Of a stretch of DNA of 64,000 nucleotides, positions 1 through 64,000 are shown piece after piece (position 1 is the first letter of the stretch; each line of letters opens with the position of its first letter). The DNA comes from Lama guanicoe (Eukaryota), in NCBI GenBank assembly GCA_013239625.1, contig MU053873.1:1750524-1814523 (forward strand), in the 5' to 3' direction. A program made the translations under genes and the position numbers. Under the pieces are notes generated by a model. That model saw nothing but the letters and a program-made list of their open reading frames with translations. It did no database searches and was not told the origin of the DNA.

Positions 1-505
1 CGGTCACTACAGCAAATCCCCAGTACAGTGCCTGTCCTGCCCTTCCACCCCCGACAAGGGAACTTCGTTAGTTTCAGTTCAGGCTGGAAAAAATACCACA
101 CGATAATTTGGTTTGTTTTTAGTGAGTTAAGAGAATGTGAAAACTGTATAATTTTCATCATGTATTTCTTCATTTTACCTAAAATAATTGTACATGTGAT
201 TTGTGAACTGGGCCCTTGTTTGTGCCAGATCCTTCAAAGATGGTCCATGTAAGGACACACATGGTCCCTGCCTCAGACGCCTTCCCTACTCGGCACTCAT
301 GCCCCTTGTATGCAGTGTTAGCCATCTTTGGCCTATGTGGACTTTTTTTTTTTGTAAATTACACTTTCCAGATGGCATTAAACTTTTTATATTATGAAAT
401 TTACCATGTAAAAAGAACTTCATATTTTTATTGAGATTGCTAAGGCACTTGGCCTTCCTTTGTGATTTCAGTGTCTATTAAAGCATGAGCTCCCTTGGTT
501 TTAAG
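1..505 (+). other. Probable distal 3'UTR / polyadenylation region of the upstream gene (TTC28 by human synteny)
   Basis: Non-repetitive AT-rich sequence with several TGTA motifs, ATTAAA at 377-382 and 477-482, and a downstream GT/T-rich tract. The gene identity is inferred only from the TTC28-PITPNB order in human. Confidence 0.45.
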
Positions 506-804
506 TGCTGTATCTGAGTCAGTTTCTATGCACGTCCCACACTGCCTAGGTTTCTTTGCAGTACACAAAGCGGTCACGTGTCATTAATGAGCACATGCTC
601 CTGTCTGGAGTTTAGTCCTTAAAATACACTGTAGCCTCACCTTTGCCAGGAGTAGATCCACAGAAAGCACACAGCAGAGCTGCCCCGCACACAGGCTTCT
701 CCAGCCCTGAGTACAGGCACCTGTCGGTGGTGGTGATTTCGGGAGCTGAATGCTTCTGATCTTCTGTGTTGGAGGACAGAAATTCTACAGTGTGTAAGTG
801 TGTA

Positions 805-1036
805 GACAAACAACATAGGTTTGAACTACGCAGGTCCGCGTGCACACAGCTGTTTCCAGTAGTAAATCCTACGGTGCTATACAATCCACGGTGGGCTGAA
901 TCTGCAGATGTAGAACCACAGATATGGAGGAACCGTAAGGAATTGTGTATATGGAGGGCAGATAGTAAGTTATATGCAGGTTCAATTGTGCAAAGTTTCG
1001 GCACCCTAACCCCCACCTTGTTCAAGGGTCAACTAT
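805..1036. mobile_element. Tigger2/MER8-like TcMar MITE
   Basis: Ends in ttgttcaagggtcaact (Tigger2-type TIR). The degenerate opposite end is aacaacataggtttgaact. Confidence 0.75.
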
Positions 1037-1039
1037 ACT

Positions 1040-3455
1040 TCAGAAAGGAAAGCAGTCCTACATATGAAAGTCTGAGATGCATGAAGAAATAATGAACGAA
1101 GAACTAGGTAAATGTGAAAAAAAAAACAAAACAAATACTGATTGTATAAAAAGAGTAATGTCTCACTTGGGTAGCAATAAAAAATTAAAATATTGGACAA
1201 TAATATGTAAAATAAAAGTTAAAGTGTTACTTGTTTTTGGGAAGAGAGAGTAGACTTTTAGAGTAAGTTAAATATGCATAATCACACACACACAAAATTG
1301 GAAGAGGATTATACCAAACTAGTTAATGGAAGAGAAATAAATTTTTAAAAACTTACTTGATCTAAAATAGGAAAAGGAGGGAACAACAAAAAACAATTTA
1401 AAAGGAGAACAAAAATAAGATGAAATAAAATAATCAGTAATCATTATAAATGTAAGTGAACTAAACTTAATTGAAAAGGAGACTGACAGACGATAGCAAC
1501 ATGCCACATGCTCTTTGAAAACTATACGCTGTTTGAAAAGAAAAAACTCAACTGCAAAAGCGTAAGGGCCCCGAATGACTGACAGTAAAAGGATTAGCGA
1601 AATAGACAGTAAAAGGCACTAATAAAAGCAAAGAAGATCCATTTTCTAATGTTAAAAAACTTAGCAGAAAGGCAAAATTCTAAATGTGTATGCAGCTAAC
1701 AATATAGTTTCAAAATTCATAAAGTAAAAACTGGTAGAACTGCAAATTTGGAGAACTACACTGTCATCACTGGAGGTTTTATCCTTTACCCTCAATAACT
1801 GATAGATGAAGCAGACAGAAATCTAGAAAGCATGTGGTAGGTTAACACAATTCAGCCAACAGGCTTGTGAAATGCAAAGAAGCGGGTCTTTGAGAGTGAA
1901 TGTATGTCTTTACAAGCACACAGAGAATATTTTATGAAAACAGACCATGTACAGGCCACGTGGCAAGTCTAGCAAATACTGAGGAATCAATATCATTGCC
2001 ACCAACCTAATAAGAACACGGTGCATTTCAGTTAGGTACCAACAAGAAGACAATACTGGAAAAGCTGCCAATAACTTAAATATTTTAAAATGCACTAAAC
2101 AGCATATGAACCATGGAGGAACTTGTAATGGACGTGAAAAAATATTATGTATCTAAACTGATAGACGCCTTCGGTGCCACCTTGGGAGTTTCTGGGATTT
2201 ACTTTTATTAATGACACAGGTGTTTCTTATTTGTTCTATTCAAGACCAGAAGTCTGTACAATAGACTACAGTCTCATTTTTAGCCAGTAAAATATATGCT
2301 TATTTTTATTTCTGCTTATATGTTACTTCAGGAAATACATAAATTATAATAGCTTAAGAATAAAATTAATTTTAAAATCCATAAAAATCAGTGGGGTGTA
2401 GCTAATGTGGCATATTAAAGAAAAAATTATAGCCCTAAATGTTTATATTCAAGGTTAATTCCAAATATGTAACTGTATAAGCTATAAGAAATGAGGTAGA
2501 ATGCTGCCCTGAACTAGTGGTACTGGCGTGTTAGGAAAGAATGACACCACTGAGCTAGATGACTTGATCCAAAAAGTTAGCAAAAGAATAACAAATGCAG
2601 AGAGAAAAGGGAGGGAGTGAGAACAGTCAGAAATTAACAAAAATAGACAACACAGCAGATCAAGAAGGGTAAAGCTGGCCAAAAAGACAAAATACACTAA
2701 TTAATGGGAAGGCTAATTGTGTGTGTGTGTGAGTGACAGAGAGAGAGACAGAAAAACAGAAAAGGAAGGAAAAGTGGGTACAGCTAAAGATGCAGCAAAA
2801 ATTACTAAGAAAATACTATGAACACTTTTAGGCTGATGTATGTCAAAATGCAAAATAACAACTAATATGTTTTCAGCATACATACGTAGTTGAGGTATCT
2901 GGAAATGCAGGGGATGGTGGACCTCTGATGCAGGACAGTGGTGCCACCGTTGGGGAGGGAAGCAATGGAATTAGAATCAGGAGCGGTAAGCAAGTGACTT
3001 CAACTGCAGAGCACTACAGCATACAGCTACACACACGAACTATCTCACATGGAATTTAAGAAAAGAGTGAAAAGTGTTATTAGCAAACTATATGACAGTA
3101 ATTTAGATTATATGAACTTTTAGGAAAAAATATTAAAAGTTTCGGTGCAAGAAGGAAAAGAAAACTTAAAGAAACCAGAGCCCATAAAATTAAAACAGTA
3201 ATCGTAACTCATTCCCCTTTATCCAACTCTCCAAAAAATACAGGCCCAGATGGTTTTACGTATATTTCACCAAACTTTCAGGGACCAGTGAGATACTCTA
3301 TATTTTCAAATTGTTTCAGAAAATGTAAAAATTTAAAAAGATGCTAAAAATCATCCCGTGATGGTATTCTTAATTTGAAGATCAATAGACAGTATAAGGA
3401 TAAGCCCATTTTATTTATGAATCTAGACGTAAAAACCCTAAATAAAACATTTGGC
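1040..3455 (+). mobile_element. Ancient, fragmented L1 (ORF1 end / ORF2 endonuclease-RT region)
   Basis: A-rich, with L1-like motifs (ctaaatgtgtatgca..aac, caggcccagatggtttta, caaattgtttcagaaaa). Confidence 0.7.
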
Positions 3456-6127
3456 CATTAAACGCCTGTGTTTTAAGACTCGGAAAACAGAGGCTGAAAG
3501 TAGACCTATGTGTTAGTCACTGGAGCTTAACTCTTTGCTGATGAACACGCACATGGTATTTATTCCTAAGGGCCAGACCTCTGGTCCTAAGTGGCATCTA
3601 TAAACACATTCACTTTGGAAAATCAGTAAGCGTTAAACTACGGAGGAAGTTACCTCCCGGAGAACTGGAGTGCGGAAGCCTACGGTTTACGGTGTAATTA
3701 GACAAGTATGTCTATTACACTCCTGTTATAAGAACAATGAAATATGTATATCAATATAAGGGAAATTCCAAGCAGTTCTACCATTTCTTAAGAAACAATT
3801 TAAGAACTATACCCTGCTATTACTGTTAAAGTAGAAATTGACTTCAGTATAATAACCTACAGGGTAGATCTAAGGACGCAAGGTTAGCACAATGCTGTGC
3901 GAGGACTAACGAGCACAACCGTGTGGGCCCTATCACCTTAGGAAATAAAATTCGTGCTCTCTTCTAATGCTCAAGGATCTGCACATCCAACTGTGGAATA
4001 CGTGCTTTGTTAGGTGCTTCCCTGGAAGGAGAGACTGGCCTTAATGGATGTGTTGGGGACCTTGACTGATAGCTGATACACAAGAGACGGTACCACCAGG
4101 ACTGCTCTTAGCTCCTCTGGTACTTTATTTATAGTACTTTGTTTTGTTGTTTTTAACCTCAGGAATTCTGGACAGGGACCGCAGCTTGGTACCTTTCTCA
4201 ATTTAAAGACTTTTTTCAACTTTCCCAATGAGTATGCATGCTTACAGCCTCTAATAATACTAAATAGTGGCAAACAGCAGGGAACTGACAGACTAATGCT
4301 GCATCCACTCCAGCAAATGAGGCCTAAACATCTGGATCCAAATACAATAAAGGACATGTTGGCATTAAGGAAACATTTTGCCTCCCAAATGAATTCGCAT
4401 TCCATCTCAAGATATTTATTAAATTTGTAGCAACTGTGCATTTGGGCTTCAGGGGATGATAATGTTCTTAAATATATAAATATTCTCTATATATTTTATT
4501 AAATTAAAAGTTGCTTTTTGAAGTGTAGCCATTTTCTTTTTGAACCAAAAATGCAAATGCAAAATGAAACTGGTATGTAATCAGGAAAAAAGAGGCAGTT
4601 CTTATCATTTCAAAAGTCATTCATTCTACAAATATCTGTTGAGGGTTTGTTGTGATAAATAGAATGTAGCCAATAAAAAATAAACAAGCAGAAAGTTAAA
4701 ATAGATGTTTTAAAAGTCCATTAAATACAGTTTGTGTTTTAATTAGATGCCGTTCTCTCCTGTATTACAAACAATCCAAACAGCCTGATGAATGAAAATG
4801 CCCATCACTCTGCCTCCCCACACACTGTCCCTGCTGAGAACTGCCTCAGCTCAGCTTGAGGGATGAATCGGCTCGAGGCAGAGGTGCTCTATGTGGAAGG
4901 ACTCCACTCTCCCGGCTGCAGCTGACACAGCGCCACCAATCCTGTGGGAGGTCAGAGCCTTAGGAAAAGCCCCTATAATCAGATTCTTTCTCATGAATTC
5001 AATCCAGGTCTAGATCACGTCTCTGCAGCTGACGCCAAAGCCAAAAGGTAATGATGTAAACTGAGGTCAGTGGGGCCAGCATGGCCACGTGCAGAGTTGA
5101 GATGTGTGAAAACTGAGTGAGCAGAGGAAGCCAGCAGTGGAGAAAGGAGAAAAGAACAAATGCAGAGGTACCTTGAGAGAGAAAGTCCCTGAAGTAGCCA
5201 AGTTCCAGGCTACTCTCAACATTCAGTTACTTCCCACTTGGGTTAATTTAAATGGGAATTTTTTCCCCTTTCGATTTAATGGCCTTAATTGTGGATGTTT
5301 GAACATACAGTATATAAAAGCAAGTCAGAAGTGGAGCCGGAAGAAAGGCCATGGGGCCAGGCAAACTAAAGACAGAAATGGCAGCAAAGGAATGAGACGG
5401 TGGAATGGAGAACACAGTGAGGGGCCTCTATGACCCTGGACACTTGGATGTAAGTAAATACTAGAACCAATCAGAAGAGAGGCTCATGTCCTTTCTAGTG
5501 GCTTATGTTCAGCCTACCCTCCAGGCACTGCGGGGGAGCAGCCTGGGCCCCTCCCCACAGCCCACATCTCCACTTCCCAGACCCCTGAAGGACAGCATGC
5601 CCATAATTTCCCCCCTCTCTCCTGCACTGTCAGATTCTTCCTCTCTGCTAATGAATCATTCCCCTCTGCACGTTCAGGTGCCGTGATGGCTCCGACGTAG
5701 CCCCATGTCCCCATTCCGTGGATATGCCATTTCTCTGCTGCTGTTTCCAGAACTAAACGACAGCTCTGTACTCAGTGTCACCACCTCCACTCTCCCTCTT
5801 CTCTCCTGAACCACTCCCTCAAATCAGATTGTGCCCCCAACACAAACTCCAGAGCTACATCCAGCTTCTGAAACCTGGTGGTCAATTCTTAGTTCTCTGT
5901 AATCCAGGGCTAAGGACACAGCATCACTTCTGAGGTGGTCTTGAAATAAAAGTATAACCTGCACTTAATTAATAAGCTTTCAAATATATAACTTTCAATT
6001 TACTGTAAATACAGAGATTATTAGAATGAGTTACACAGCACCAGGAGAAAGCAATGAGGTAAATCCAGAAGGCAGTCCCCCCATCCCTCCACACAGTGCT
6101 TTTCGTACAGCTTTCTGCAGGGATGGT

Positions 6128-6232
6128 CTGTGCTGTCCAGTACATCAGCCACTAGGCACATGTGGCCACTGGGCAGCCAAAATACGGTTAGTGTGACTGA
6201 GGATACAAAATTTTATTCTGATTTATTTGTAT
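6128..6232. mobile_element. MER3/MER33-like hAT-Charlie fragment
   Basis: gctgtccagtac..agccactaggcacatgtggccactg..gtgtgactgagga motif. Confidence 0.6.
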
Positions 6233-6329
6233 GTATAGTAGACTGGTCTATTCTCTTAAGCCAACATTAAAAGGAAAAATAAGAGGCCAGACACTCTTCA
6301 AGAATAAAGAATTTTAAGTAAATGACATC

Positions 6330-9150
6330 ACAACCAAATGTAAATACAATTGCATTTCTATATACTAGAAAAAACACTGGAAAACAGAATTAAGACCAAT
6401 TCTGTTTACCATTACATCAATAAATATAAAATAATTGATTAAAACTGATTTCTACAGTTAAAATGGGTACAGTTCATAATATGTAGATTATACTTCAATT
6501 AAGTTAATGGAAAAAATCCTCAGGGATAAATTTAACAAAAGGCAAGTAAGATCTCTACATTGAAAATGACAAAATACTGAGAAAAATTAAAGAAGACATA
6601 AATTGAGAGAGACACTATGTTCACGGATAGAATACTCAGTATTGTTAAGATGTTAATTCTCCTCAAACTTACCTATAGAGTCAACATAACTGTAACGAAA
6701 AAGTCTTAGCAGACTTTTTATTAGTAACTGACAAGTTAAAGTTAAAATTTATCTGGAAATACAAAGAATCTAGAAGAGTCAAAATAAATTTGAAAAATGA
6801 AGTTGCCTTCAAAATTTACTTTAAAGCGACAGTAAATAAGACTATGTGGTTTTGGCAAATAAACATGCAGATTGGTGGGCAGAGCAGAGTCCAGAAATAC
6901 ATGCAGAGAAAAGAGCCCAGACATACAGGGTCAACCAATTTTCAATAAAGGGTACCAAGGTAATTCAACAGGGGAAAGGACGGTATTCTCACTATGTCGT
7001 ACTAACGCAACCACGTATCATTTAGAAAAATCAAACCTCAATGATTACCTCAAATCATCCTACAAAACTCAAGATGGATCATAAACCCAGACATAAAAGC
7101 TAAAATTAGAAAGCTTCATTCATAAGAAAACATCTCTTTGACCCTCAGTCAGGCAAAGACTTCTTAAGACACAAAAAGCACTAACCATAAAAGAAAAAGT
7201 TACTGATCAAAATTAAAACCTTCTGCTCTTTAAAAGATATCACAGCCTACAAGAAATTATTCATGATATTTTTTCATAAATTTACCTGAAAGAAGTGAAT
7301 TTATGTTTCTGGAATGAATATCTGTATTTATATCACCTGCAACTCAACGATAAAATAAAGGCGAAAGACTGAACAGAAATTTCACAATGGAAGATACACA
7401 AATGATCAACAAGCACAAGAAAATGTGCTCAGAATCATTAGTCACCTGGGAATGCAAATGAAAATCACAGTGAAAAAACACTTCCCACCTTTGGAATGAC
7501 TAAATTAGAGGCAGGCCACACCAAGTGCTGGTGAGTATACAGAACCACTAGGACTCTCACACCTTGTTGGGAGGAGTGTGAAATGATACAACCAACTTGG
7601 AAAACTGGCAGTTTCTCCGAAAACTTAATACACATCCACCCAATCCTATGTCTAAGTATTTGCCCATGAGAAACAAAAACAAATGCCCATAAAGAGACTC
7701 ATACAAGAAAGTCCCAGTTGTTTTATTCATAGAAGCCCCCAAATGGGAAAAGCTCAAATGGCTATCAGCAGGCGGACGGATAAAGGAATTATGGTACAGT
7801 CATACAATGGAATACCACACTACAATGCAAAGTAGTAAAGGAGGCAGCAGTAATAGAAACACTCTGAGCAAAAGAAGTCAAACACGGGGGGGAGGATGTA
7901 GCTCAAGTGGCAGAGCACATGCTTAGCACACACAAGGTCCTGGGTTCAATTCCCAGCATCTTCTCTAAAAATAAGTAAATAAGTAAACCTAACTGCCTCC
8001 CCCCTCCAAAAAAATAAATAAAATAAAATAAATTAAAAAAAGGAGTCAAACATAAAAGAGTTCATACTTCATGATCCCCTTTATGTAAAATCCTAGAATA
8101 GTCTTGGTCAAGAGCGATTGCCTCTGGGAGGAAAAGGGGATTAACCAGAAGGGACATGAGGGAACCTAACTAGGGTGATGGAACTGGTTCTGTATCTTGA
8201 CTGCAGTGTTGATTACATGAATAAATACATTTGTCAAAACTTATCAAATGGCACTCTTAAAATTTAAACATTTTACTGTGTGTAAATTTTATACAAAGCC
8301 TCAGAAGTTTTTTGGGGGGGGGTGTAGAAATTAACAAGTTGATTCTAAATTTTATCCGGAAATGCAAAGGGACCAAGAACATCCAAGGCAGTCTAGAAAA
8401 AGAACAAAGCTTGAGAAGTTCCATTGCCGGAAATTAAACTCAGTTATAAAGCTATAATAATTAAGACAGAGTGGGACTGGTGCACGGATAGACAAACAGA
8501 TGAACGAAACACAAGAGAAAGTCTAGAAATAGACCTACACACTTGATTTATGACAAAGACGACACTGTAGTGCAGTGGAGAGAGAACAGACTTTTCAATA
8601 AATGGAGCTGGTTTCTGTTAGATATAATATTTTTCAAAAATGATCTTGACCTCTACCTACCATGAACAAAAATCAAGTTTTGGGAGATTTTATGTAAAAG
8701 GCAGAAAATCTAGGGAAAATATTTAGAAGAAAACACAAGAGATTATCTCAACAACCTTAAGGTAGGCAAATGTTTCTTAAACAAGATATAAAAAGTAGTT
8801 AACTGTTAAAAAGCAGTTTGATAAATGGGACTATCAACTACAGAATGAATACATTAATGGTGGTATATCATACAACTGAATACTCCATGGCAACCACATG
8901 TAACAACATGAATATTTCAAATAGAATGCTGAGCTAAGGAAGCCAGACAGTATACCATATGTTTCCACTTATATAAAGTTCAATAACTAGCAAAACAATT
9001 TTATGGTGTTAAGAGTTCAGATATTGTTCACTCTGTGGTGGAAGACTGGTACTGGCTTACCTGGATAGTTTCATTTGGTAAAAATACTTCACATTGTACA
9101 ATTACGACTTGTGTACTTTTCTGTGTGTCATACATCAATATGGATACAGT
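6330..9150 (+). mobile_element. Old L1M ORF2 3' part / 3'UTR fragments (several nested pieces)
   Basis: attgcatttctatatactag, ctcagtattgttaagatg and aatgcaaatgaaaatcacagtga are L1 ORF2 C-terminal motifs. Confidence 0.8.
7886..8040 (+). mobile_element. Camelid-type tRNA-derived SINE with target-site duplication
   Basis: A box (tagctcaagtgg), B box (gggttcaattccc), A-rich tail. TSD aaaagaagtcaaacac (7870-7885) / aaaaggagtcaaacat (8038-8053). Confidence 0.9.
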
Positions 9151-12100
9151 TAAAAAAAAATCATCAACCTAATTTTTCTCCCCTGTCTTCTTCCTTCTCA
9201 CATCTTCTACGTCTCTGAAAATGGCAACTACATCCAGTTGTTCAGGACAAAACCAGTGCAGCCACACTCAGCCTCCTCCTCTCTCTCATGTGCTACATGG
9301 TCCAGTGCAAACCTGTTGGCTCTCTCGTCTCTGTCGCCCGCTGACTGGCTCCCACCCCTCTTCCCTTCAGCCTGCTCTCCCTATGGCAGCCACAGCAACC
9401 ATTTTAAAACATACATCAGCTCACCTTATGTTTGCTCCTAAGCCTTCAAATTGGAATTATGTGCCATTTTATAATAAAGGTGCTCAATGGATGCTTTGAG
9501 AGGATCACAGCACTACTTCTGTGATATTCCTGCCAAAGATGCATAAACTGAATCTAATCAGGAGGAAACATCAGACAAATTCAAACTGAAAGATTTTCCA
9601 CAACACGACTGGCTTGTGAACTGTATAAACATTTGGAAAGTAATTTGTTATCTATGAAAGATATTTATACTCTATGACTTAGCAATTTAACTCTGAAATA
9701 CATATTCTAGAGAAACTCATACATGTGTCCGAGAAGACACCTACTGGAATGTCCATCACTTATTATTACAGCAAAATGTTAAAATCAACTTAAATACTCA
9801 GTAAGAAGAGAATTTATGAAATGTACTGCAATGAAAAAGAATGAACTAGAGCTATACAAACATGGATAAATCTCATCAACATAGTGAATAAAAGTAATCT
9901 ATTACAGATATGCATGGGAATTATAACAACAGATTTACAGGGCAGGTATGGAGGAGACAATATACTCTGGGAGGAACACATCAGCAGTTTCAATTGTATT
10001 TATAATGTTTTATTTCCTAGGATAGATGGTAGATACATGGGTTTTCACTGTTATTCTATTTGCCTTTAAGTGTGAAACTTTTATATCAAAAAAGTTGCCA
10101 ATCTAAGTTGAAAATTTTTCATCCAAAGTGGTTAAAATAAAAACATTGCCGAAATAGTTTTATTTTAGCCCACCACTGGTTTTCTGAAAAATGTACTCAT
10201 AAGGAAGTTCTGTGCAGGTAATTGCAAATGACAATTTCCAAACTTTTAGCTGATTCTGACAGTGTAGCAAGGCCATCAACTTCACGTGGAATGTGACCTA
10301 GCTGATAATTAGTCTAGATCTGAGTAACTGATAAAGCTCTAATACATTCTGAAAGGCTGGGTGGGATGGCTTTTATCAACCAGCACTGACTTGTCATAAT
10401 TATATAGGCTATCTGCCACATCACTGTAGACAGCTATAGATGGCCATCAACAAAAATTAGCTTACCAACAAGAACTGTATTTTTGATCAGGAGTCACACA
10501 CACACGTTGGCTGAGTGTACAGGATGAGACAACAGAGCACTATGGAGTTTAAAGTTTTCTCTCAGAGGTTACAGGGTAGAGTTGTTTCTTTCCTAACCTT
10601 TGGGCAAAAACAACTGCTTGAGAAGTGAAAAATTCCTTTAGGCTGACTGTGTAGGCTAAAGAATGGTTACTTTGATATTATCTTTTTAAAAAAAATCAGT
10701 AAAAGTGGTTATGTGTACAGGGTTCTAAAGATGCCAAAGATGTCACAGCTAATGGAGTAGATGCCAGATTGCTTTCTGAGATCATCCCAATTCCCAGCCC
10801 ACTTTCCCCTATTCCCACACAGATCCTGACACATACAGAACTGCATATATGTGACTTTTCAAACTTTTAGAAATCACAGAAGAATTCTTAGATTTCTACA
10901 GAAGGAAATGTTTTTGATACATCTTTCTCACCACAAAAAAAAAAACTGGCATTTAGCAGATTCTTTTTGAAGAATAAGTTGCAAACAATGGCTTTTTTCT
11001 TTGAAAATCTGTAATCAAAGAATTCTTTTGAAAGAAAACCCACATGCAATGAGATTTGCATAGTGCTTTCCATAAATCATGAAAATCCTGTTTTTCTATG
11101 TATGTCAACTTGGATATTCTTGTTACAATATGCATTGAGAAATGCATATATATGTATTTTTCAACTTCCAAAATGATTTTGAGAAGCTCTAAATAAAAAC
11201 ATAGAATAAAATCCATAAAAACAAAAATAAGAGTCAAGTAATGAGGAGGGCAGAGGAGGAAAAGTAAGTGAATTACATACACTAGAGGGTTTTATTGTGG
11301 TTTGTGATCATTCACACAGCGTCCTCCCCGGGGCTCCTCTAAGTAGGGATGGTACGGAACAGCAAGCACAGCACAGCACTCTTTGAGTCTACACTAGCGC
11401 CAAGTGGCATCCAATCTCTGTGCTCAGAGACCTGGCCTGTGGCCCACACCCTGCTCCTTCTTGGGACTTCCACCAGCTGCCCAGGCATCAGGGCATGATC
11501 AGGGGCCCCCTCCACACAAAGGGCTAGAGCTGTTAATGTTGCTGCTACCTGTTATCATCAGGATCTTTTTTTTAATGACTAAGAAGGCTTTGAGATGACT
11601 TCCAGAAGATATATCTGGGGAGTCCCTGAATCCTTGAGACCACAGACTGGTTGCTAAACCACTGAGAGGGAGTCTCACCATGGCCAAAGCCTGCTGGTCC
11701 CAGCAGGGCACTAAGCACTGGACATCTGTCATGAGCTCGAGGATCAAAAGGTTACTGAACATTTCCTACTTACTACTTTCTGGATTTTCTGTTCTGGCTT
11801 TTCCCTCTCTCCCTTGCTGTGCTCTAAACTCCAGGCAGAGGATTTTATGTTTATTGTCGAATGAACTGATAAAGGGAAATGGTGGAACTGAGAGGGCTTT
11901 CTGTTACCATGACTCATAAACTTTAATGGTTTATTTCCCTGAAAGACATCCAATTACCACAGCTCCAAAATCTTGCTAATCATGTACTAAAAAGTTGTTT
12001 TAAAGGGCAAAATGCCAGTGAATAGTATCTTCACCTCTCATTTTCTGAAAATTAATCTTTAAATAATATCATGAAAGTAAACATTTTAATTCATCAGGAT

Positions 12101-12314
12101 TAGAATATGGTTAATAGATAAAGATTTCCCAACTTTTAATTTTCCAAATAAGCAAGCTTAGAATTCCCCTCTCAGAGCACTACCATCATAGAATACTTTG
12201 CCAATAGAAACATTCAGCATGACTTAAGGAAATATCCAGGATATTCTAAATTTCTTAACTTGAGAAACACTAATCGATTCACTGGCCCAGCCTCCATAGC
12301 TCATATGAAGTATC

Positions 12315-12638
12315 AAATTGGCTGCACCATTTTACATTCCAACCAAGTATATGAGGTTTCCATTTCTCCACGTTCTTCACCACCACTTGCTATTACCTGT
12401 CATTTTGAGTACAGCCAACCTAGTGGGTATGAAGTAGCTTCATGGTTTTGATTTGCATTTCCCTGATGGCTGATGATACGGAACATCTTTCCACATGCTT
12501 ATTGGCATTAGTATATCCCTTGGAGAAATGTTTGAGATCCTCTGCCCACTTTTCATTTGGGTTGTCTTTTTATTACTGAGCTGTAGGAATATTGTATATA
12601 TTCTAGATAGAAACCTGTTTTCAATTATGATTTACAAA
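12315..12638 (-). mobile_element. L1M fragment, antisense
   Basis: ggctgcaccattttacattcc...tggttttgatttgcatttccctgatg motif. Confidence 0.85.
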
Positions 12639-12640
12639 TA

Positions 12641-13060
12641 TAAGCACACCTTGGAGATATTGCAGGTTCAGTTCCAGACCCTCAAAGTAAAGCAAACATT
12701 GCAAGAGTCATGCTAATTTTTGCTTCCCTAGCACATAAAAAGTTACGTTTACAGTATATTGTAGTCTACTAAGTGTGCAATAGCATTATTTCTTTAAAAA
12801 AAGCTCATACCTTAATTTAAAATACTTAAGTGCTAAAAAATGTAACCATACAAGCTTTCAGAGGATCGTTATCTTTTTGCAACAGTAACATCAAAGATCA
12901 CTGATCGCAGATCACCATAACAAATATAATGTGGGAAAAGTTTGAAATATTGCAAGAATTATCAAAACGTGACATAGAGACATAATGTGAGTAAATGCTG
13001 TTGGAAAAAAGGTGCTAACAGACTTGATGCAGGGTTGTCACAATCTTCAGTTAAAAAAAA
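12641..13060 (-). mobile_element. Internally deleted Tigger1-type DNA transposon
   Basis: ggagatattgcaggttcagttccagacc...aagtgtgcaatagcattat joined to acatcaaagatcactgatcgcagatcaccataac...cagggttgtcacaa (both Tigger1 ends). Confidence 0.85.
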
Positions 13061-13749
13061 TTTATTGAATGTTATTTTGAGTATTTTAATCCTTCAAATG
13101 TAAAGCCCAAAATTCTAGTATTCAAAGTGTATGGTATGCTATGTTTTGCTTAGGAAGAAAATCCAAGTTTTCTTGATGTCAATTTATACAACTAAGACAG
13201 TTTTAATATAAAGAAAATAAGCTTCTAGCTAGTACTGAGTTTTGTTTTAGAGGGTTTTGTTGTTGTCCAACTAGATAGGATGACTTTAAAGTTCATTTGG
13301 AAATACAAAAGGCAGAAAAACTCTGAGAGGAAAAAATACATATACATATACATTTAAAATCAAACAAATAACAGGACAAGTCACACAAAATAGTAAAAGC
13401 CTCAATAAGAGTGGTTCTAACATGTAACAGGCAGACCAATGAAACAAAACTGAAAGAAAAGAAATAGACTTAATATTTGAAAAGTTAATATGTGGTAAAG
13501 GTGGTCTCTCAAATCACTAGGAGGAAAACAGACTATTCAATAAATTGTGAGGACAACTCACTATTTAAAAAAATAAGAACACTATACACCAGGATATATT
13601 CTTATGAATCAAGGAGTCAAATGTCAAAAATGAAAAATGACACTAGAAGGAAATACAGCAAATTTCTTTAGTAACTTTAGTCTGGGAAAGGCCTTAACTG
13701 AACTTGAAATCCACAAACTGACTCCCCCCCCCCCAAAAAAAAAGGGAGA

Positions 13750-14580
13750 GCGATCCTGTGTTCATGGACTGGAAGAATTAATAATATTAAATGTCCATAC
13801 TACCTAAAGCCATCTATAGATTCAATTCAATCCCATCAAGATCTCAATGGCATTTTTTCAAGTGGAAAAAAAAATCCTAAAATTTGTATGGAACTTCCAA
13901 AAGACCCCAAATAGTCAAAGCAACCCTGAGAAAGAAGAACAAAGCAGGAGGCATCACACTTCCTGACTTCAAGCTATATTATAAAGCTATAATAACCAAA
14001 ACAGTACAGTACTGGCATAAAAATAGATACACAGGCCAATGGGACAGAATCAAGAGTCCAGAAAGAAACCCATACATATACAGTCACACAGAGAAAGACA
14101 AATATTGTATGATCTCACTTACATATGGTATCTAAAAAACCAAACCAAAACAAAAACCCCAAACAAAAAGGCAAACTCATAGAAAAAGAGATCAGATTTG
14201 TGGTTACCAGAGGTGAAGGGTAGTGGGTAGGAGTACTGGATGAAGATGGATGAAGGAAAAGTTTCAAACTTTGTAAGATAAATAAGTACTGGGGATGTAA
14301 TGTACAACACGATGATATAATTAACATTGCCGTCTGGTATATTTGAAAGTTGCTAAAAGAATAGATCCTAAACTTTTTATCACAAGGAAGAAAAAACATT
14401 TTTTCTTTCTTTTTTGGGGGGGGTATCTATATATCATGATGGATGTTAACTAAACTTACTGTGGTCGTCATTTTGCAATATGTGTAAGTCATCAGGCTTT
14501 ACACCTTAAACTTACACAGTGCTATATGTCGATTATAACTCAATAAAACTAAAAGAAAAAAATAAAACAAAGTAAACTAG
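13750..14580 (+). mobile_element. L1MA9-like element (ORF2 fragment fused to 3'UTR), nested in older L1
   Basis: ORF 13884-14135 translates as L1 ORF2 ([19 protein letters not shown]...QYWHKNR). 3'UTR motifs and A tail present. Confidence 0.9.
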
Positions 14581-17227
14581 AAATAAGTTAATCATCCCAT
14601 TTCCTCTCAAAAAAAAAAAAAGAGCATGTGGTCTCATTAAAAAAAAAATCCACAAACTATGAGAGGAATTTAACATCATAAAAATAAAAAACTTCTATAA
14701 TGGGGGGGGGGAATCCACCAAAAGCAAAGTACAACTGACAAAGTGGGGAAAATATTTGTAACTCATATTACAAAGGATTTAATCTTTCTAATATGTAAGA
14801 CCAGCAACTTAATAGAAAACCAACCAAAGGATAAAACTAAAATAAGATCATTTTGATAAAAATCTCAAAGCTTGGTAACAAATTTTGTTGGCAAGGCTGA
14901 GAGGAAATAACATTCTCATACATCAGTGGTAAGAGTATAAATTGGCACAATCCCTACTGATGGCAATTTGTTAATACTCTTCAAAAATAAACATATATCT
15001 TTCATTTTACCAAGCAATTCTCATTCTGAGAATTTATCCTACAAATATATTGCACATATATGAAATGGTTTTGCCTTGCAGCATTGTTCTTAACAGTGAA
15101 AGACAGGTTAAAAAAATAACTTAATGTCCACCAGAAGGAGAGTAGTTACACAATAAATTATGTACCCAATGGGATATATTCTAAACATGTTAATAAAAAA
15201 AACTTTTTAAAAACAAAACCCCCCAAACCCCATAAAGAGGCTGCCCTTTTTGTACTGATATGTAAAGCTCTCTGAGCTACCTTATGTGAAGCAAATAAAG
15301 TATGCAACAGTGTAAATGAAGCATAAATCTGTATGAAAGGAGGAAAATTAAATTCTATTTGCATGTATACGCATTAAACAAAAGCTCCATGGCATGCACA
15401 AGCAACTAGCAACAGCAGTGTCTTATCTTGTGTGATGAGGCGGGACCTAAGCAGCAAAAATGTAGACTCCTGGAAACGGAACCACTGGGTCAATGGATAA
15501 ATGCATGTATGCATGCGTTAGGTATTACCAAACTCCCCCTCATAAAGGCTGTACCATTCTGCACTACACCCAGTTTGGCACGAGAGTGCCTGTTTCTCCT
15601 CAGCATCTCCAATAGTAAAATTTTTAGATTTTTTTTGCTAAGCTGATAAGAAATGATAACATAGTGTGGTTTTTGATTGTTTTTAAATTAAGGTTTGTTG
15701 TGGTATAATTTACATGAAATAACTTTCACTTTTTTTGGGTTACAGTCATAAACGTATATTCATGTAACACCACCACAATCAACTGAAGACTAAGAATTCC
15801 AATGGAAAAAATTGTAACACGTGAAACTATAAAAACATGTCATACTAGTCCACTGTTCATACACACAGCAGCAACAATTTTATTATGTACCCATTTTGAA
15901 AAGACAGAACATGTTTCCATTGGCTATGATTGTAGTATTATCAACAGTAAAAGATAATATAGGGTTTTTTTTTTCCTTTCTTTTCTTTTCCCCCATCCTG
16001 TTTTGCCTTTAATTTTATAGATGTGCCATCAAGCTACTCTGATATTTCAGTACAGGCTCAATGATTACTTACTGATTGCTTCTTTAACCACTGTAATTTA
16101 ATGACAAATCTTTTAAAATTTGAGTGTTTTAAAATAGTATATATTCTGGAATTTCTCCCCTGCCATTGCTTAGCCTTATGAGAAGTGAATTAAGAAAAAT
16201 CAGAGAAACAGAAAACTTTATTATTAATGGTAAATAAAGGAGAACCCAAAAGTCACTGTACTACTTGGGTTTAACATATATTCCCTCGAGCATCACGCCT
16301 TCTTCTAATAGATAATATGTGAGAAGACTCTACACAAGTGAAAACAGAAAATGCAATTACATTTTATTGCAAGAAATTTGGAAAACGTATTTTTAACAAA
16401 GTTAGCTATCCAAAAGTGTTACCTTAGGCTGTCTCTTAATAGCTCCTTTTCACAAGTGTGAAATTTAATGAAGGCAACAGCATTTACAAGCAAGACCAAA
16501 ATGGTATCTTAATTACTAGCTGCATTTTCTTAGGCAACAAGAGATTAAATGGAAAGAGAAATTAGTTTTACAAATGGCATCATACATCTTTATGTTACAT
16601 CCCTCTCCATCAAGTCACAGATGGTTATGTGTCTTGAACTTCCTCATATCATAGCAATTTTCTTTTCCTTGGGCATACCCTAATCCATCACTCCTCTAAA
16701 TCATATATTATTTTTGAATCATTTACAAAGACTGAAGCTGTTTATCAGAGTGATTTAACATTCACTGGCCACATGAAATGGGCTTTTCCCTTACTGGTCT
16801 CTACAAGAACATGAAATTTAGAACTTTCTGAAACTACTCACCCTAAAAGTTTGCAGTGTACTCATTACAGACGTTTTGGAGTAATACTTTGACCTGAACT
16901 GATAAACTCATCTAACTAACTCTAATAAAGGGTTCCTGGTTCTGTTACCACTGTCAAATCTAACAACCAAACCCTGGGGTAAAGCTATGGCTAATGTTAC
17001 TTTTGCTTGTCATATAATTCATGTCCAAAAATAACGACTCGCAAGGGCTCATATGGGACTGCTCTCTTCAGATGAGCGTCTATAAAACTCATGCATTAAA
17101 AAGAACCCAGACATTTTGCTTTGAATCATGGCCGAGTAACTACTATTGGAATAACAACTCCATGCAGAACAACTATAAATTTTGGATTAAACAAAACAAA
17201 ACAAAATAAAAACTCCCTATAAGCACT

Positions 17228-17460
17228 AGAATTTGAACTGTGTGGGTCCACTCATAAGCAGATTTTTTCCAACAGCAAATACTACATTACTCCACGATCC
17301 CCTGGTTGATTGAGTCTGTGGAAGCAGAACTATAAATACAGAGGAACTGCACAGTCAAAGGAACCATGTGGTTGAAGGGCTAACTATGAGTTACACATGG
17401 ATTTTTAACTGTGCAGAGGACTGGTGCCCCTAATGCCTGTATTGTTCAAGGATCAACTGT
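17228..17460. mobile_element. Tigger2/MER8-like MITE
   Basis: tttgaactgtgtgggtccactcat...ttgttcaaggatcaactg-TA end. Confidence 0.75.
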
Positions 17461-17879
17461 ATTGTTAAAACATCACTTCTCCCCAGATTGATTAATTAAT
17501 CCAATCCCACTCACTCAGCAGGCTTGTTTTCATAGAAACTGGCAAGCTCTTCGCAAATTTTATATAGAAATTGATGCCCAAAATAATTTTGGAAAAAAAC
17601 AAAGATGGAAGGTTGATTTCAAGACTTACTATAAAACTGTAATAATCAAAGATGTTATTTAATAAATATATAGAGAAGACAGAAACAACTGAATATGCAA
17701 CTATAAAAAAAAAGAATGTCAACCCTTACCTCACATCACAGACAAAATTTACCCGAAAGGGATGGAAGACCTACAGAAAACAGCTAAAATTAAAAACTTC
17801 AAAAAGAAAAAGTAAGAGACAAATCTTTGCAACTTTGGGGTAGGAAAAGGTTTCTTAGGACTCTAAAAGCATGAATTAG

Positions 17880-19405
17880 TACAAAAACAGACATGTGGAT
17901 CATTAGAACAGAACAAGAGAGCCCAGAAATAAACCCACAATCTTTTGGTCAATTAATCTTTGACAAAGGAGGCAAGAACATACAATAGAATAGAGAGAGT
18001 CTCTACAGCAAGTGGTGTTGGGATAATTGGACAGCTGCATGTAAATCAATGAAGTTAGAATAATCCCTCACACCATACACAAAAATAAACTCAAAATGGC
18101 TTAGCTTAGATGCATGTAAATCAATGAAGTTAGAATAATCCCTCACACCATACACAAAAATAAACTCAAAATGGCTTAGAGACTTAAACTCTTAGAAGAA
18201 AACATAGTCAAAACATTATCTGACATAAATCTTAGCAATGTTCTCCTAGGGCAGTCTACCCAGACAATAGAAATAAAAGCAAAAATAAACAAATGGGGCC
18301 AAATTAAACTTACAAGCTTTTGCAAAGAAAACCATAAACAAAACAAAAAGACAACCTATGGAATGGGAGAAAATATTTGCAAAAGATGAGACTGACAAGG
18401 GCTTAATTTCCAGAATATATAAACAGCTCATACAACTTAATAATAAACAAACAACCCAATCCAAAAATGGGAAGAAGATCTAAACAAGCAATTCTCCAAT
18501 GAAGACATACAAATGGCCAATACAAACATGAAAAAAATGCTCAACATCACTAATTATCAGAGAAATGCAAATCAAAACTACAATGAGAGGTTACCACCTC
18601 ATACCAGTAAGAATGGCGATCATTCAAAAGTCCACTAACAATAAATGCTGGAGAAGGTGTGGAGAAAAGGGAACCCTCCTACACTGCTGGTGGGAATGTA
18701 GTTTGGTGCAGCCGTTATGAAAATAGCATGGATATTTCTCAAAAAAACTAAAAACAGACTTACCATATGATCCAACAATCCCACTCCTGGGCATGTATTC
18801 AGAGGGGAACATAATTCAAAAAGATACGTGCACCCCAGTGTTCACAGCAGCACTATTTACAATAGCCAAGACATGGAAACAACCTAAAAGTCCATCAACA
18901 GACAACTGAATAGAGAAGATGTGGCACATATACACAATACACTGGAGTATTACTCAGCCATAAAAAAGAATGAAATAATGCCATTTACAACAACATGGAT
19001 GGACCTAGAGATTATCATATTAAGTGAAGTAAATCAGACAGAGAAAAGCAAATATGTATCACTTATACGTGGAATCTAAAAAATATTAAAAAAAATACAA
19101 ATTCTATTTACAAGCCAAAAACAGACTCACAAACACAGAAAAAAACCATAGTTACTAAAGGGGAAAGGGCAAAGAGGGATAAATTAGGAGTTGGAAATTA
19201 GCAGACACATACTACTCGACATAAAATCAACAAAGACCTACTGTAAAGCACAGGGAACTATATTCAATTTTTTGTAATAACATATAATGAAAAAGAATCT
19301 GAAATGAAAAAATATACATGTATATATATGTATAATTCAGTCACTTCACTAGACACCTGAAACTAACATTGTAAATCAAGTATACTTCAATAAATAATTT
19401 TTTAA
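17880..19405 (+). mobile_element. Younger lineage L1 (ORF2 C-terminus + 3'UTR), 5'-truncated, nested in older L1
   Basis: Well-preserved ORF2 3' motifs. Ends with cacctgaaactaacattgtaaatcaagtatacttcaataaa. Confidence 0.92.
18036..18179. repeat. 69-bp perfect tandem duplication inside L1
   Basis: 18036-18104 and 18111-18179 are identical and separated by cttaga. Confidence 0.95.
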
Positions 19406-19609
19406 AAATCACATAGAAAATAGAATGGTGGCTGCCAGGCGCCGCAGAGTTTGGGAATGGAGAGTTATTAATGAGTACAGAGTTTAACAAGATGAAAAGA
19501 GATATGGAGATCGATGTGTAACATTACGAAATTAAAAATTAAAAATGTTTAAGATGATAAACTACATGTATTTTACCACAATAAAAAAATTGAGGAAAAA
19601 ATTCCTTTG

Positions 19610-20900
19610 AAATCGATCACAGACCTAGATGTAAAAGGTAAAATTTTTAAACTTCTAGAAGAAAACATTATAAAATAAGATCTTTGTGACTTTGAGGTTG
19701 GCAAAGATTTCTTAGGAGGACACAAAAAGCATAAATCATAAAAGAAAAAATAACTTAGACTTACTCAGAATTTAAAATTTCTGCTCTTTGAAATATATAC
19801 TATTAAGAAAATGAAAAGGCAAGCTACCGAGAGAAACTACTCACAAGTGTATCTGAGAAAGGACTTACATCTAGAATATATAGAGAACAGTTATGACTCA
19901 ATATTAAAAAGAACCAGATTTAAAATGAGCAAAAGATTTAAACAGAAACTTCACAAAAGATGTACAATGACCAAGAAGCACATGAAACAGTGCTCATCAC
20001 CATGAGTCTTCAGGGGAATGCAAATTAAACGACAATGAGATTCTACAACACATCCACCAGAATGGCTGAAGTGTGTTGACGCGGATGTGGCGTAACTGGA
20101 CTATCATATATTGCTGGTAAGAATATAAAATGGCGCAACCACTTTGCAAATCTATTCGACAGTTTCTTGGAGAGTTACATATGTACCTCCCTTAAAATTC
20201 AAGAGAAATTTTCCCAAAAGAAGTAAAAACATATCAACAGAAAGACTTCTGCACAAATAGTCAAAGTAGGTTTATTTATAATGACCAAACACTAGGAAGA
20301 ACCCCAAAGTCCATCACCAAGTAAATGGATAAACAAAATCTGATATATCCACACAAAGGAACATCACTCAGCAATGAAAAGGACTAAACTACACACAACA
20401 ACATTCATGAATCTCAAAAGCATGCTGAGTGCAAGAAGCTAGAAACAAAAATGGTCATAACATAGTCATCCCTCAGTATCTAGGAAATAAGTTTCAGGAG
20501 TGGCTGCAAATACCAAAATCCTAGGATGCTCAAGTCCCACAGTCAGCCTTCCATATCTGAAGTTCCATATCTGTGCGTTCAACCAACCAAGGATTGTGCA
20601 GTACTGCACTACTGAAAGAAATCTATGTTTAAATGCAGATTAAACTTGTGTTGTTCAAGGGTCAATTGTGTATCACTCAATGATATGAAACTCAAGAAAA
20701 GGCAAGTCTAACTTACAGTCACAGAAAGTAGTTCTGTGCATGCCTGGGGTTGGGAATGGGGGAACTGACTGGAAAGGGGCACAAGGAAACCTTTTAGAGC
20801 AATGGAAATGTCATATATTTTGTTTGTGGTAAGGATTACGAGAAGTGTATAAATCTGACAAAACATCTCAAACTATACAATTAAAACAGGTGCATTTTAA
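19610..20900 (+). mobile_element. Old L1M 3' fragment interrupted by MER8
   Basis: aaacttctagaagaaaacat, ggcaaagatttcttag and aaatggataaacaaa motifs. Confidence 0.75.
20463..20669. mobile_element. MER8-like TcMar-Tigger MITE
   Basis: agtcatccctcagtatc...ataccaaaatcc..ggatgctcaagtccc...ttgttcaagggtcaattg. Confidence 0.8.
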
Positions 20901-21065
20901 AAAGGACACACTATATAGCACAGGGAACTATATACAGTGCCTTGTAATAAACTATAATGGAAAAGAAACTGAAAAAAATTTGTGTAACTGAATCACTTCA
21001 CTGTACACCTGAAACTAACACAACCTTGTAAATCAACTATACTTCAATTAAAAAAAAGAAAAAAA
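20900..21065 (+). mobile_element. Short 5'-truncated L1 3' end (same family as 17880-19405)
   Basis: agcacagggaactata...ctgtacacctgaaactaacacaaccttgtaaatcaactatacttcaatt followed by poly(A). Confidence 0.85.
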
Positions 21066-21323
21066 TGGGTGCATTTTACTGTATGTCAACTATAGCTCAG
21101 TGAAGTTGATTAACATCTTCTCCACATTAGAAGACATAAGCAAGATTTCTCCTTTATAAAATGGGGATCATAACAGTACCTACTTTATATGAACTGTGAT
21201 GAGTAAGTGGGCTGGGGTTAACATTAGGTCATGTGAAACACTTAGGGCCTGATGTATAATAAAAACTCAGTGGCATAAAATTTTCTTTAAGATAAATATC
21301 TTAGCACAAGAGTCACTATAAAC

Positions 21324-21537
21324 CACTGGTTCTCAAACCAGGGGCAATTCTGCCCCCCAGGGGACAAAGGGCAATGTCTGTAGACATTTTGGATTGCCAT
21401 GACTGGAGGGGTGCTATAGGCATCTAATGGATAGAGGTCAGGGATGTGGCTGAACATTCTGCAATACATGGAACAGTCTCCACAACAAAGAATTATCTGA
21501 CTCAAAATGTCAATACTGCAGAGGCTGAGCAACCCTG
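21324..21537. mobile_element. MER20 (hAT-Charlie), full length
   Basis: cactggttctcaaaccaggggcaattctgcccccc...gaggctgagcaaccctg, with an 8-bp TSD ctataaac/ctgtaaac. Confidence 0.9.
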
Positions 21538-23929
21538 CTGTAAACAAAGTGACACAACAATCCACATATAGAAAGGAAATATGTAAAATGCACATAATTA
21601 ACACAGAATTTGAAGTCCAAAATATATATATATATATATATATCTCTTCTACAAGTCAAAAAGAAAAGTCAAAACCAATAGGAAAATGAGCAAAGAATAA
21701 GAACATGACCAGTAAACATGAAAAGATCCTTACCCTGCAGAAAAAATGCAAAGTGAGTATGTGAGATAGCATTTTAAAACCAATAAAGTGGCAAAAATAA
21801 AAAATTCTGACAATATCAAATGTTGGTGACAATACAGAATAGAAATCTATACCATACACTGCAGGTGAAAGGGTAAATAATAGCCACATATCAATACATA
21901 TATGAATGTACGTACATATATATGCATTCCTATTCATGCATTATGATGAATAGTGATTAATGATAGTTACTCCGGGGGATGAAGGGAAAGGGGAGGAATT
22001 TAATTATATTACCTTAATTTAAATTACTGTTCTGTTCTCTGAAAGCTGTGTTTTAAAACGATTCCCATTCACTGATCACCTAATATATATCAGATACTCT
22101 GTAAGATATACTTCATACCTTTAATTCTGCACAACAAATCTATGTTGTAGCTATCATAGCTCCTGAGATTGAACAATTTACTCAAGGTACATAGCTAGCT
22201 AGTGGCAGAGACAGAATTCAGGCCAAGGGCTTTCTACTGCAAGGCCAGTCCTCTCTCTCCCACAGCAGTAAAATATTATGACCTATGCCCTAGTATTTGA
22301 CAATATCAAAGCATTCTTGTAAATACTTCTGGCTTTTTATAGAAATATCTCAATCAAGATAATTCTGGAATTAAGAGAAGATAAAGAAAATAGGATGGCA
22401 AAAGCAGAGTAAGCAAGGCAAACAAAAGCTATAGAAGCCTCCCCTAAAAAATGTACATAGACATGAAATTAAATATGTAATTTCAATGGTTCACAAATTC
22501 CCTGGGAGCACTCACCAAAAGGTATTTGGATTCCAGGTTAAAAATGTCTCTTTAAGAAGAAGAAAAAAAAAAAAGCAGCCACATTCAATTATTTCAATTT
22601 AATTCTTCAAATGTTTGAAGGACCATTCAAATTTCTTTGACCAGAGTTGTACTTTATCAACTACTGCATAAGTGTTCCAAACACTGTTCATGTTCAGAAA
22701 CTTTTTGGTTTGCCTCAGTAAAATCTACCATCATTCTTACTATAAAGAGCTCTTTGTTCCAGAACTGTATACAAGAGAAGTAATGAGACTGGTAGTTATG
22801 TGAGGCTTGTAGAACTGGTTAAACTCAATCGGACATTTTGTATGTAAAGGTTACCTTTGTTGAAGGAGGAAAGTTAGAACGAGGAACAGGCTTAAAAAAG
22901 AGGTTGGATCTTTTCTACATCCAGAATCAATTACTAATAAGTTATATTCCATTACATGTCCATATGTGCAAAAACCCACAAGATTCAACATCTTTAGCTT
23001 TAAAACAAGAAAATGAGACTATCCATTAGCTTATGGGGGGGTAACCATTAGCTTATTTTTTTCACATGTAATAGTTTTTTTCTTCAAATGTCCTTTCTCA
23101 TTTTGGGGTGACAGTTCATGTCTTTCCTACTCTAGTCTTCATTCCCTCATTTGAGAATGAGAATATTCCCTTATTCTGCCATTTTTATCTCTTAAGCAGA
23201 TGTAGTATACAAGTATTTAATTTAGTTATGCAGATTTCATGTTTTCTATCAACCTAGCTAATTCTGAATTACTATATTTTCTTTCCTTCAATAAATGCAC
23301 CTAAACTGATTACTTTCTTAACCTTTCTTAAACCATATCCCTGTGGTTTTCATTTGAGTGTTTTACTATGAATCTTTAGATGGGAGACAATGTCCATACT
23401 GTATAACTGGTTCAGAGTTACACTCCACCCAGTACACTGTCTCCTCACATATTTTACAAACTTATGTTACTATGAGCAGCAACTGTGCTATGCAGAGAAT
23501 GGAATTAGTGAACACTTGTGGGAAGACTTCAAAAGTTACCAGAAATGCTCTGCAACATCCTAATTTTTCTTAATGATTAATAAGCCTTGTCAACCACAAA
23601 TTGACCCACGTTTTTAAAGCTATTTATATTTTCAGCATGTGTAACACCAGGGGACAGACTAAAACTTAAGACGACTACTTCCAGGTTTGGCAGTTAATAC
23701 TACATCCTTGGACTTTAACATCTCCTAACTCTAATATACAGGGGTACAGTATTCAAATCTGTAGACTGTCTATTCCTATCTTTAAGTATAATCTAGATTT
23801 TTGACCATAACCTCCTTCTACCCATAACTGAGACAAACTATTTGTCCTAAAGATTGTCTATATGTCTCAAGTTTTAATTTATTTTTACCTAGAAAAGGTG
23901 CACTGGAAAGACTAGATTTTGAAGTTTTT

Positions 23930-24140
23930 AAAACCTGGATTTGAAACCTTGTTGTTTCACAAGCTAGCTGAGTAACTTTTGCACAAGTAACTTAACTTGG
24001 CTCTCTGAACATTCTTTTCCTTTCTTAAGCACGCTAAAATACCTATCTCTTAAGGTTGTCTTAAGGGTGAAATGAGACAAAACGTCTTCATTACCTAACA
24101 CAGTACTTGGCATGTAACCGATGCCCAATCAATAGGAGCT
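23930..24140 (+). mobile_element. MIR-like SINE remnant
   Basis: acctggatttgaa...agctgagtaactttt.cacaagtaacttaac..ctctctgaac...cctaacacagtacttggcatgta. Confidence 0.65.
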
Positions 24141-25527
24141 ATTTCCAGTTTCTCAGCTCCCTGAAAGTTAAGAGCATGTGTTTCCTTGAACCCTCGCCAT
24201 CACGGTAACTAGCAGAGTGCTTCACACATTACAGAAACTCAGTGAATCCCAGGAACTGCCTTAGGAGGAAGTCTCCAGCTTTTAGGTAAATATTTCACTA
24301 CTATTATTTATTATTTTTTTGAGGCAGTCCTAACTCCACTAGGTGTATTCCATATAGATTCATATGTGTTTTAATATTTTTATTCTTTTCACAACCTTTC
24401 AACAGCTTCTTATGGTTCTCAGGATATAATTCAAGCTCTTTACTAGGGCCTAGTGATCTATTTAGTCCCAGCTTGTTTTTTCTCTTCACTTAAGAGGTAC
24501 TAGCCACACCTGCCCTCTACCTGCTCCTCAACCACCACTCTGAGCCTATTTCAGCCTCGCGGTCTATTTCCCTCTAAGAGGAATGCCTCGCCCACTTTCA
24601 CAGGTGGGGCTATTTAAAGCTTGAGGCTCAAACGTGGCCTCCTGACAGCCCTGCCCTTGATTACCCTGCCTCTCCCACTACCATGTTATTTTATTCACGG
24701 AACATCACTTAACCACTCTGCCCAATTCTCCCTCATTTGTTTCCGAGTGAGGACAGGGACTGTGTCTATTTTGCTTCTAGGTGTGTCCCCTATGCTAAAA
24801 CTGTCTGGTAGAGAGGAAGCGAGTGACCTCGGGCGACAACGCCTCCACAGGTCCACCTTCTGGCCTCTGGGCTGGAGCCTGGGCCGTCGGGGGAGCCTCC
24901 CCTGGGACGCGCCACCCTAAGGGCAGACACCCCCCTCTCCCACCGGGGCTCGTCGGGAGTGTCGGCCGCCCCTCGCGTCGGGTCACGGACCCTGGGGGGA
25001 CTGGGCTCTCAGGCAGGGGAGGGTGTGGACACTGAGAACTCGTGTGGCCACGGCGGCTCGGGGCTTCGGCCTGGGCTTCTGGAACGTGCGCGCGAGCCGC
25101 CAAGCCCACCGACACCTCCGGCCTCGGCCGCCTGGACCCGTCTCAAGTTTTTAATATGGATTTCGGCAGTGAGGTGTCCGTCAGCAAGGCGGGCCCCCTC
25201 TCAAAAGCAGCGGGAGGAAGTCTAGTTCTAGTCACCAGAAAACGACTTCCAGGGAACCGACTGGAAAACTCACCACAGAGCGCAGGCTGCTCAGACGCCG
25301 CGAGACAACTTGACTGGAGGGAGGAGCCCGCGCAGGGCACGGGCGAGCGCGCGCCGAGTTCGCGCAGCCGCAGTGGCAGCCTCGCGCGTCCTGGGTGGGG
25401 CGCGCAACTGGGGGGAGCCAGCCTCTCTCGCGCGCTGACGCGACAGGCAGCGGCGGAAGGGTGTGGACGCGCAGGCGCCGCGGGGGCTCCGGGGGCAGGG
25501 AGGCGGGGCCGCGCAAGCGCCGTGAGA

Positions 25528-25572
25528 GGCGGTAGCAGCGGCGGCGGCGGCGGCGGCAGCGGTGTCGGCGGC
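25528..25572 (+). repeat. Imperfect (GGC)n repeat in the PITPNB 5'UTR
   Basis: ggcggtagcagcggcggcggcggcggcggcagcggtgtcggcggc directly upstream of the ATG. Confidence 0.85.
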
Positions 25573-25595
25573 ATCTGTGAAGGGGTTCCGGGAAG

Positions 25596-25615
25596 ATGGT
25601 GCTGATTAAAGAATT
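25596..25615 (+). CDS. PITPNB: PITPNB coding exon 1 (MVLIKE-F)
   Basis: GGAAG-ATG-G strong Kozak context inside the CpG island. ATG GTG CTG ATT AAA GAA TT is followed by a GTAAGT donor at 25616. Matches the PITP-beta N-terminus. Confidence 0.97.
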
Positions 25616-26599
25616 GTAAGTGGGATCAGTGGGCGTGAGCGAGGTTACAGGACGGCCGCGGTTGGAGATTCATTGAGAGGTGGCGGAATATTCCTAAGAA
25701 GCAGCGAGTCTCCGGCCGGCCGCTCCGTACGCGCGCCCCCTCCCCGCGGCCCGCGCCCCCGGCCCGCGTCGCAGGCCGACTCCGAGCCCCGCCGCCGCGC
25801 TACCCCAGAGCACCCCCCCCGGCGTTGCCGTAGTAACACTGCTGCCCTTTCCCCCCCGGGCGAAGGCGGCGGAGTCCCGGCCGGAGCGCGTGGCTCCGGT
25901 AGGCGCGGCCGGGAGTTTCCGCTGGGACCCGCCTTCCCCCCAACCCCCCACCCCAGTCTGAGTCTGGGCCCACCCCCAGGCTCGCGGGTGGGACCCGGCT
26001 GGAGCACTGGGCTGGGGAGACGCGGTGGGTCGGCGATTTGTCTTCCGGGGTGGAGCCTACCCGTAACCCGTGGGAGGTGGGCTTGCCAGGTAAAAGCATC
26101 CTTGGTGTCGGGATTCGATGTGGGACATAGGCGCCGTGAAGTTCCTGCGGGAGCCGGGAGTCCGGAAAACCTGTGCTGGTTAGAGTCGCTCAGTTGACTG
26201 AAGTGGAGAGCTGTCTCTCTCTTCTCCGAGTCTCAGTTGCCACATCTTGAAGATGGGGTGACCCTCTGGGCTCCATGTGCTTCCCGGGGTTTCGGTGAGG
26301 CGTTAACGTGGTTGGTCGAATAGAAGGGTTTCCAGGTGCATCAGACCGGCTCCGTGGTTTTGTTGAAGGCTTACGGCATTTCCTACCAGCACGGACTGTG
26401 ACTATCACAGGAAATCTGGTTGGCAGTGAATGTTCGGCTGTCACAGCTGGTTCGTGTTGTCAGCATCCTTCGGGCAACTAGGGATTTCGAGTGTGGCCCG
26501 TTCTTGGGTTTTTCAAGTGCTCTTTCCATTTTAAACTCTTTAAAAATTACAGCTTGATTTAACTAACTCCAGACAGCTTATTTTTAGTGTTAGTTCTCA

Positions 26600-27160
26600 A
26601 ACTTTTTTTTTTTAAGTCACTCCTGCCGCTTCTCTGCTTAAAGCTGTCCAGACTCCTTATCTTATTGAGTAAAAGCAACGCCTGGGAGTTCTTAACACTG
26701 TTTTGTGCTATGATTTCAGTTACAGCTCCTTCCTTGCCCATTCCAAGCTCACAGGTTTCCTTGCTGTTCCCCCACTATTCCAAGGGAAAAAGCTCAGTTC
26801 AAGGCCTTTCTACTTGACATCCCCTCTGTGTGAAGTACCCTTCCCTTATCTCACTAATTCACCTCCCTCTCTCAGGTCTTTGCTTAAATATCGCCTTCTT
26901 AGGGAATCCCTGTCTGAAGATCTGATTGCAGCCCCCACCATTTGGTGTTTGCCTTTTCTGCTTTGTTGTTCTCCATAGCAATTATCACCATCTAACATGC
27001 AGTACAATTATTATTTTTTTTCTATTTTACTACCTGTATTCTCTCACTGCGTACCAACTCCATGAATCTATTTTGCAGCCTCTCATATCCCCAGCTCTTA
27101 AAATAGTCTCTGGCACAAAATAAGTGTTCAGTAAGTATTAAAAAGTAAAATAAATTAATG
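26600..27160 (+). mobile_element. L2 3' remnant
   Basis: tcaggtctttgcttaaatatcgccttct...aatagtctctggcacaaaataagtgttcagtaagtatt. Confidence 0.65.
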
Positions 27161-27362
27161 AAAAATTATAACTTTAGTCCATGACAAGGATCCTGAGAAA
27201 AGACATTTTCAGTTAAAGTTATTTATAGTATTGAACTTTGGATTTGTAAAATTTTTCTTCCCATGTATCGTGCAAATATTATCTCATTTATTACTCTATG
27301 ACAGCTTTATAATGTAGGTAGGTGGCAGATAATAAAACTTAGGAGGAAAAAAGACAGAAGGA

Positions 27363-27480
27363 GGGGATAGGTATAGCTCAGTGGTAGAGTGCATGCTTAG
27401 GATGCACAGAGTCCTGGGTTCAATCCCCAGTACCTGTATTTCAAAAAAAATTTTTTTTTAATTAAAAGAGAGAAAGAAGA
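27363..27480 (+). mobile_element. Camelid-type tRNA-derived SINE
   Basis: ggtatagctcagtggtagagtgcatgcttag...gtcctgggttcaatccccagtacc followed by an A-rich tail. Confidence 0.9.
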
Positions 27481-27866
27481 AATAAAAAAAGAAAAGGAAA
27501 TTTACTTGGCACAAGTCACATAGCAAGTGAGTTGCAGAACTGATTTTAGATCATAGATGTAGTCATTTTTCTTTTATTAGTTGTTTCCTCCCCCCTAAAA
27601 TGGGAATTAAGTGTTTAGTAGATCCCTTTGACAGTTATGCAAGTAGTATCAGGCTAATTCATGGAGAGTAATTCTCATTGGGAATATGCACACTATGCTT
27701 TTTTGTGAACCGTTAGTTTCATTATAAAAACTTTAATGTACTGAGGTAACAAATGCAGAAATGTGGCCAAGGTGTAATGTGTTTTTCTGAAGGAATTATA
27801 AATTAACGTTTCTTGATATTCACCCCTCATGTATGTCTCTCTTAGATTTTTTTCCTGCTATACTTT

Positions 27867-27977
27867 GCAGGGGTGAATTAGGTTTGTTTATTTATTTTTA
27901 GAGGAGGTACTGGGGATTGAACTCAGAACCTCGAGCATGCTAAGTATGCACTCTACCACTTGAGCTATACCCTCCCC
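27867..27977 (-). mobile_element. Camelid-type tRNA-derived SINE, antisense, with TSD
   Basis: Reverse complement of ggggagggtatagctcaagtggtagagtgc...gttcaatccccagtacctcc. TSD tcctgctatacttt at 27853-27866 and 27980-27993. Confidence 0.92.
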
Positions 27978-30413
27978 ACTCCTGCTATACTTTTTGAGGA
28001 CAGAAGCTGTTTCTTATTTTAAATATTCCTAGTGTCCAGCACAGCATCTAGTCTAGCACACTGTAAGTGCCAGTGTTTAATGAAAAAAAAAAAAGATTCT
28101 TCTTACTTAAAGTCAACTTTCTAAAATTGTTTTTCGTCATGAGCAATGAATAGGTCATTCCTATGTGAAGATGTTGGTAAACTGTAAAATATTTTGGTAA
28201 ATGTTTGTTGTCTTAAAAAAAATGCCATCTATTTTTGACCTGAATTAAAAAGTTAGAAATGACTTTTTTAGGTTAGGGAGTTCCCTTCAAGTTGTTTCTT
28301 AAGCGATAGATGAAATTGCCATTATTGTCAAGTCCTGGTTTTAAAGAACTGGTTGGTAGTTCTATTTGGAAGATTATTTTCATGAGGGTTTTCAGGGAAG
28401 TTTGAAAATTTTTAAATTGCTCTAAAAGTTGAGTACTGCATTTAGAAAAAAAATACAAAATCAAAGCTTATTTGTTTCTTTGTTCTTACTTTTCCTTAAG
28501 CAAATCTTGAAGAAGTTACTCGATGTATCATTTATTCAGAATGTCCTAATCAGTCACTTTCATTTTGTGAAGTAAATTTCCCTGAAAGTGTATAAAAATA
28601 GGAATCTTCCTGCAAGTGAGTAGTTGTTAAAATTACTCAGCAGTGATTCTTTGGTTTTGTGAAACTTCAGGGAGGTCTTTACCGGTTTCCTCTCTGTCGC
28701 TTCCTTCCATTTCCTCTACAGCTCATCATCCTGTTCCAGGCCTTGGTGAATCCTTGCCCTGCCTCCCAAAAATGGCTTTTCCCCACCCTCCTGCTTCTCA
28801 TTGTTTATAACCATCTATAGATGACATCTTCAGGTTGGCAGTAGTTATGTCACTTACTTTTTGGAACAACCTTCCAGAATTCTTTGTTGTCTAATACATT
28901 AAATAAGACTTCTTACTGTTGTCTTCCAGGACCTGAAAATATGCTCCCATCCTATGTCTTTGTCCATATCTTCCAAAGTACACTCTCATCCTGGGTCTTA
29001 GTCTTCTCCAAACCACTGCTCTCCCAGTTTATTTTCTGTTACTGGGACAGTGAGCAAGTTAGTGTGTACCCTGAGCAGACGGCTAAAATGATTAGGTATG
29101 GAAGGATTTTGTAGAACAGGTTTATTCTTGATGAGAATAGAAATTAGTGACCATTGTGACTTGGGGATTGTTCACTGTCTTTAGATGACCATTATCAGAA
29201 AGTCTAGAGTGATGAGTGACCCCTCAGAAGTTAGGGAAGAGGGAATAACAGGAGACATGTTACGTATGTGGTAGAGACTGAGGTGATGTGAGCATTTAAG
29301 CCTCGATGTTTGAGGGGAATAGGAGAGGAATCGATGGAAAGTGCAGCTGAAGAGGAGTTGGAATGAGGAAGACTATTGGGAATTTTCTATAAAGTGAAAA
29401 TTGAGGTGAATGCCCTGATATTTTTCCCCCCTCCTTGTAGTAGAAAGACTTAAAATAGGATTTTAGATGACACTGCTGTGGTAGCTTGATGGTTAGGTGG
29501 GAAAAGTCTGAGAAAAAATAAAAAGGCCAAAAAAATAAAAGTTATTGTCTTGGACACGACCTATTACCATGAGACAACTAATATTTAAGAATGGCCTTGG
29601 CTTTCAGAGTTTATTGTGGAAGTAAGTGTGAAGGTACTTCCTTAAAAAAGTCTAGAGATAAAATACAATATCCTGATATAAAATACTTCATCATAGTATT
29701 CTTTTTCGGAATTCATTTCAGGAGCATTATGCCTTTGTACTGGTCCTTTTGTGTGTACAGTAACCAGCTCTCTTGGACAAGATCAAACACAGCAACCTTA
29801 CACTGAAGCTACCCCGGAAGGGGTTGTATTTATAAGGTTCAAAGTATTTTCCATGGTAACGTTTTTTCTTATTAGATCTAAAGGACCTTTTATGTGTTTT
29901 TCTCAATAAAAGTGAGGAATAATTAATTGGGTAGTGGGGAACAGTTTTTGGAGGAATTCATTCATGAGATTCAAAACATGTATTCTGGAAAAGTGTCATA
30001 AAAACAAAATGCATAGTATATAGATGGAGGATGAAACCATACTAAAAATTTCATGAGGGCAACTTGACCAGACAGTCTGCAAATAATACTTCCTGTACTC
30101 TGCAATTTTCAGTGATGAGTTGTCTCTTGTTCCTTTACTCCCCGTAAGACTCTCTACAACTACTTTTTGGGGGTCCTGGAATAATGAGGACACTCAGTGC
30201 AAGTGATCATTGAGAGTCAAGTGTGGTGGTTTTATTTCCCCAGCTTAAACACTTATTTACAACTGTAGTCATTGCGAAGACCCTTTTCCATAAATGGCAT
30301 CTTGTACTATGCTATCATTGGGTTTAAAGCAAAAGCTCTTTTAAGCATGGAAATCTGTGTTTTAAAGCACCTATTTCACGTGTAACATATTTTTTATCCC
30401 TTTGTCTTTTTAG

Positions 30414-30444
30414 CCGAGTGGTTTTGCCATGTTCTGTTCAGGAG
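30414..30444 (+). CDS. PITPNB: PITPNB coding exon 2 (F-RVVLPCSVQE)
   Basis: Polypyrimidine tract plus TAG acceptor, 31 nt, GTAAGT donor. Completes codon 7 in frame. Confidence 0.97.
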
Positions 30445-33259
30445 GTAAGTCTTGCTTGCTTCTGTATTTTATTGATATAGTTTATTTTGATATGCTAACC
30501 TGAAGTCATATTTTCATTGTATTCATTTACCTTTACTTTGCAGTTTATGTGACAAAATGAAGTATGATGTGTTACAGATAATTAATTGTAAATGAGCTTT
30601 GTTACACTGCCTTGTTTGGGAAAGGTCTAAGAATGTAGTTTAACCTCCTGTCCAGTACAGGAATTCTGTCTTATATCCCAGGGGAAGGAGATTCTAGCCT
30701 CAACTTAGGCACTTTAAGGTTAGGTCACTTGCTGCTTAGAGAAGCAGCCTCCTTTACTGTTGGATATTTTAAAACATTTGTCTTTACTTGAAACCAAAAT
30801 CTGCTTTCCTGTAAAGTTTGCATGTTGTTTACAGTTCCTTCCACTTGAGCATAGGGAAGTAAACCTGTTCTGTCTTGCATATGATAACCCTTCAGGTTTT
30901 CTTTTGGCAGTTCTCTCTCTTCCCCCTAGCCCTTTTGTTTCATCTTCTGTATATGAGGTCACAAGGTTTAACATTCCCAGCACATTCATTTGTCCCAATA
31001 TAACATGACCTCTAGACTGCCTTACCAGCTGTCTCACTACTGCATGTGTTGAAGTTGTTGCTCTCAGTTGAAAACAGTATTCCAGGCACAGTCCCACCAG
31101 CGTGGAACCATGAGGGATCAGTCTCCCCTGATGTGCGTGTGGTACAGGAACATCACCTATTCAGAACTTGCATGTCCTACAGTTGTAGCTATCTGTCATA
31201 TAACCAAGAATGAGAATAAAAGCAGAGAAGGGTTCTGAAAAAATCAAGATATGTGTAGCAAAAACCCATAAAGCCCTTTGAGCCCCTCTAACTTGTGCAC
31301 AGTTTGCACTTGCTCGGTTATCTGGTTTTTCTAGAGCTGACACTAGATTAGAAGCAGTGAATTGGAAGTGGGACAAAACAAACTGATAACCTAAGATGTG
31401 ACAGCTGACAGAAGGCAGACAGAAAAAAAATAATAAAATGCAGGAACTAAAAATGAGTAGCTGTCTGGCGCTGTTTAATGTAGACTTGAACACAGCTGTA
31501 TATACATCAGTAGCATGAGGTTTCTGTGCTGGAGCGTATTAAAACACTCCAGACAAGCCAAGCACCCCTATTTTTCACTTGTACAATTGACTGTTTGAAC
31601 TTGAATGTAGAAATTGACATTTGTTTTGGTTAAATTTTTTCTTTTCATTTCGGCTGGTTGGATCAACGTGTTGAAATCTTTCTGAGTCTTGGTATTGTCA
31701 CCCAAAATAATCTTAGCTTTTTATTATATTCAGACTAAATAAACATGCCTCCTGCCTTTATTTAAGTTATTCTTAAAAATGAGAAAGAAAGCCTAGTAGC
31801 ATGCCACAAAATATCAGTCCATTAATAACCTTTTTTTTGGATACTGTGTTTAGTTGTTTCTGTGTAAATTTTTGTTACTCTGTTCCTGACCAAGATCAAA
31901 TTTAACCCTCTTACTTAGAGACATTTTAATCCTACTATATAAAATCTGAGACACTATTTTGAAGGACTTAGGAGTATTGTAGCATTACTGGACTAGCCCT
32001 GTGTTGTATCATGAAAACCAAAAGAAGAACTGTAGCCCTCTCAGGAGTCTAAAATCTCAACAAAAACTTATTTTTCATGCATTTAAGAAATGTATTTGAT
32101 TCCAGCTTCCTAAACCCTTCCAAACTGAGTATGTGTATGTGTAAATTAACTTGCACGATAACATCATCTTCCTGTGGGCTTTTTAGATAAATGAGTATTT
32201 ACTGAGCTTACAACGACCCCTATTATTTATTCCTCAAAAACAATGTTAGTTTTAAATGATGAGTTTTTAGAGGTGGCTTTTCTTTGAAAATATGCTCAGA
32301 AAAGAAGAAAACATTTCTTCAGGCTCTCTTCATTGGGAGGAAGAAATTTAGCCAGGTTTGAAGAGATTGGAGATAATGCCATGACTGAGTCACTAGAACG
32401 AGTTAGAGCACAAGAACTTGGCTCTTCATCCTTCGCTGGAACTGTTAGAAACTCCAGAGTGAAGTAGAACAGGGCTTCCTGCTCACAGGTGCTGGTGCAG
32501 GCCACTGGGAATTCTTGTTCCCTTAAAATGAAATAGAAACCACTGTCAGCAATTTCTTACCTTTTATGGTAATACTTGGATATTTACGAATAGTTTAAAA
32601 ACAGTTTCTGTTTACTGGAGAACTTCACAATTAACAGTTCTGACCCCGGATACCCCAGTACTGTTTCTGTTTAGGTGGACAAGGGCCAAATTGGGCGTGT
32701 CATATGCATACGTCATGGAAAAGAAGACCCCAGAGGTCTACTAAAATTTGGACTATAATGGTTCTTTGTATTTGCAGGCTTTTATTATTACACTTTATAT
32801 CCCTTCTCATTACTGAGAACTGTATTCTGAATTCTCAGCTTTCTTATAAGGAACAATTACATTCCTGCCATGTCTTCTTTAGAATTTTGTGAAATTAAAT
32901 GAGGTATAGTAGATGTGAAAATGCTTTGGAAAATATAAATGTATATTTATTATTATTCAAAAAACTGAACCAAATGTCAAGGTGTTGTCTTGATAAATGG
33001 ATAGTATATATTATTTGTAAGTAATAGCTTTCTTAAGTAATGAAAATCTTGTAAAATATTATAGTTTTTTGAACTGTACAATCATATGGTATTTGTCTCT
33101 CTAAACATATTTATTTCTAATTTGAGTCATGTTTTCATATAGAGCATATGTACCAAATGGTCTGGGTATACTTTTCTATATCTGTAGTAAGATTTTAGCA
33201 TAGGAGGTTTCTGCAGTTGCTACTGACTTCCTGAAATTCTGTGCTCTTTAATATTTCAG

Positions 33260-33405
33260 TATCAGGTTGGGCAGCTTTATTCTGTTGCAGAAGCTAGTAA
33301 AAATGAGACTGGTGGTGGAGAAGGAATTGAAGTCTTAAAGAATGAACCTTATGAGAAGGATGGAGAAAAGGGACAGTATACACACAAAATCTATCACCTA
33401 AAGAG
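33260..33405 (+). CDS. PITPNB: PITPNB coding exon 3 ([49 protein letters not shown])
   Basis: ttcAG acceptor, 146 nt, GTAAGC donor. Contains the PITP inositol-binding residues T58 and K60. Confidence 0.98.
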
Positions 33406-33689
33406 GTAAGCAGGATGTTCACATTTGATGCTTAATCGTTATAGTAAATAATCATGCTTTAACTATGCAGCCTACTTATTAAGCACGTAACTACCTAACT
33501 CACTAGTGTTGAGAAGGTACTTTTTAAAACTTTAATGTGACTCCCTCCAAATTTTTCAGTGTGATGATATGTTGTATTTTAATTTTTTGAGAGCCTTCCC
33601 CACTTTACTAGTTATTTTTAAATTATAATCTATCTGCTTATTAAAAAATTCAAACAGAAGATTATAAATTAAAAACAGTCCCCACCTCT

Positions 33690-34400
33690 TGTCATCACAT
33701 AACCATAGCCCCAGAGAGAAACTAGAAACAGTTTAGCATTTATCCTTCCAGATCATGTCCTATACATACTCAAGTAAATTTTTTGAAAACATAGAAATGA
33801 ATAATTTGTATCATTTGTCTTCACAACAGATAAGGTCATACCATACATACGGTTCTGCACTTTGTTTTAATTTTCATGCAGTGATGTATCACAAACATTC
33901 TTTTGTGTTATTAGTTAATGCCCTTTCCATTCTTTTTAAGGCTGAGTAAAATTTCTTAGTGTGGACATAAGCATAGTTTATGTAACCATTCTCTAAGTGA
34001 TAAGGTTGATTTGAAGGTTTTCAGTATTTTCCTTTTTGTCTGTTACAGATACTGTTTCTATGAACATGGCTGTAGATAAGCCTTTATGCTTAGGTTACTA
34101 TTTCTCCCGGAGGAATCTATTATAGGAGGATTGCTGAACGGCCATACTTATTTAAAATTTTGATATTATTGCCACATTTCCCTCCAAGAGTCTGAGAGTA
34201 TTCATTTTCCCATATTTTTCTCTTTTTAATTTTTGCCAATTTTATGCACAGAAAATAGCCTCTTGTTTAAATTTGTATTTATTAGTGAAGTTGAATGTCT
34301 TCATAATAATTGACCATTTGAATTTCTTGTGTGACTTGACTGTTCAAATCATTTGTTCATTGTTTTAACCTCTTTGATTTGTAGAAATTCCTTTGCACAT
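33690..34400 (-). mobile_element. Ancient L1ME-like fragment, antisense to PITPNB
   Basis: T-rich, with ggattgctg..aaaattttgata..attgcc and ttagtgaagttgaa motifs. Confidence 0.6.
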
Positions 34401-37400
34401 TTTCCTAAGTTTGACAGTCTCACCTCTGCCTTTGGCATAAATATTTTAAAATAGAAAATGCACACCAATATTTATCTAAGGGCAAAAGATCAGTGATGGT
34501 TTTTAAGAGTCTATTTTATTTAAAAAGTCTGTTTTGTCAGTAGCATCCCCGGTTTTGTAAAGGTGGGAGGGAATCTGCCCTGCACTTGGCTTTTTTTCTC
34601 TTCACATCACATAATCAAATAACACTGGTGTTTTGTAGAGCTTTTTCAAGTGGTACGTAAGCTGTGATGATCACTATTTTTCATACTTTCTCGGTTTAAG
34701 GCTACTGCTTGGTTTATAGTGACACATGAGTATAAAGTAGGTCATCACTTTACAGAACCTTACATTTTAGTGTTGTTTTCTCTTAGAACACAGCGTTTCT
34801 TTGTCTCTGATGCAGGTTGAATGAAGGCAATAGCTTTGATTAATCAATTACATCAAGAGACTGTTATTCATTGTTTTTATTAATTTGTTGGCACCCTAAG
34901 TATATCTAAAAATGTGCCATTTGAGAGAAAACTTTGGCATTTTAGATGGTATAATCTATATAATATGTTGCTGCATTTACTTACATATACTCAGCTTTAT
35001 TTTTCTAGCATTTTACAGTTACTCATTAATTGCATATTACCAATACATAAAACTCGCTTTATTATAAACATTGAACTCTCGGGGGGTTCTAAAATAAACC
35101 AAAAAGTTTGATATATAAAATTTTCTGCTGATCTGTGATGTCTATATGTGAATAAGTAGATTCAAAATACCCTTCATTTGAAAACTAAGCGTTGGAATAC
35201 TGGAGAAATGTTTGCTATATTATTGCATGGGAAAGACCAGTTGCTAAACTCGTACATAAATAATACATCATCATCACAAGGGACGCTGTATATAATTTTA
35301 AAAATTAGAAAAGCACTTGGGAAAAGATTCATTAAAATGTTGAGAATGTTTTTTCCTTGGAAGTGGAATCATGGGTGATTTAAGTATTGTTTACTCTTTT
35401 GTGTTTTTGTTTAATGAGAAAAAAAGAATGGTAAATATTTTTTTTTGAAACATTTGATTTCACTCCAGCCATAAATAAGGGATCTTTTAAGTTCAGGAGG
35501 GCTGTATAAATATGGTTAGTGCTGGAGAGATTATTGTTCTGGAGAGCTTACTGGGATGAGGTTCAGAATTCCTTTCAGACTTTTTAGTGGATTAAATAAA
35601 GGAAAGCCTTGGCTCTGGAGCCCAGCCTCCCAGCACACTCCAGCTTTTGGAACTGCTTCTTCATTCCTGGAAGGAGTGAAATCATTCCACAGTACCCTTT
35701 GATTTCACCCTTACCTGCACTCATTTCTTCCTCATTGCAGTCCTGAGAAATAGACGGTATGCACGTGGTACATAAGAGGACGCAAAGTTTCATATTTACT
35801 CAAAGTCATGAAGCTAGTAAGTGGCAGAATGGTGACTGAGCCTGGATTCTCTGATTTCTGATCCCAGGCTCTTTTGGTCACAAATAGAGTTCCAAGGGCC
35901 TGCACTGTTGAGCACACGTGTCCCATGAGAAGGGAGAGTCGGGGTCTGTTCAGATGGTGAGGGCTGTTTGATGCTCACAGGAGGCTGACCTTGTCGCACA
36001 GGATGGCAGTTGTGGGTGGAAGCATGGAGCGGCACGACACGGGAGAGGGGAAAGGAGGTGGCAATAGTGGACCTCAGGCAGTGTGGCAGATAGTGGCTAC
36101 TCTGACCGTGATGAAAAACAACCAAAAACCTGTCCATTAATAAAGACAAAACAGGGACCAACTGTCTCTGTGGTCCTGGGGTTGGAGGAGCCTGTCATGG
36201 GGCAAAGGCAGTCAAATGTCCACACTCAGAGTCATCACTGTCACAGTGAAGGCACAACAGCCACAGGAGGACTATATTATGGAAGGGCAAAGAGTCATTT
36301 AGCAGCAGGTGCCGAGGCCTTCACTGTCCCATAGGAAATACTGCGGTCATGGCCCAGGGCTGGCAGTTCAGCCCCATCACACCTCAGTCCAGCAGGGGCA
36401 TCAGTTCAGCAGGCTCAGGACATACCTGCAGGTCCTAGGGTTCTAGAGCTCTCCCAGAGGGAGTTACATTTGTGTCCAGTTAATATATGATCCCTGTCCA
36501 ACATTTATTCTGTTGGGGAACCTATAGTGCTGTGTGCACTGGTAAGATACACGCACTTAATCACAGCCAGAAGATTGAGAAACAATCTTGACCAGGTATT
36601 AAAACATTCAAAATTTAGTGATCATCACAAGGGACATTTCAAATGTCTGGTTTCTTTGAATCTCAGGTAGTAGTCTTACAGGATAATGAGGTTCTTTCCA
36701 TTTCCTTTGATAACTTACAGTGAGTTGTCACCTGCTATAATTTTAAGCAGAGGACCTAGTACTTACTGTGTGTTGTCACTACAGGTGCTGTGGATGGGAG
36801 CTTATTCTTTTTCCACAGCAACCTTTTCTAGGGAGGAAACTAGGACCCAGTAATTAAGGTTTCAGCAGCGGGCCCATGTGTCACGGGCCCATGTGTCACT
36901 GCCCTTTGGTGGCAGAGTTAGGCCGTGAACCCGGGCAGGTGTTGTGACTCGGAAGGTACCCTCTTTATCACTTTGCTTTACTGCTGAGCCCTGTGGGAGG
37001 GTCCAAATACTTTCCATTTCCTAAACTGAACTCCGGAAGAATTTACAGAGCATTCTTCCAAGACCAGGGATTTCAGCACATCCCATTTCCTCATGAGTCT
37101 CAAGTCTTTTTCCAAAATAAAGTTGAACTTAACAAGCTACTTATCCACGATTACCCATGTATCTCCAGTTGTTATAATTCTGTCCAGAGTGAAAACCATT
37201 GGCCCTGAGCAAGCCCGGCTCTTCATTGTCCTCTAGAAGTGACCTGTTCAGCGTCTTGAGCTCTTTCTTCTGATGTTGGGTTGCTCGTAACCTGCTGGGG
37301 TTCTTGCGCACAGCTCAGATCTGTCCTATGCAGAGCCATTCCTTGATGGCTTTCATTCATATTCATCCTTCTTCCCTAAACACCATCACTGTATCTTCTC

Positions 37401-38494
37401 AGCTTCACACCTAATCATGTATTTCTATATGCATACATATTTGTCTTGTGTACCCCATTTACCACAAAAGTGTGAGTACATTTCCTTAAGTTGGTTAATA
37501 TACACTTAAGAGTGGATGGTGGGGAAGGAGGACAGAGTTCATCAGGCAAAGAATTTTGAAGCAGGGCAAGGAAATGTGTTGCAGCTTTTGAGATGGTGTT
37601 TCAGAGAAAAACTTAAGAGTTCTCCCGAGACCTCATAGACACACACTGACCAGTACTTTTGGTCTCTTCCTTCTTGGGGAAAATCAGCTTTACTGTTTTT
37701 TGTTCCTCATAAGCATTATACCCTAGCCAACTTCAGTCAGTCCTGGATGATGGAGAATTCATAAAGCTTTGCCAACTCCAGAATGGCTTTGTTCCCCAAA
37801 GGTTGAAACAGAAGTATTATTGAAAATCATTGCTTAAAAATTTCATGTGGTTCAAGTTAAGAGCTCATTTTTGTAAGCAAAAAGAGTCATTTGCCAAGAA
37901 CTTATGTTCGTGTTTAAAAATGAGGAAGTTTAAATCATCTGAGAATGTAGAGATTGACTATGTATGTTGCTTCACAGAGACGAGCATCGCTAAGTGTAAG
38001 AAATTAGTAGATATCAGCTGAATAGAGTAATCCGTTCTTCACTCGAGAATTAGCCATCAGCGCCTAATTTTTTCTTTGTGTATGGTTCCTAGTCTTAAGT
38101 TTTGCACAGTTCAAAGTTTTCTAAATCAGGAGTTACTGTATTTCAGAAGAATGTCAGACATCTTCTGAAATATATTGTTTTTTCATGCTGCATTTTATTT
38201 CTCATTCCTGTTCTTTTGTTATGTGAAAAATACTTCTTTCTCTCTCTCTCTTCTTTTTTTTTGAATAATTCTCTTGAATTTTAGAGTCTTGTTACACGTT
38301 CTGGAAGCTACTCAGTTTGTGTCTGGTTATTTTACTTCTTTCCTACAAATGAGAGGATTGTAAGTCATTTTGTAATTTTTGTTCCCCTATATCTCTTCCT
38401 GCTTTCTTCCACCTGTATCACTGCTCCATTAATGCAACTTCTGTTCTCTCTTAAACTTCCAGTTGCCTCTAGACTGACGTCTTGCCGTTCATTC

Positions 38495-39220
38495 TTTTTA
38501 AATAATGCTGCCGTGAACATTTCTGTACAAGTTTCTCTGTGGATGTGTTTTCATTTCTCTTGGGTATATATATACACACATGTACACATACCTACAGTCG
38601 GAATTGCTGGGCCGTATGGTAACTCCTCACTTTTTAAAGAACTGCCAGACTGTTTTCCAAAGTGACTGCACCATTGTACCTTCCCACCTGGAGTGTACAA
38701 AGGCTCCAATTTCTCCACATGGCTGCCAACACTTGTTACTTTCGGGTGTTTTTTCGTTTGTTTTTTCAGAGGAAGGGCAGGTGAGGGGAGTGTGAGATGG
38801 TGTCTCACTGTGGTTTTGATTTGCATTTCCCTGCTGACTAATAGTGTTGAGCATCTTTTCATGTGTGTATCGGTCATTTGTAGATTTTTGGAGATTCTGT
38901 TCAAATCTTTTACCCATGTTTTAATTGGGTTGACTTTTTGCTGTAAATCCTGGGTGCTGGTCTCCTGTCAGATATATGATTTATAATTTTCCTCCCACTT
39001 GTGAGTTGTCTTTTCATTTTTTTTTTTTGTATCCTTTGAAGCTTGAAAATCTTACAGTTTTGAAGTTCAGCTTACCTGTTTTTTTCTTTTGCTGTTTATG
39101 CTTTTTGTGTTACACATATCTAAGAAACCATTGCCCAGTCTATGGTCACAAAGATTTACATCTACCTTTTTTCCTAAAAACTGTAGTTTTAGCTCTTTCA
39201 TTGAGATCTGTAATCCATTT
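38495..39220 (-). mobile_element. L1M ORF2 3' fragment, antisense to PITPNB
   Basis: ORF 38551-38904 (-) reads [25 protein letters not shown], the L1 ORF2 C-terminal motif. Confidence 0.9.
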
Positions 39221-39249
39221 TTAGTCAACGTTTGCTGCCATCCGTTCTT

Positions 39250-39770
39250 GCCCACTCTGTAATTTTCTGCACAAAACCAGAGCGGTCTTATAGCTGAAAC
39301 CAGGTTATGTCATTTCCACCCCCTCCCGCACCATCCTCATCCTGTGTCCCTCCGTCCTCAGGTCACTACAGTTTGCTTTGCTCAGGCCTCTGAGTGGCCC
39401 ACGCAGGCCACATCTTCTGCTATCTTAGGACCTCTGGTCACACCATTCCCTCCATCTGCTGTGTCATTCGCTGTCTCTTTGTGTAGCTGGGCCTCTGCAC
39501 CCTCAGATCCCCCCTGTGGTGTCACTTCCTTGGGGAGGCCTTTCTGAGCCCGTTGCCCCAGGTGCTCACTTGCCCATTGCCCTGTTCCTTAACCTCACAG
39601 CACTCCAGGAAAGGGAATTCTCTTTTCCTTTTGTTGTTTGCTGATCTGTTTTCTGCTGCTCTCCCTGGAAGGTGAGCTCTGGGTGGGAATTGTCCCTGAT
39701 TGCACACCATTATTTCCATGGCCCCTGGCACAATGGAAGTCAGTAATACTTGAGTGGTTGAATGAATGAG
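39250..39770 (+). mobile_element. L2 remnant
   Basis: Ends with cctggcaca...aatacttgagtggttgaatgaatga (L2 3' tail). Confidence 0.6.
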
Positions 39771-42049
39771 GTCCCCGAAGTATTTAAGGTGTATTTCAGT
39801 TGGCTATAAAATGAAAGTTTACTTCCTTTATTTATGGCAAATTAATGTGGTTTTTAAATTCTTCCCTGTGTTTTTCTACATTTTGATATTTATCCACTGT
39901 AGGATGGAGAAGGATGGCAAAATGGAACTTTGAACAGTTTTGTTCATTTTGTCGACAAGAAGATGTAAACATTTCATTGGGAAAAGTGCAGTTTGAAATG
40001 ATTTGCCAAGGTATTATTTATCTCAGGAGCAGGATTGAAAAAAAAAGGCTGTTCCTACATCAGGAGTTCAGGGTACGGTGTGGTCATTTATTATGTGTCT
40101 TTTCAACCTTATAAGCCCTTTATTTCCCTCTACCACAGTGACAGTTGTCTCACTGCAGATAAGTTCACAACCATTGGTATTCTGAGATTAGCTCTTAATA
40201 CTGTCTCCTCGCAACACAATAAATAGAACACTTCAGCTGAATTTTACCGTAAAGTTAAATATTCTTACTGTACATTCAGAGATGGCTTGGGGGAAGAGTT
40301 GTGTATTGGCAAAGAACCTTTGTGTTTTTGGACCTTATGCTATGACTGACTTTTAAGCAGCTGAAATCTACCTTGAAGTTTACCTTGAGGTTAACACTGT
40401 CATGAGTGTTGGTTTATCATGAAAGGGCAACATTTGGTGAATATTTTGGGAGTATAAGAGGAGGAATATCCTTTTTAATTTGTTTGTTTTTGAAGGTCTA
40501 ACTCCATTTTGTTAATTCAGTTAATATTTGTCCCTTTTCCAAGACTCTAAGCTTCCAAAACAGAATTTCCTGCTTGTTACTAAAGTGACTTCCTAAGTGA
40601 TACTGAGGTGAGAACAATGTATGTGCTTTCAGTTGTGCACAAATGGCATACTTGAACTGCCTTGTTAGGAATATATTTAAGTTGCCATCAATGAAAATTC
40701 CTCTCCTTTAAAGTAGAATTGAAATTCAATTTCCATTTATACATTTTACCTAAGTTTAATCTCTTACTTAAATTCATTGAGGAGAGATGTGTTTGTTAAT
40801 GTCCTTGTGTTAAACATAAAAAGCCAGTAAATTTCAAACACAGCTTGCTCAAAGGTTTGGTCATTCTTCACTAAGTCAAAACAAAATGAACTGTTGGAAT
40901 CACATGGTAGAAAAGACACCATGGGAGTAACAGGCATCTGGAAGCAAGATGAAGAAGTCCGAGAGCTTTCTTATGGTTCTGGCTCTTGCTGGACTTCAGT
41001 GACTGCCCATTTTCTTCTGTTTGTGTTAGCAAGTTTTAGAACTTTTGGTGAATATTAAAGTTTTTAAAATGTTGGGCTCTATAGGAATACATGGGTTAGT
41101 TAAAATATGTTTCTGAGCTGATGCACAGCTGTTTTTCTCCTGCTTTTTCTAAGTTGACCAAATGAACCATTGATAATCTGTCATACTTTCAGATGGACAG
41201 GTAATCTTGTAGCTTGTGTTTAAAAAAATTGCCCACATGTAGTACATTATACCCTGATGAGACCTCTCCCACATTTAAAGGGATTTTGGTTTCAGTTCTT
41301 CAGCAATGGAAAAAATAATTCGGACTTTTAGATATTCTTTGGCCTTTAATGTGATGTTATTTTCATTTATCATGGCTTCATTTTTCTGAAGTTATACCCT
41401 TTTGCATGAATTTCCCAAGAGTTCCAAAGAATTAAGTGCTCGAAGAATTAGCCCTCCTTGATTATTATCTTTCAAGGCTGTAAAGGCACAGGTGTGTGCC
41501 CCCAGAATCTTGCTCCTACTGCCATATGTGACAGCAGTGCTTCACCTTCTTTTCCAGTGATCTAATTTGCCACAGTAGTGGAAGCTCCATCTGTGTACCC
41601 ATTCTTGTGTGCTGGGGAGAGAGGGGCAGGGCCGGCCACGCTGCTTTTCTGTGGCTGCACAGCTCTCTGGCCAGTGTGGGGTTCGTTACATCTACCTTGC
41701 TTAATTAGGCTCCAAAATTCAACGTAGGAATGTCTCTGGTCAACTGCTCAATCTTCCTGTGGGGCTAGGAGTCCTCTGTGGGTCTCACGTGTCTTTAGTT
41801 TGTTCTTTCTCTTAGTTTAGGAAATTAAGTTGTGCTTGAAAGTTCTCAGCACCTCTGCTATGGGAAAAATTATATAGGGCTTCTAGTTGGAGGATATCAC
41901 TTTGACATACAGTTACATAGAAACTTAAATGCTGGTTACGAGAAATGAGTTAATGCTTAACTCTCAGTGTTATTGGGGGATTAAAGGGAAGAAAGGCATG
42001 TCAAAGTACTCAGCTGCACGTCAGCTTATATTGAAAAAGCAGTGACTGC

Positions 42050-42250
42050 CATTTATTGAGCTCGCGTTGTACCACACAGTGTGCTGAACACCTCACAGAC
42101 ACTGTCGTTGAGTCCTCTCAGTGACCCTGCAGAGTAGGTAAGGTGAGCTCCATTCATCACATGAGGAAGTTCAGAGGGCCAAGCACTATGCCCAGGGCCA
42201 CACAGCTTCTCAGTGGTGATGCTGGGGTTTGAATCCAGTCTGAAAAGCCT
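42050..42250 (-). mobile_element. MIR remnant
   Basis: catttattgagc...atgaggaagttcagag...tgcccagggccacacagc...gggtttgaatccag. Confidence 0.7.
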
Positions 42251-42965
42251 GTGCAGGTGAAGCTGCTTTCTTCACTGCAGGCTCCTCTCAGCAAATGGTC
42301 ATTTCATTTGCCCTTTTTTGAAGACTGATAAGACTGATTTTCCAGTTGTTTGATAACTGGTTGTGTTTTCTGTTTGTGGTGTGTCCGTGGATGTCCTCTG
42401 CCTGTTTATCTGTTGGGATCTTTTCTGATTATTTGCACAAGCTCATCATGTATTAATTATGTATTTAACTCTCTCCTCCCACCATACTTGAGGCAGCAGT
42501 TGATAATTCGTTTTCCGAGTCTACAGAATTTTATACCTGGATATGTTTTAAAATCTTATTTTCTACATGGTTCCTTCACATTATCATTTTTCTTTAGGTT
42601 TAATCTGTAAAATGTGTTGAGACTTTTATTCAGAGTCATTACCTTATTCTAGGGATCTTTACTGCGTTCAGGTACAGCGTAGTGTGGTCTTTTTTGAACT
42701 ACAGGAGAGAACTTCTGTGCTGTATTATGCACAGGTTGAATGGCTTCGGTTAACCCTTAGATTTCATATCAGGGGAGTAGGTCAGAAGCCCATGAGAAAG
42801 AATTGCTTCTCTTTAGAAAAACAGTCTTCTCTATGGTTAAACATATTCTTAATCACTTTTGTTATTTTTACTTTTATACTTGAGTACTCTTTGAAGCAGT
42901 CTGATAAAAAGCCAACAGAGATGATGGTGCTGTTGAAAATATATCCAGTATTTCTCTCCTCACAG

Positions 42966-43057
42966 CAAAGTTCCTGCATTCGTGAGGATGATTGCTCCTG
43001 AGGGCTCCTTGGTCTTTCACGAGAAAGCCTGGAACGCATACCCCTACTGTAGAACAA
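42966..43057 (+). CDS. PITPNB: PITPNB coding exon 4 ([31 protein letters not shown])
   Basis: cacAG acceptor, 92 nt, GTAAGT donor. PITP signature [10 protein letters not shown] (E85, N89, C94). Confidence 0.98.
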
Positions 43058-43721
43058 GTAAGTCTGGTTCCCAGAAGCCGCTTCCCCCCTTGACCCTGCT
43101 GCTGACCGGGAGAGGGACTCTAGTGCCCACGCCTTAGAGAAGGGTGGCACCAAGCAAGGCCTTCTGTGGGTCCTCAGGTCGTCACTGCACGAGCGATGGC
43201 CAAGGAGAGGCTGCATCAGGTCCCTCCCCCAGGCCTTTGTCAGGGGCACAGGTTCATGCCCAGATGACAGCCACCTTGAGGTCCTCGTTGACCAAGCAGA
43301 CTCCACGGGAGAGCAAATCAAAGGAAAACAAACCTTAAAGAAAGGTCATCCTTACTCAGAAGTGTCATTTGATGTAGCTTCGACAGTATTTTACTTACAT
43401 GGCCACGTAGTAGAGGAGCAGTATGACAGACAGACTTCTGACACGGTTTTCTGTTTGTTAAAGTTAGCTTTTTAAATGATGTTTTGCTTTTGCGACTTTA
43501 TTCCTTTTACTGTTGTTTTAAAATTAGATTATCGACTCCATAGTCTAGTCTGTAGTGTCACTTGTGTAAATTCTGTGTTTTGTAGATACAAACCAAATGT
43601 TCTGTGTTGGCAGGTAGTTTAATCTTTGTGACATTATTAATATTGTGGCAGACTGTTTGGGCTCTGATTAACATTCTGAAATTTTTCCCCTTTTGTTGCC
43701 TGCCTGTTCGTTATGCCTCAG

Positions 43722-43729
43722 TTGTAACG
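43722..43729 (+). CDS. PITPNB: PITPNB coding exon 5, 8-nt microexon TTGTAACG (I-VT)
   Basis: Pyrimidine-rich tract plus tcAG acceptor, GTGAGT donor at 43730. Supplies exactly the 8 nt needed to restore the frame and the sequence CRT-IVT-NEYM. Confidence 0.95.
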
Positions 43730-44241
43730 GTGAGTAAAACTATTTTTATGTTACATACTCTTCGTCTTTAAAATTTGCCTCACATAGTAATTATTTCCAA
43801 CTGTTTCTTGCTTTTTTCTTAAAACTGCCCACCACTGCATGGCTCCCTGTCCGTGCTCCTTGCACCAGCTCACACTCCTCCACGTGCTCCACTGTTTTAA
43901 TGGGCTTTTTCCCTCCGTGGCTCAGCATCTCCCTATTGACTTTACTTTGCTTCTGCTACTTCCTTTGAATGCCAAATACGCTCACCAAACCTCACAGCTT
44001 CTGTAATATTAGCCCTGCACGCTGCATGACAAGCAGGGTTGTTTTAAATTATTTAAAAGCATGCAGCAATTGGTTTGCCTGACAAGTCTGTAAAAATCGG
44101 TGGCTAATGATTCTTTGTCACTTGAGGATCAGTCTTACGGAGTCAGATTATGGATGCCTGTGCTGGGGAAAGCTCCTGCAGACACGAACCCCACAGAACC
44201 GGTGAAAGATCACTGTCATTTTGCTGTTGTGTTTTCTGCAG

Positions 44242-44316
44242 AATGAATATATGAAAGATGATTTCTTCATTAAAATTGAAACATGGCACAAACCAGACTT
44301 GGGAACATTAGAAAAT
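44242..44316 (+). CDS. PITPNB: PITPNB coding exon 6 ([25 protein letters not shown])
   Basis: tgcAG acceptor, 75 nt, GTAAGT donor. Confidence 0.98.
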
Positions 44317-44944
44317 GTAAGTTTTGACTCTGGGCTTTCAGCGTAGAAGCCCTTGGAAGTGGGAATACTATAGTCCATTTTGCCATCACCAAAGTGATGC
44401 CACCTGAGGTTCGATTAGCACCTGGCCACACTGGGCTGTGTGGCAGATGGCAGTGAGGCGAGCATGCAGTCAGAGACCAATGGGACTCCCCTGTCAGTCC
44501 TCTTGCTTTGGTGTGTGAGTGGATTTGGGTGAGGTCGCTGTTTTTATCAGCAGCTCTCTATCTGGGACAGGGAGAGCCTGGATAAACAAAATTCACAGAT
44601 AATCCTTGAGCTAATTTTAGCCATTAATTAAAAACTTTTTTCATCTTTTCATCTGTGTATTTGCCAGAGCTGCTCTACACAGCAGAACTGATTGCTTTAA
44701 TTTTCACATCCGTTCCACTTTGCTGGGATACAGGATCTGATTTCAGAGAAATAGCCAAAAGGCAGGAGGGAGAATGTGTTTTGAATAATTTACGAAAATG
44801 TTGACAGGCTCCTGGCTTTTACAAATTGGTGCGTATTTATCCCTGAAGTAAATTTCAAAAAAAAATCAGTTAAGACTCAGTGTAGCCATTAACTTTTGGT
44901 GAGGTTTGGCAGGGACCTTGGGAGGGCATCTGGTACAGGTCGCT

Positions 44945-45101
44945 GCCCTGGCCCGGTGGTGTGGTCCCTGGAGCAGCAGCATCTGGGAACGTGTTAGAAA
45001 TGCACGTGCTCAGGCCCAACCTCATACCTGCTGAATCAGAATCTTCAGGGGTGGGACCCAGCAGTCTGTTTTCTGGTGCACACTCCAGTTTGAGAACTAC
45101 T
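44945..45101. mobile_element. MER5A (hAT-Charlie)
   Basis: gtgtggtccctggagcagcagcatctgggaac.tgttagaaatgca...tgaatcagaatct...agtttgagaactact. Confidence 0.8.
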
Positions 45102-45207
45102 CTTCCAACCATATAGGCAGTCACAGGAAAGTAAGTTTATGGTAATTGTGGTAGATTCTGTTCTTCCTCTGCTTTTATGTTATTGGTGCCAGTCAATATG
45201 AACTTTT

Positions 45208-45255
45208 TTTTCCCAACATTTTTTTATTGAGTTACAGTCATTTTACAATGTTGTG
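45208..45255 (-). mobile_element. Very short (~50 bp) 5'-truncated L1 3' tip with TSD
   Basis: Reverse complement reads cacaacattgtaaaatgactgtaactcaataaa... It is flanked by tgaactttt at 45199 and 45256. Confidence 0.7.
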
Positions 45256-46011
45256 TGAACTTTTGAATTACAATTTGTAATATTTGGCTTCAGTTTTTCT
45301 TCAAGATAATCATTTGACTTTTCATGTTTTTTCATCGTAGCTCTAAAATTTAGGGTCTAAATGAGGTGGTTTGGTATGCTTTAGTCTGTGTGATTTAATT
45401 TACTGGTTTCAGCTTTCAGATGGGCATATCTGTGGCCAGTTTTAAACAATTCTTAGTGGGTTCATAGATGTAGTTTCAGAAATAAATGATTGAACAACAT
45501 GAAACAACGTGAAGTATCCAGGAGTTGATATATTGAAGCTGAATAGCTTTAGGATAATCAAATTCAGGAGACATTTTAGACCATACAGGGCAGCTTCTTG
45601 AAATCTAATTATAATGTCACCTGCTATTTATCTAGGACTTAGAGGTCACAAGGACTTTGGTCATATATCATTTGGGTTAAACATAGGTCAGGCACAGTTT
45701 TTGATAAACCATTTCTACGGGCTACCAGAAAGTAATGGTGACAGATGTCTGATACTTTGGCAGCATCATCTCTGCTCTCTCCCCCTCTGCCCACCTCCCA
45801 CCCTCACTTAATATTTGAGGTTACAGGGGCAAAAGATTTCTAGATCCCTCCAGCTTTCAGAAAGCTAATTTAATGAAATAGCAATTTGGATTTTTTTTAT
45901 TCCTCATAATGTGCTCTGAGAGACTTGAGATGAAGATTATATATGTAAGTGTGGTGGTTTGCCTAACAGGAGTCTACAGCTTGCTTTGTTTCTTTTCTCT
46001 GTCACTTATAG

Positions 46012-46095
46012 GTACACGGTTTAGATCCAAACATGTGGAAAACTGTTGAAATTGTCCACATAGATATTGCAGATCGAAGTCAAGTTGAACCAGCA
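46012..46095 (+). CDS. PITPNB: PITPNB coding exon 7 ([28 protein letters not shown])
   Basis: Long pyrimidine tract plus tatAG acceptor, 84 nt, GTAAGT donor. Confidence 0.98.
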
Positions 46096-49000
46096 GTAAG
46101 TACTATGTACAACTGGATATTTTAACCTGTTGCCTCTTATATCTAAAAATTATTTTATTTTTTTTTCTTGTATGGCCTACCTTTTTACATTGAGCTAGGC
46201 CTGGAGCCTTCGGTTTGTCTAGATGCAGCAAAAGAGATCAGAGTAGGAGAGAAGGTGATCTGTTCTTTGTGCAGATTTTACCTTTGCACTAATGATCCAT
46301 TTGAGAAATTCCAGTGTACCTGGATGCATAGGGGTTTGTTTTCATTGGGGGAAAGAATCTAAAATTATTTTAGACAAGAATTCTCCCTTGAGCTTTGAAT
46401 AATGAGTCCCTTCTACATTTAAAGTCTAATTAAGAAAGCAAAAACTTACTACATACAAATTTTCAGTAATTCGGAGCTAAAGTTGTCATTTGTGGAACAT
46501 GGTTGATGGTAGAATATCCCAGTTAAACAGTGTATAGCTTTCTTTTTTGAGTCTTACTAGATGTAAATATTTGTACAACAGGCTTTTGACCTAATTAAAA
46601 AGTAAGGACCAAAAGTAAGGACCCTCATTCCTCACTGTCTGCTCCCTGCCAATTAAGACCCTTGTTATTACTTTACTTCAGTTTGTAAATATTAACTCAG
46701 TCCTTGTAGTATGTGGGGCACAGTTGTGGACGTTCTACACATGTTAAAACAACCAGGGTTCCTCTTACTGCGAGTCTTGAGAACTAAAGCTTTGGAGTCA
46801 GAGTGGCACCCTGGTTTTGTTGTGGAAAAGCAGGACATGCTCACTTAGTATCCATTCCCATTTCATTTTTGGTGCTCATCCCTTGAACTTAAGCAGTGTT
46901 GTAAGCTGAACAGAAGTAACCCAAATAGTAAATGTCTGGTTTTGCTGTTGAAATTGAAAGGTAAGCTTTCTGAAACAGAAGTCCCCAACCACTAGCAGAA
47001 TTGCAGGTGCTCATGCCCTCTGACCCAGGAGAAGTCCACCTCCAGGAATTGGTCCTACTCAGTGTGAAATGCCAGATGCATACACAAGATTTTTATAAGG
47101 AAACACTCTGAAGTCTTAAATGTTTCTCCATTGATGCAGAACTGATAGAAAATATTGTGGTTCACCCTTTATGATGGAGTTTAGTGCAGTCATCAGAAGG
47201 GAGTGAGCTCTGTACAGCTAGGGACTCCTTCCCAAGATAATGTGGAGGGAAGAATATGAATAACATGTATAATATGGTTCCATCTGTACTGCTGTAGAAA
47301 GGAGAAAAATGTAACTATACGCATGCATTTTCTTATGTATAGACAGTGAAGCGTGTGTAAGACGGTGGTGACAGTGATTCCTCGGCATATGGGGAAAGCT
47401 GGTGGCTGGGAGGCTGGGAAGAAGAGTTGAGTTCTGGCAGAGATTGCACAGTGGACTGCAGGGACATCCTCTCCTCACTAAGTGTGTTGGTTTTCCGTTG
47501 CTGCGTGACAGATCGGAAATGTAGTGGCTGTGTAATGTGTCCTAATCAAAGGAATGACAGCCCATCACCATTGCCGTAGTCCTTTGGTTGGAAGCAAGTC
47601 ACAGGTTCCACCTGTTACACGAGATTATGACTCATAGGGGTGGGCGTGCTCATCTTAGGATACATCTGCCATACCACTGGCCAGTTTTAGTACCTAAAAC
47701 TTGCTCTTTGAGGATTAAAGTGACTCTAGAATTGGGAGCTTGGTAACTGGGAAATGGACCAATGAGGTGGCTTTCATCAGGGAGACCTGAAGGTGTGATG
47801 GTCTCTAAGTTCAGTCTGGCATCTTAACTCTTGGAGGTTTTAGTCTTATCTGACTGAATTCATTGCTTTTCATTTTATTTTTAATGAACTGGTTTTTTTT
47901 TTTGAATGAGCTAATTTTTCTTAAAATATCATTCCTGGTTGAATTTATGTTCTGCATATTACTTACTTTGAAAGAAATAAAAACAGTTGATTAGTAATTT
48001 TGAGAGGATTAAGTAGCCAAGTCTCCCAAATGAGGACAGATGTGAAATGGTTGGAGTTAAACAACCAAGAAGTTAGAGGTGGAGCTTGAATCTTTGAACT
48101 CCACCTGGTGGGGGGTTTCTGTCACTGCAGATGAATGTAATACAAACACAGCCTGAACATTTTAGTTCAGAGTAACTGTTGACTATTTTGAGTGTTTTAC
48201 TCTCTCTGCTGGTTGCTGGTGTCAGACAGCTTGTATGCTGCTCTCGCTGTGGGCTTGCTGGGTTTTGGTCATACTTATGAACTGTACTTCAACGTGATTA
48301 GACCCACAGTGTAACTGAGTACTTGGGTGGATGCTTTGACATATTTACATAATTGAAGGATGACATTGTCAAAGTAACTCTAGGAACAGGGAGTTGTAAG
48401 AATCTGTCAGTGTGACTCAGGGTCACAGAGTAATGTGCTGTAGAAATCATACATACATTTACTTGTTGCTTGGTTTTTTCATTGGTGACTTATGAGAAGT
48501 CTGAGTAGGACTATTAGCCTCTATAATTTTCTAGAAGCTTCATCACTGCCTCATGAAACAAGCTGAGCAGTCTGGGATTTCTGCATAAATGGTCTCATCC
48601 AGTTTCTTTTGGCCACATGCAAAACAGATTTCCTGTTTCAGTGGAAGGAGGCATTGGAGTGAAGCACTAAGACATTACATCCTTTGGGAAGGAAGGCTTC
48701 TTCTGCTGGGCATTCTAGCAGGGACTGAGCAGAGCACCCTGTGTTCCTGCAGGACATAGTCCTGCCCCCACATCTCCTCCCTCCTCTCGGCCTCCTCCCC
48801 CTACCCCATTGCAAATATAACCCAAGTACTGCTCCTGAAAAGCCTTCCTCAGTCAAATTGGGTGTCCCTTGGGGGCCCAGATTGTACTGTATGTATATCA
48901 TCTCTCTGTTTCTAGGACTCAGCAAGATGCTCAATGTCTGATATTCAGTGCACTTTTCAGTAAAGTTTGGTGGGTCAAAAAGAATTTGCAGCTTTGTTTC

Positions 49001-51852
49001 CTCTGTGGTGTTAAAAGGGGGGGGCAGTGGAGGGGGTGGAGGAAATTAAGTTTTTGCTATTTAAATATTAAATGAACAAATGCTACTTTAGTTCTTCCTT
49101 CACTAATCTTAGATCATAAAGTATATGTGATGTGTCTTCAGTTCTAAAAGCTGTCGTTTCTAAATGAGTGGATGCCTCTGTCAGAGTAAAAAGTGTTTTA
49201 GATCAGATTGTAAGGACGAATCAAGGTATCCAGCATAAAACGTCAGAATGTAAGTTTCAAAGTATTTTTAGTTTCTCAAGTTGTCCCTGATACACAGCCG
49301 CAGTAAAAAGTGGAGACTTCTTTAAACGTCCTGATGAAATGCACATGCAAATCTTCAACTCATTTCCAGAATATACACAAACGAGTCAGTTGACATCTGC
49401 TTCTGCTTTTTTTTAAGGTATAAATTTGAATCTGGCCCCTTTTAATCATCTCCAGCACTTTGTCTAAGTAGCTTTCCAGGATTTGTATACAAAAGTCACT
49501 TCCCAGGAGAGGAAGACTCTTTAAAGTGTAAGCCGAAGTGTACACATGATTAACATCAGAGAGACCTTCGTTTTTGGAAGTAATTTGAAAGAAAATGAGC
49601 ATGGTTTAAAAAGAGAGAGAGAAAGAAATTGGAACCACATTTTTAGATATTTATGTTTAGCCAGAGAGGATTGTACCAGCCTTCCTCTGTAGTATATGCT
49701 GCTGCTTAGCATATGCCGTAGGGCTTTATTTTTATAATTTCCAGTTTTTTATAGAAATAATGTTCAATTCATATTTTTGAGGCTCACAGTTCTAAAAATG
49801 GTATATAGCCTAACATCTGTTTTTTAGAAGTCAGTAATAAGCAAATATTAATGGTGTAAAAGTATTAATTTCTTTGGGAAATATAGTTCAAAAATACAGA
49901 TCTATTCCAAATTACAATGCAGCAAGTTTAAAGAGAGAATGAATTTTTTCCCCTCATGTTTCACCATGTTGGAGTGTATTAATTAGACATAAAAGATGTT
50001 TCCCAGATGAGGCATTTCTAAATCAAGAGTTGCCCAGTTTTGTAACCTTACTGGGGTTTCACTGGTGTTTCGGTAAAAGGAAGAGACACAAGCTAGAAAC
50101 TCACATGCCATATTGTTTCTGGGTCACAGATAGGATGTGCAGGGTATGCTCAGAATGATAAGGTCCTTCATTGCCCTTTTGTCGTGGACATCTCAGTAAG
50201 CTCGTGCTCCTGAGCCCAAGCGCAGATTTCATTCATCTCTCTTCCTTCTTTTGTCCTTTTTAAACCCCCCTCTACCCCAGTTGTTACTCCCATGCCCTCA
50301 TCTTTACCTGCCCATGAGTATAGTTGCCATAATTGCTATGTCATATTTGCCCCAAGTCCTTTTTTCTGGTGCCTCTCTGCATTTGCAAATCCCTGCCGCC
50401 CCAGAAGTGGTGGAGAGGGAGTGTCTCACACTGTGGGCTCAGACCTGTGCCCTGCAGCCCTGACGCCTGCCCCAGTAGCCAAACCTTCTCAGGGCTGTGG
50501 TCCTCAGGTTGGACTCTGGACAGCTCTGTGCCACCGGTTTCCAACAGAATACTTGTGAGCAGCTTTTTCAGCAGGCGCTCCTGGAGCAAAGTGTGGCTCC
50601 AATCACTTGTCACACTTCTTTCCTTGATACCCCAAGGGACGTGGGTGCTCCCAGGTGAGAGGCTGGGGCTGCTGATAAAGTTCACTCTCCCTTGTGGTGC
50701 CTAGAATCACCTCTGCTCCACCCCAGCCCGCTGAGGCAGCCCCTCACCCCCACCCCTTGTTTGGGCTCCTTTGTAGAACATGCCCACCATGGCCATGAGG
50801 CTGTTCTGAACATGTGTGGATCTCAGTTGTGGCTGGTTCTGCCCACTGGTCTAGTTCTCTGAACGTTTTTTGGAGGTCACGAGCTGCTTTTAGGGCTGCT
50901 GAGGCCCTCTGGGGAGCATTGTGGCTAACTCCTAAGCTTGCCTCTCAGAACCTTAGCTAGGTCTGAACCTTAACTAAGGATTCGGGCCAAAACCCTTTTC
51001 ATTCAAGCAAGGTTTGCCTCTGGGCAGCTTGTTAGAAATGCATATTCTTGGCCCCCTCCCGGGTCAGAACCTTGGGGGCTCTGGTCTCTGTCCAGCTCTC
51101 CAGGTGGTCCCTGCTTACTCTTGTGAAGTGCTCTCCTGTACTCTCCGTGGTAAAGACTGTAGAGGGGGCACTCTTCTAGGATTTCGGAAGCAGAAGGAAT
51201 CTCAGTTGGAGGCCATGGTCCAAAACATTCACAGCAATTGTTATTTATACTGTTAAGGAGTTTGAGCTCAGGAAAGAGCTGTAACTCTCCACAAGCCATA
51301 TAACCAGTGGAAGGGGAGCCAGGACTCAAAAGCAGGGCTGCTGACTTAGTTTTGCCTTTCTAGAACATCTCACGATGTTTCTTCCTTTGTGTTATGTTGC
51401 TTAAAAGTGTTCTTAATTTGTTTAAAGTAAACAAGCAGCTTCCCGCTCTCCCGTCCATCTCCCTTAGCCCTCAATGACCAGCAGTTCATCGGTGGCCTTG
51501 GTTACCTTCTCCCGTAACTGCACGCCTTCCGCATATTTGGAAATTTGCATACGTGCAATAGAATAAAAGGATTGGCGATCCTAAGATGTCTTTTGGTGTG
51601 ATTACTTAGAGCACACCACTCACATATTTTTTTAATGTTCATTTAGCAAACATTTATTGGAACTTGCTGTTTGCACTATTGGAGTGGTAAATATTTTTCC
51701 AGATAAAATAATAATTGTATCTGTCTGCAGAAAGTGCAAGATTCTTAAACAGTGAACTTGTTAGAGTGTTTCTAAGTGGCTTGGAGTTAAGTCTGTCCCA
51801 GTTGCTGCTGTGTGTCTCCTGGTGTTGAGCATCCCTTCACCAAAGAGCTTTT

Positions 51853-51964
51853 TTTCTTGCAACTGTCAGAGAGGAGCGCTGGGCTCCAGGGTGTCGGCAG
51901 AGTCCGGGTTTCTTGCAACTGTCAGAGAGGAGTGCTGGGCTCCAGGGTGTCGGCAGAGTCCAGG
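51853..51964. repeat. 56-bp tandem duplication (2 copies)
   Basis: Copies at 51853-51908 and 51909-51964 differ at 2 positions. Confidence 0.95.
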
Positions 51965-52509
51965 TTCCAAGGCTAACTGGAGATGGGAGACTGGAGTTCA
52001 GTGCTTTATTGCGAATCCAAAGACATAATGGGACCGTTGGGCTCGCCCATGGTAATCTTTTCCAGTATGGTACTGTCCAGGAATATGAATTGGTTTTTAA
52101 AGTTTGTACTTTTTGCTTCTTTCTAGCATTGACCATTTGATCTTCAGTTATGGTTCATTTCTTTGGTGAATATTTTGGTAGGCAGAACAATGTCCCATTT
52201 TAGTTGCGAGCAGAAATATGCTAAGCTGTACCTGATTTTCTGAAATCTTGGTTGCCTTTGGAAATGAACATATAAGGCTTGCCTTCCTCTGTCTGCCTTT
52301 CCAGGTGGAGGCCTTTGCCTTTCAAATCCTAGCTCAGGGCTGAAGGTGTATCTCAGACACAGACTTGCATTAACTCAATTCACACAAGCCAGAGCACAAA
52401 CCGGATGCCAGTTCGTTCTTCTGTAGCAGGGACTGTCCCTTCTTCAGACCTAAAATGCACCCTCCACTCCAGGGCATCATTTTCCAGGGTTGGGAACAGA
52501 ATAGCAGAA

Positions 52510-52712
52510 TATTAAGTACATGGGGTCAGGAGCCAGGCTGCCTGGATTCAAGTCCCAACCGTACATTTTAATGTAAGCTCTCTTGAGTTTCAGTTTTCCT
52601 CATTAACAAATTTGGGATAATAACATTGTGGTGAAGGTAATGATTTAATACACGTAAAGAACTTAGAACAGTGCATGGAATAAATTAAGCACCTAATGAA
52701 TGTTAGTAATAA
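52510..52712 (+). mobile_element. MIR remnant
   Basis: ggagccaggctgcctggattcaagtccc...tcagttttcctcat...aaagaacttagaacagtgcatgg. Confidence 0.75.
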
Positions 52713-55700
52713 CAACTCTTTAAAAAAAAAAAAGACTTGCCTTTCAGTGCATTTAGCTATTTTCACTTTGAATGCCATTTCATTATTTGAGTGTCGAACA
52801 GTGTGGCACTTTATCATTGTTTTAAACCACCAATGTGTATCTTAAAGTTACTGCTCTTTTGAAAGATACTTTTTGCTAAATGTCAGCCTTGGAACACTGA
52901 TGAGACTTGGTTTAATTTATTTAGGCATGTACATTTTGGTCACACTTTTAAGCAGTGCTTGTTTCTTGTGCTCTAGGAAGGATTCGGGCATATCTTTTCT
53001 TTTGATCAGACATTCTGTGAGACTGTGTCCAGATGTTATACATTTGAGTAGATAGCTTTGGCAGCATGTGCTTTATTGCACTGCCTTTAAAAAAAAACTT
53101 CATAATTTTAAAGAAATGTAAGAATCATAAAATACACTTTCTAAATAATCTTTATAAGATTAGATATTTTTTCTCTTTAAAATTAGAAACATGGTGAAAT
53201 CTGACTGGAAAAATTTAAATATTAGATCAGGCTTTATGAAATTGTTAATGTTTGTTAGCTTTTGAGCTACAGAAATGACTTTGGGGTCATCCTAACAGAT
53301 CTTTGAAATTAAGCTCTGTCTCTGATAACCCAAAGTGGTCAGCACTGACTCCGCTCCTGGTCCTTCCCTCACAGCTTTCAAAAAAACTCCTGCATCTTAG
53401 ATGTTACTTTTGTTCCAACTGTTGCCTCTTCCTAAGAAGGGCTTTCTGCTTCCCAGGGCTGTGGCTACCCGGTTCTTTAGCCCTGAAAAGAGCTTTTGTT
53501 TATTAGAAGTCTGTGGCTGAGATCCAGCAAGTGGGAGGAGAGCCTGTGGCTGCCAGAGGCTTCTTCGGTTCCCTTTGGCAGGGGCAGACCCTCGGTCTAC
53601 AAGAGCACCTCTTCCTTCTGCCATTAGAATGAACCTAGACATTCATTTCTATCTTAAAAGGGTGTAATTTATCCCTGGTGTTTGTGCAAGAGCTCCAAAA
53701 GCTCTTTATTAAATAAAGCTCCTAACTTGTAGTAGTAGCCTCCTTGAACTCAAACCAAAGCAACTCAAGTACAGGTTTTGAGGTAGCAGTGGTTTGGTTT
53801 TGCTAAAGAAACTTCCACTTGCCGAAGACTTGTCTCATCTCACTTCGCTGTGCTGTGATGCAAACCACTGTAAGATCCTTTTTGTAGTAAGTTACAGAGG
53901 TCTTTTCCCCCCCATTCTCAAGGAAGATATAAATAAATGTAAGTGTGGTTCTTACTAAAAAGAAATGTGAAAGTGTTCCCCACTTTATTCTGCTGCCTTA
54001 CATGGTCAAGTGCTTTCAGAACACTTAGAAGACTTGCATCCAGTGATGGATTTAGAAAATGTCCTGTGTATTTGAAGGCATAGCTGGATGGCAGTGCCCT
54101 CTTGTGGGGAAAAAAACACATTGCTGAGATTTAAGCAAGCATGAAATAAGCAAGGATTTTTAAAATTTCTCTGAAAAATCTGCATGTATGAGCTTACGTT
54201 ACACAAAATACTTTTTCCTCTAGAACCCATTATTGCTATTTATTTCTAACCTCTTCCACGTTTTCAAAGTAAAAAAAGTATAGTGAGGGTGGTGGTGAAG
54301 GTGGTCGGGTGTAAAGAGTTCTTGCTCCAGTTCCTGGGTGGGGGAAACATTGGTTAAGAGTTTGAATTTTTTTTTTTGAGCAGCTGATGGCAGATATTTT
54401 TAAAGAAATTAGTATAAACAATTCCAAATCAAGTTTTTAAAGTGTATTCCTTATAAAAGCTCATTCTGGCAGTGTAATCTTTCTTAAAGAATATTCTTTA
54501 GGCTGAGAGGAGCAGAGGTCCTTTCAGGTACTTGAGTCTTATCTAGTGATAAAGTATAAATCACATTCCATTTTTGCAGTAATGTACCATTGTGCCTGGG
54601 GGTCCACAGAGCAGCATCTGAGTCCCGGCTCTTCTGCCCAGCCCTGGTAGACTTGGGTGAGAGATTTCACTTCCTCACCCCCAGTGGCTACGGTCGTACC
54701 TTTGTTCCAAGATTGTAAGGGTTAACTGGGGAATGTGTGTACCTGGCACATAAATAAGTTTTCCAAAAATAGTAGCAAGAATGATGCTGCTTATCAGATT
54801 TTGCTCTTGCTATAAAAAATTTATTTTTTTTCCTGTAATTATTTCCTATTTAGTTTTGTTAAATTAGTGCTAATGGGTTAAATGGGGTCCTGGGACTTAG
54901 GGACAGCTGTGCCTGAAGGCGAAATCTTGAACCAGCATGGACATTTTACTGGAGAGGGCTCACTCTGAATTTTCAAAAGGACATTTCCCCCTGGATTTTA
55001 GTTTAAAGAATTTGATGTAGTATGTTCTGTGATCTACTGACATTATGTTAAAACTTTCCTAAGCATTTTATTTTAGGCATATGTGATTCAATTTTAAAGT
55101 ATACAATGTTTAACAATCATATTTAACAAAACTGACTTGTTAGTATTTTGAAACATGTTTCATTGATGGTCAGAGTTTAAAATATCTTCATTTTTAAATG
55201 CTATAATGTATAAATATAACAATAAATATAATGTACCAGTAACAAATATGTTGTATATTTGTGCATGAAACACTGGCTCACCCAAACCAGTAGCCCACCC
55301 ATCCCTGAGGGGAGGTCTTGGGAGTGCCCACAGCCCTGTGCTATCCAGGAACGCCCTTTCTGGAGCCCAGCCATTTGGTTTCCCTGCTGGGTCTGTCGTG
55401 TCGGGCTTTTGGTTGTAACTTTTTCTCATAGCTGAAACTCTGATTTTTTTTTCCCCCTCTATTAATTTGTAACCTTCCAAAGGCTTTGGGGGTCTACCTC
55501 CGTAAACATGACAGTGTTGGCAGTCTCTGGCTGTGATTCGGATGAGATGAGAAGGGATGGAAGAGGCGATTAGCCTGGCTGTGCTCTAGCCCAGCAGTGC
55601 TCTGGGCTGTGGCCACCTTTCAGCACAGATCTCTGTTGACAGCCTCTGCCCTCCTTCCCTGTCCGCCCTGCTCTCCCGCCCCAGCTCCCTGTGCTGGGTC

Positions 55701-57546
55701 TCTGTGAGATTAAAAAGATTACAAGAAAGTGTTCTGTTTGGGTGTGTAGGTTTGACTGCATTTCTCAGTTCTCAGTGCAGTTGTTTAAAAATTCAGCTTT
55801 TAGGATTCATTGGTGGAAAGCCAGTAAGGATTAATGAGAGGGCTGAATTAGAGAATATTTTTAATGCAGTTTTGTTCCTCTGAGGTACATTCAGTAACAG
55901 AAACTAGGCCAACAAGTTATTGACAATTAGTGGTCCTTTGGGAGTCTGCTTTAATGAATAGATAAGAATGATTTGTAATTAGCATAATAATTATATGCAA
56001 ATGCATGCTTCTGAATTGCTCTAAAACACTTCTGAACTGTTTAAACGGCCCTCCTGAGATCTTGTTACTCTATTAATTTGTGTAGCAAATCTTTTTTTCA
56101 TAGATCATGCAAAGATAAACTTCAGTCCAGCCCCTGTCCGAATTATTATGAATTCCAAGGTGGTAGGACCTGAATTAATGAGATTTACTTATACTATATT
56201 AATGGTACTCTGTGGGAACCTGAAAGGGTGAGGAGTCACTGGGGAGATGTAATTAAAAATAGAAAAGAAAGCTGCTTATTTGAAAATAACTGTTGAAATG
56301 AGTTTCTTAAACAAGTTAGTAAATGTTATTTCTCTTTACACCTCTGTTACTTGCTATTGCAAAATTTAATGCAAACTTTTTTTTTTTTTAATGGGCTTTC
56401 CCTTTGGAGTCTGGCTTAAGATTTTCAGCTCAGTTATGCACGAAGGTCAGCGGTGATAGGATCTAGGAACTCCTTTTTTCCAAATGCCACAGGACTGAAA
56501 AATTCAGGGCAGTGCTAATAAAAGCTGTTTGTTATTTATCTTCATATTTAATTCAGTCTTTTCCCTTAGCCTCATCTTCACTTTTAGGATGTGATTGGAG
56601 GAAATGAACTTCGTTAAGTTGAGTGGTAGTACCTGTGCACCTTAAACTTAGTGATTACCTTTGAGCTGTTTGAATAGATACCTATTTAATCATCTTACGC
56701 CAAAGGAAAGCAGGCTACAGGATCCTAACGTCTCTGTCCAGTTTTCCTGTTTACCATGTAGAGTTGTTTCTCTTTCCCGCGGTGGGGGGGGGTTGGGGGT
56801 GACCTGGTGGGTGCTGTTTTATAAGCAGGTGTTGAGGAGTTGCTAACACAACATGTGGGTTGGGTGCTCTTTTCCTTGGTTTACCTGAGCCTCACCTGTG
56901 GTAACCGAGGCACAGTTCTTTAAACAGTTTCTGGTATTGGAGCTTATCTTGATTTTTCCACAAGCTGTCAAGAAACACCAACCATCCTGCCCCCGCCGCC
57001 TACTCATTTCCCCATTCATAATCATGAGTTCAGTATGGGCTCAAGGACGTTTGGGTTGGCTCAGCACAGATTTCTGTACTTGCATTTTGGGGGACAGCCA
57101 CTATGCTAAAAGATTCATAAAACTCTTATTCTTTGTCTCCAAAATGAATCTGGTTTCTGTTGAGAGTTTCTATTGAGAGCTGTAGTGAGTAACAGATGTA
57201 CACCCAAGAGGTAGCACAACTTTTGTATTCCAGTGACAGAAAACAGTTATTTATAAGAATTTAATGAATGTATTCTGTGGCTCCAGCATGGAGACTCAGT
57301 AATCCATTTATTTACCATAGTATATTTTATTTGTTCTCCAAGAGTGTCTTGACTTTCACTTGCCTCCTTTTTTACTTAAATAAGAGTTTTCAATTAAATA
57401 GAGTTGTATTAACACTAATCCGAATCTACCTTATGCTGCTACCATTGCTTTTTTTTTCTGTTGTTCAGGCACTAGCATTGGTGGAGTGAGCAGTGTCTGG
57501 GGACATTACACCTAACTTGATAATGATGGTTTTACTAAGCCTTATC

Positions 57547-59793
57547 CTGGCCAGGCCTCTGGGCATTATACAGATAATTAAAATTTGATCATAAAAAATT
57601 TTTAAACACAATGCACCTTAGCAATAAGATTTTTCTACTTCCAAACATGATTTTTAAAACTCATTTTAAAAATACATTTCCTTGGCTTAGTGAATTTGCT
57701 TTCTTTTTTTTTTCCCAAGGATTACAGAAAGTGCATAGCAAATTCAGCCTTCAGAATACCCAGGAGCTGAAGACTCAAGTAGGCTACAGCTGTCTTCACC
57801 CACAGTATTCTAAAAGAACTAATGAGATGAGAAGTCTGCAGCTGGTGGCAAGCACAATAAACCATGAGCCAAGGGCTTCTCTTCATCAGAGCCTCCCCTT
57901 TCCCCATGGGATCCCAAAGGAGACAGAATACTAACAAAGCCAGCAGGCTGTCTCATTCCACACTATTGCTCATTTGCAGCTATAATTGGTAGCTGAGGTT
58001 GCATTCTGTATGCTGAAACTGTCATACATGAAGGAATATATTTGTTCATTGTGATACGGATATAAATCGGCCAGTTTTCAAATACAGAAAGACCAAACTA
58101 GATACCCAGCAATAAAACTGCAGCAGAGACACTATTCAAAAAATTAAATGTTTGTTACATTGAAGCACAAAACAGGTTGTTAAAAAAATCACACCCGCTT
58201 CTGCTTTTTAATATCTTGCTACTTAATTCAACTGATTAAACATTTACGTATTCAAACTATCATTAAAAAGCACAAAAATTCCTAGGTTTTGACAAGATGC
58301 ATTATCCTCATCTGTCAAGGTTAAGGTGCTATTGTTAGTAATTGGGTTTTGTTACATTCCCAGTGTATCTTTAGTGTTTGCCGCTTTGTATTCAAGAGAA
58401 AAAAGCAGAGGGAAGACCTGGCTTTGGAGATGGATGTATATGTATGTATGTGTGATATTTTATATGTACACACTCAAACCTAATAGGAAAATCCACTTTG
58501 GTCTCTCTGGTGCTGCTGCTGCTTGGCATTTTTGAAACGTGTTTTGCGTATCTGGCATTTGTGGGCACCCCTCCTCCATCTCTGTACTAGAATGAGCCCT
58601 GGTCAGAGAGTGAGGAGACTTGTGTTCAAGTCCAAGCGTAGGGGAGCCACACCACCTCCTTATCAGACTGAGGTGTCCTCATCTGTGAGGTGAAGCGGCT
58701 TGTGTGGTCTTCAGGGTGCAGTTCACATCTATAATTTTGTGACTCCATAGTTTAGAAAAGTTACCCAGTGAACAGTTAGCACTAATAATGAAGGTTTGGA
58801 AATAAACTTTCTGGAATAGTATATTAGGTCCAGAGTGGAGAACTTTTAAAGTGTTATTCCATGATCTTCATTCAGTTAATTAACCTATGTCAAATAGGTA
58901 TTAAAAATCCCTGACGTTGTCACCCTGGTATGGAGGTGGGTGGAGTTAGGAAGGAGAAAGGAGTGTTGTCCAAAAGTCCTTCTAACCCATCCGCTCACAT
59001 TTTCACGTTCACTGGTGCCATAATCCGTTATGCTTAGGTCCATCTTCTAGGGCGAGTCACCCCTTTAATTCACCTCTATGTGAAAATAATTAATGCTGAC
59101 TGTAATTTAGACCAAGCTTGGTTTTCTGAAATTCATAGCAATTTTTAATTCTTAAAAATTTAATTAAGTTAAATTTTCCTAAACTCAGTACCTTGGTTTG
59201 TGTACTACCCTTTTGTATATTGCCAGCCTTACTGATACTTGTGCACACTTTGCTCTGTGGATTTTGTTTTTTCGGTCAGCATATTCAGAATCCACAGAGA
59301 TAGTCCTGCAGTCTCTGTTTTGTCGGTTCTAAGATCCCCTCCTCCCTATATTTCCCCTCATATTTTAATATATTCAGAGTCAGGATTTTGTCTTCCAGTT
59401 GTGGCATGTTTTATTGGCTTAGTGTTTTCCTTTTAATGGTACATAAAATAATGGAGCATTCTGTAACTGGCAGCCTCTTAAATTCAGGAAATGCGGTGTT
59501 TACTATTCAGCTTATGCCAGGCTCAATATCTAAGATTTTGTGAAAAACAAAGATAAAAACTTGAGCATCATGCCCCCACAGTAAGGTCACACCCCAGTGA
59601 GTAAAAAAGAAAAAAGAAGTCTTTTTCCCTCAAATGGGATGAGCTGTTACATGAACTGGCCAGGCCTCTGGGCATTATACAGATAATTAAAATTTGATCA
59701 TAAAAATTTTTAGCACAATGCACTTTACCAATAAGAGTTTTCTACTTTTAAACATGATGCTACAACTCATTTTAAAAATACATTTCCTCGGCT
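57547..59793. repeat. ~140-bp dispersed direct duplication (57547-57687 and 59656-59793)
   Basis: Both copies start ctggccaggcctctgggcattatacagataattaaaatttgatcataaaaa and end actcattttaaaaatacatttcct(t/c)ggct. Confidence 0.95.
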
Positions 59794-61795
59794 GGTGTCA
59801 GCTGGTTTCAGTTCTGACCGTAACCCTTCTCTCCACTCTCTGTTGGCAGTTAATGTGTACTCCCTGGGGTTTCCGCTACCTTTTCTTTGCTTTCGCTCTT
59901 TCTTTCCTCCCAGCTAGACTGTAACTTTCTGGAAGCTAAAGCCAGGTGTTGACTTTCCTCATGTCCTTAGACCCCTTGGACTATGTCTTAGCATCATGCA
60001 CACTGCATGGCGCACGTGTAGTGCACCTTCTGCCTGATGGATGTTGAATAAATAGACCTTGAGTTGAGGAAGATGATGTCAAAAGTGATTATTTGATATA
60101 CTGTTGAATATTCTCAGTTTGGAAGAACAGTGAGCTTGTCTCTGGGTTTCCAAGCCTCTGACCTAGAAGAAAATGTGTTCCAGAGTGAGTTGGCCACCTA
60201 TGTTGGCAGGGCAGCCGATTTCTCACTGTGAAACCAGGTCCTGAGACCACCTGTGCAGTTGATCCTTTTCTCAGTCTGCAGTGAGGCTGTTAATTTTTAG
60301 GGTGCAGTTCTAAAGTGGAATTTAAGAATCACGTTAGCTGGCAGTAACTGAACTTTCTGCTAATGTGCCCAGACACACCAACAACCGGAGTTGTCCAACT
60401 CCTTGCCGTCGGCTCATCGCGGTTTGTTGTTGCTGGCTAAAGCCGACTGACCCAGTGCCTGTGGCTGCACTGTGTTGCGTATTTTAAAGCTGTAAGACCC
60501 AGGGTGGCCGGCGAGGCTTGCCCATATAATAATTTTAGCCCTTTGTGGGGCTTTTGTAGCTGCTTAGAAAGACAACATTTAGACAGGCTTCAGGTTTAGG
60601 GGTCACATATTTGCCCAGTTGTTTTTAACGTTTTGTTGTCTACCTGAACCTCACATATTTCCTTCCTCACATAATTTATTTAAAACTTTCTCTTTAGGAA
60701 TTACTAACATGTCATATGCATTTACTGAGGACTTTTGAGTCTTGATTGGCTGCTTCTCGGCATGTTTTCTTTGGTTTGTGAAAGTTTGTATTATGCTTTT
60801 GGAGCATGTTCCCTGCTTGCACTGCCCTTATCTCTAAAGCAGTGATTTTTCAAATTTGACTTGTCTGGGCATTTTTCTCAAAGTATGTGGTCCCTCCACA
60901 AATGCTGTGAAGGACCCCTGGTTTAGAAATTCTGCTCAGGAAGGAAGGGGCTCTCCCTTTGTAGTGTTTTCAGCTGACCTCTGTTCTCTGTTACTACTAC
61001 AGCTCATTTCTTTTTTTAAATCTGGATGTTAGCTCTTCAAAAGTAACTTGCTACTTCTTTCTGTAGATCGTGTGTATGTACATGTATTACTGACCAAAGA
61101 ACTTTGTAAAACAGAATTAAAAAGATTTACTCCTTTCATGTTTTCTGTGCTATCAGGAAGAGGATATTAAGGGAAACAGGCTTTACACACACAAGAACCT
61201 TTCATAAAACCAGAGTTGGGGCTCTTCCCTCTGGCATGATGTAACTGAGGCAGTCCCACTGTGGAGTCATAAGCCTCTCCCCCACCTCAGTTGGCCGTGC
61301 AGGGGCTGACAGAAGTGTGGTCCCTAAGGTCTGTGTCCCCCATGAACATGCCAGAGAGTCCATGGTTCTGATCTGTTCCCAGTCACAGTAGTCTGGTGTC
61401 GTGATCGCTGGGTATTGTCCGCACTGGGATGGATCTGCTTTATTTCTTGAATGTAATTATAATATATATCAAAATGCTGAAGCTGCTGAAAATTGTCGGA
61501 AGATTTGTTCTTGGAGATAACTATCCAGCAACTAGTCATGGTGGACTGCTAGTCAAGACTTTTTATTATTTTTTATTATGTAGTTGTTTTGCCTCAAGGC
61601 ACAAGTTTAAAGCAAAGAGAACCAAACTGAGAACTTCATGTCGTGTAGAAACATTTTCCTGCGTTTATGCAAAAGCACAGTACGCCCAGTCGGGTTCTGT
61701 CATGTGTCTTAGTAGCTGCAAAGGGCTGTTCTGGCAAGGTGAAAGAATTTTCTCTGGTTTTCTTCTCTGCCTCTGACTTTGTTTTGCTTTTGCAG

Positions 61796-61873
61796 GACTA
61801 CAAAGCTGATGAAGACCCAGCATTATTCCAGTCAGTCAAGACCAAGAGAGGCCCTTTGGGACCCAACTGGAAG
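61796..61873 (+). CDS. PITPNB: PITPNB coding exon 8 ([26 protein letters not shown]); gene continues beyond the window
   Basis: tgcAG acceptor, 78 nt, AAG|GTACTG donor. Contains the RGPL motif and Ser165. Confidence 0.97.
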
Positions 61874-64000
61874 GTACTGGATGCTGACCTTTTTGACAGG
61901 CAGAGTCTTGGCAGCAGAACACTTGACAGGTCCTGAGTCTGGAAGAGCTGGTGACGTTTAAGTGAAAAATAGAAATGGCAAAAAATAGTTCTATTTGTGA
62001 TAAGGACTCACAGCCAGTTGCAGTTGGCCAGCAAGTCTGTGCTGCATTAACAAACAGAGCCAGACTGTCACTTTCAGCATAATGCTATTCTGATAACTCT
62101 TAAAAGAGACAAGTGATTTAGTCTTTGGGGATTGTAATGCTCTTTTGAGACTTGAAGCAGTATAAAAATCCATGTTAAATGAAGGTTGACCGTTCAAATT
62201 TAGTCTTAGTAAAAACTGAGCAAGTTCCCCTTCCCCGGGCTCATGTTCCTGGCCTTTTAATAGTTGTATTTTGGAAAGCAGGGTACCAGAGAACAATTTT
62301 GATGGCAAGTAGTTGTTTTCTAATCAAGAGCACATCCTTACTTTATTCATGGCAGTAAGAACAGCAATGTTAAGGTGATAATTAAAATTGCTATAGAAAT
62401 ATAATGGATTTTAAAGACATCCACTAAACTAAATGACAGACCCTTAGAGAAGGCTTAATGTGTTGATGGCAAGTTATTACAGTTAATTTGACAGAAGAAG
62501 AGGAGCATAAAAACCTAAACATGCCCAGAGCAGATTTTCCACCAACAGGATTTTACTTGGTAACCAGTCTGTTTATGCTGAAGACAGTCACAGGTCATCG
62601 GTAAATGACGTCTAGGTGCTAGTTGCTGCCTGCAGACAGGAGATTACTGCCCCACAGTAACCCCGTGAGTGGTTCTCTATGGGTGTTGGACTGTTTTGGA
62701 CTGTCTTGCACATCAATTAAAATGAAGAATGAGTCTGACTTCTATACGAAATGGTTCATAATTATCTTATTTCACATTTGTTCTCCGGGTAGAGTTTGGT
62801 TCAAGATTCTCCTGGTTTTAATGGCCATGACTGGAGACTTCTAATACCCAGAAAGTGATAGATGCCACCTACAAATTAAGGAACAAGTTCAGTATGCATG
62901 TTCTAAATTTACTCTGATGGATTAAAAAAAATTTCCCCACCCTTTTCCAGATTTTTAGCTGTGAACTGTAGAACTCACCCTGGGTGAGAGGAGAAGCCTT
63001 CCTCTGACATTTAACACTGGCCTTAAAGGAGAGTCATGCTAGAGCGGGCGAGTGGCTGCTTCTAAGGTTGCTGTATCTTCTAAAAGGCTGTCTGGCCCCG
63101 ATAAGTACCAACTTTAGCTGATGATATTTTCAGGGAATAGAGGGGCGTGACGTTGAGACTCGGTTTGCTTTGTCTTTTATTGTCGGTTAATGGTTATTTA
63201 AAAGTCTAGAATAGGTTTAGTTTTTAGAAATAATATGAATTTTACATTTTTCCAGGTTTCAATAATCAGTTTTTTACCCAATTTTGTACAGGGGGAGGGG
63301 GCCGATAAACGATAGCTTGAATGCTGGCTGACAGTGACGCCTTTCTACCCACTTGCCTGTTGGTTGTTAACTTGAGCCAGATGATGGTAGATGCCACTGC
63401 TCCTAGGCTGGGTTACTGTTGAACTGAATTTCAGTAAGTTACCATGATCTCAGAAATAACTAGGGTAACCAAGAATAACTAATTAGACCATCACTTACTG
63501 CTGTGATAGAAAATGGGGAGTAAGCCAACGGCTAGCTGACAGTGCGGCATACAGAAAAACAGGAGCCTGTGGACTGACTTGATCTTAGCAGCATCGCCTG
63601 CAGCTGCTCAGGCCCCGATTGTCAGTACCTGTACCCGCCACGGCACCAAAGAGCCCTGGGGAGGGAAGATGGTTGGAGATTTCTATACTTCTGAAATATG
63701 AGAGTAAGGAAGAAATAACTAAGGTAAAAAGGAAGAAGGAATCCCGTTCTGGACCCATGATTGTAAGACTGCTCCAGTGTAAGTGCTGCCTGGTAGTCCC
63801 ACGCTGCTCCAAAGGCCCTCCGTGTCCCTCAGCAGAAACTCACCTCCCCAGCACAAGTTCCAGAGTGTTTTCACAGCTAAGGGCACAGCCCGTGGTCTCT
63901 TTGAAACTTTCCCTAACTTATCCCACAGTGGTATTTTCCTTCTCAATTACTGCTGTATTTACTGCTTGTCTGCTCCAGACTGGATGAGGGAAAAGAAACT

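Follow-up and report, generated by a model that had tools for sequence, protein, structure and literature searches.

The PITPNB and TTC28-AS1 locus

On sequence grounds, the window, by which we mean the whole 64-kb stretch of DNA analysed here, contains the camelid copy of a known mammalian long non-coding RNA (lncRNA) gene, TTC28-AS1, lying back-to-back with PITPNB. Two Rfam models of this RNA matched over their full length, on the same (minus) strand, in the expected order and both above their gathering scores. Conserved region 1 (RF02198, model positions 1-162 of 162) was found at 25432-25274 with 89.3 bits (gathering score 70) and conserved region 2 (RF02199, model positions 1-156 of 156) at 23161-23007 with 96.9 bits (gathering score 50). 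Since both regions were matched, the locus is the orthologue of the known lncRNA. Further TTC28-AS1 families of Rfam showed no match in 1-4100 or 4600-64000. We also considered the RF02199 match as an L1 fragment and rejected this (score 55.5, shuffle mean 56.3).

The initial annotation had claimed a TTC28-AS1-like divergent gene at this place, and the two models confirm it, the first of them ending at the donor that had been claimed: the 3' end of RF02198 (25274) is the base directly before the GT, which starts at 25273. The RF02198 stretch 25432-25274 likely represents the first exon of camelid TTC28-AS1, as judged from this coincidence. RF02199 had been missed. It lies just 5' of a proposed unit at 22997-22855, and the pyrimidine tract belonging to the acceptor of this unit forms its 3' end, so that the exon of the known RNA differs here from the exon that had been proposed. 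TTC28-AS1 is already known as a lncRNA gene, and our addition is the annotation of the camelid copy.

PITPNB was identified by the exon at 44242-44316, which matches Pfam IP_trans and has PITP beta as its best PDB match (E 4e-13). The two genes are arranged head-to-head with 164 bases between the start of TTC28-AS1 region 1 and the PITPNB start codon, and are likely read from a common promoter with the following features:

24781-26400, no strand, CpG island without a TATA box, common to PITPNB and the antisense gene
25596-25615, plus strand, PITPNB coding exon 1 (ATG at 25596, GT at 25616), placed by sequence and donor score

The GC skew flips across the island, from -0.33 and -0.20 at 24401-24800 to +0.29 at 25401-25600, and a TATA hexamer is absent from 25001-25700. 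On the antisense path there are four AATAAA sites (24695-23883), none more than 1.6 kb from where the antisense gene starts. Within the 64-kb window we identified no TTC28 coding sequence and saw no overlap of the antisense gene with TTC28; we take the 3' end of TTC28 to lie beyond it, in the direction of the donor of the most distal proposed unit (784-641).

Candidate exons on the minus strand

Beyond the first donor a chain of minus-strand units had been proposed. Scores are given below as acceptor/donor, from a simple weight matrix.

25268-25276, minus strand, strong 5' splice site GTG|GTGAGT (score 9.7, percentile 0.995), coinciding with the 3' end of RF02198
22855-22997, minus strand, candidate unit (5.1/7.1), followed by a 90-nt GT-AG interval; no Pfam or PDB match
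22741-22764, minus strand, candidate 24-nt unit (6.4/4.1)
16423-16528, minus strand, candidate unit (4.9/6.2), followed by a 93-nt GT-AG interval and then the 16329 acceptor; no Pfam or PDB match
11774-11938, minus strand, conserved element with exon-like borders (83% residue identity versus 69% in its 3' flank)
10932-11188, minus strand, candidate unit (3.9/8.1); no protein match, one ORF cluster over its 3' half with repeated frame switches
10598-10655, minus strand, candidate unit with a weak acceptor (2.4/7.3), followed by an 87-nt GT-AG interval
10466-10510, minus strand, candidate unit (5.9/7.4)
4246-4466, minus strand, candidate unit with an acceptor at chance level (-0.5/5.2); 8, 0 and 1 stops by frame
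641-784, minus strand, candidate unit with a very strong donor (3.3/11.6), directed out of the window to where TTC28 is expected

The coordinates of these units are sound: on the minus strand each of the nine bounded units is preceded by AG and followed by GT. The GTG|GTGAGT donor and the acceptor at 16329 are likewise present. As a chain of candidate exons the proposal holds in part: the first donor is backed by Rfam and 11938-11774 is conserved with exon-like borders, but the excess of donors and acceptors over chance is only weak. Ranked by the weight matrix against all 1553 GT sites of the minus strand, the 10 proposed donors reach percentiles of 0.92-0.999. The proposed acceptors, also 10, reach 0.52-0.94 among 1519 AG sites, the 4466 acceptor being at chance level. 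Some acceptors had been called weak in the initial annotation; the proposed ones score -0.5 to 6.6 versus 8.0-11.6 at four PITPNB acceptors (a fifth PITPNB AG, at 33266, scores 4.7).

Splice-site density was compared between the strands in islands judged non-repeat by eye, as had been suggested with the proposal. Donors were in slight excess on the minus strand (24 versus 13 on the plus strand, with a one-sided p of 0.049 at one of four cut-offs and of 0.09-0.17 at the rest), acceptors numbered 67 versus 60, and the donor count was about equal to that in shuffles of the minus strand (mean 23.0). Over the whole region the minus-strand excess of splice sites accompanies T-richness (skew +0.14 overall, +0.03 in the islands). 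The three GT-AG intervals of 87-93 nt in the chain resemble minimal introns of coding genes, an observation that runs against a non-coding origin. An enrichment of such intervals was not robust (Poisson P 0.003-0.13 depending on the background), with equal rates per donor on both strands (6 of 24 minus, 3 of 12 plus). The plus strand was covered by ORF listing, motif counts and one L1 stretch.

Conservation of unit 11938-11774

Residue identity to unnamed orthologous ORFs is 83% within this unit and 69% in the 3' flank, with the drop at the donor. The acceptor is compatible in all five ORF clusters; the G of the donor (11773) is lost in two of the five and variable in a third, and four of the five have a frame switch inside the unit. 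Conservation amounts to 84-87% in one frame and 75-85% in another, and frame-specific conservation among mammals was thus not found in this one testable unit. A conserved RNA fold in the unit was rejected (no signal, z -0.41). Of all the units, 11938-11774 is the best candidate for an actual internal exon, or else for a DNA element; that it is constrained relative to its flank is a second observation counting against a non-coding origin. At the acceptor AG of 10655-10598 (10656), the overlying residues differ in the one ORF cluster that covers it.

Reading frames and the search for a parent protein

The two peptides quoted in the initial annotation were both found in the units named for them, and the proposed chain has open stretches of up to 121 codons. 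Unit 784-641 is without a stop in any frame and unit 4466-4246 in one. No long reading frame was present in the proposed chain: the nine units joined have 12-18 stops in every register, and the longest frame starting with ATG has 81 codons. The six 3' units contain 6, 10 and 13 stops by register. The best register, with 6 stops in about 296 codons, is a third observation at odds with a non-coding origin, and its low count has P 0.013 against shuffles and P 0.010-0.023 against real background pseudo-exons, for a sub-chain that was picked after the fact. For all nine units the stop depletion has P 0.05-0.14, and with best-of-two picking the depletion fades to P 0.10, or 0.41 when the whole chain is taken. 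The depletion is spread over all three frames and is not frame-specific. The protein-like frames, which had been read as a sign of a fossil gene, are within what picking by eye yields. Splice-site and open-frame excesses are both marginal and fade once this picking is allowed for.

That a parent protein could not be named had been stated at the outset, and none emerged from Pfam, PDB, the ESM Atlas, word searches or a phmmer scan. Among 21 translations that cover three frames of the units, Pfam matched none (best E 0.084), and none of 30 translations from the three minus frames of 4601-25300 passed its cut-off (best E 0.012); units 4466-4246 and 784-641 had no Pfam match. PDB gave no parent (best E 0.11) and did not confirm a serpin-like look of unit 16528-16423 or an RGS-like look, both of which we discarded. 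The ESM Atlas gave no parent protein either (0.80 and 0.79, with CS-domain rows below the lead threshold), and its recognition values of 1078 and 1618 are below the 2300 of known families. Word searches returned 0 hits, one of them covering only 273-2000 residues, and that for unit 4466-4246 was in one frame. With phmmer, the best register (one of three frames of four of the nine units) was compared with 1.84 billion proteins, and the scan did detect an ORF at 35% identity. All eight hits are unnamed ORFs running unspliced across the proposed unit borders, and we read them as orthologous DNA of other mammals.

The PITPNB exon-1 pattern had 0 matches in metagenome contigs, and of two sets of candidates for orthologous DNA, numbering 484 and 33, none was confirmed in scans of metagenome and genome collections that are without vertebrate genomes. 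Among sequencing runs, 20 of 24 rows share words with 3500-13000, at 0.20-0.23 of words in RNA-labelled runs, an overlap that we left aside as evidence.

Probable origin of camelid TTC28-AS1

We favour, with moderate confidence, the reading that camelid TTC28-AS1 is a spliced non-coding RNA made from the shared CpG-island promoter and probably of non-coding origin, not derived from a lost coding gene. Polymerase would fire in both directions from the PITPNB/TTC28-AS1 promoter, and U1 bound to the donor, some 160 bases from the antisense start, would permit passage of the four AATAAA sites. The RNA would then be extended across 25 kb rich in repeats, with splicing onto whichever AG/GT units are usable, so that only some of the proposed units, 11938-11774 first among them, would be genuine exons. 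A function, if there is one, would probably be local and exerted by transcription next to PITPNB and in the direction of the TTC28 3' end. Long transcription of a strand is expected to leave strand skews and a bias in L1 orientation. In the islands the minus strand shows an excess of G over C (z 3.7) and of T over A (z 2.1), and the single L1-like piece at 12.3-12.6 kb is opposite in orientation to those at 18.4-18.7 kb and at 19.9-20.1 kb.

The same promoter might instead make a short or unstable antisense RNA only, the chain being mostly chance AG and GT and 11938-11774 a DNA element such as an enhancer. We hold this to be unlikely, although several of the results above fit it: island donors at the shuffle mean, the lost or variable 11773 donor and the altered 10656 acceptor, the eight unspliced hits and the AATAAA sites close to the start. 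Part of the conservation of lncRNAs has also been ascribed to enhancers (PMC5577775). Against it, identity falls at the donor of 11938-11774 while the acceptor is compatible in every cluster, and the strand skews extend over the entire interval; the hits may be ORFs of DNA contigs, so that their unspliced state says little.

The initial annotation had inferred a possible unitary pseudogene. On this reading, a multi-exon coding gene using the PITPNB promoter would have died before the placental radiation, and TTC28-AS1, like XIST and JPX, would retain that gene's promoter along with its exon at 11938-11774 and several of its short introns. What speaks for this are the few stops that the six 3' units have in one register, the exon-bounded conservation and the three short intervals, and there is a precedent of the same geometry in LOC102606465, which is divergent from DPH5 and derived from chicken LOC768855 (PMC5577775). 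Frame switches, lost splice sites and the missing parent protein give it little support. No single frame has higher identity, the stop depletion touches all frames, and Pfam, PDB, Atlas and word searches were without a match, as was the phmmer scan for any spliced or named protein despite detection at 35% identity. In the survey of PMC5577775, sequence similarity was above background in only about one fifth of pairs and antisense transcripts were excluded, which makes these negatives weak. Lost genes account for 2-3% of annotated lncRNAs and up to 5% of conserved ones in that survey. A de novo origin is argued from the absence of a parent, and we consider descent of TTC28-AS1 from a lost protein-coding gene quite improbable. 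A living, lineage-restricted gene for a small protein is highly implausible: the open stretches and stop-free units are what suggests it, and the stops in every nine-unit register, the short longest ATG frame, the frame switches in orthologous clusters and the low Atlas recognition count against it.

A row for TTC28/PITPNB was absent from the portions available to us of the supplementary tables of PMC5577775, PMC5644071, PMC10195156 and PMC6158594, and those of PMC5577775 had none at the presumed coordinate. Titles and abstract openings, mostly of non-subscription literature, included none tying TTC28-AS1 to a lost gene. Were the fossil real, at least one published survey would have missed it because antisense transcripts were left out; it would be a new mammalian gene loss that explains the origin of TTC28-AS1, and surveys excluding such transcripts would undercount fossils of this kind.

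Comparison with known systems

TTC28-AS1 shares with lncRNAs from lost genes (XIST from LNX3, JPX and LOC102606465/XLOC_000933; PMC5577775) that it is conserved, multi-exon-looking and divergent, with short conserved blocks. Unlike these, it is here without an identified syntenic parent, protein similarity or frame-specific conservation. The locus also resembles divergent lncRNA/mRNA pairs, with long upstream antisense transcripts, as described in PMC3882496, in its close antisense start, its CpG island of more than 1 kb, its lack of a TATA box and its inverted GC skew. Those pairs involve developmental regulators with a long first exon, whereas in PITPNB, a lipid-transfer gene, the first coding exon is short. 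According to PMC9968330, TTC28-AS1 is expressed in human, and in HCT116 cells E2F1 is bound by the chromatin of the gene. Among the matches listed in the literature the RNA appears mostly as an expression marker. In the camelid the internal units are candidates only and the known RNA's exon at region 2 differs from the 22997 unit. The likeness lies in the two Rfam regions, full length, in order on the minus strand and head-to-head with PITPNB. The likely first exon of TTC28-AS1 with its donor, region 2 and one more conserved block are thereby placed in this genome.

TTC28-AS1 orthology and the probable shared promoter

An Rfam scan covering window positions 1-4100 and 4600-64000 returned full-length minus-strand matches to both conserved regions of TTC28-AS1, the mammalian lncRNA gene lying head-to-head with PITPNB. 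These matches bear out the suggestion in the initial annotation of a TTC28-AS1-like divergent gene, and judged by sequence the locus is the orthologue of TTC28-AS1 and already known.

Features of the divergent locus (window coordinates)
25432-25274, minus strand: TTC28-AS1 region 1 (RF02198), full-length Rfam match
23161-23007, minus strand: TTC28-AS1 region 2 (RF02199), full-length Rfam match
24781-26400: CpG island, computed extent
25596, plus strand: PITPNB start ATG, from the sequence
30414-30444, near 33269, near 42967, 44242-44316 and 46012-46095, plus strand: PITPNB exons located in the window

The RF02198 match stops one base before the GT at 25273 that had been proposed as first donor, which is thereby independently confirmed. 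Region 2, which had been overlooked, stops 10 bases short of the proposed unit 22997-22855 on the 5' side and takes in the pyrimidine tract of that unit's acceptor, so that the exon of the known RNA differs here from the one proposed to start at 22997. Rfam tRNA matches at 7892-7964 (plus), 27367-27438 (plus) and 27902-27974 (minus) are most likely tRNA-derived SINE heads. SINEs of tRNA origin fit the reading of the species as a camelid.

The PITPNB ATG and the beginning of region 1 are 164 bases apart. PITPNB exon 44242-44316 is matched by Pfam IP_trans and has PITP beta as its best PDB match (E 4e-13), and TTC28 presumably lies to the left. The CpG island lacks a TATA hexamer, and GC skew changes sign across it; PMC3882496 gives both as traits of divergent lncRNA promoters. 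T-over-A skew also flips at the island, from +0.14 on the minus strand (1000-24000, stemming mostly from repeat blocks) to +0.10 on the plus strand (26500-64000). ATG frames of 149 codons (25156-25605, plus) and 143 codons (25143-25574, minus) span the island and are probably an outcome of its high GC content.

Splice motifs of the proposed chain

The initial annotation described a chain of minus-strand exon-like units, from the 25273 donor down to 784-641, as a possible fossil coding gene. All of its borders exist in the sequence and both quoted peptides are present. Scored with a simple weight matrix of general splice-site frequencies and ranked among all sites of their kind on the minus strand, its 10 donors fell at percentile 0.92-0.999 and its 10 acceptors at 0.52-0.94, as expected for sites picked by eye. 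Within islands judged non-repeat by eye, the excess of strong minus-strand donors over the plus strand had p 0.049 at one cut-off (24 versus 13) and p 0.09-0.17 at three others; dinucleotide shuffles gave a mean of 23.0. Acceptors numbered 67 on the minus and 60 on the plus strand. A GT-AG interval of 80-100 nt comes after 6 of the 24 donors on the minus strand and after 3 of the 12 on the plus strand. With excesses this weak, splice-motif density alone is insufficient to establish the chain.

Minus-strand donor motifs outside the proposed chain, at 9424, 9060, 16841, 11678 and 22515, score 8.4-11.8, equal to most proposed ones. A 96-nt GT-AG interval (12034-11939, minus; donor score 7.0) ends at the 11938 acceptor, a hint of one more unit, with its end at 12035, that the original list lacks. 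Near the left end of the window, poly(A)-type hexamers at 377 and 477 (plus) could mark the TTC28 3' end, and an AATAAA at 432 (minus), beyond the 784 acceptor in the minus direction, could end the antisense RNA after that acceptor. An L1 ORF2-like stretch holds a 72-nt direct duplication at 18033-18179 (99% identical, spacing 75).

Reading frames and search for a parent protein

Read in register, the nine bounded units contain 12, 18 and 18 stops in the three frames, and the six 3' units, a set picked after the data had been seen, contain 6, 10 and 13. For the best frame P was 0.027 (nine units) and 0.013 (six) against dinucleotide shuffles, but stops were low over all three frames together (48 versus 65.8). 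When compared with genuine AG-GT pseudo-exons of equal length, drawn from four backgrounds, P was 0.049-0.138 and 0.010-0.023, climbing to 0.41 and 0.10 when the best of two background units was allowed. The low-stop signal, though real, is small and in keeping with picking by eye. The intervals between units 11938, 11188, 10655 and 10510 have lengths of 585, 276 and 87 nt, each divisible by three (chance 1 in 27), and the four clustered units therefore share one genomic frame; coding introns need no such lengths.

A phmmer search with the frame holding the best register of these four units, run on 1.84 billion representatives, gave 8 matches of 72-169 residues. None of the 32 cluster members examined was named, all came from Logan or ENA contigs, and the matches align colinearly across the proposed unit borders; we infer that they are ORFs left open by chance in the orthologous DNA of further mammalian species. 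No parent protein was found by phmmer (a sensitive scan of one frame of four units), three word searches, Pfam, PDB or Atlas, searches that could miss a fast-evolving one.

Conservation of unit 11938-11774

Among five clusters of these unnamed ORFs, the acceptor of 11938-11774 is compatible in all five, the frame switches inside the unit in four, and the donor G is lost in two (Ser to Asn) and varies between two members of a third; the clusters represent perhaps as few as three lineages, so the frame-switch and donor-loss events are not independent. Residue identity is 198/238 (83%) in the unit versus 141/203 (69%) in the 3' flank, which omits one frame-shifted row (166/255 with it), with Fisher p about 0.001 on non-independent observations. 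By frame, identity is 84-87% in one and 75-85% in another. This unit, the best of the chain, is thus a real conserved element; the constraint has exon-like limits and lies on nucleotides and not on codons. A cluster spanning 11061-10552 shows repeated frame switches within the 11188 unit and different residues across the 10656 acceptor; at the 10931 donor, a second cluster carries Ala in place of Val.

A short transcript plus a DNA element is an alternative that we consider unlikely. An old fossil of a coding gene, as originally suggested, is doubtful, given the searches that yielded no parent protein and constraint that does not lie on codons. No long reading frame was found in the proposed chain, and a living small gene is hardly credible.

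Proposed mechanism and comparison with known lncRNAs

The minus strand of the islands has G over C (z 3.7) and T over A (z 2.1), an excess that fits long-standing transcription of that strand. AATAAA sites lie downstream of the antisense start at 24695, 24384, 24312 and 23883. RNA would initiate both ways from the shared promoter, U1 protection would carry the antisense RNA past these AATAAA sites, and loose splicing would join it onto some of the proposed units, steps that together are probable. For promoter direction, PMC3882496 discusses a U1/poly(A) model.

The supplements of PMC5577775, as far as accessible, gave no TTC28 or PITPNB row, which is no test because that survey excluded antisense transcripts. 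Term searches of the retrievable supplements of PMC5644071, PMC10195156 and PMC6158594 found nothing, and no paper tying TTC28-AS1 to a lost gene appeared, judged from literature listings. According to PMC5577775, coding-gene fossils make up 2-3% of annotated lncRNAs and up to 5% of conserved ones, sequence similarity is found in a minority of them, and one divergent example is given. PMC9968330 shows that human TTC28-AS1 is expressed, that inhibiting PRMT5 lowers it and that E2F1 binds it.
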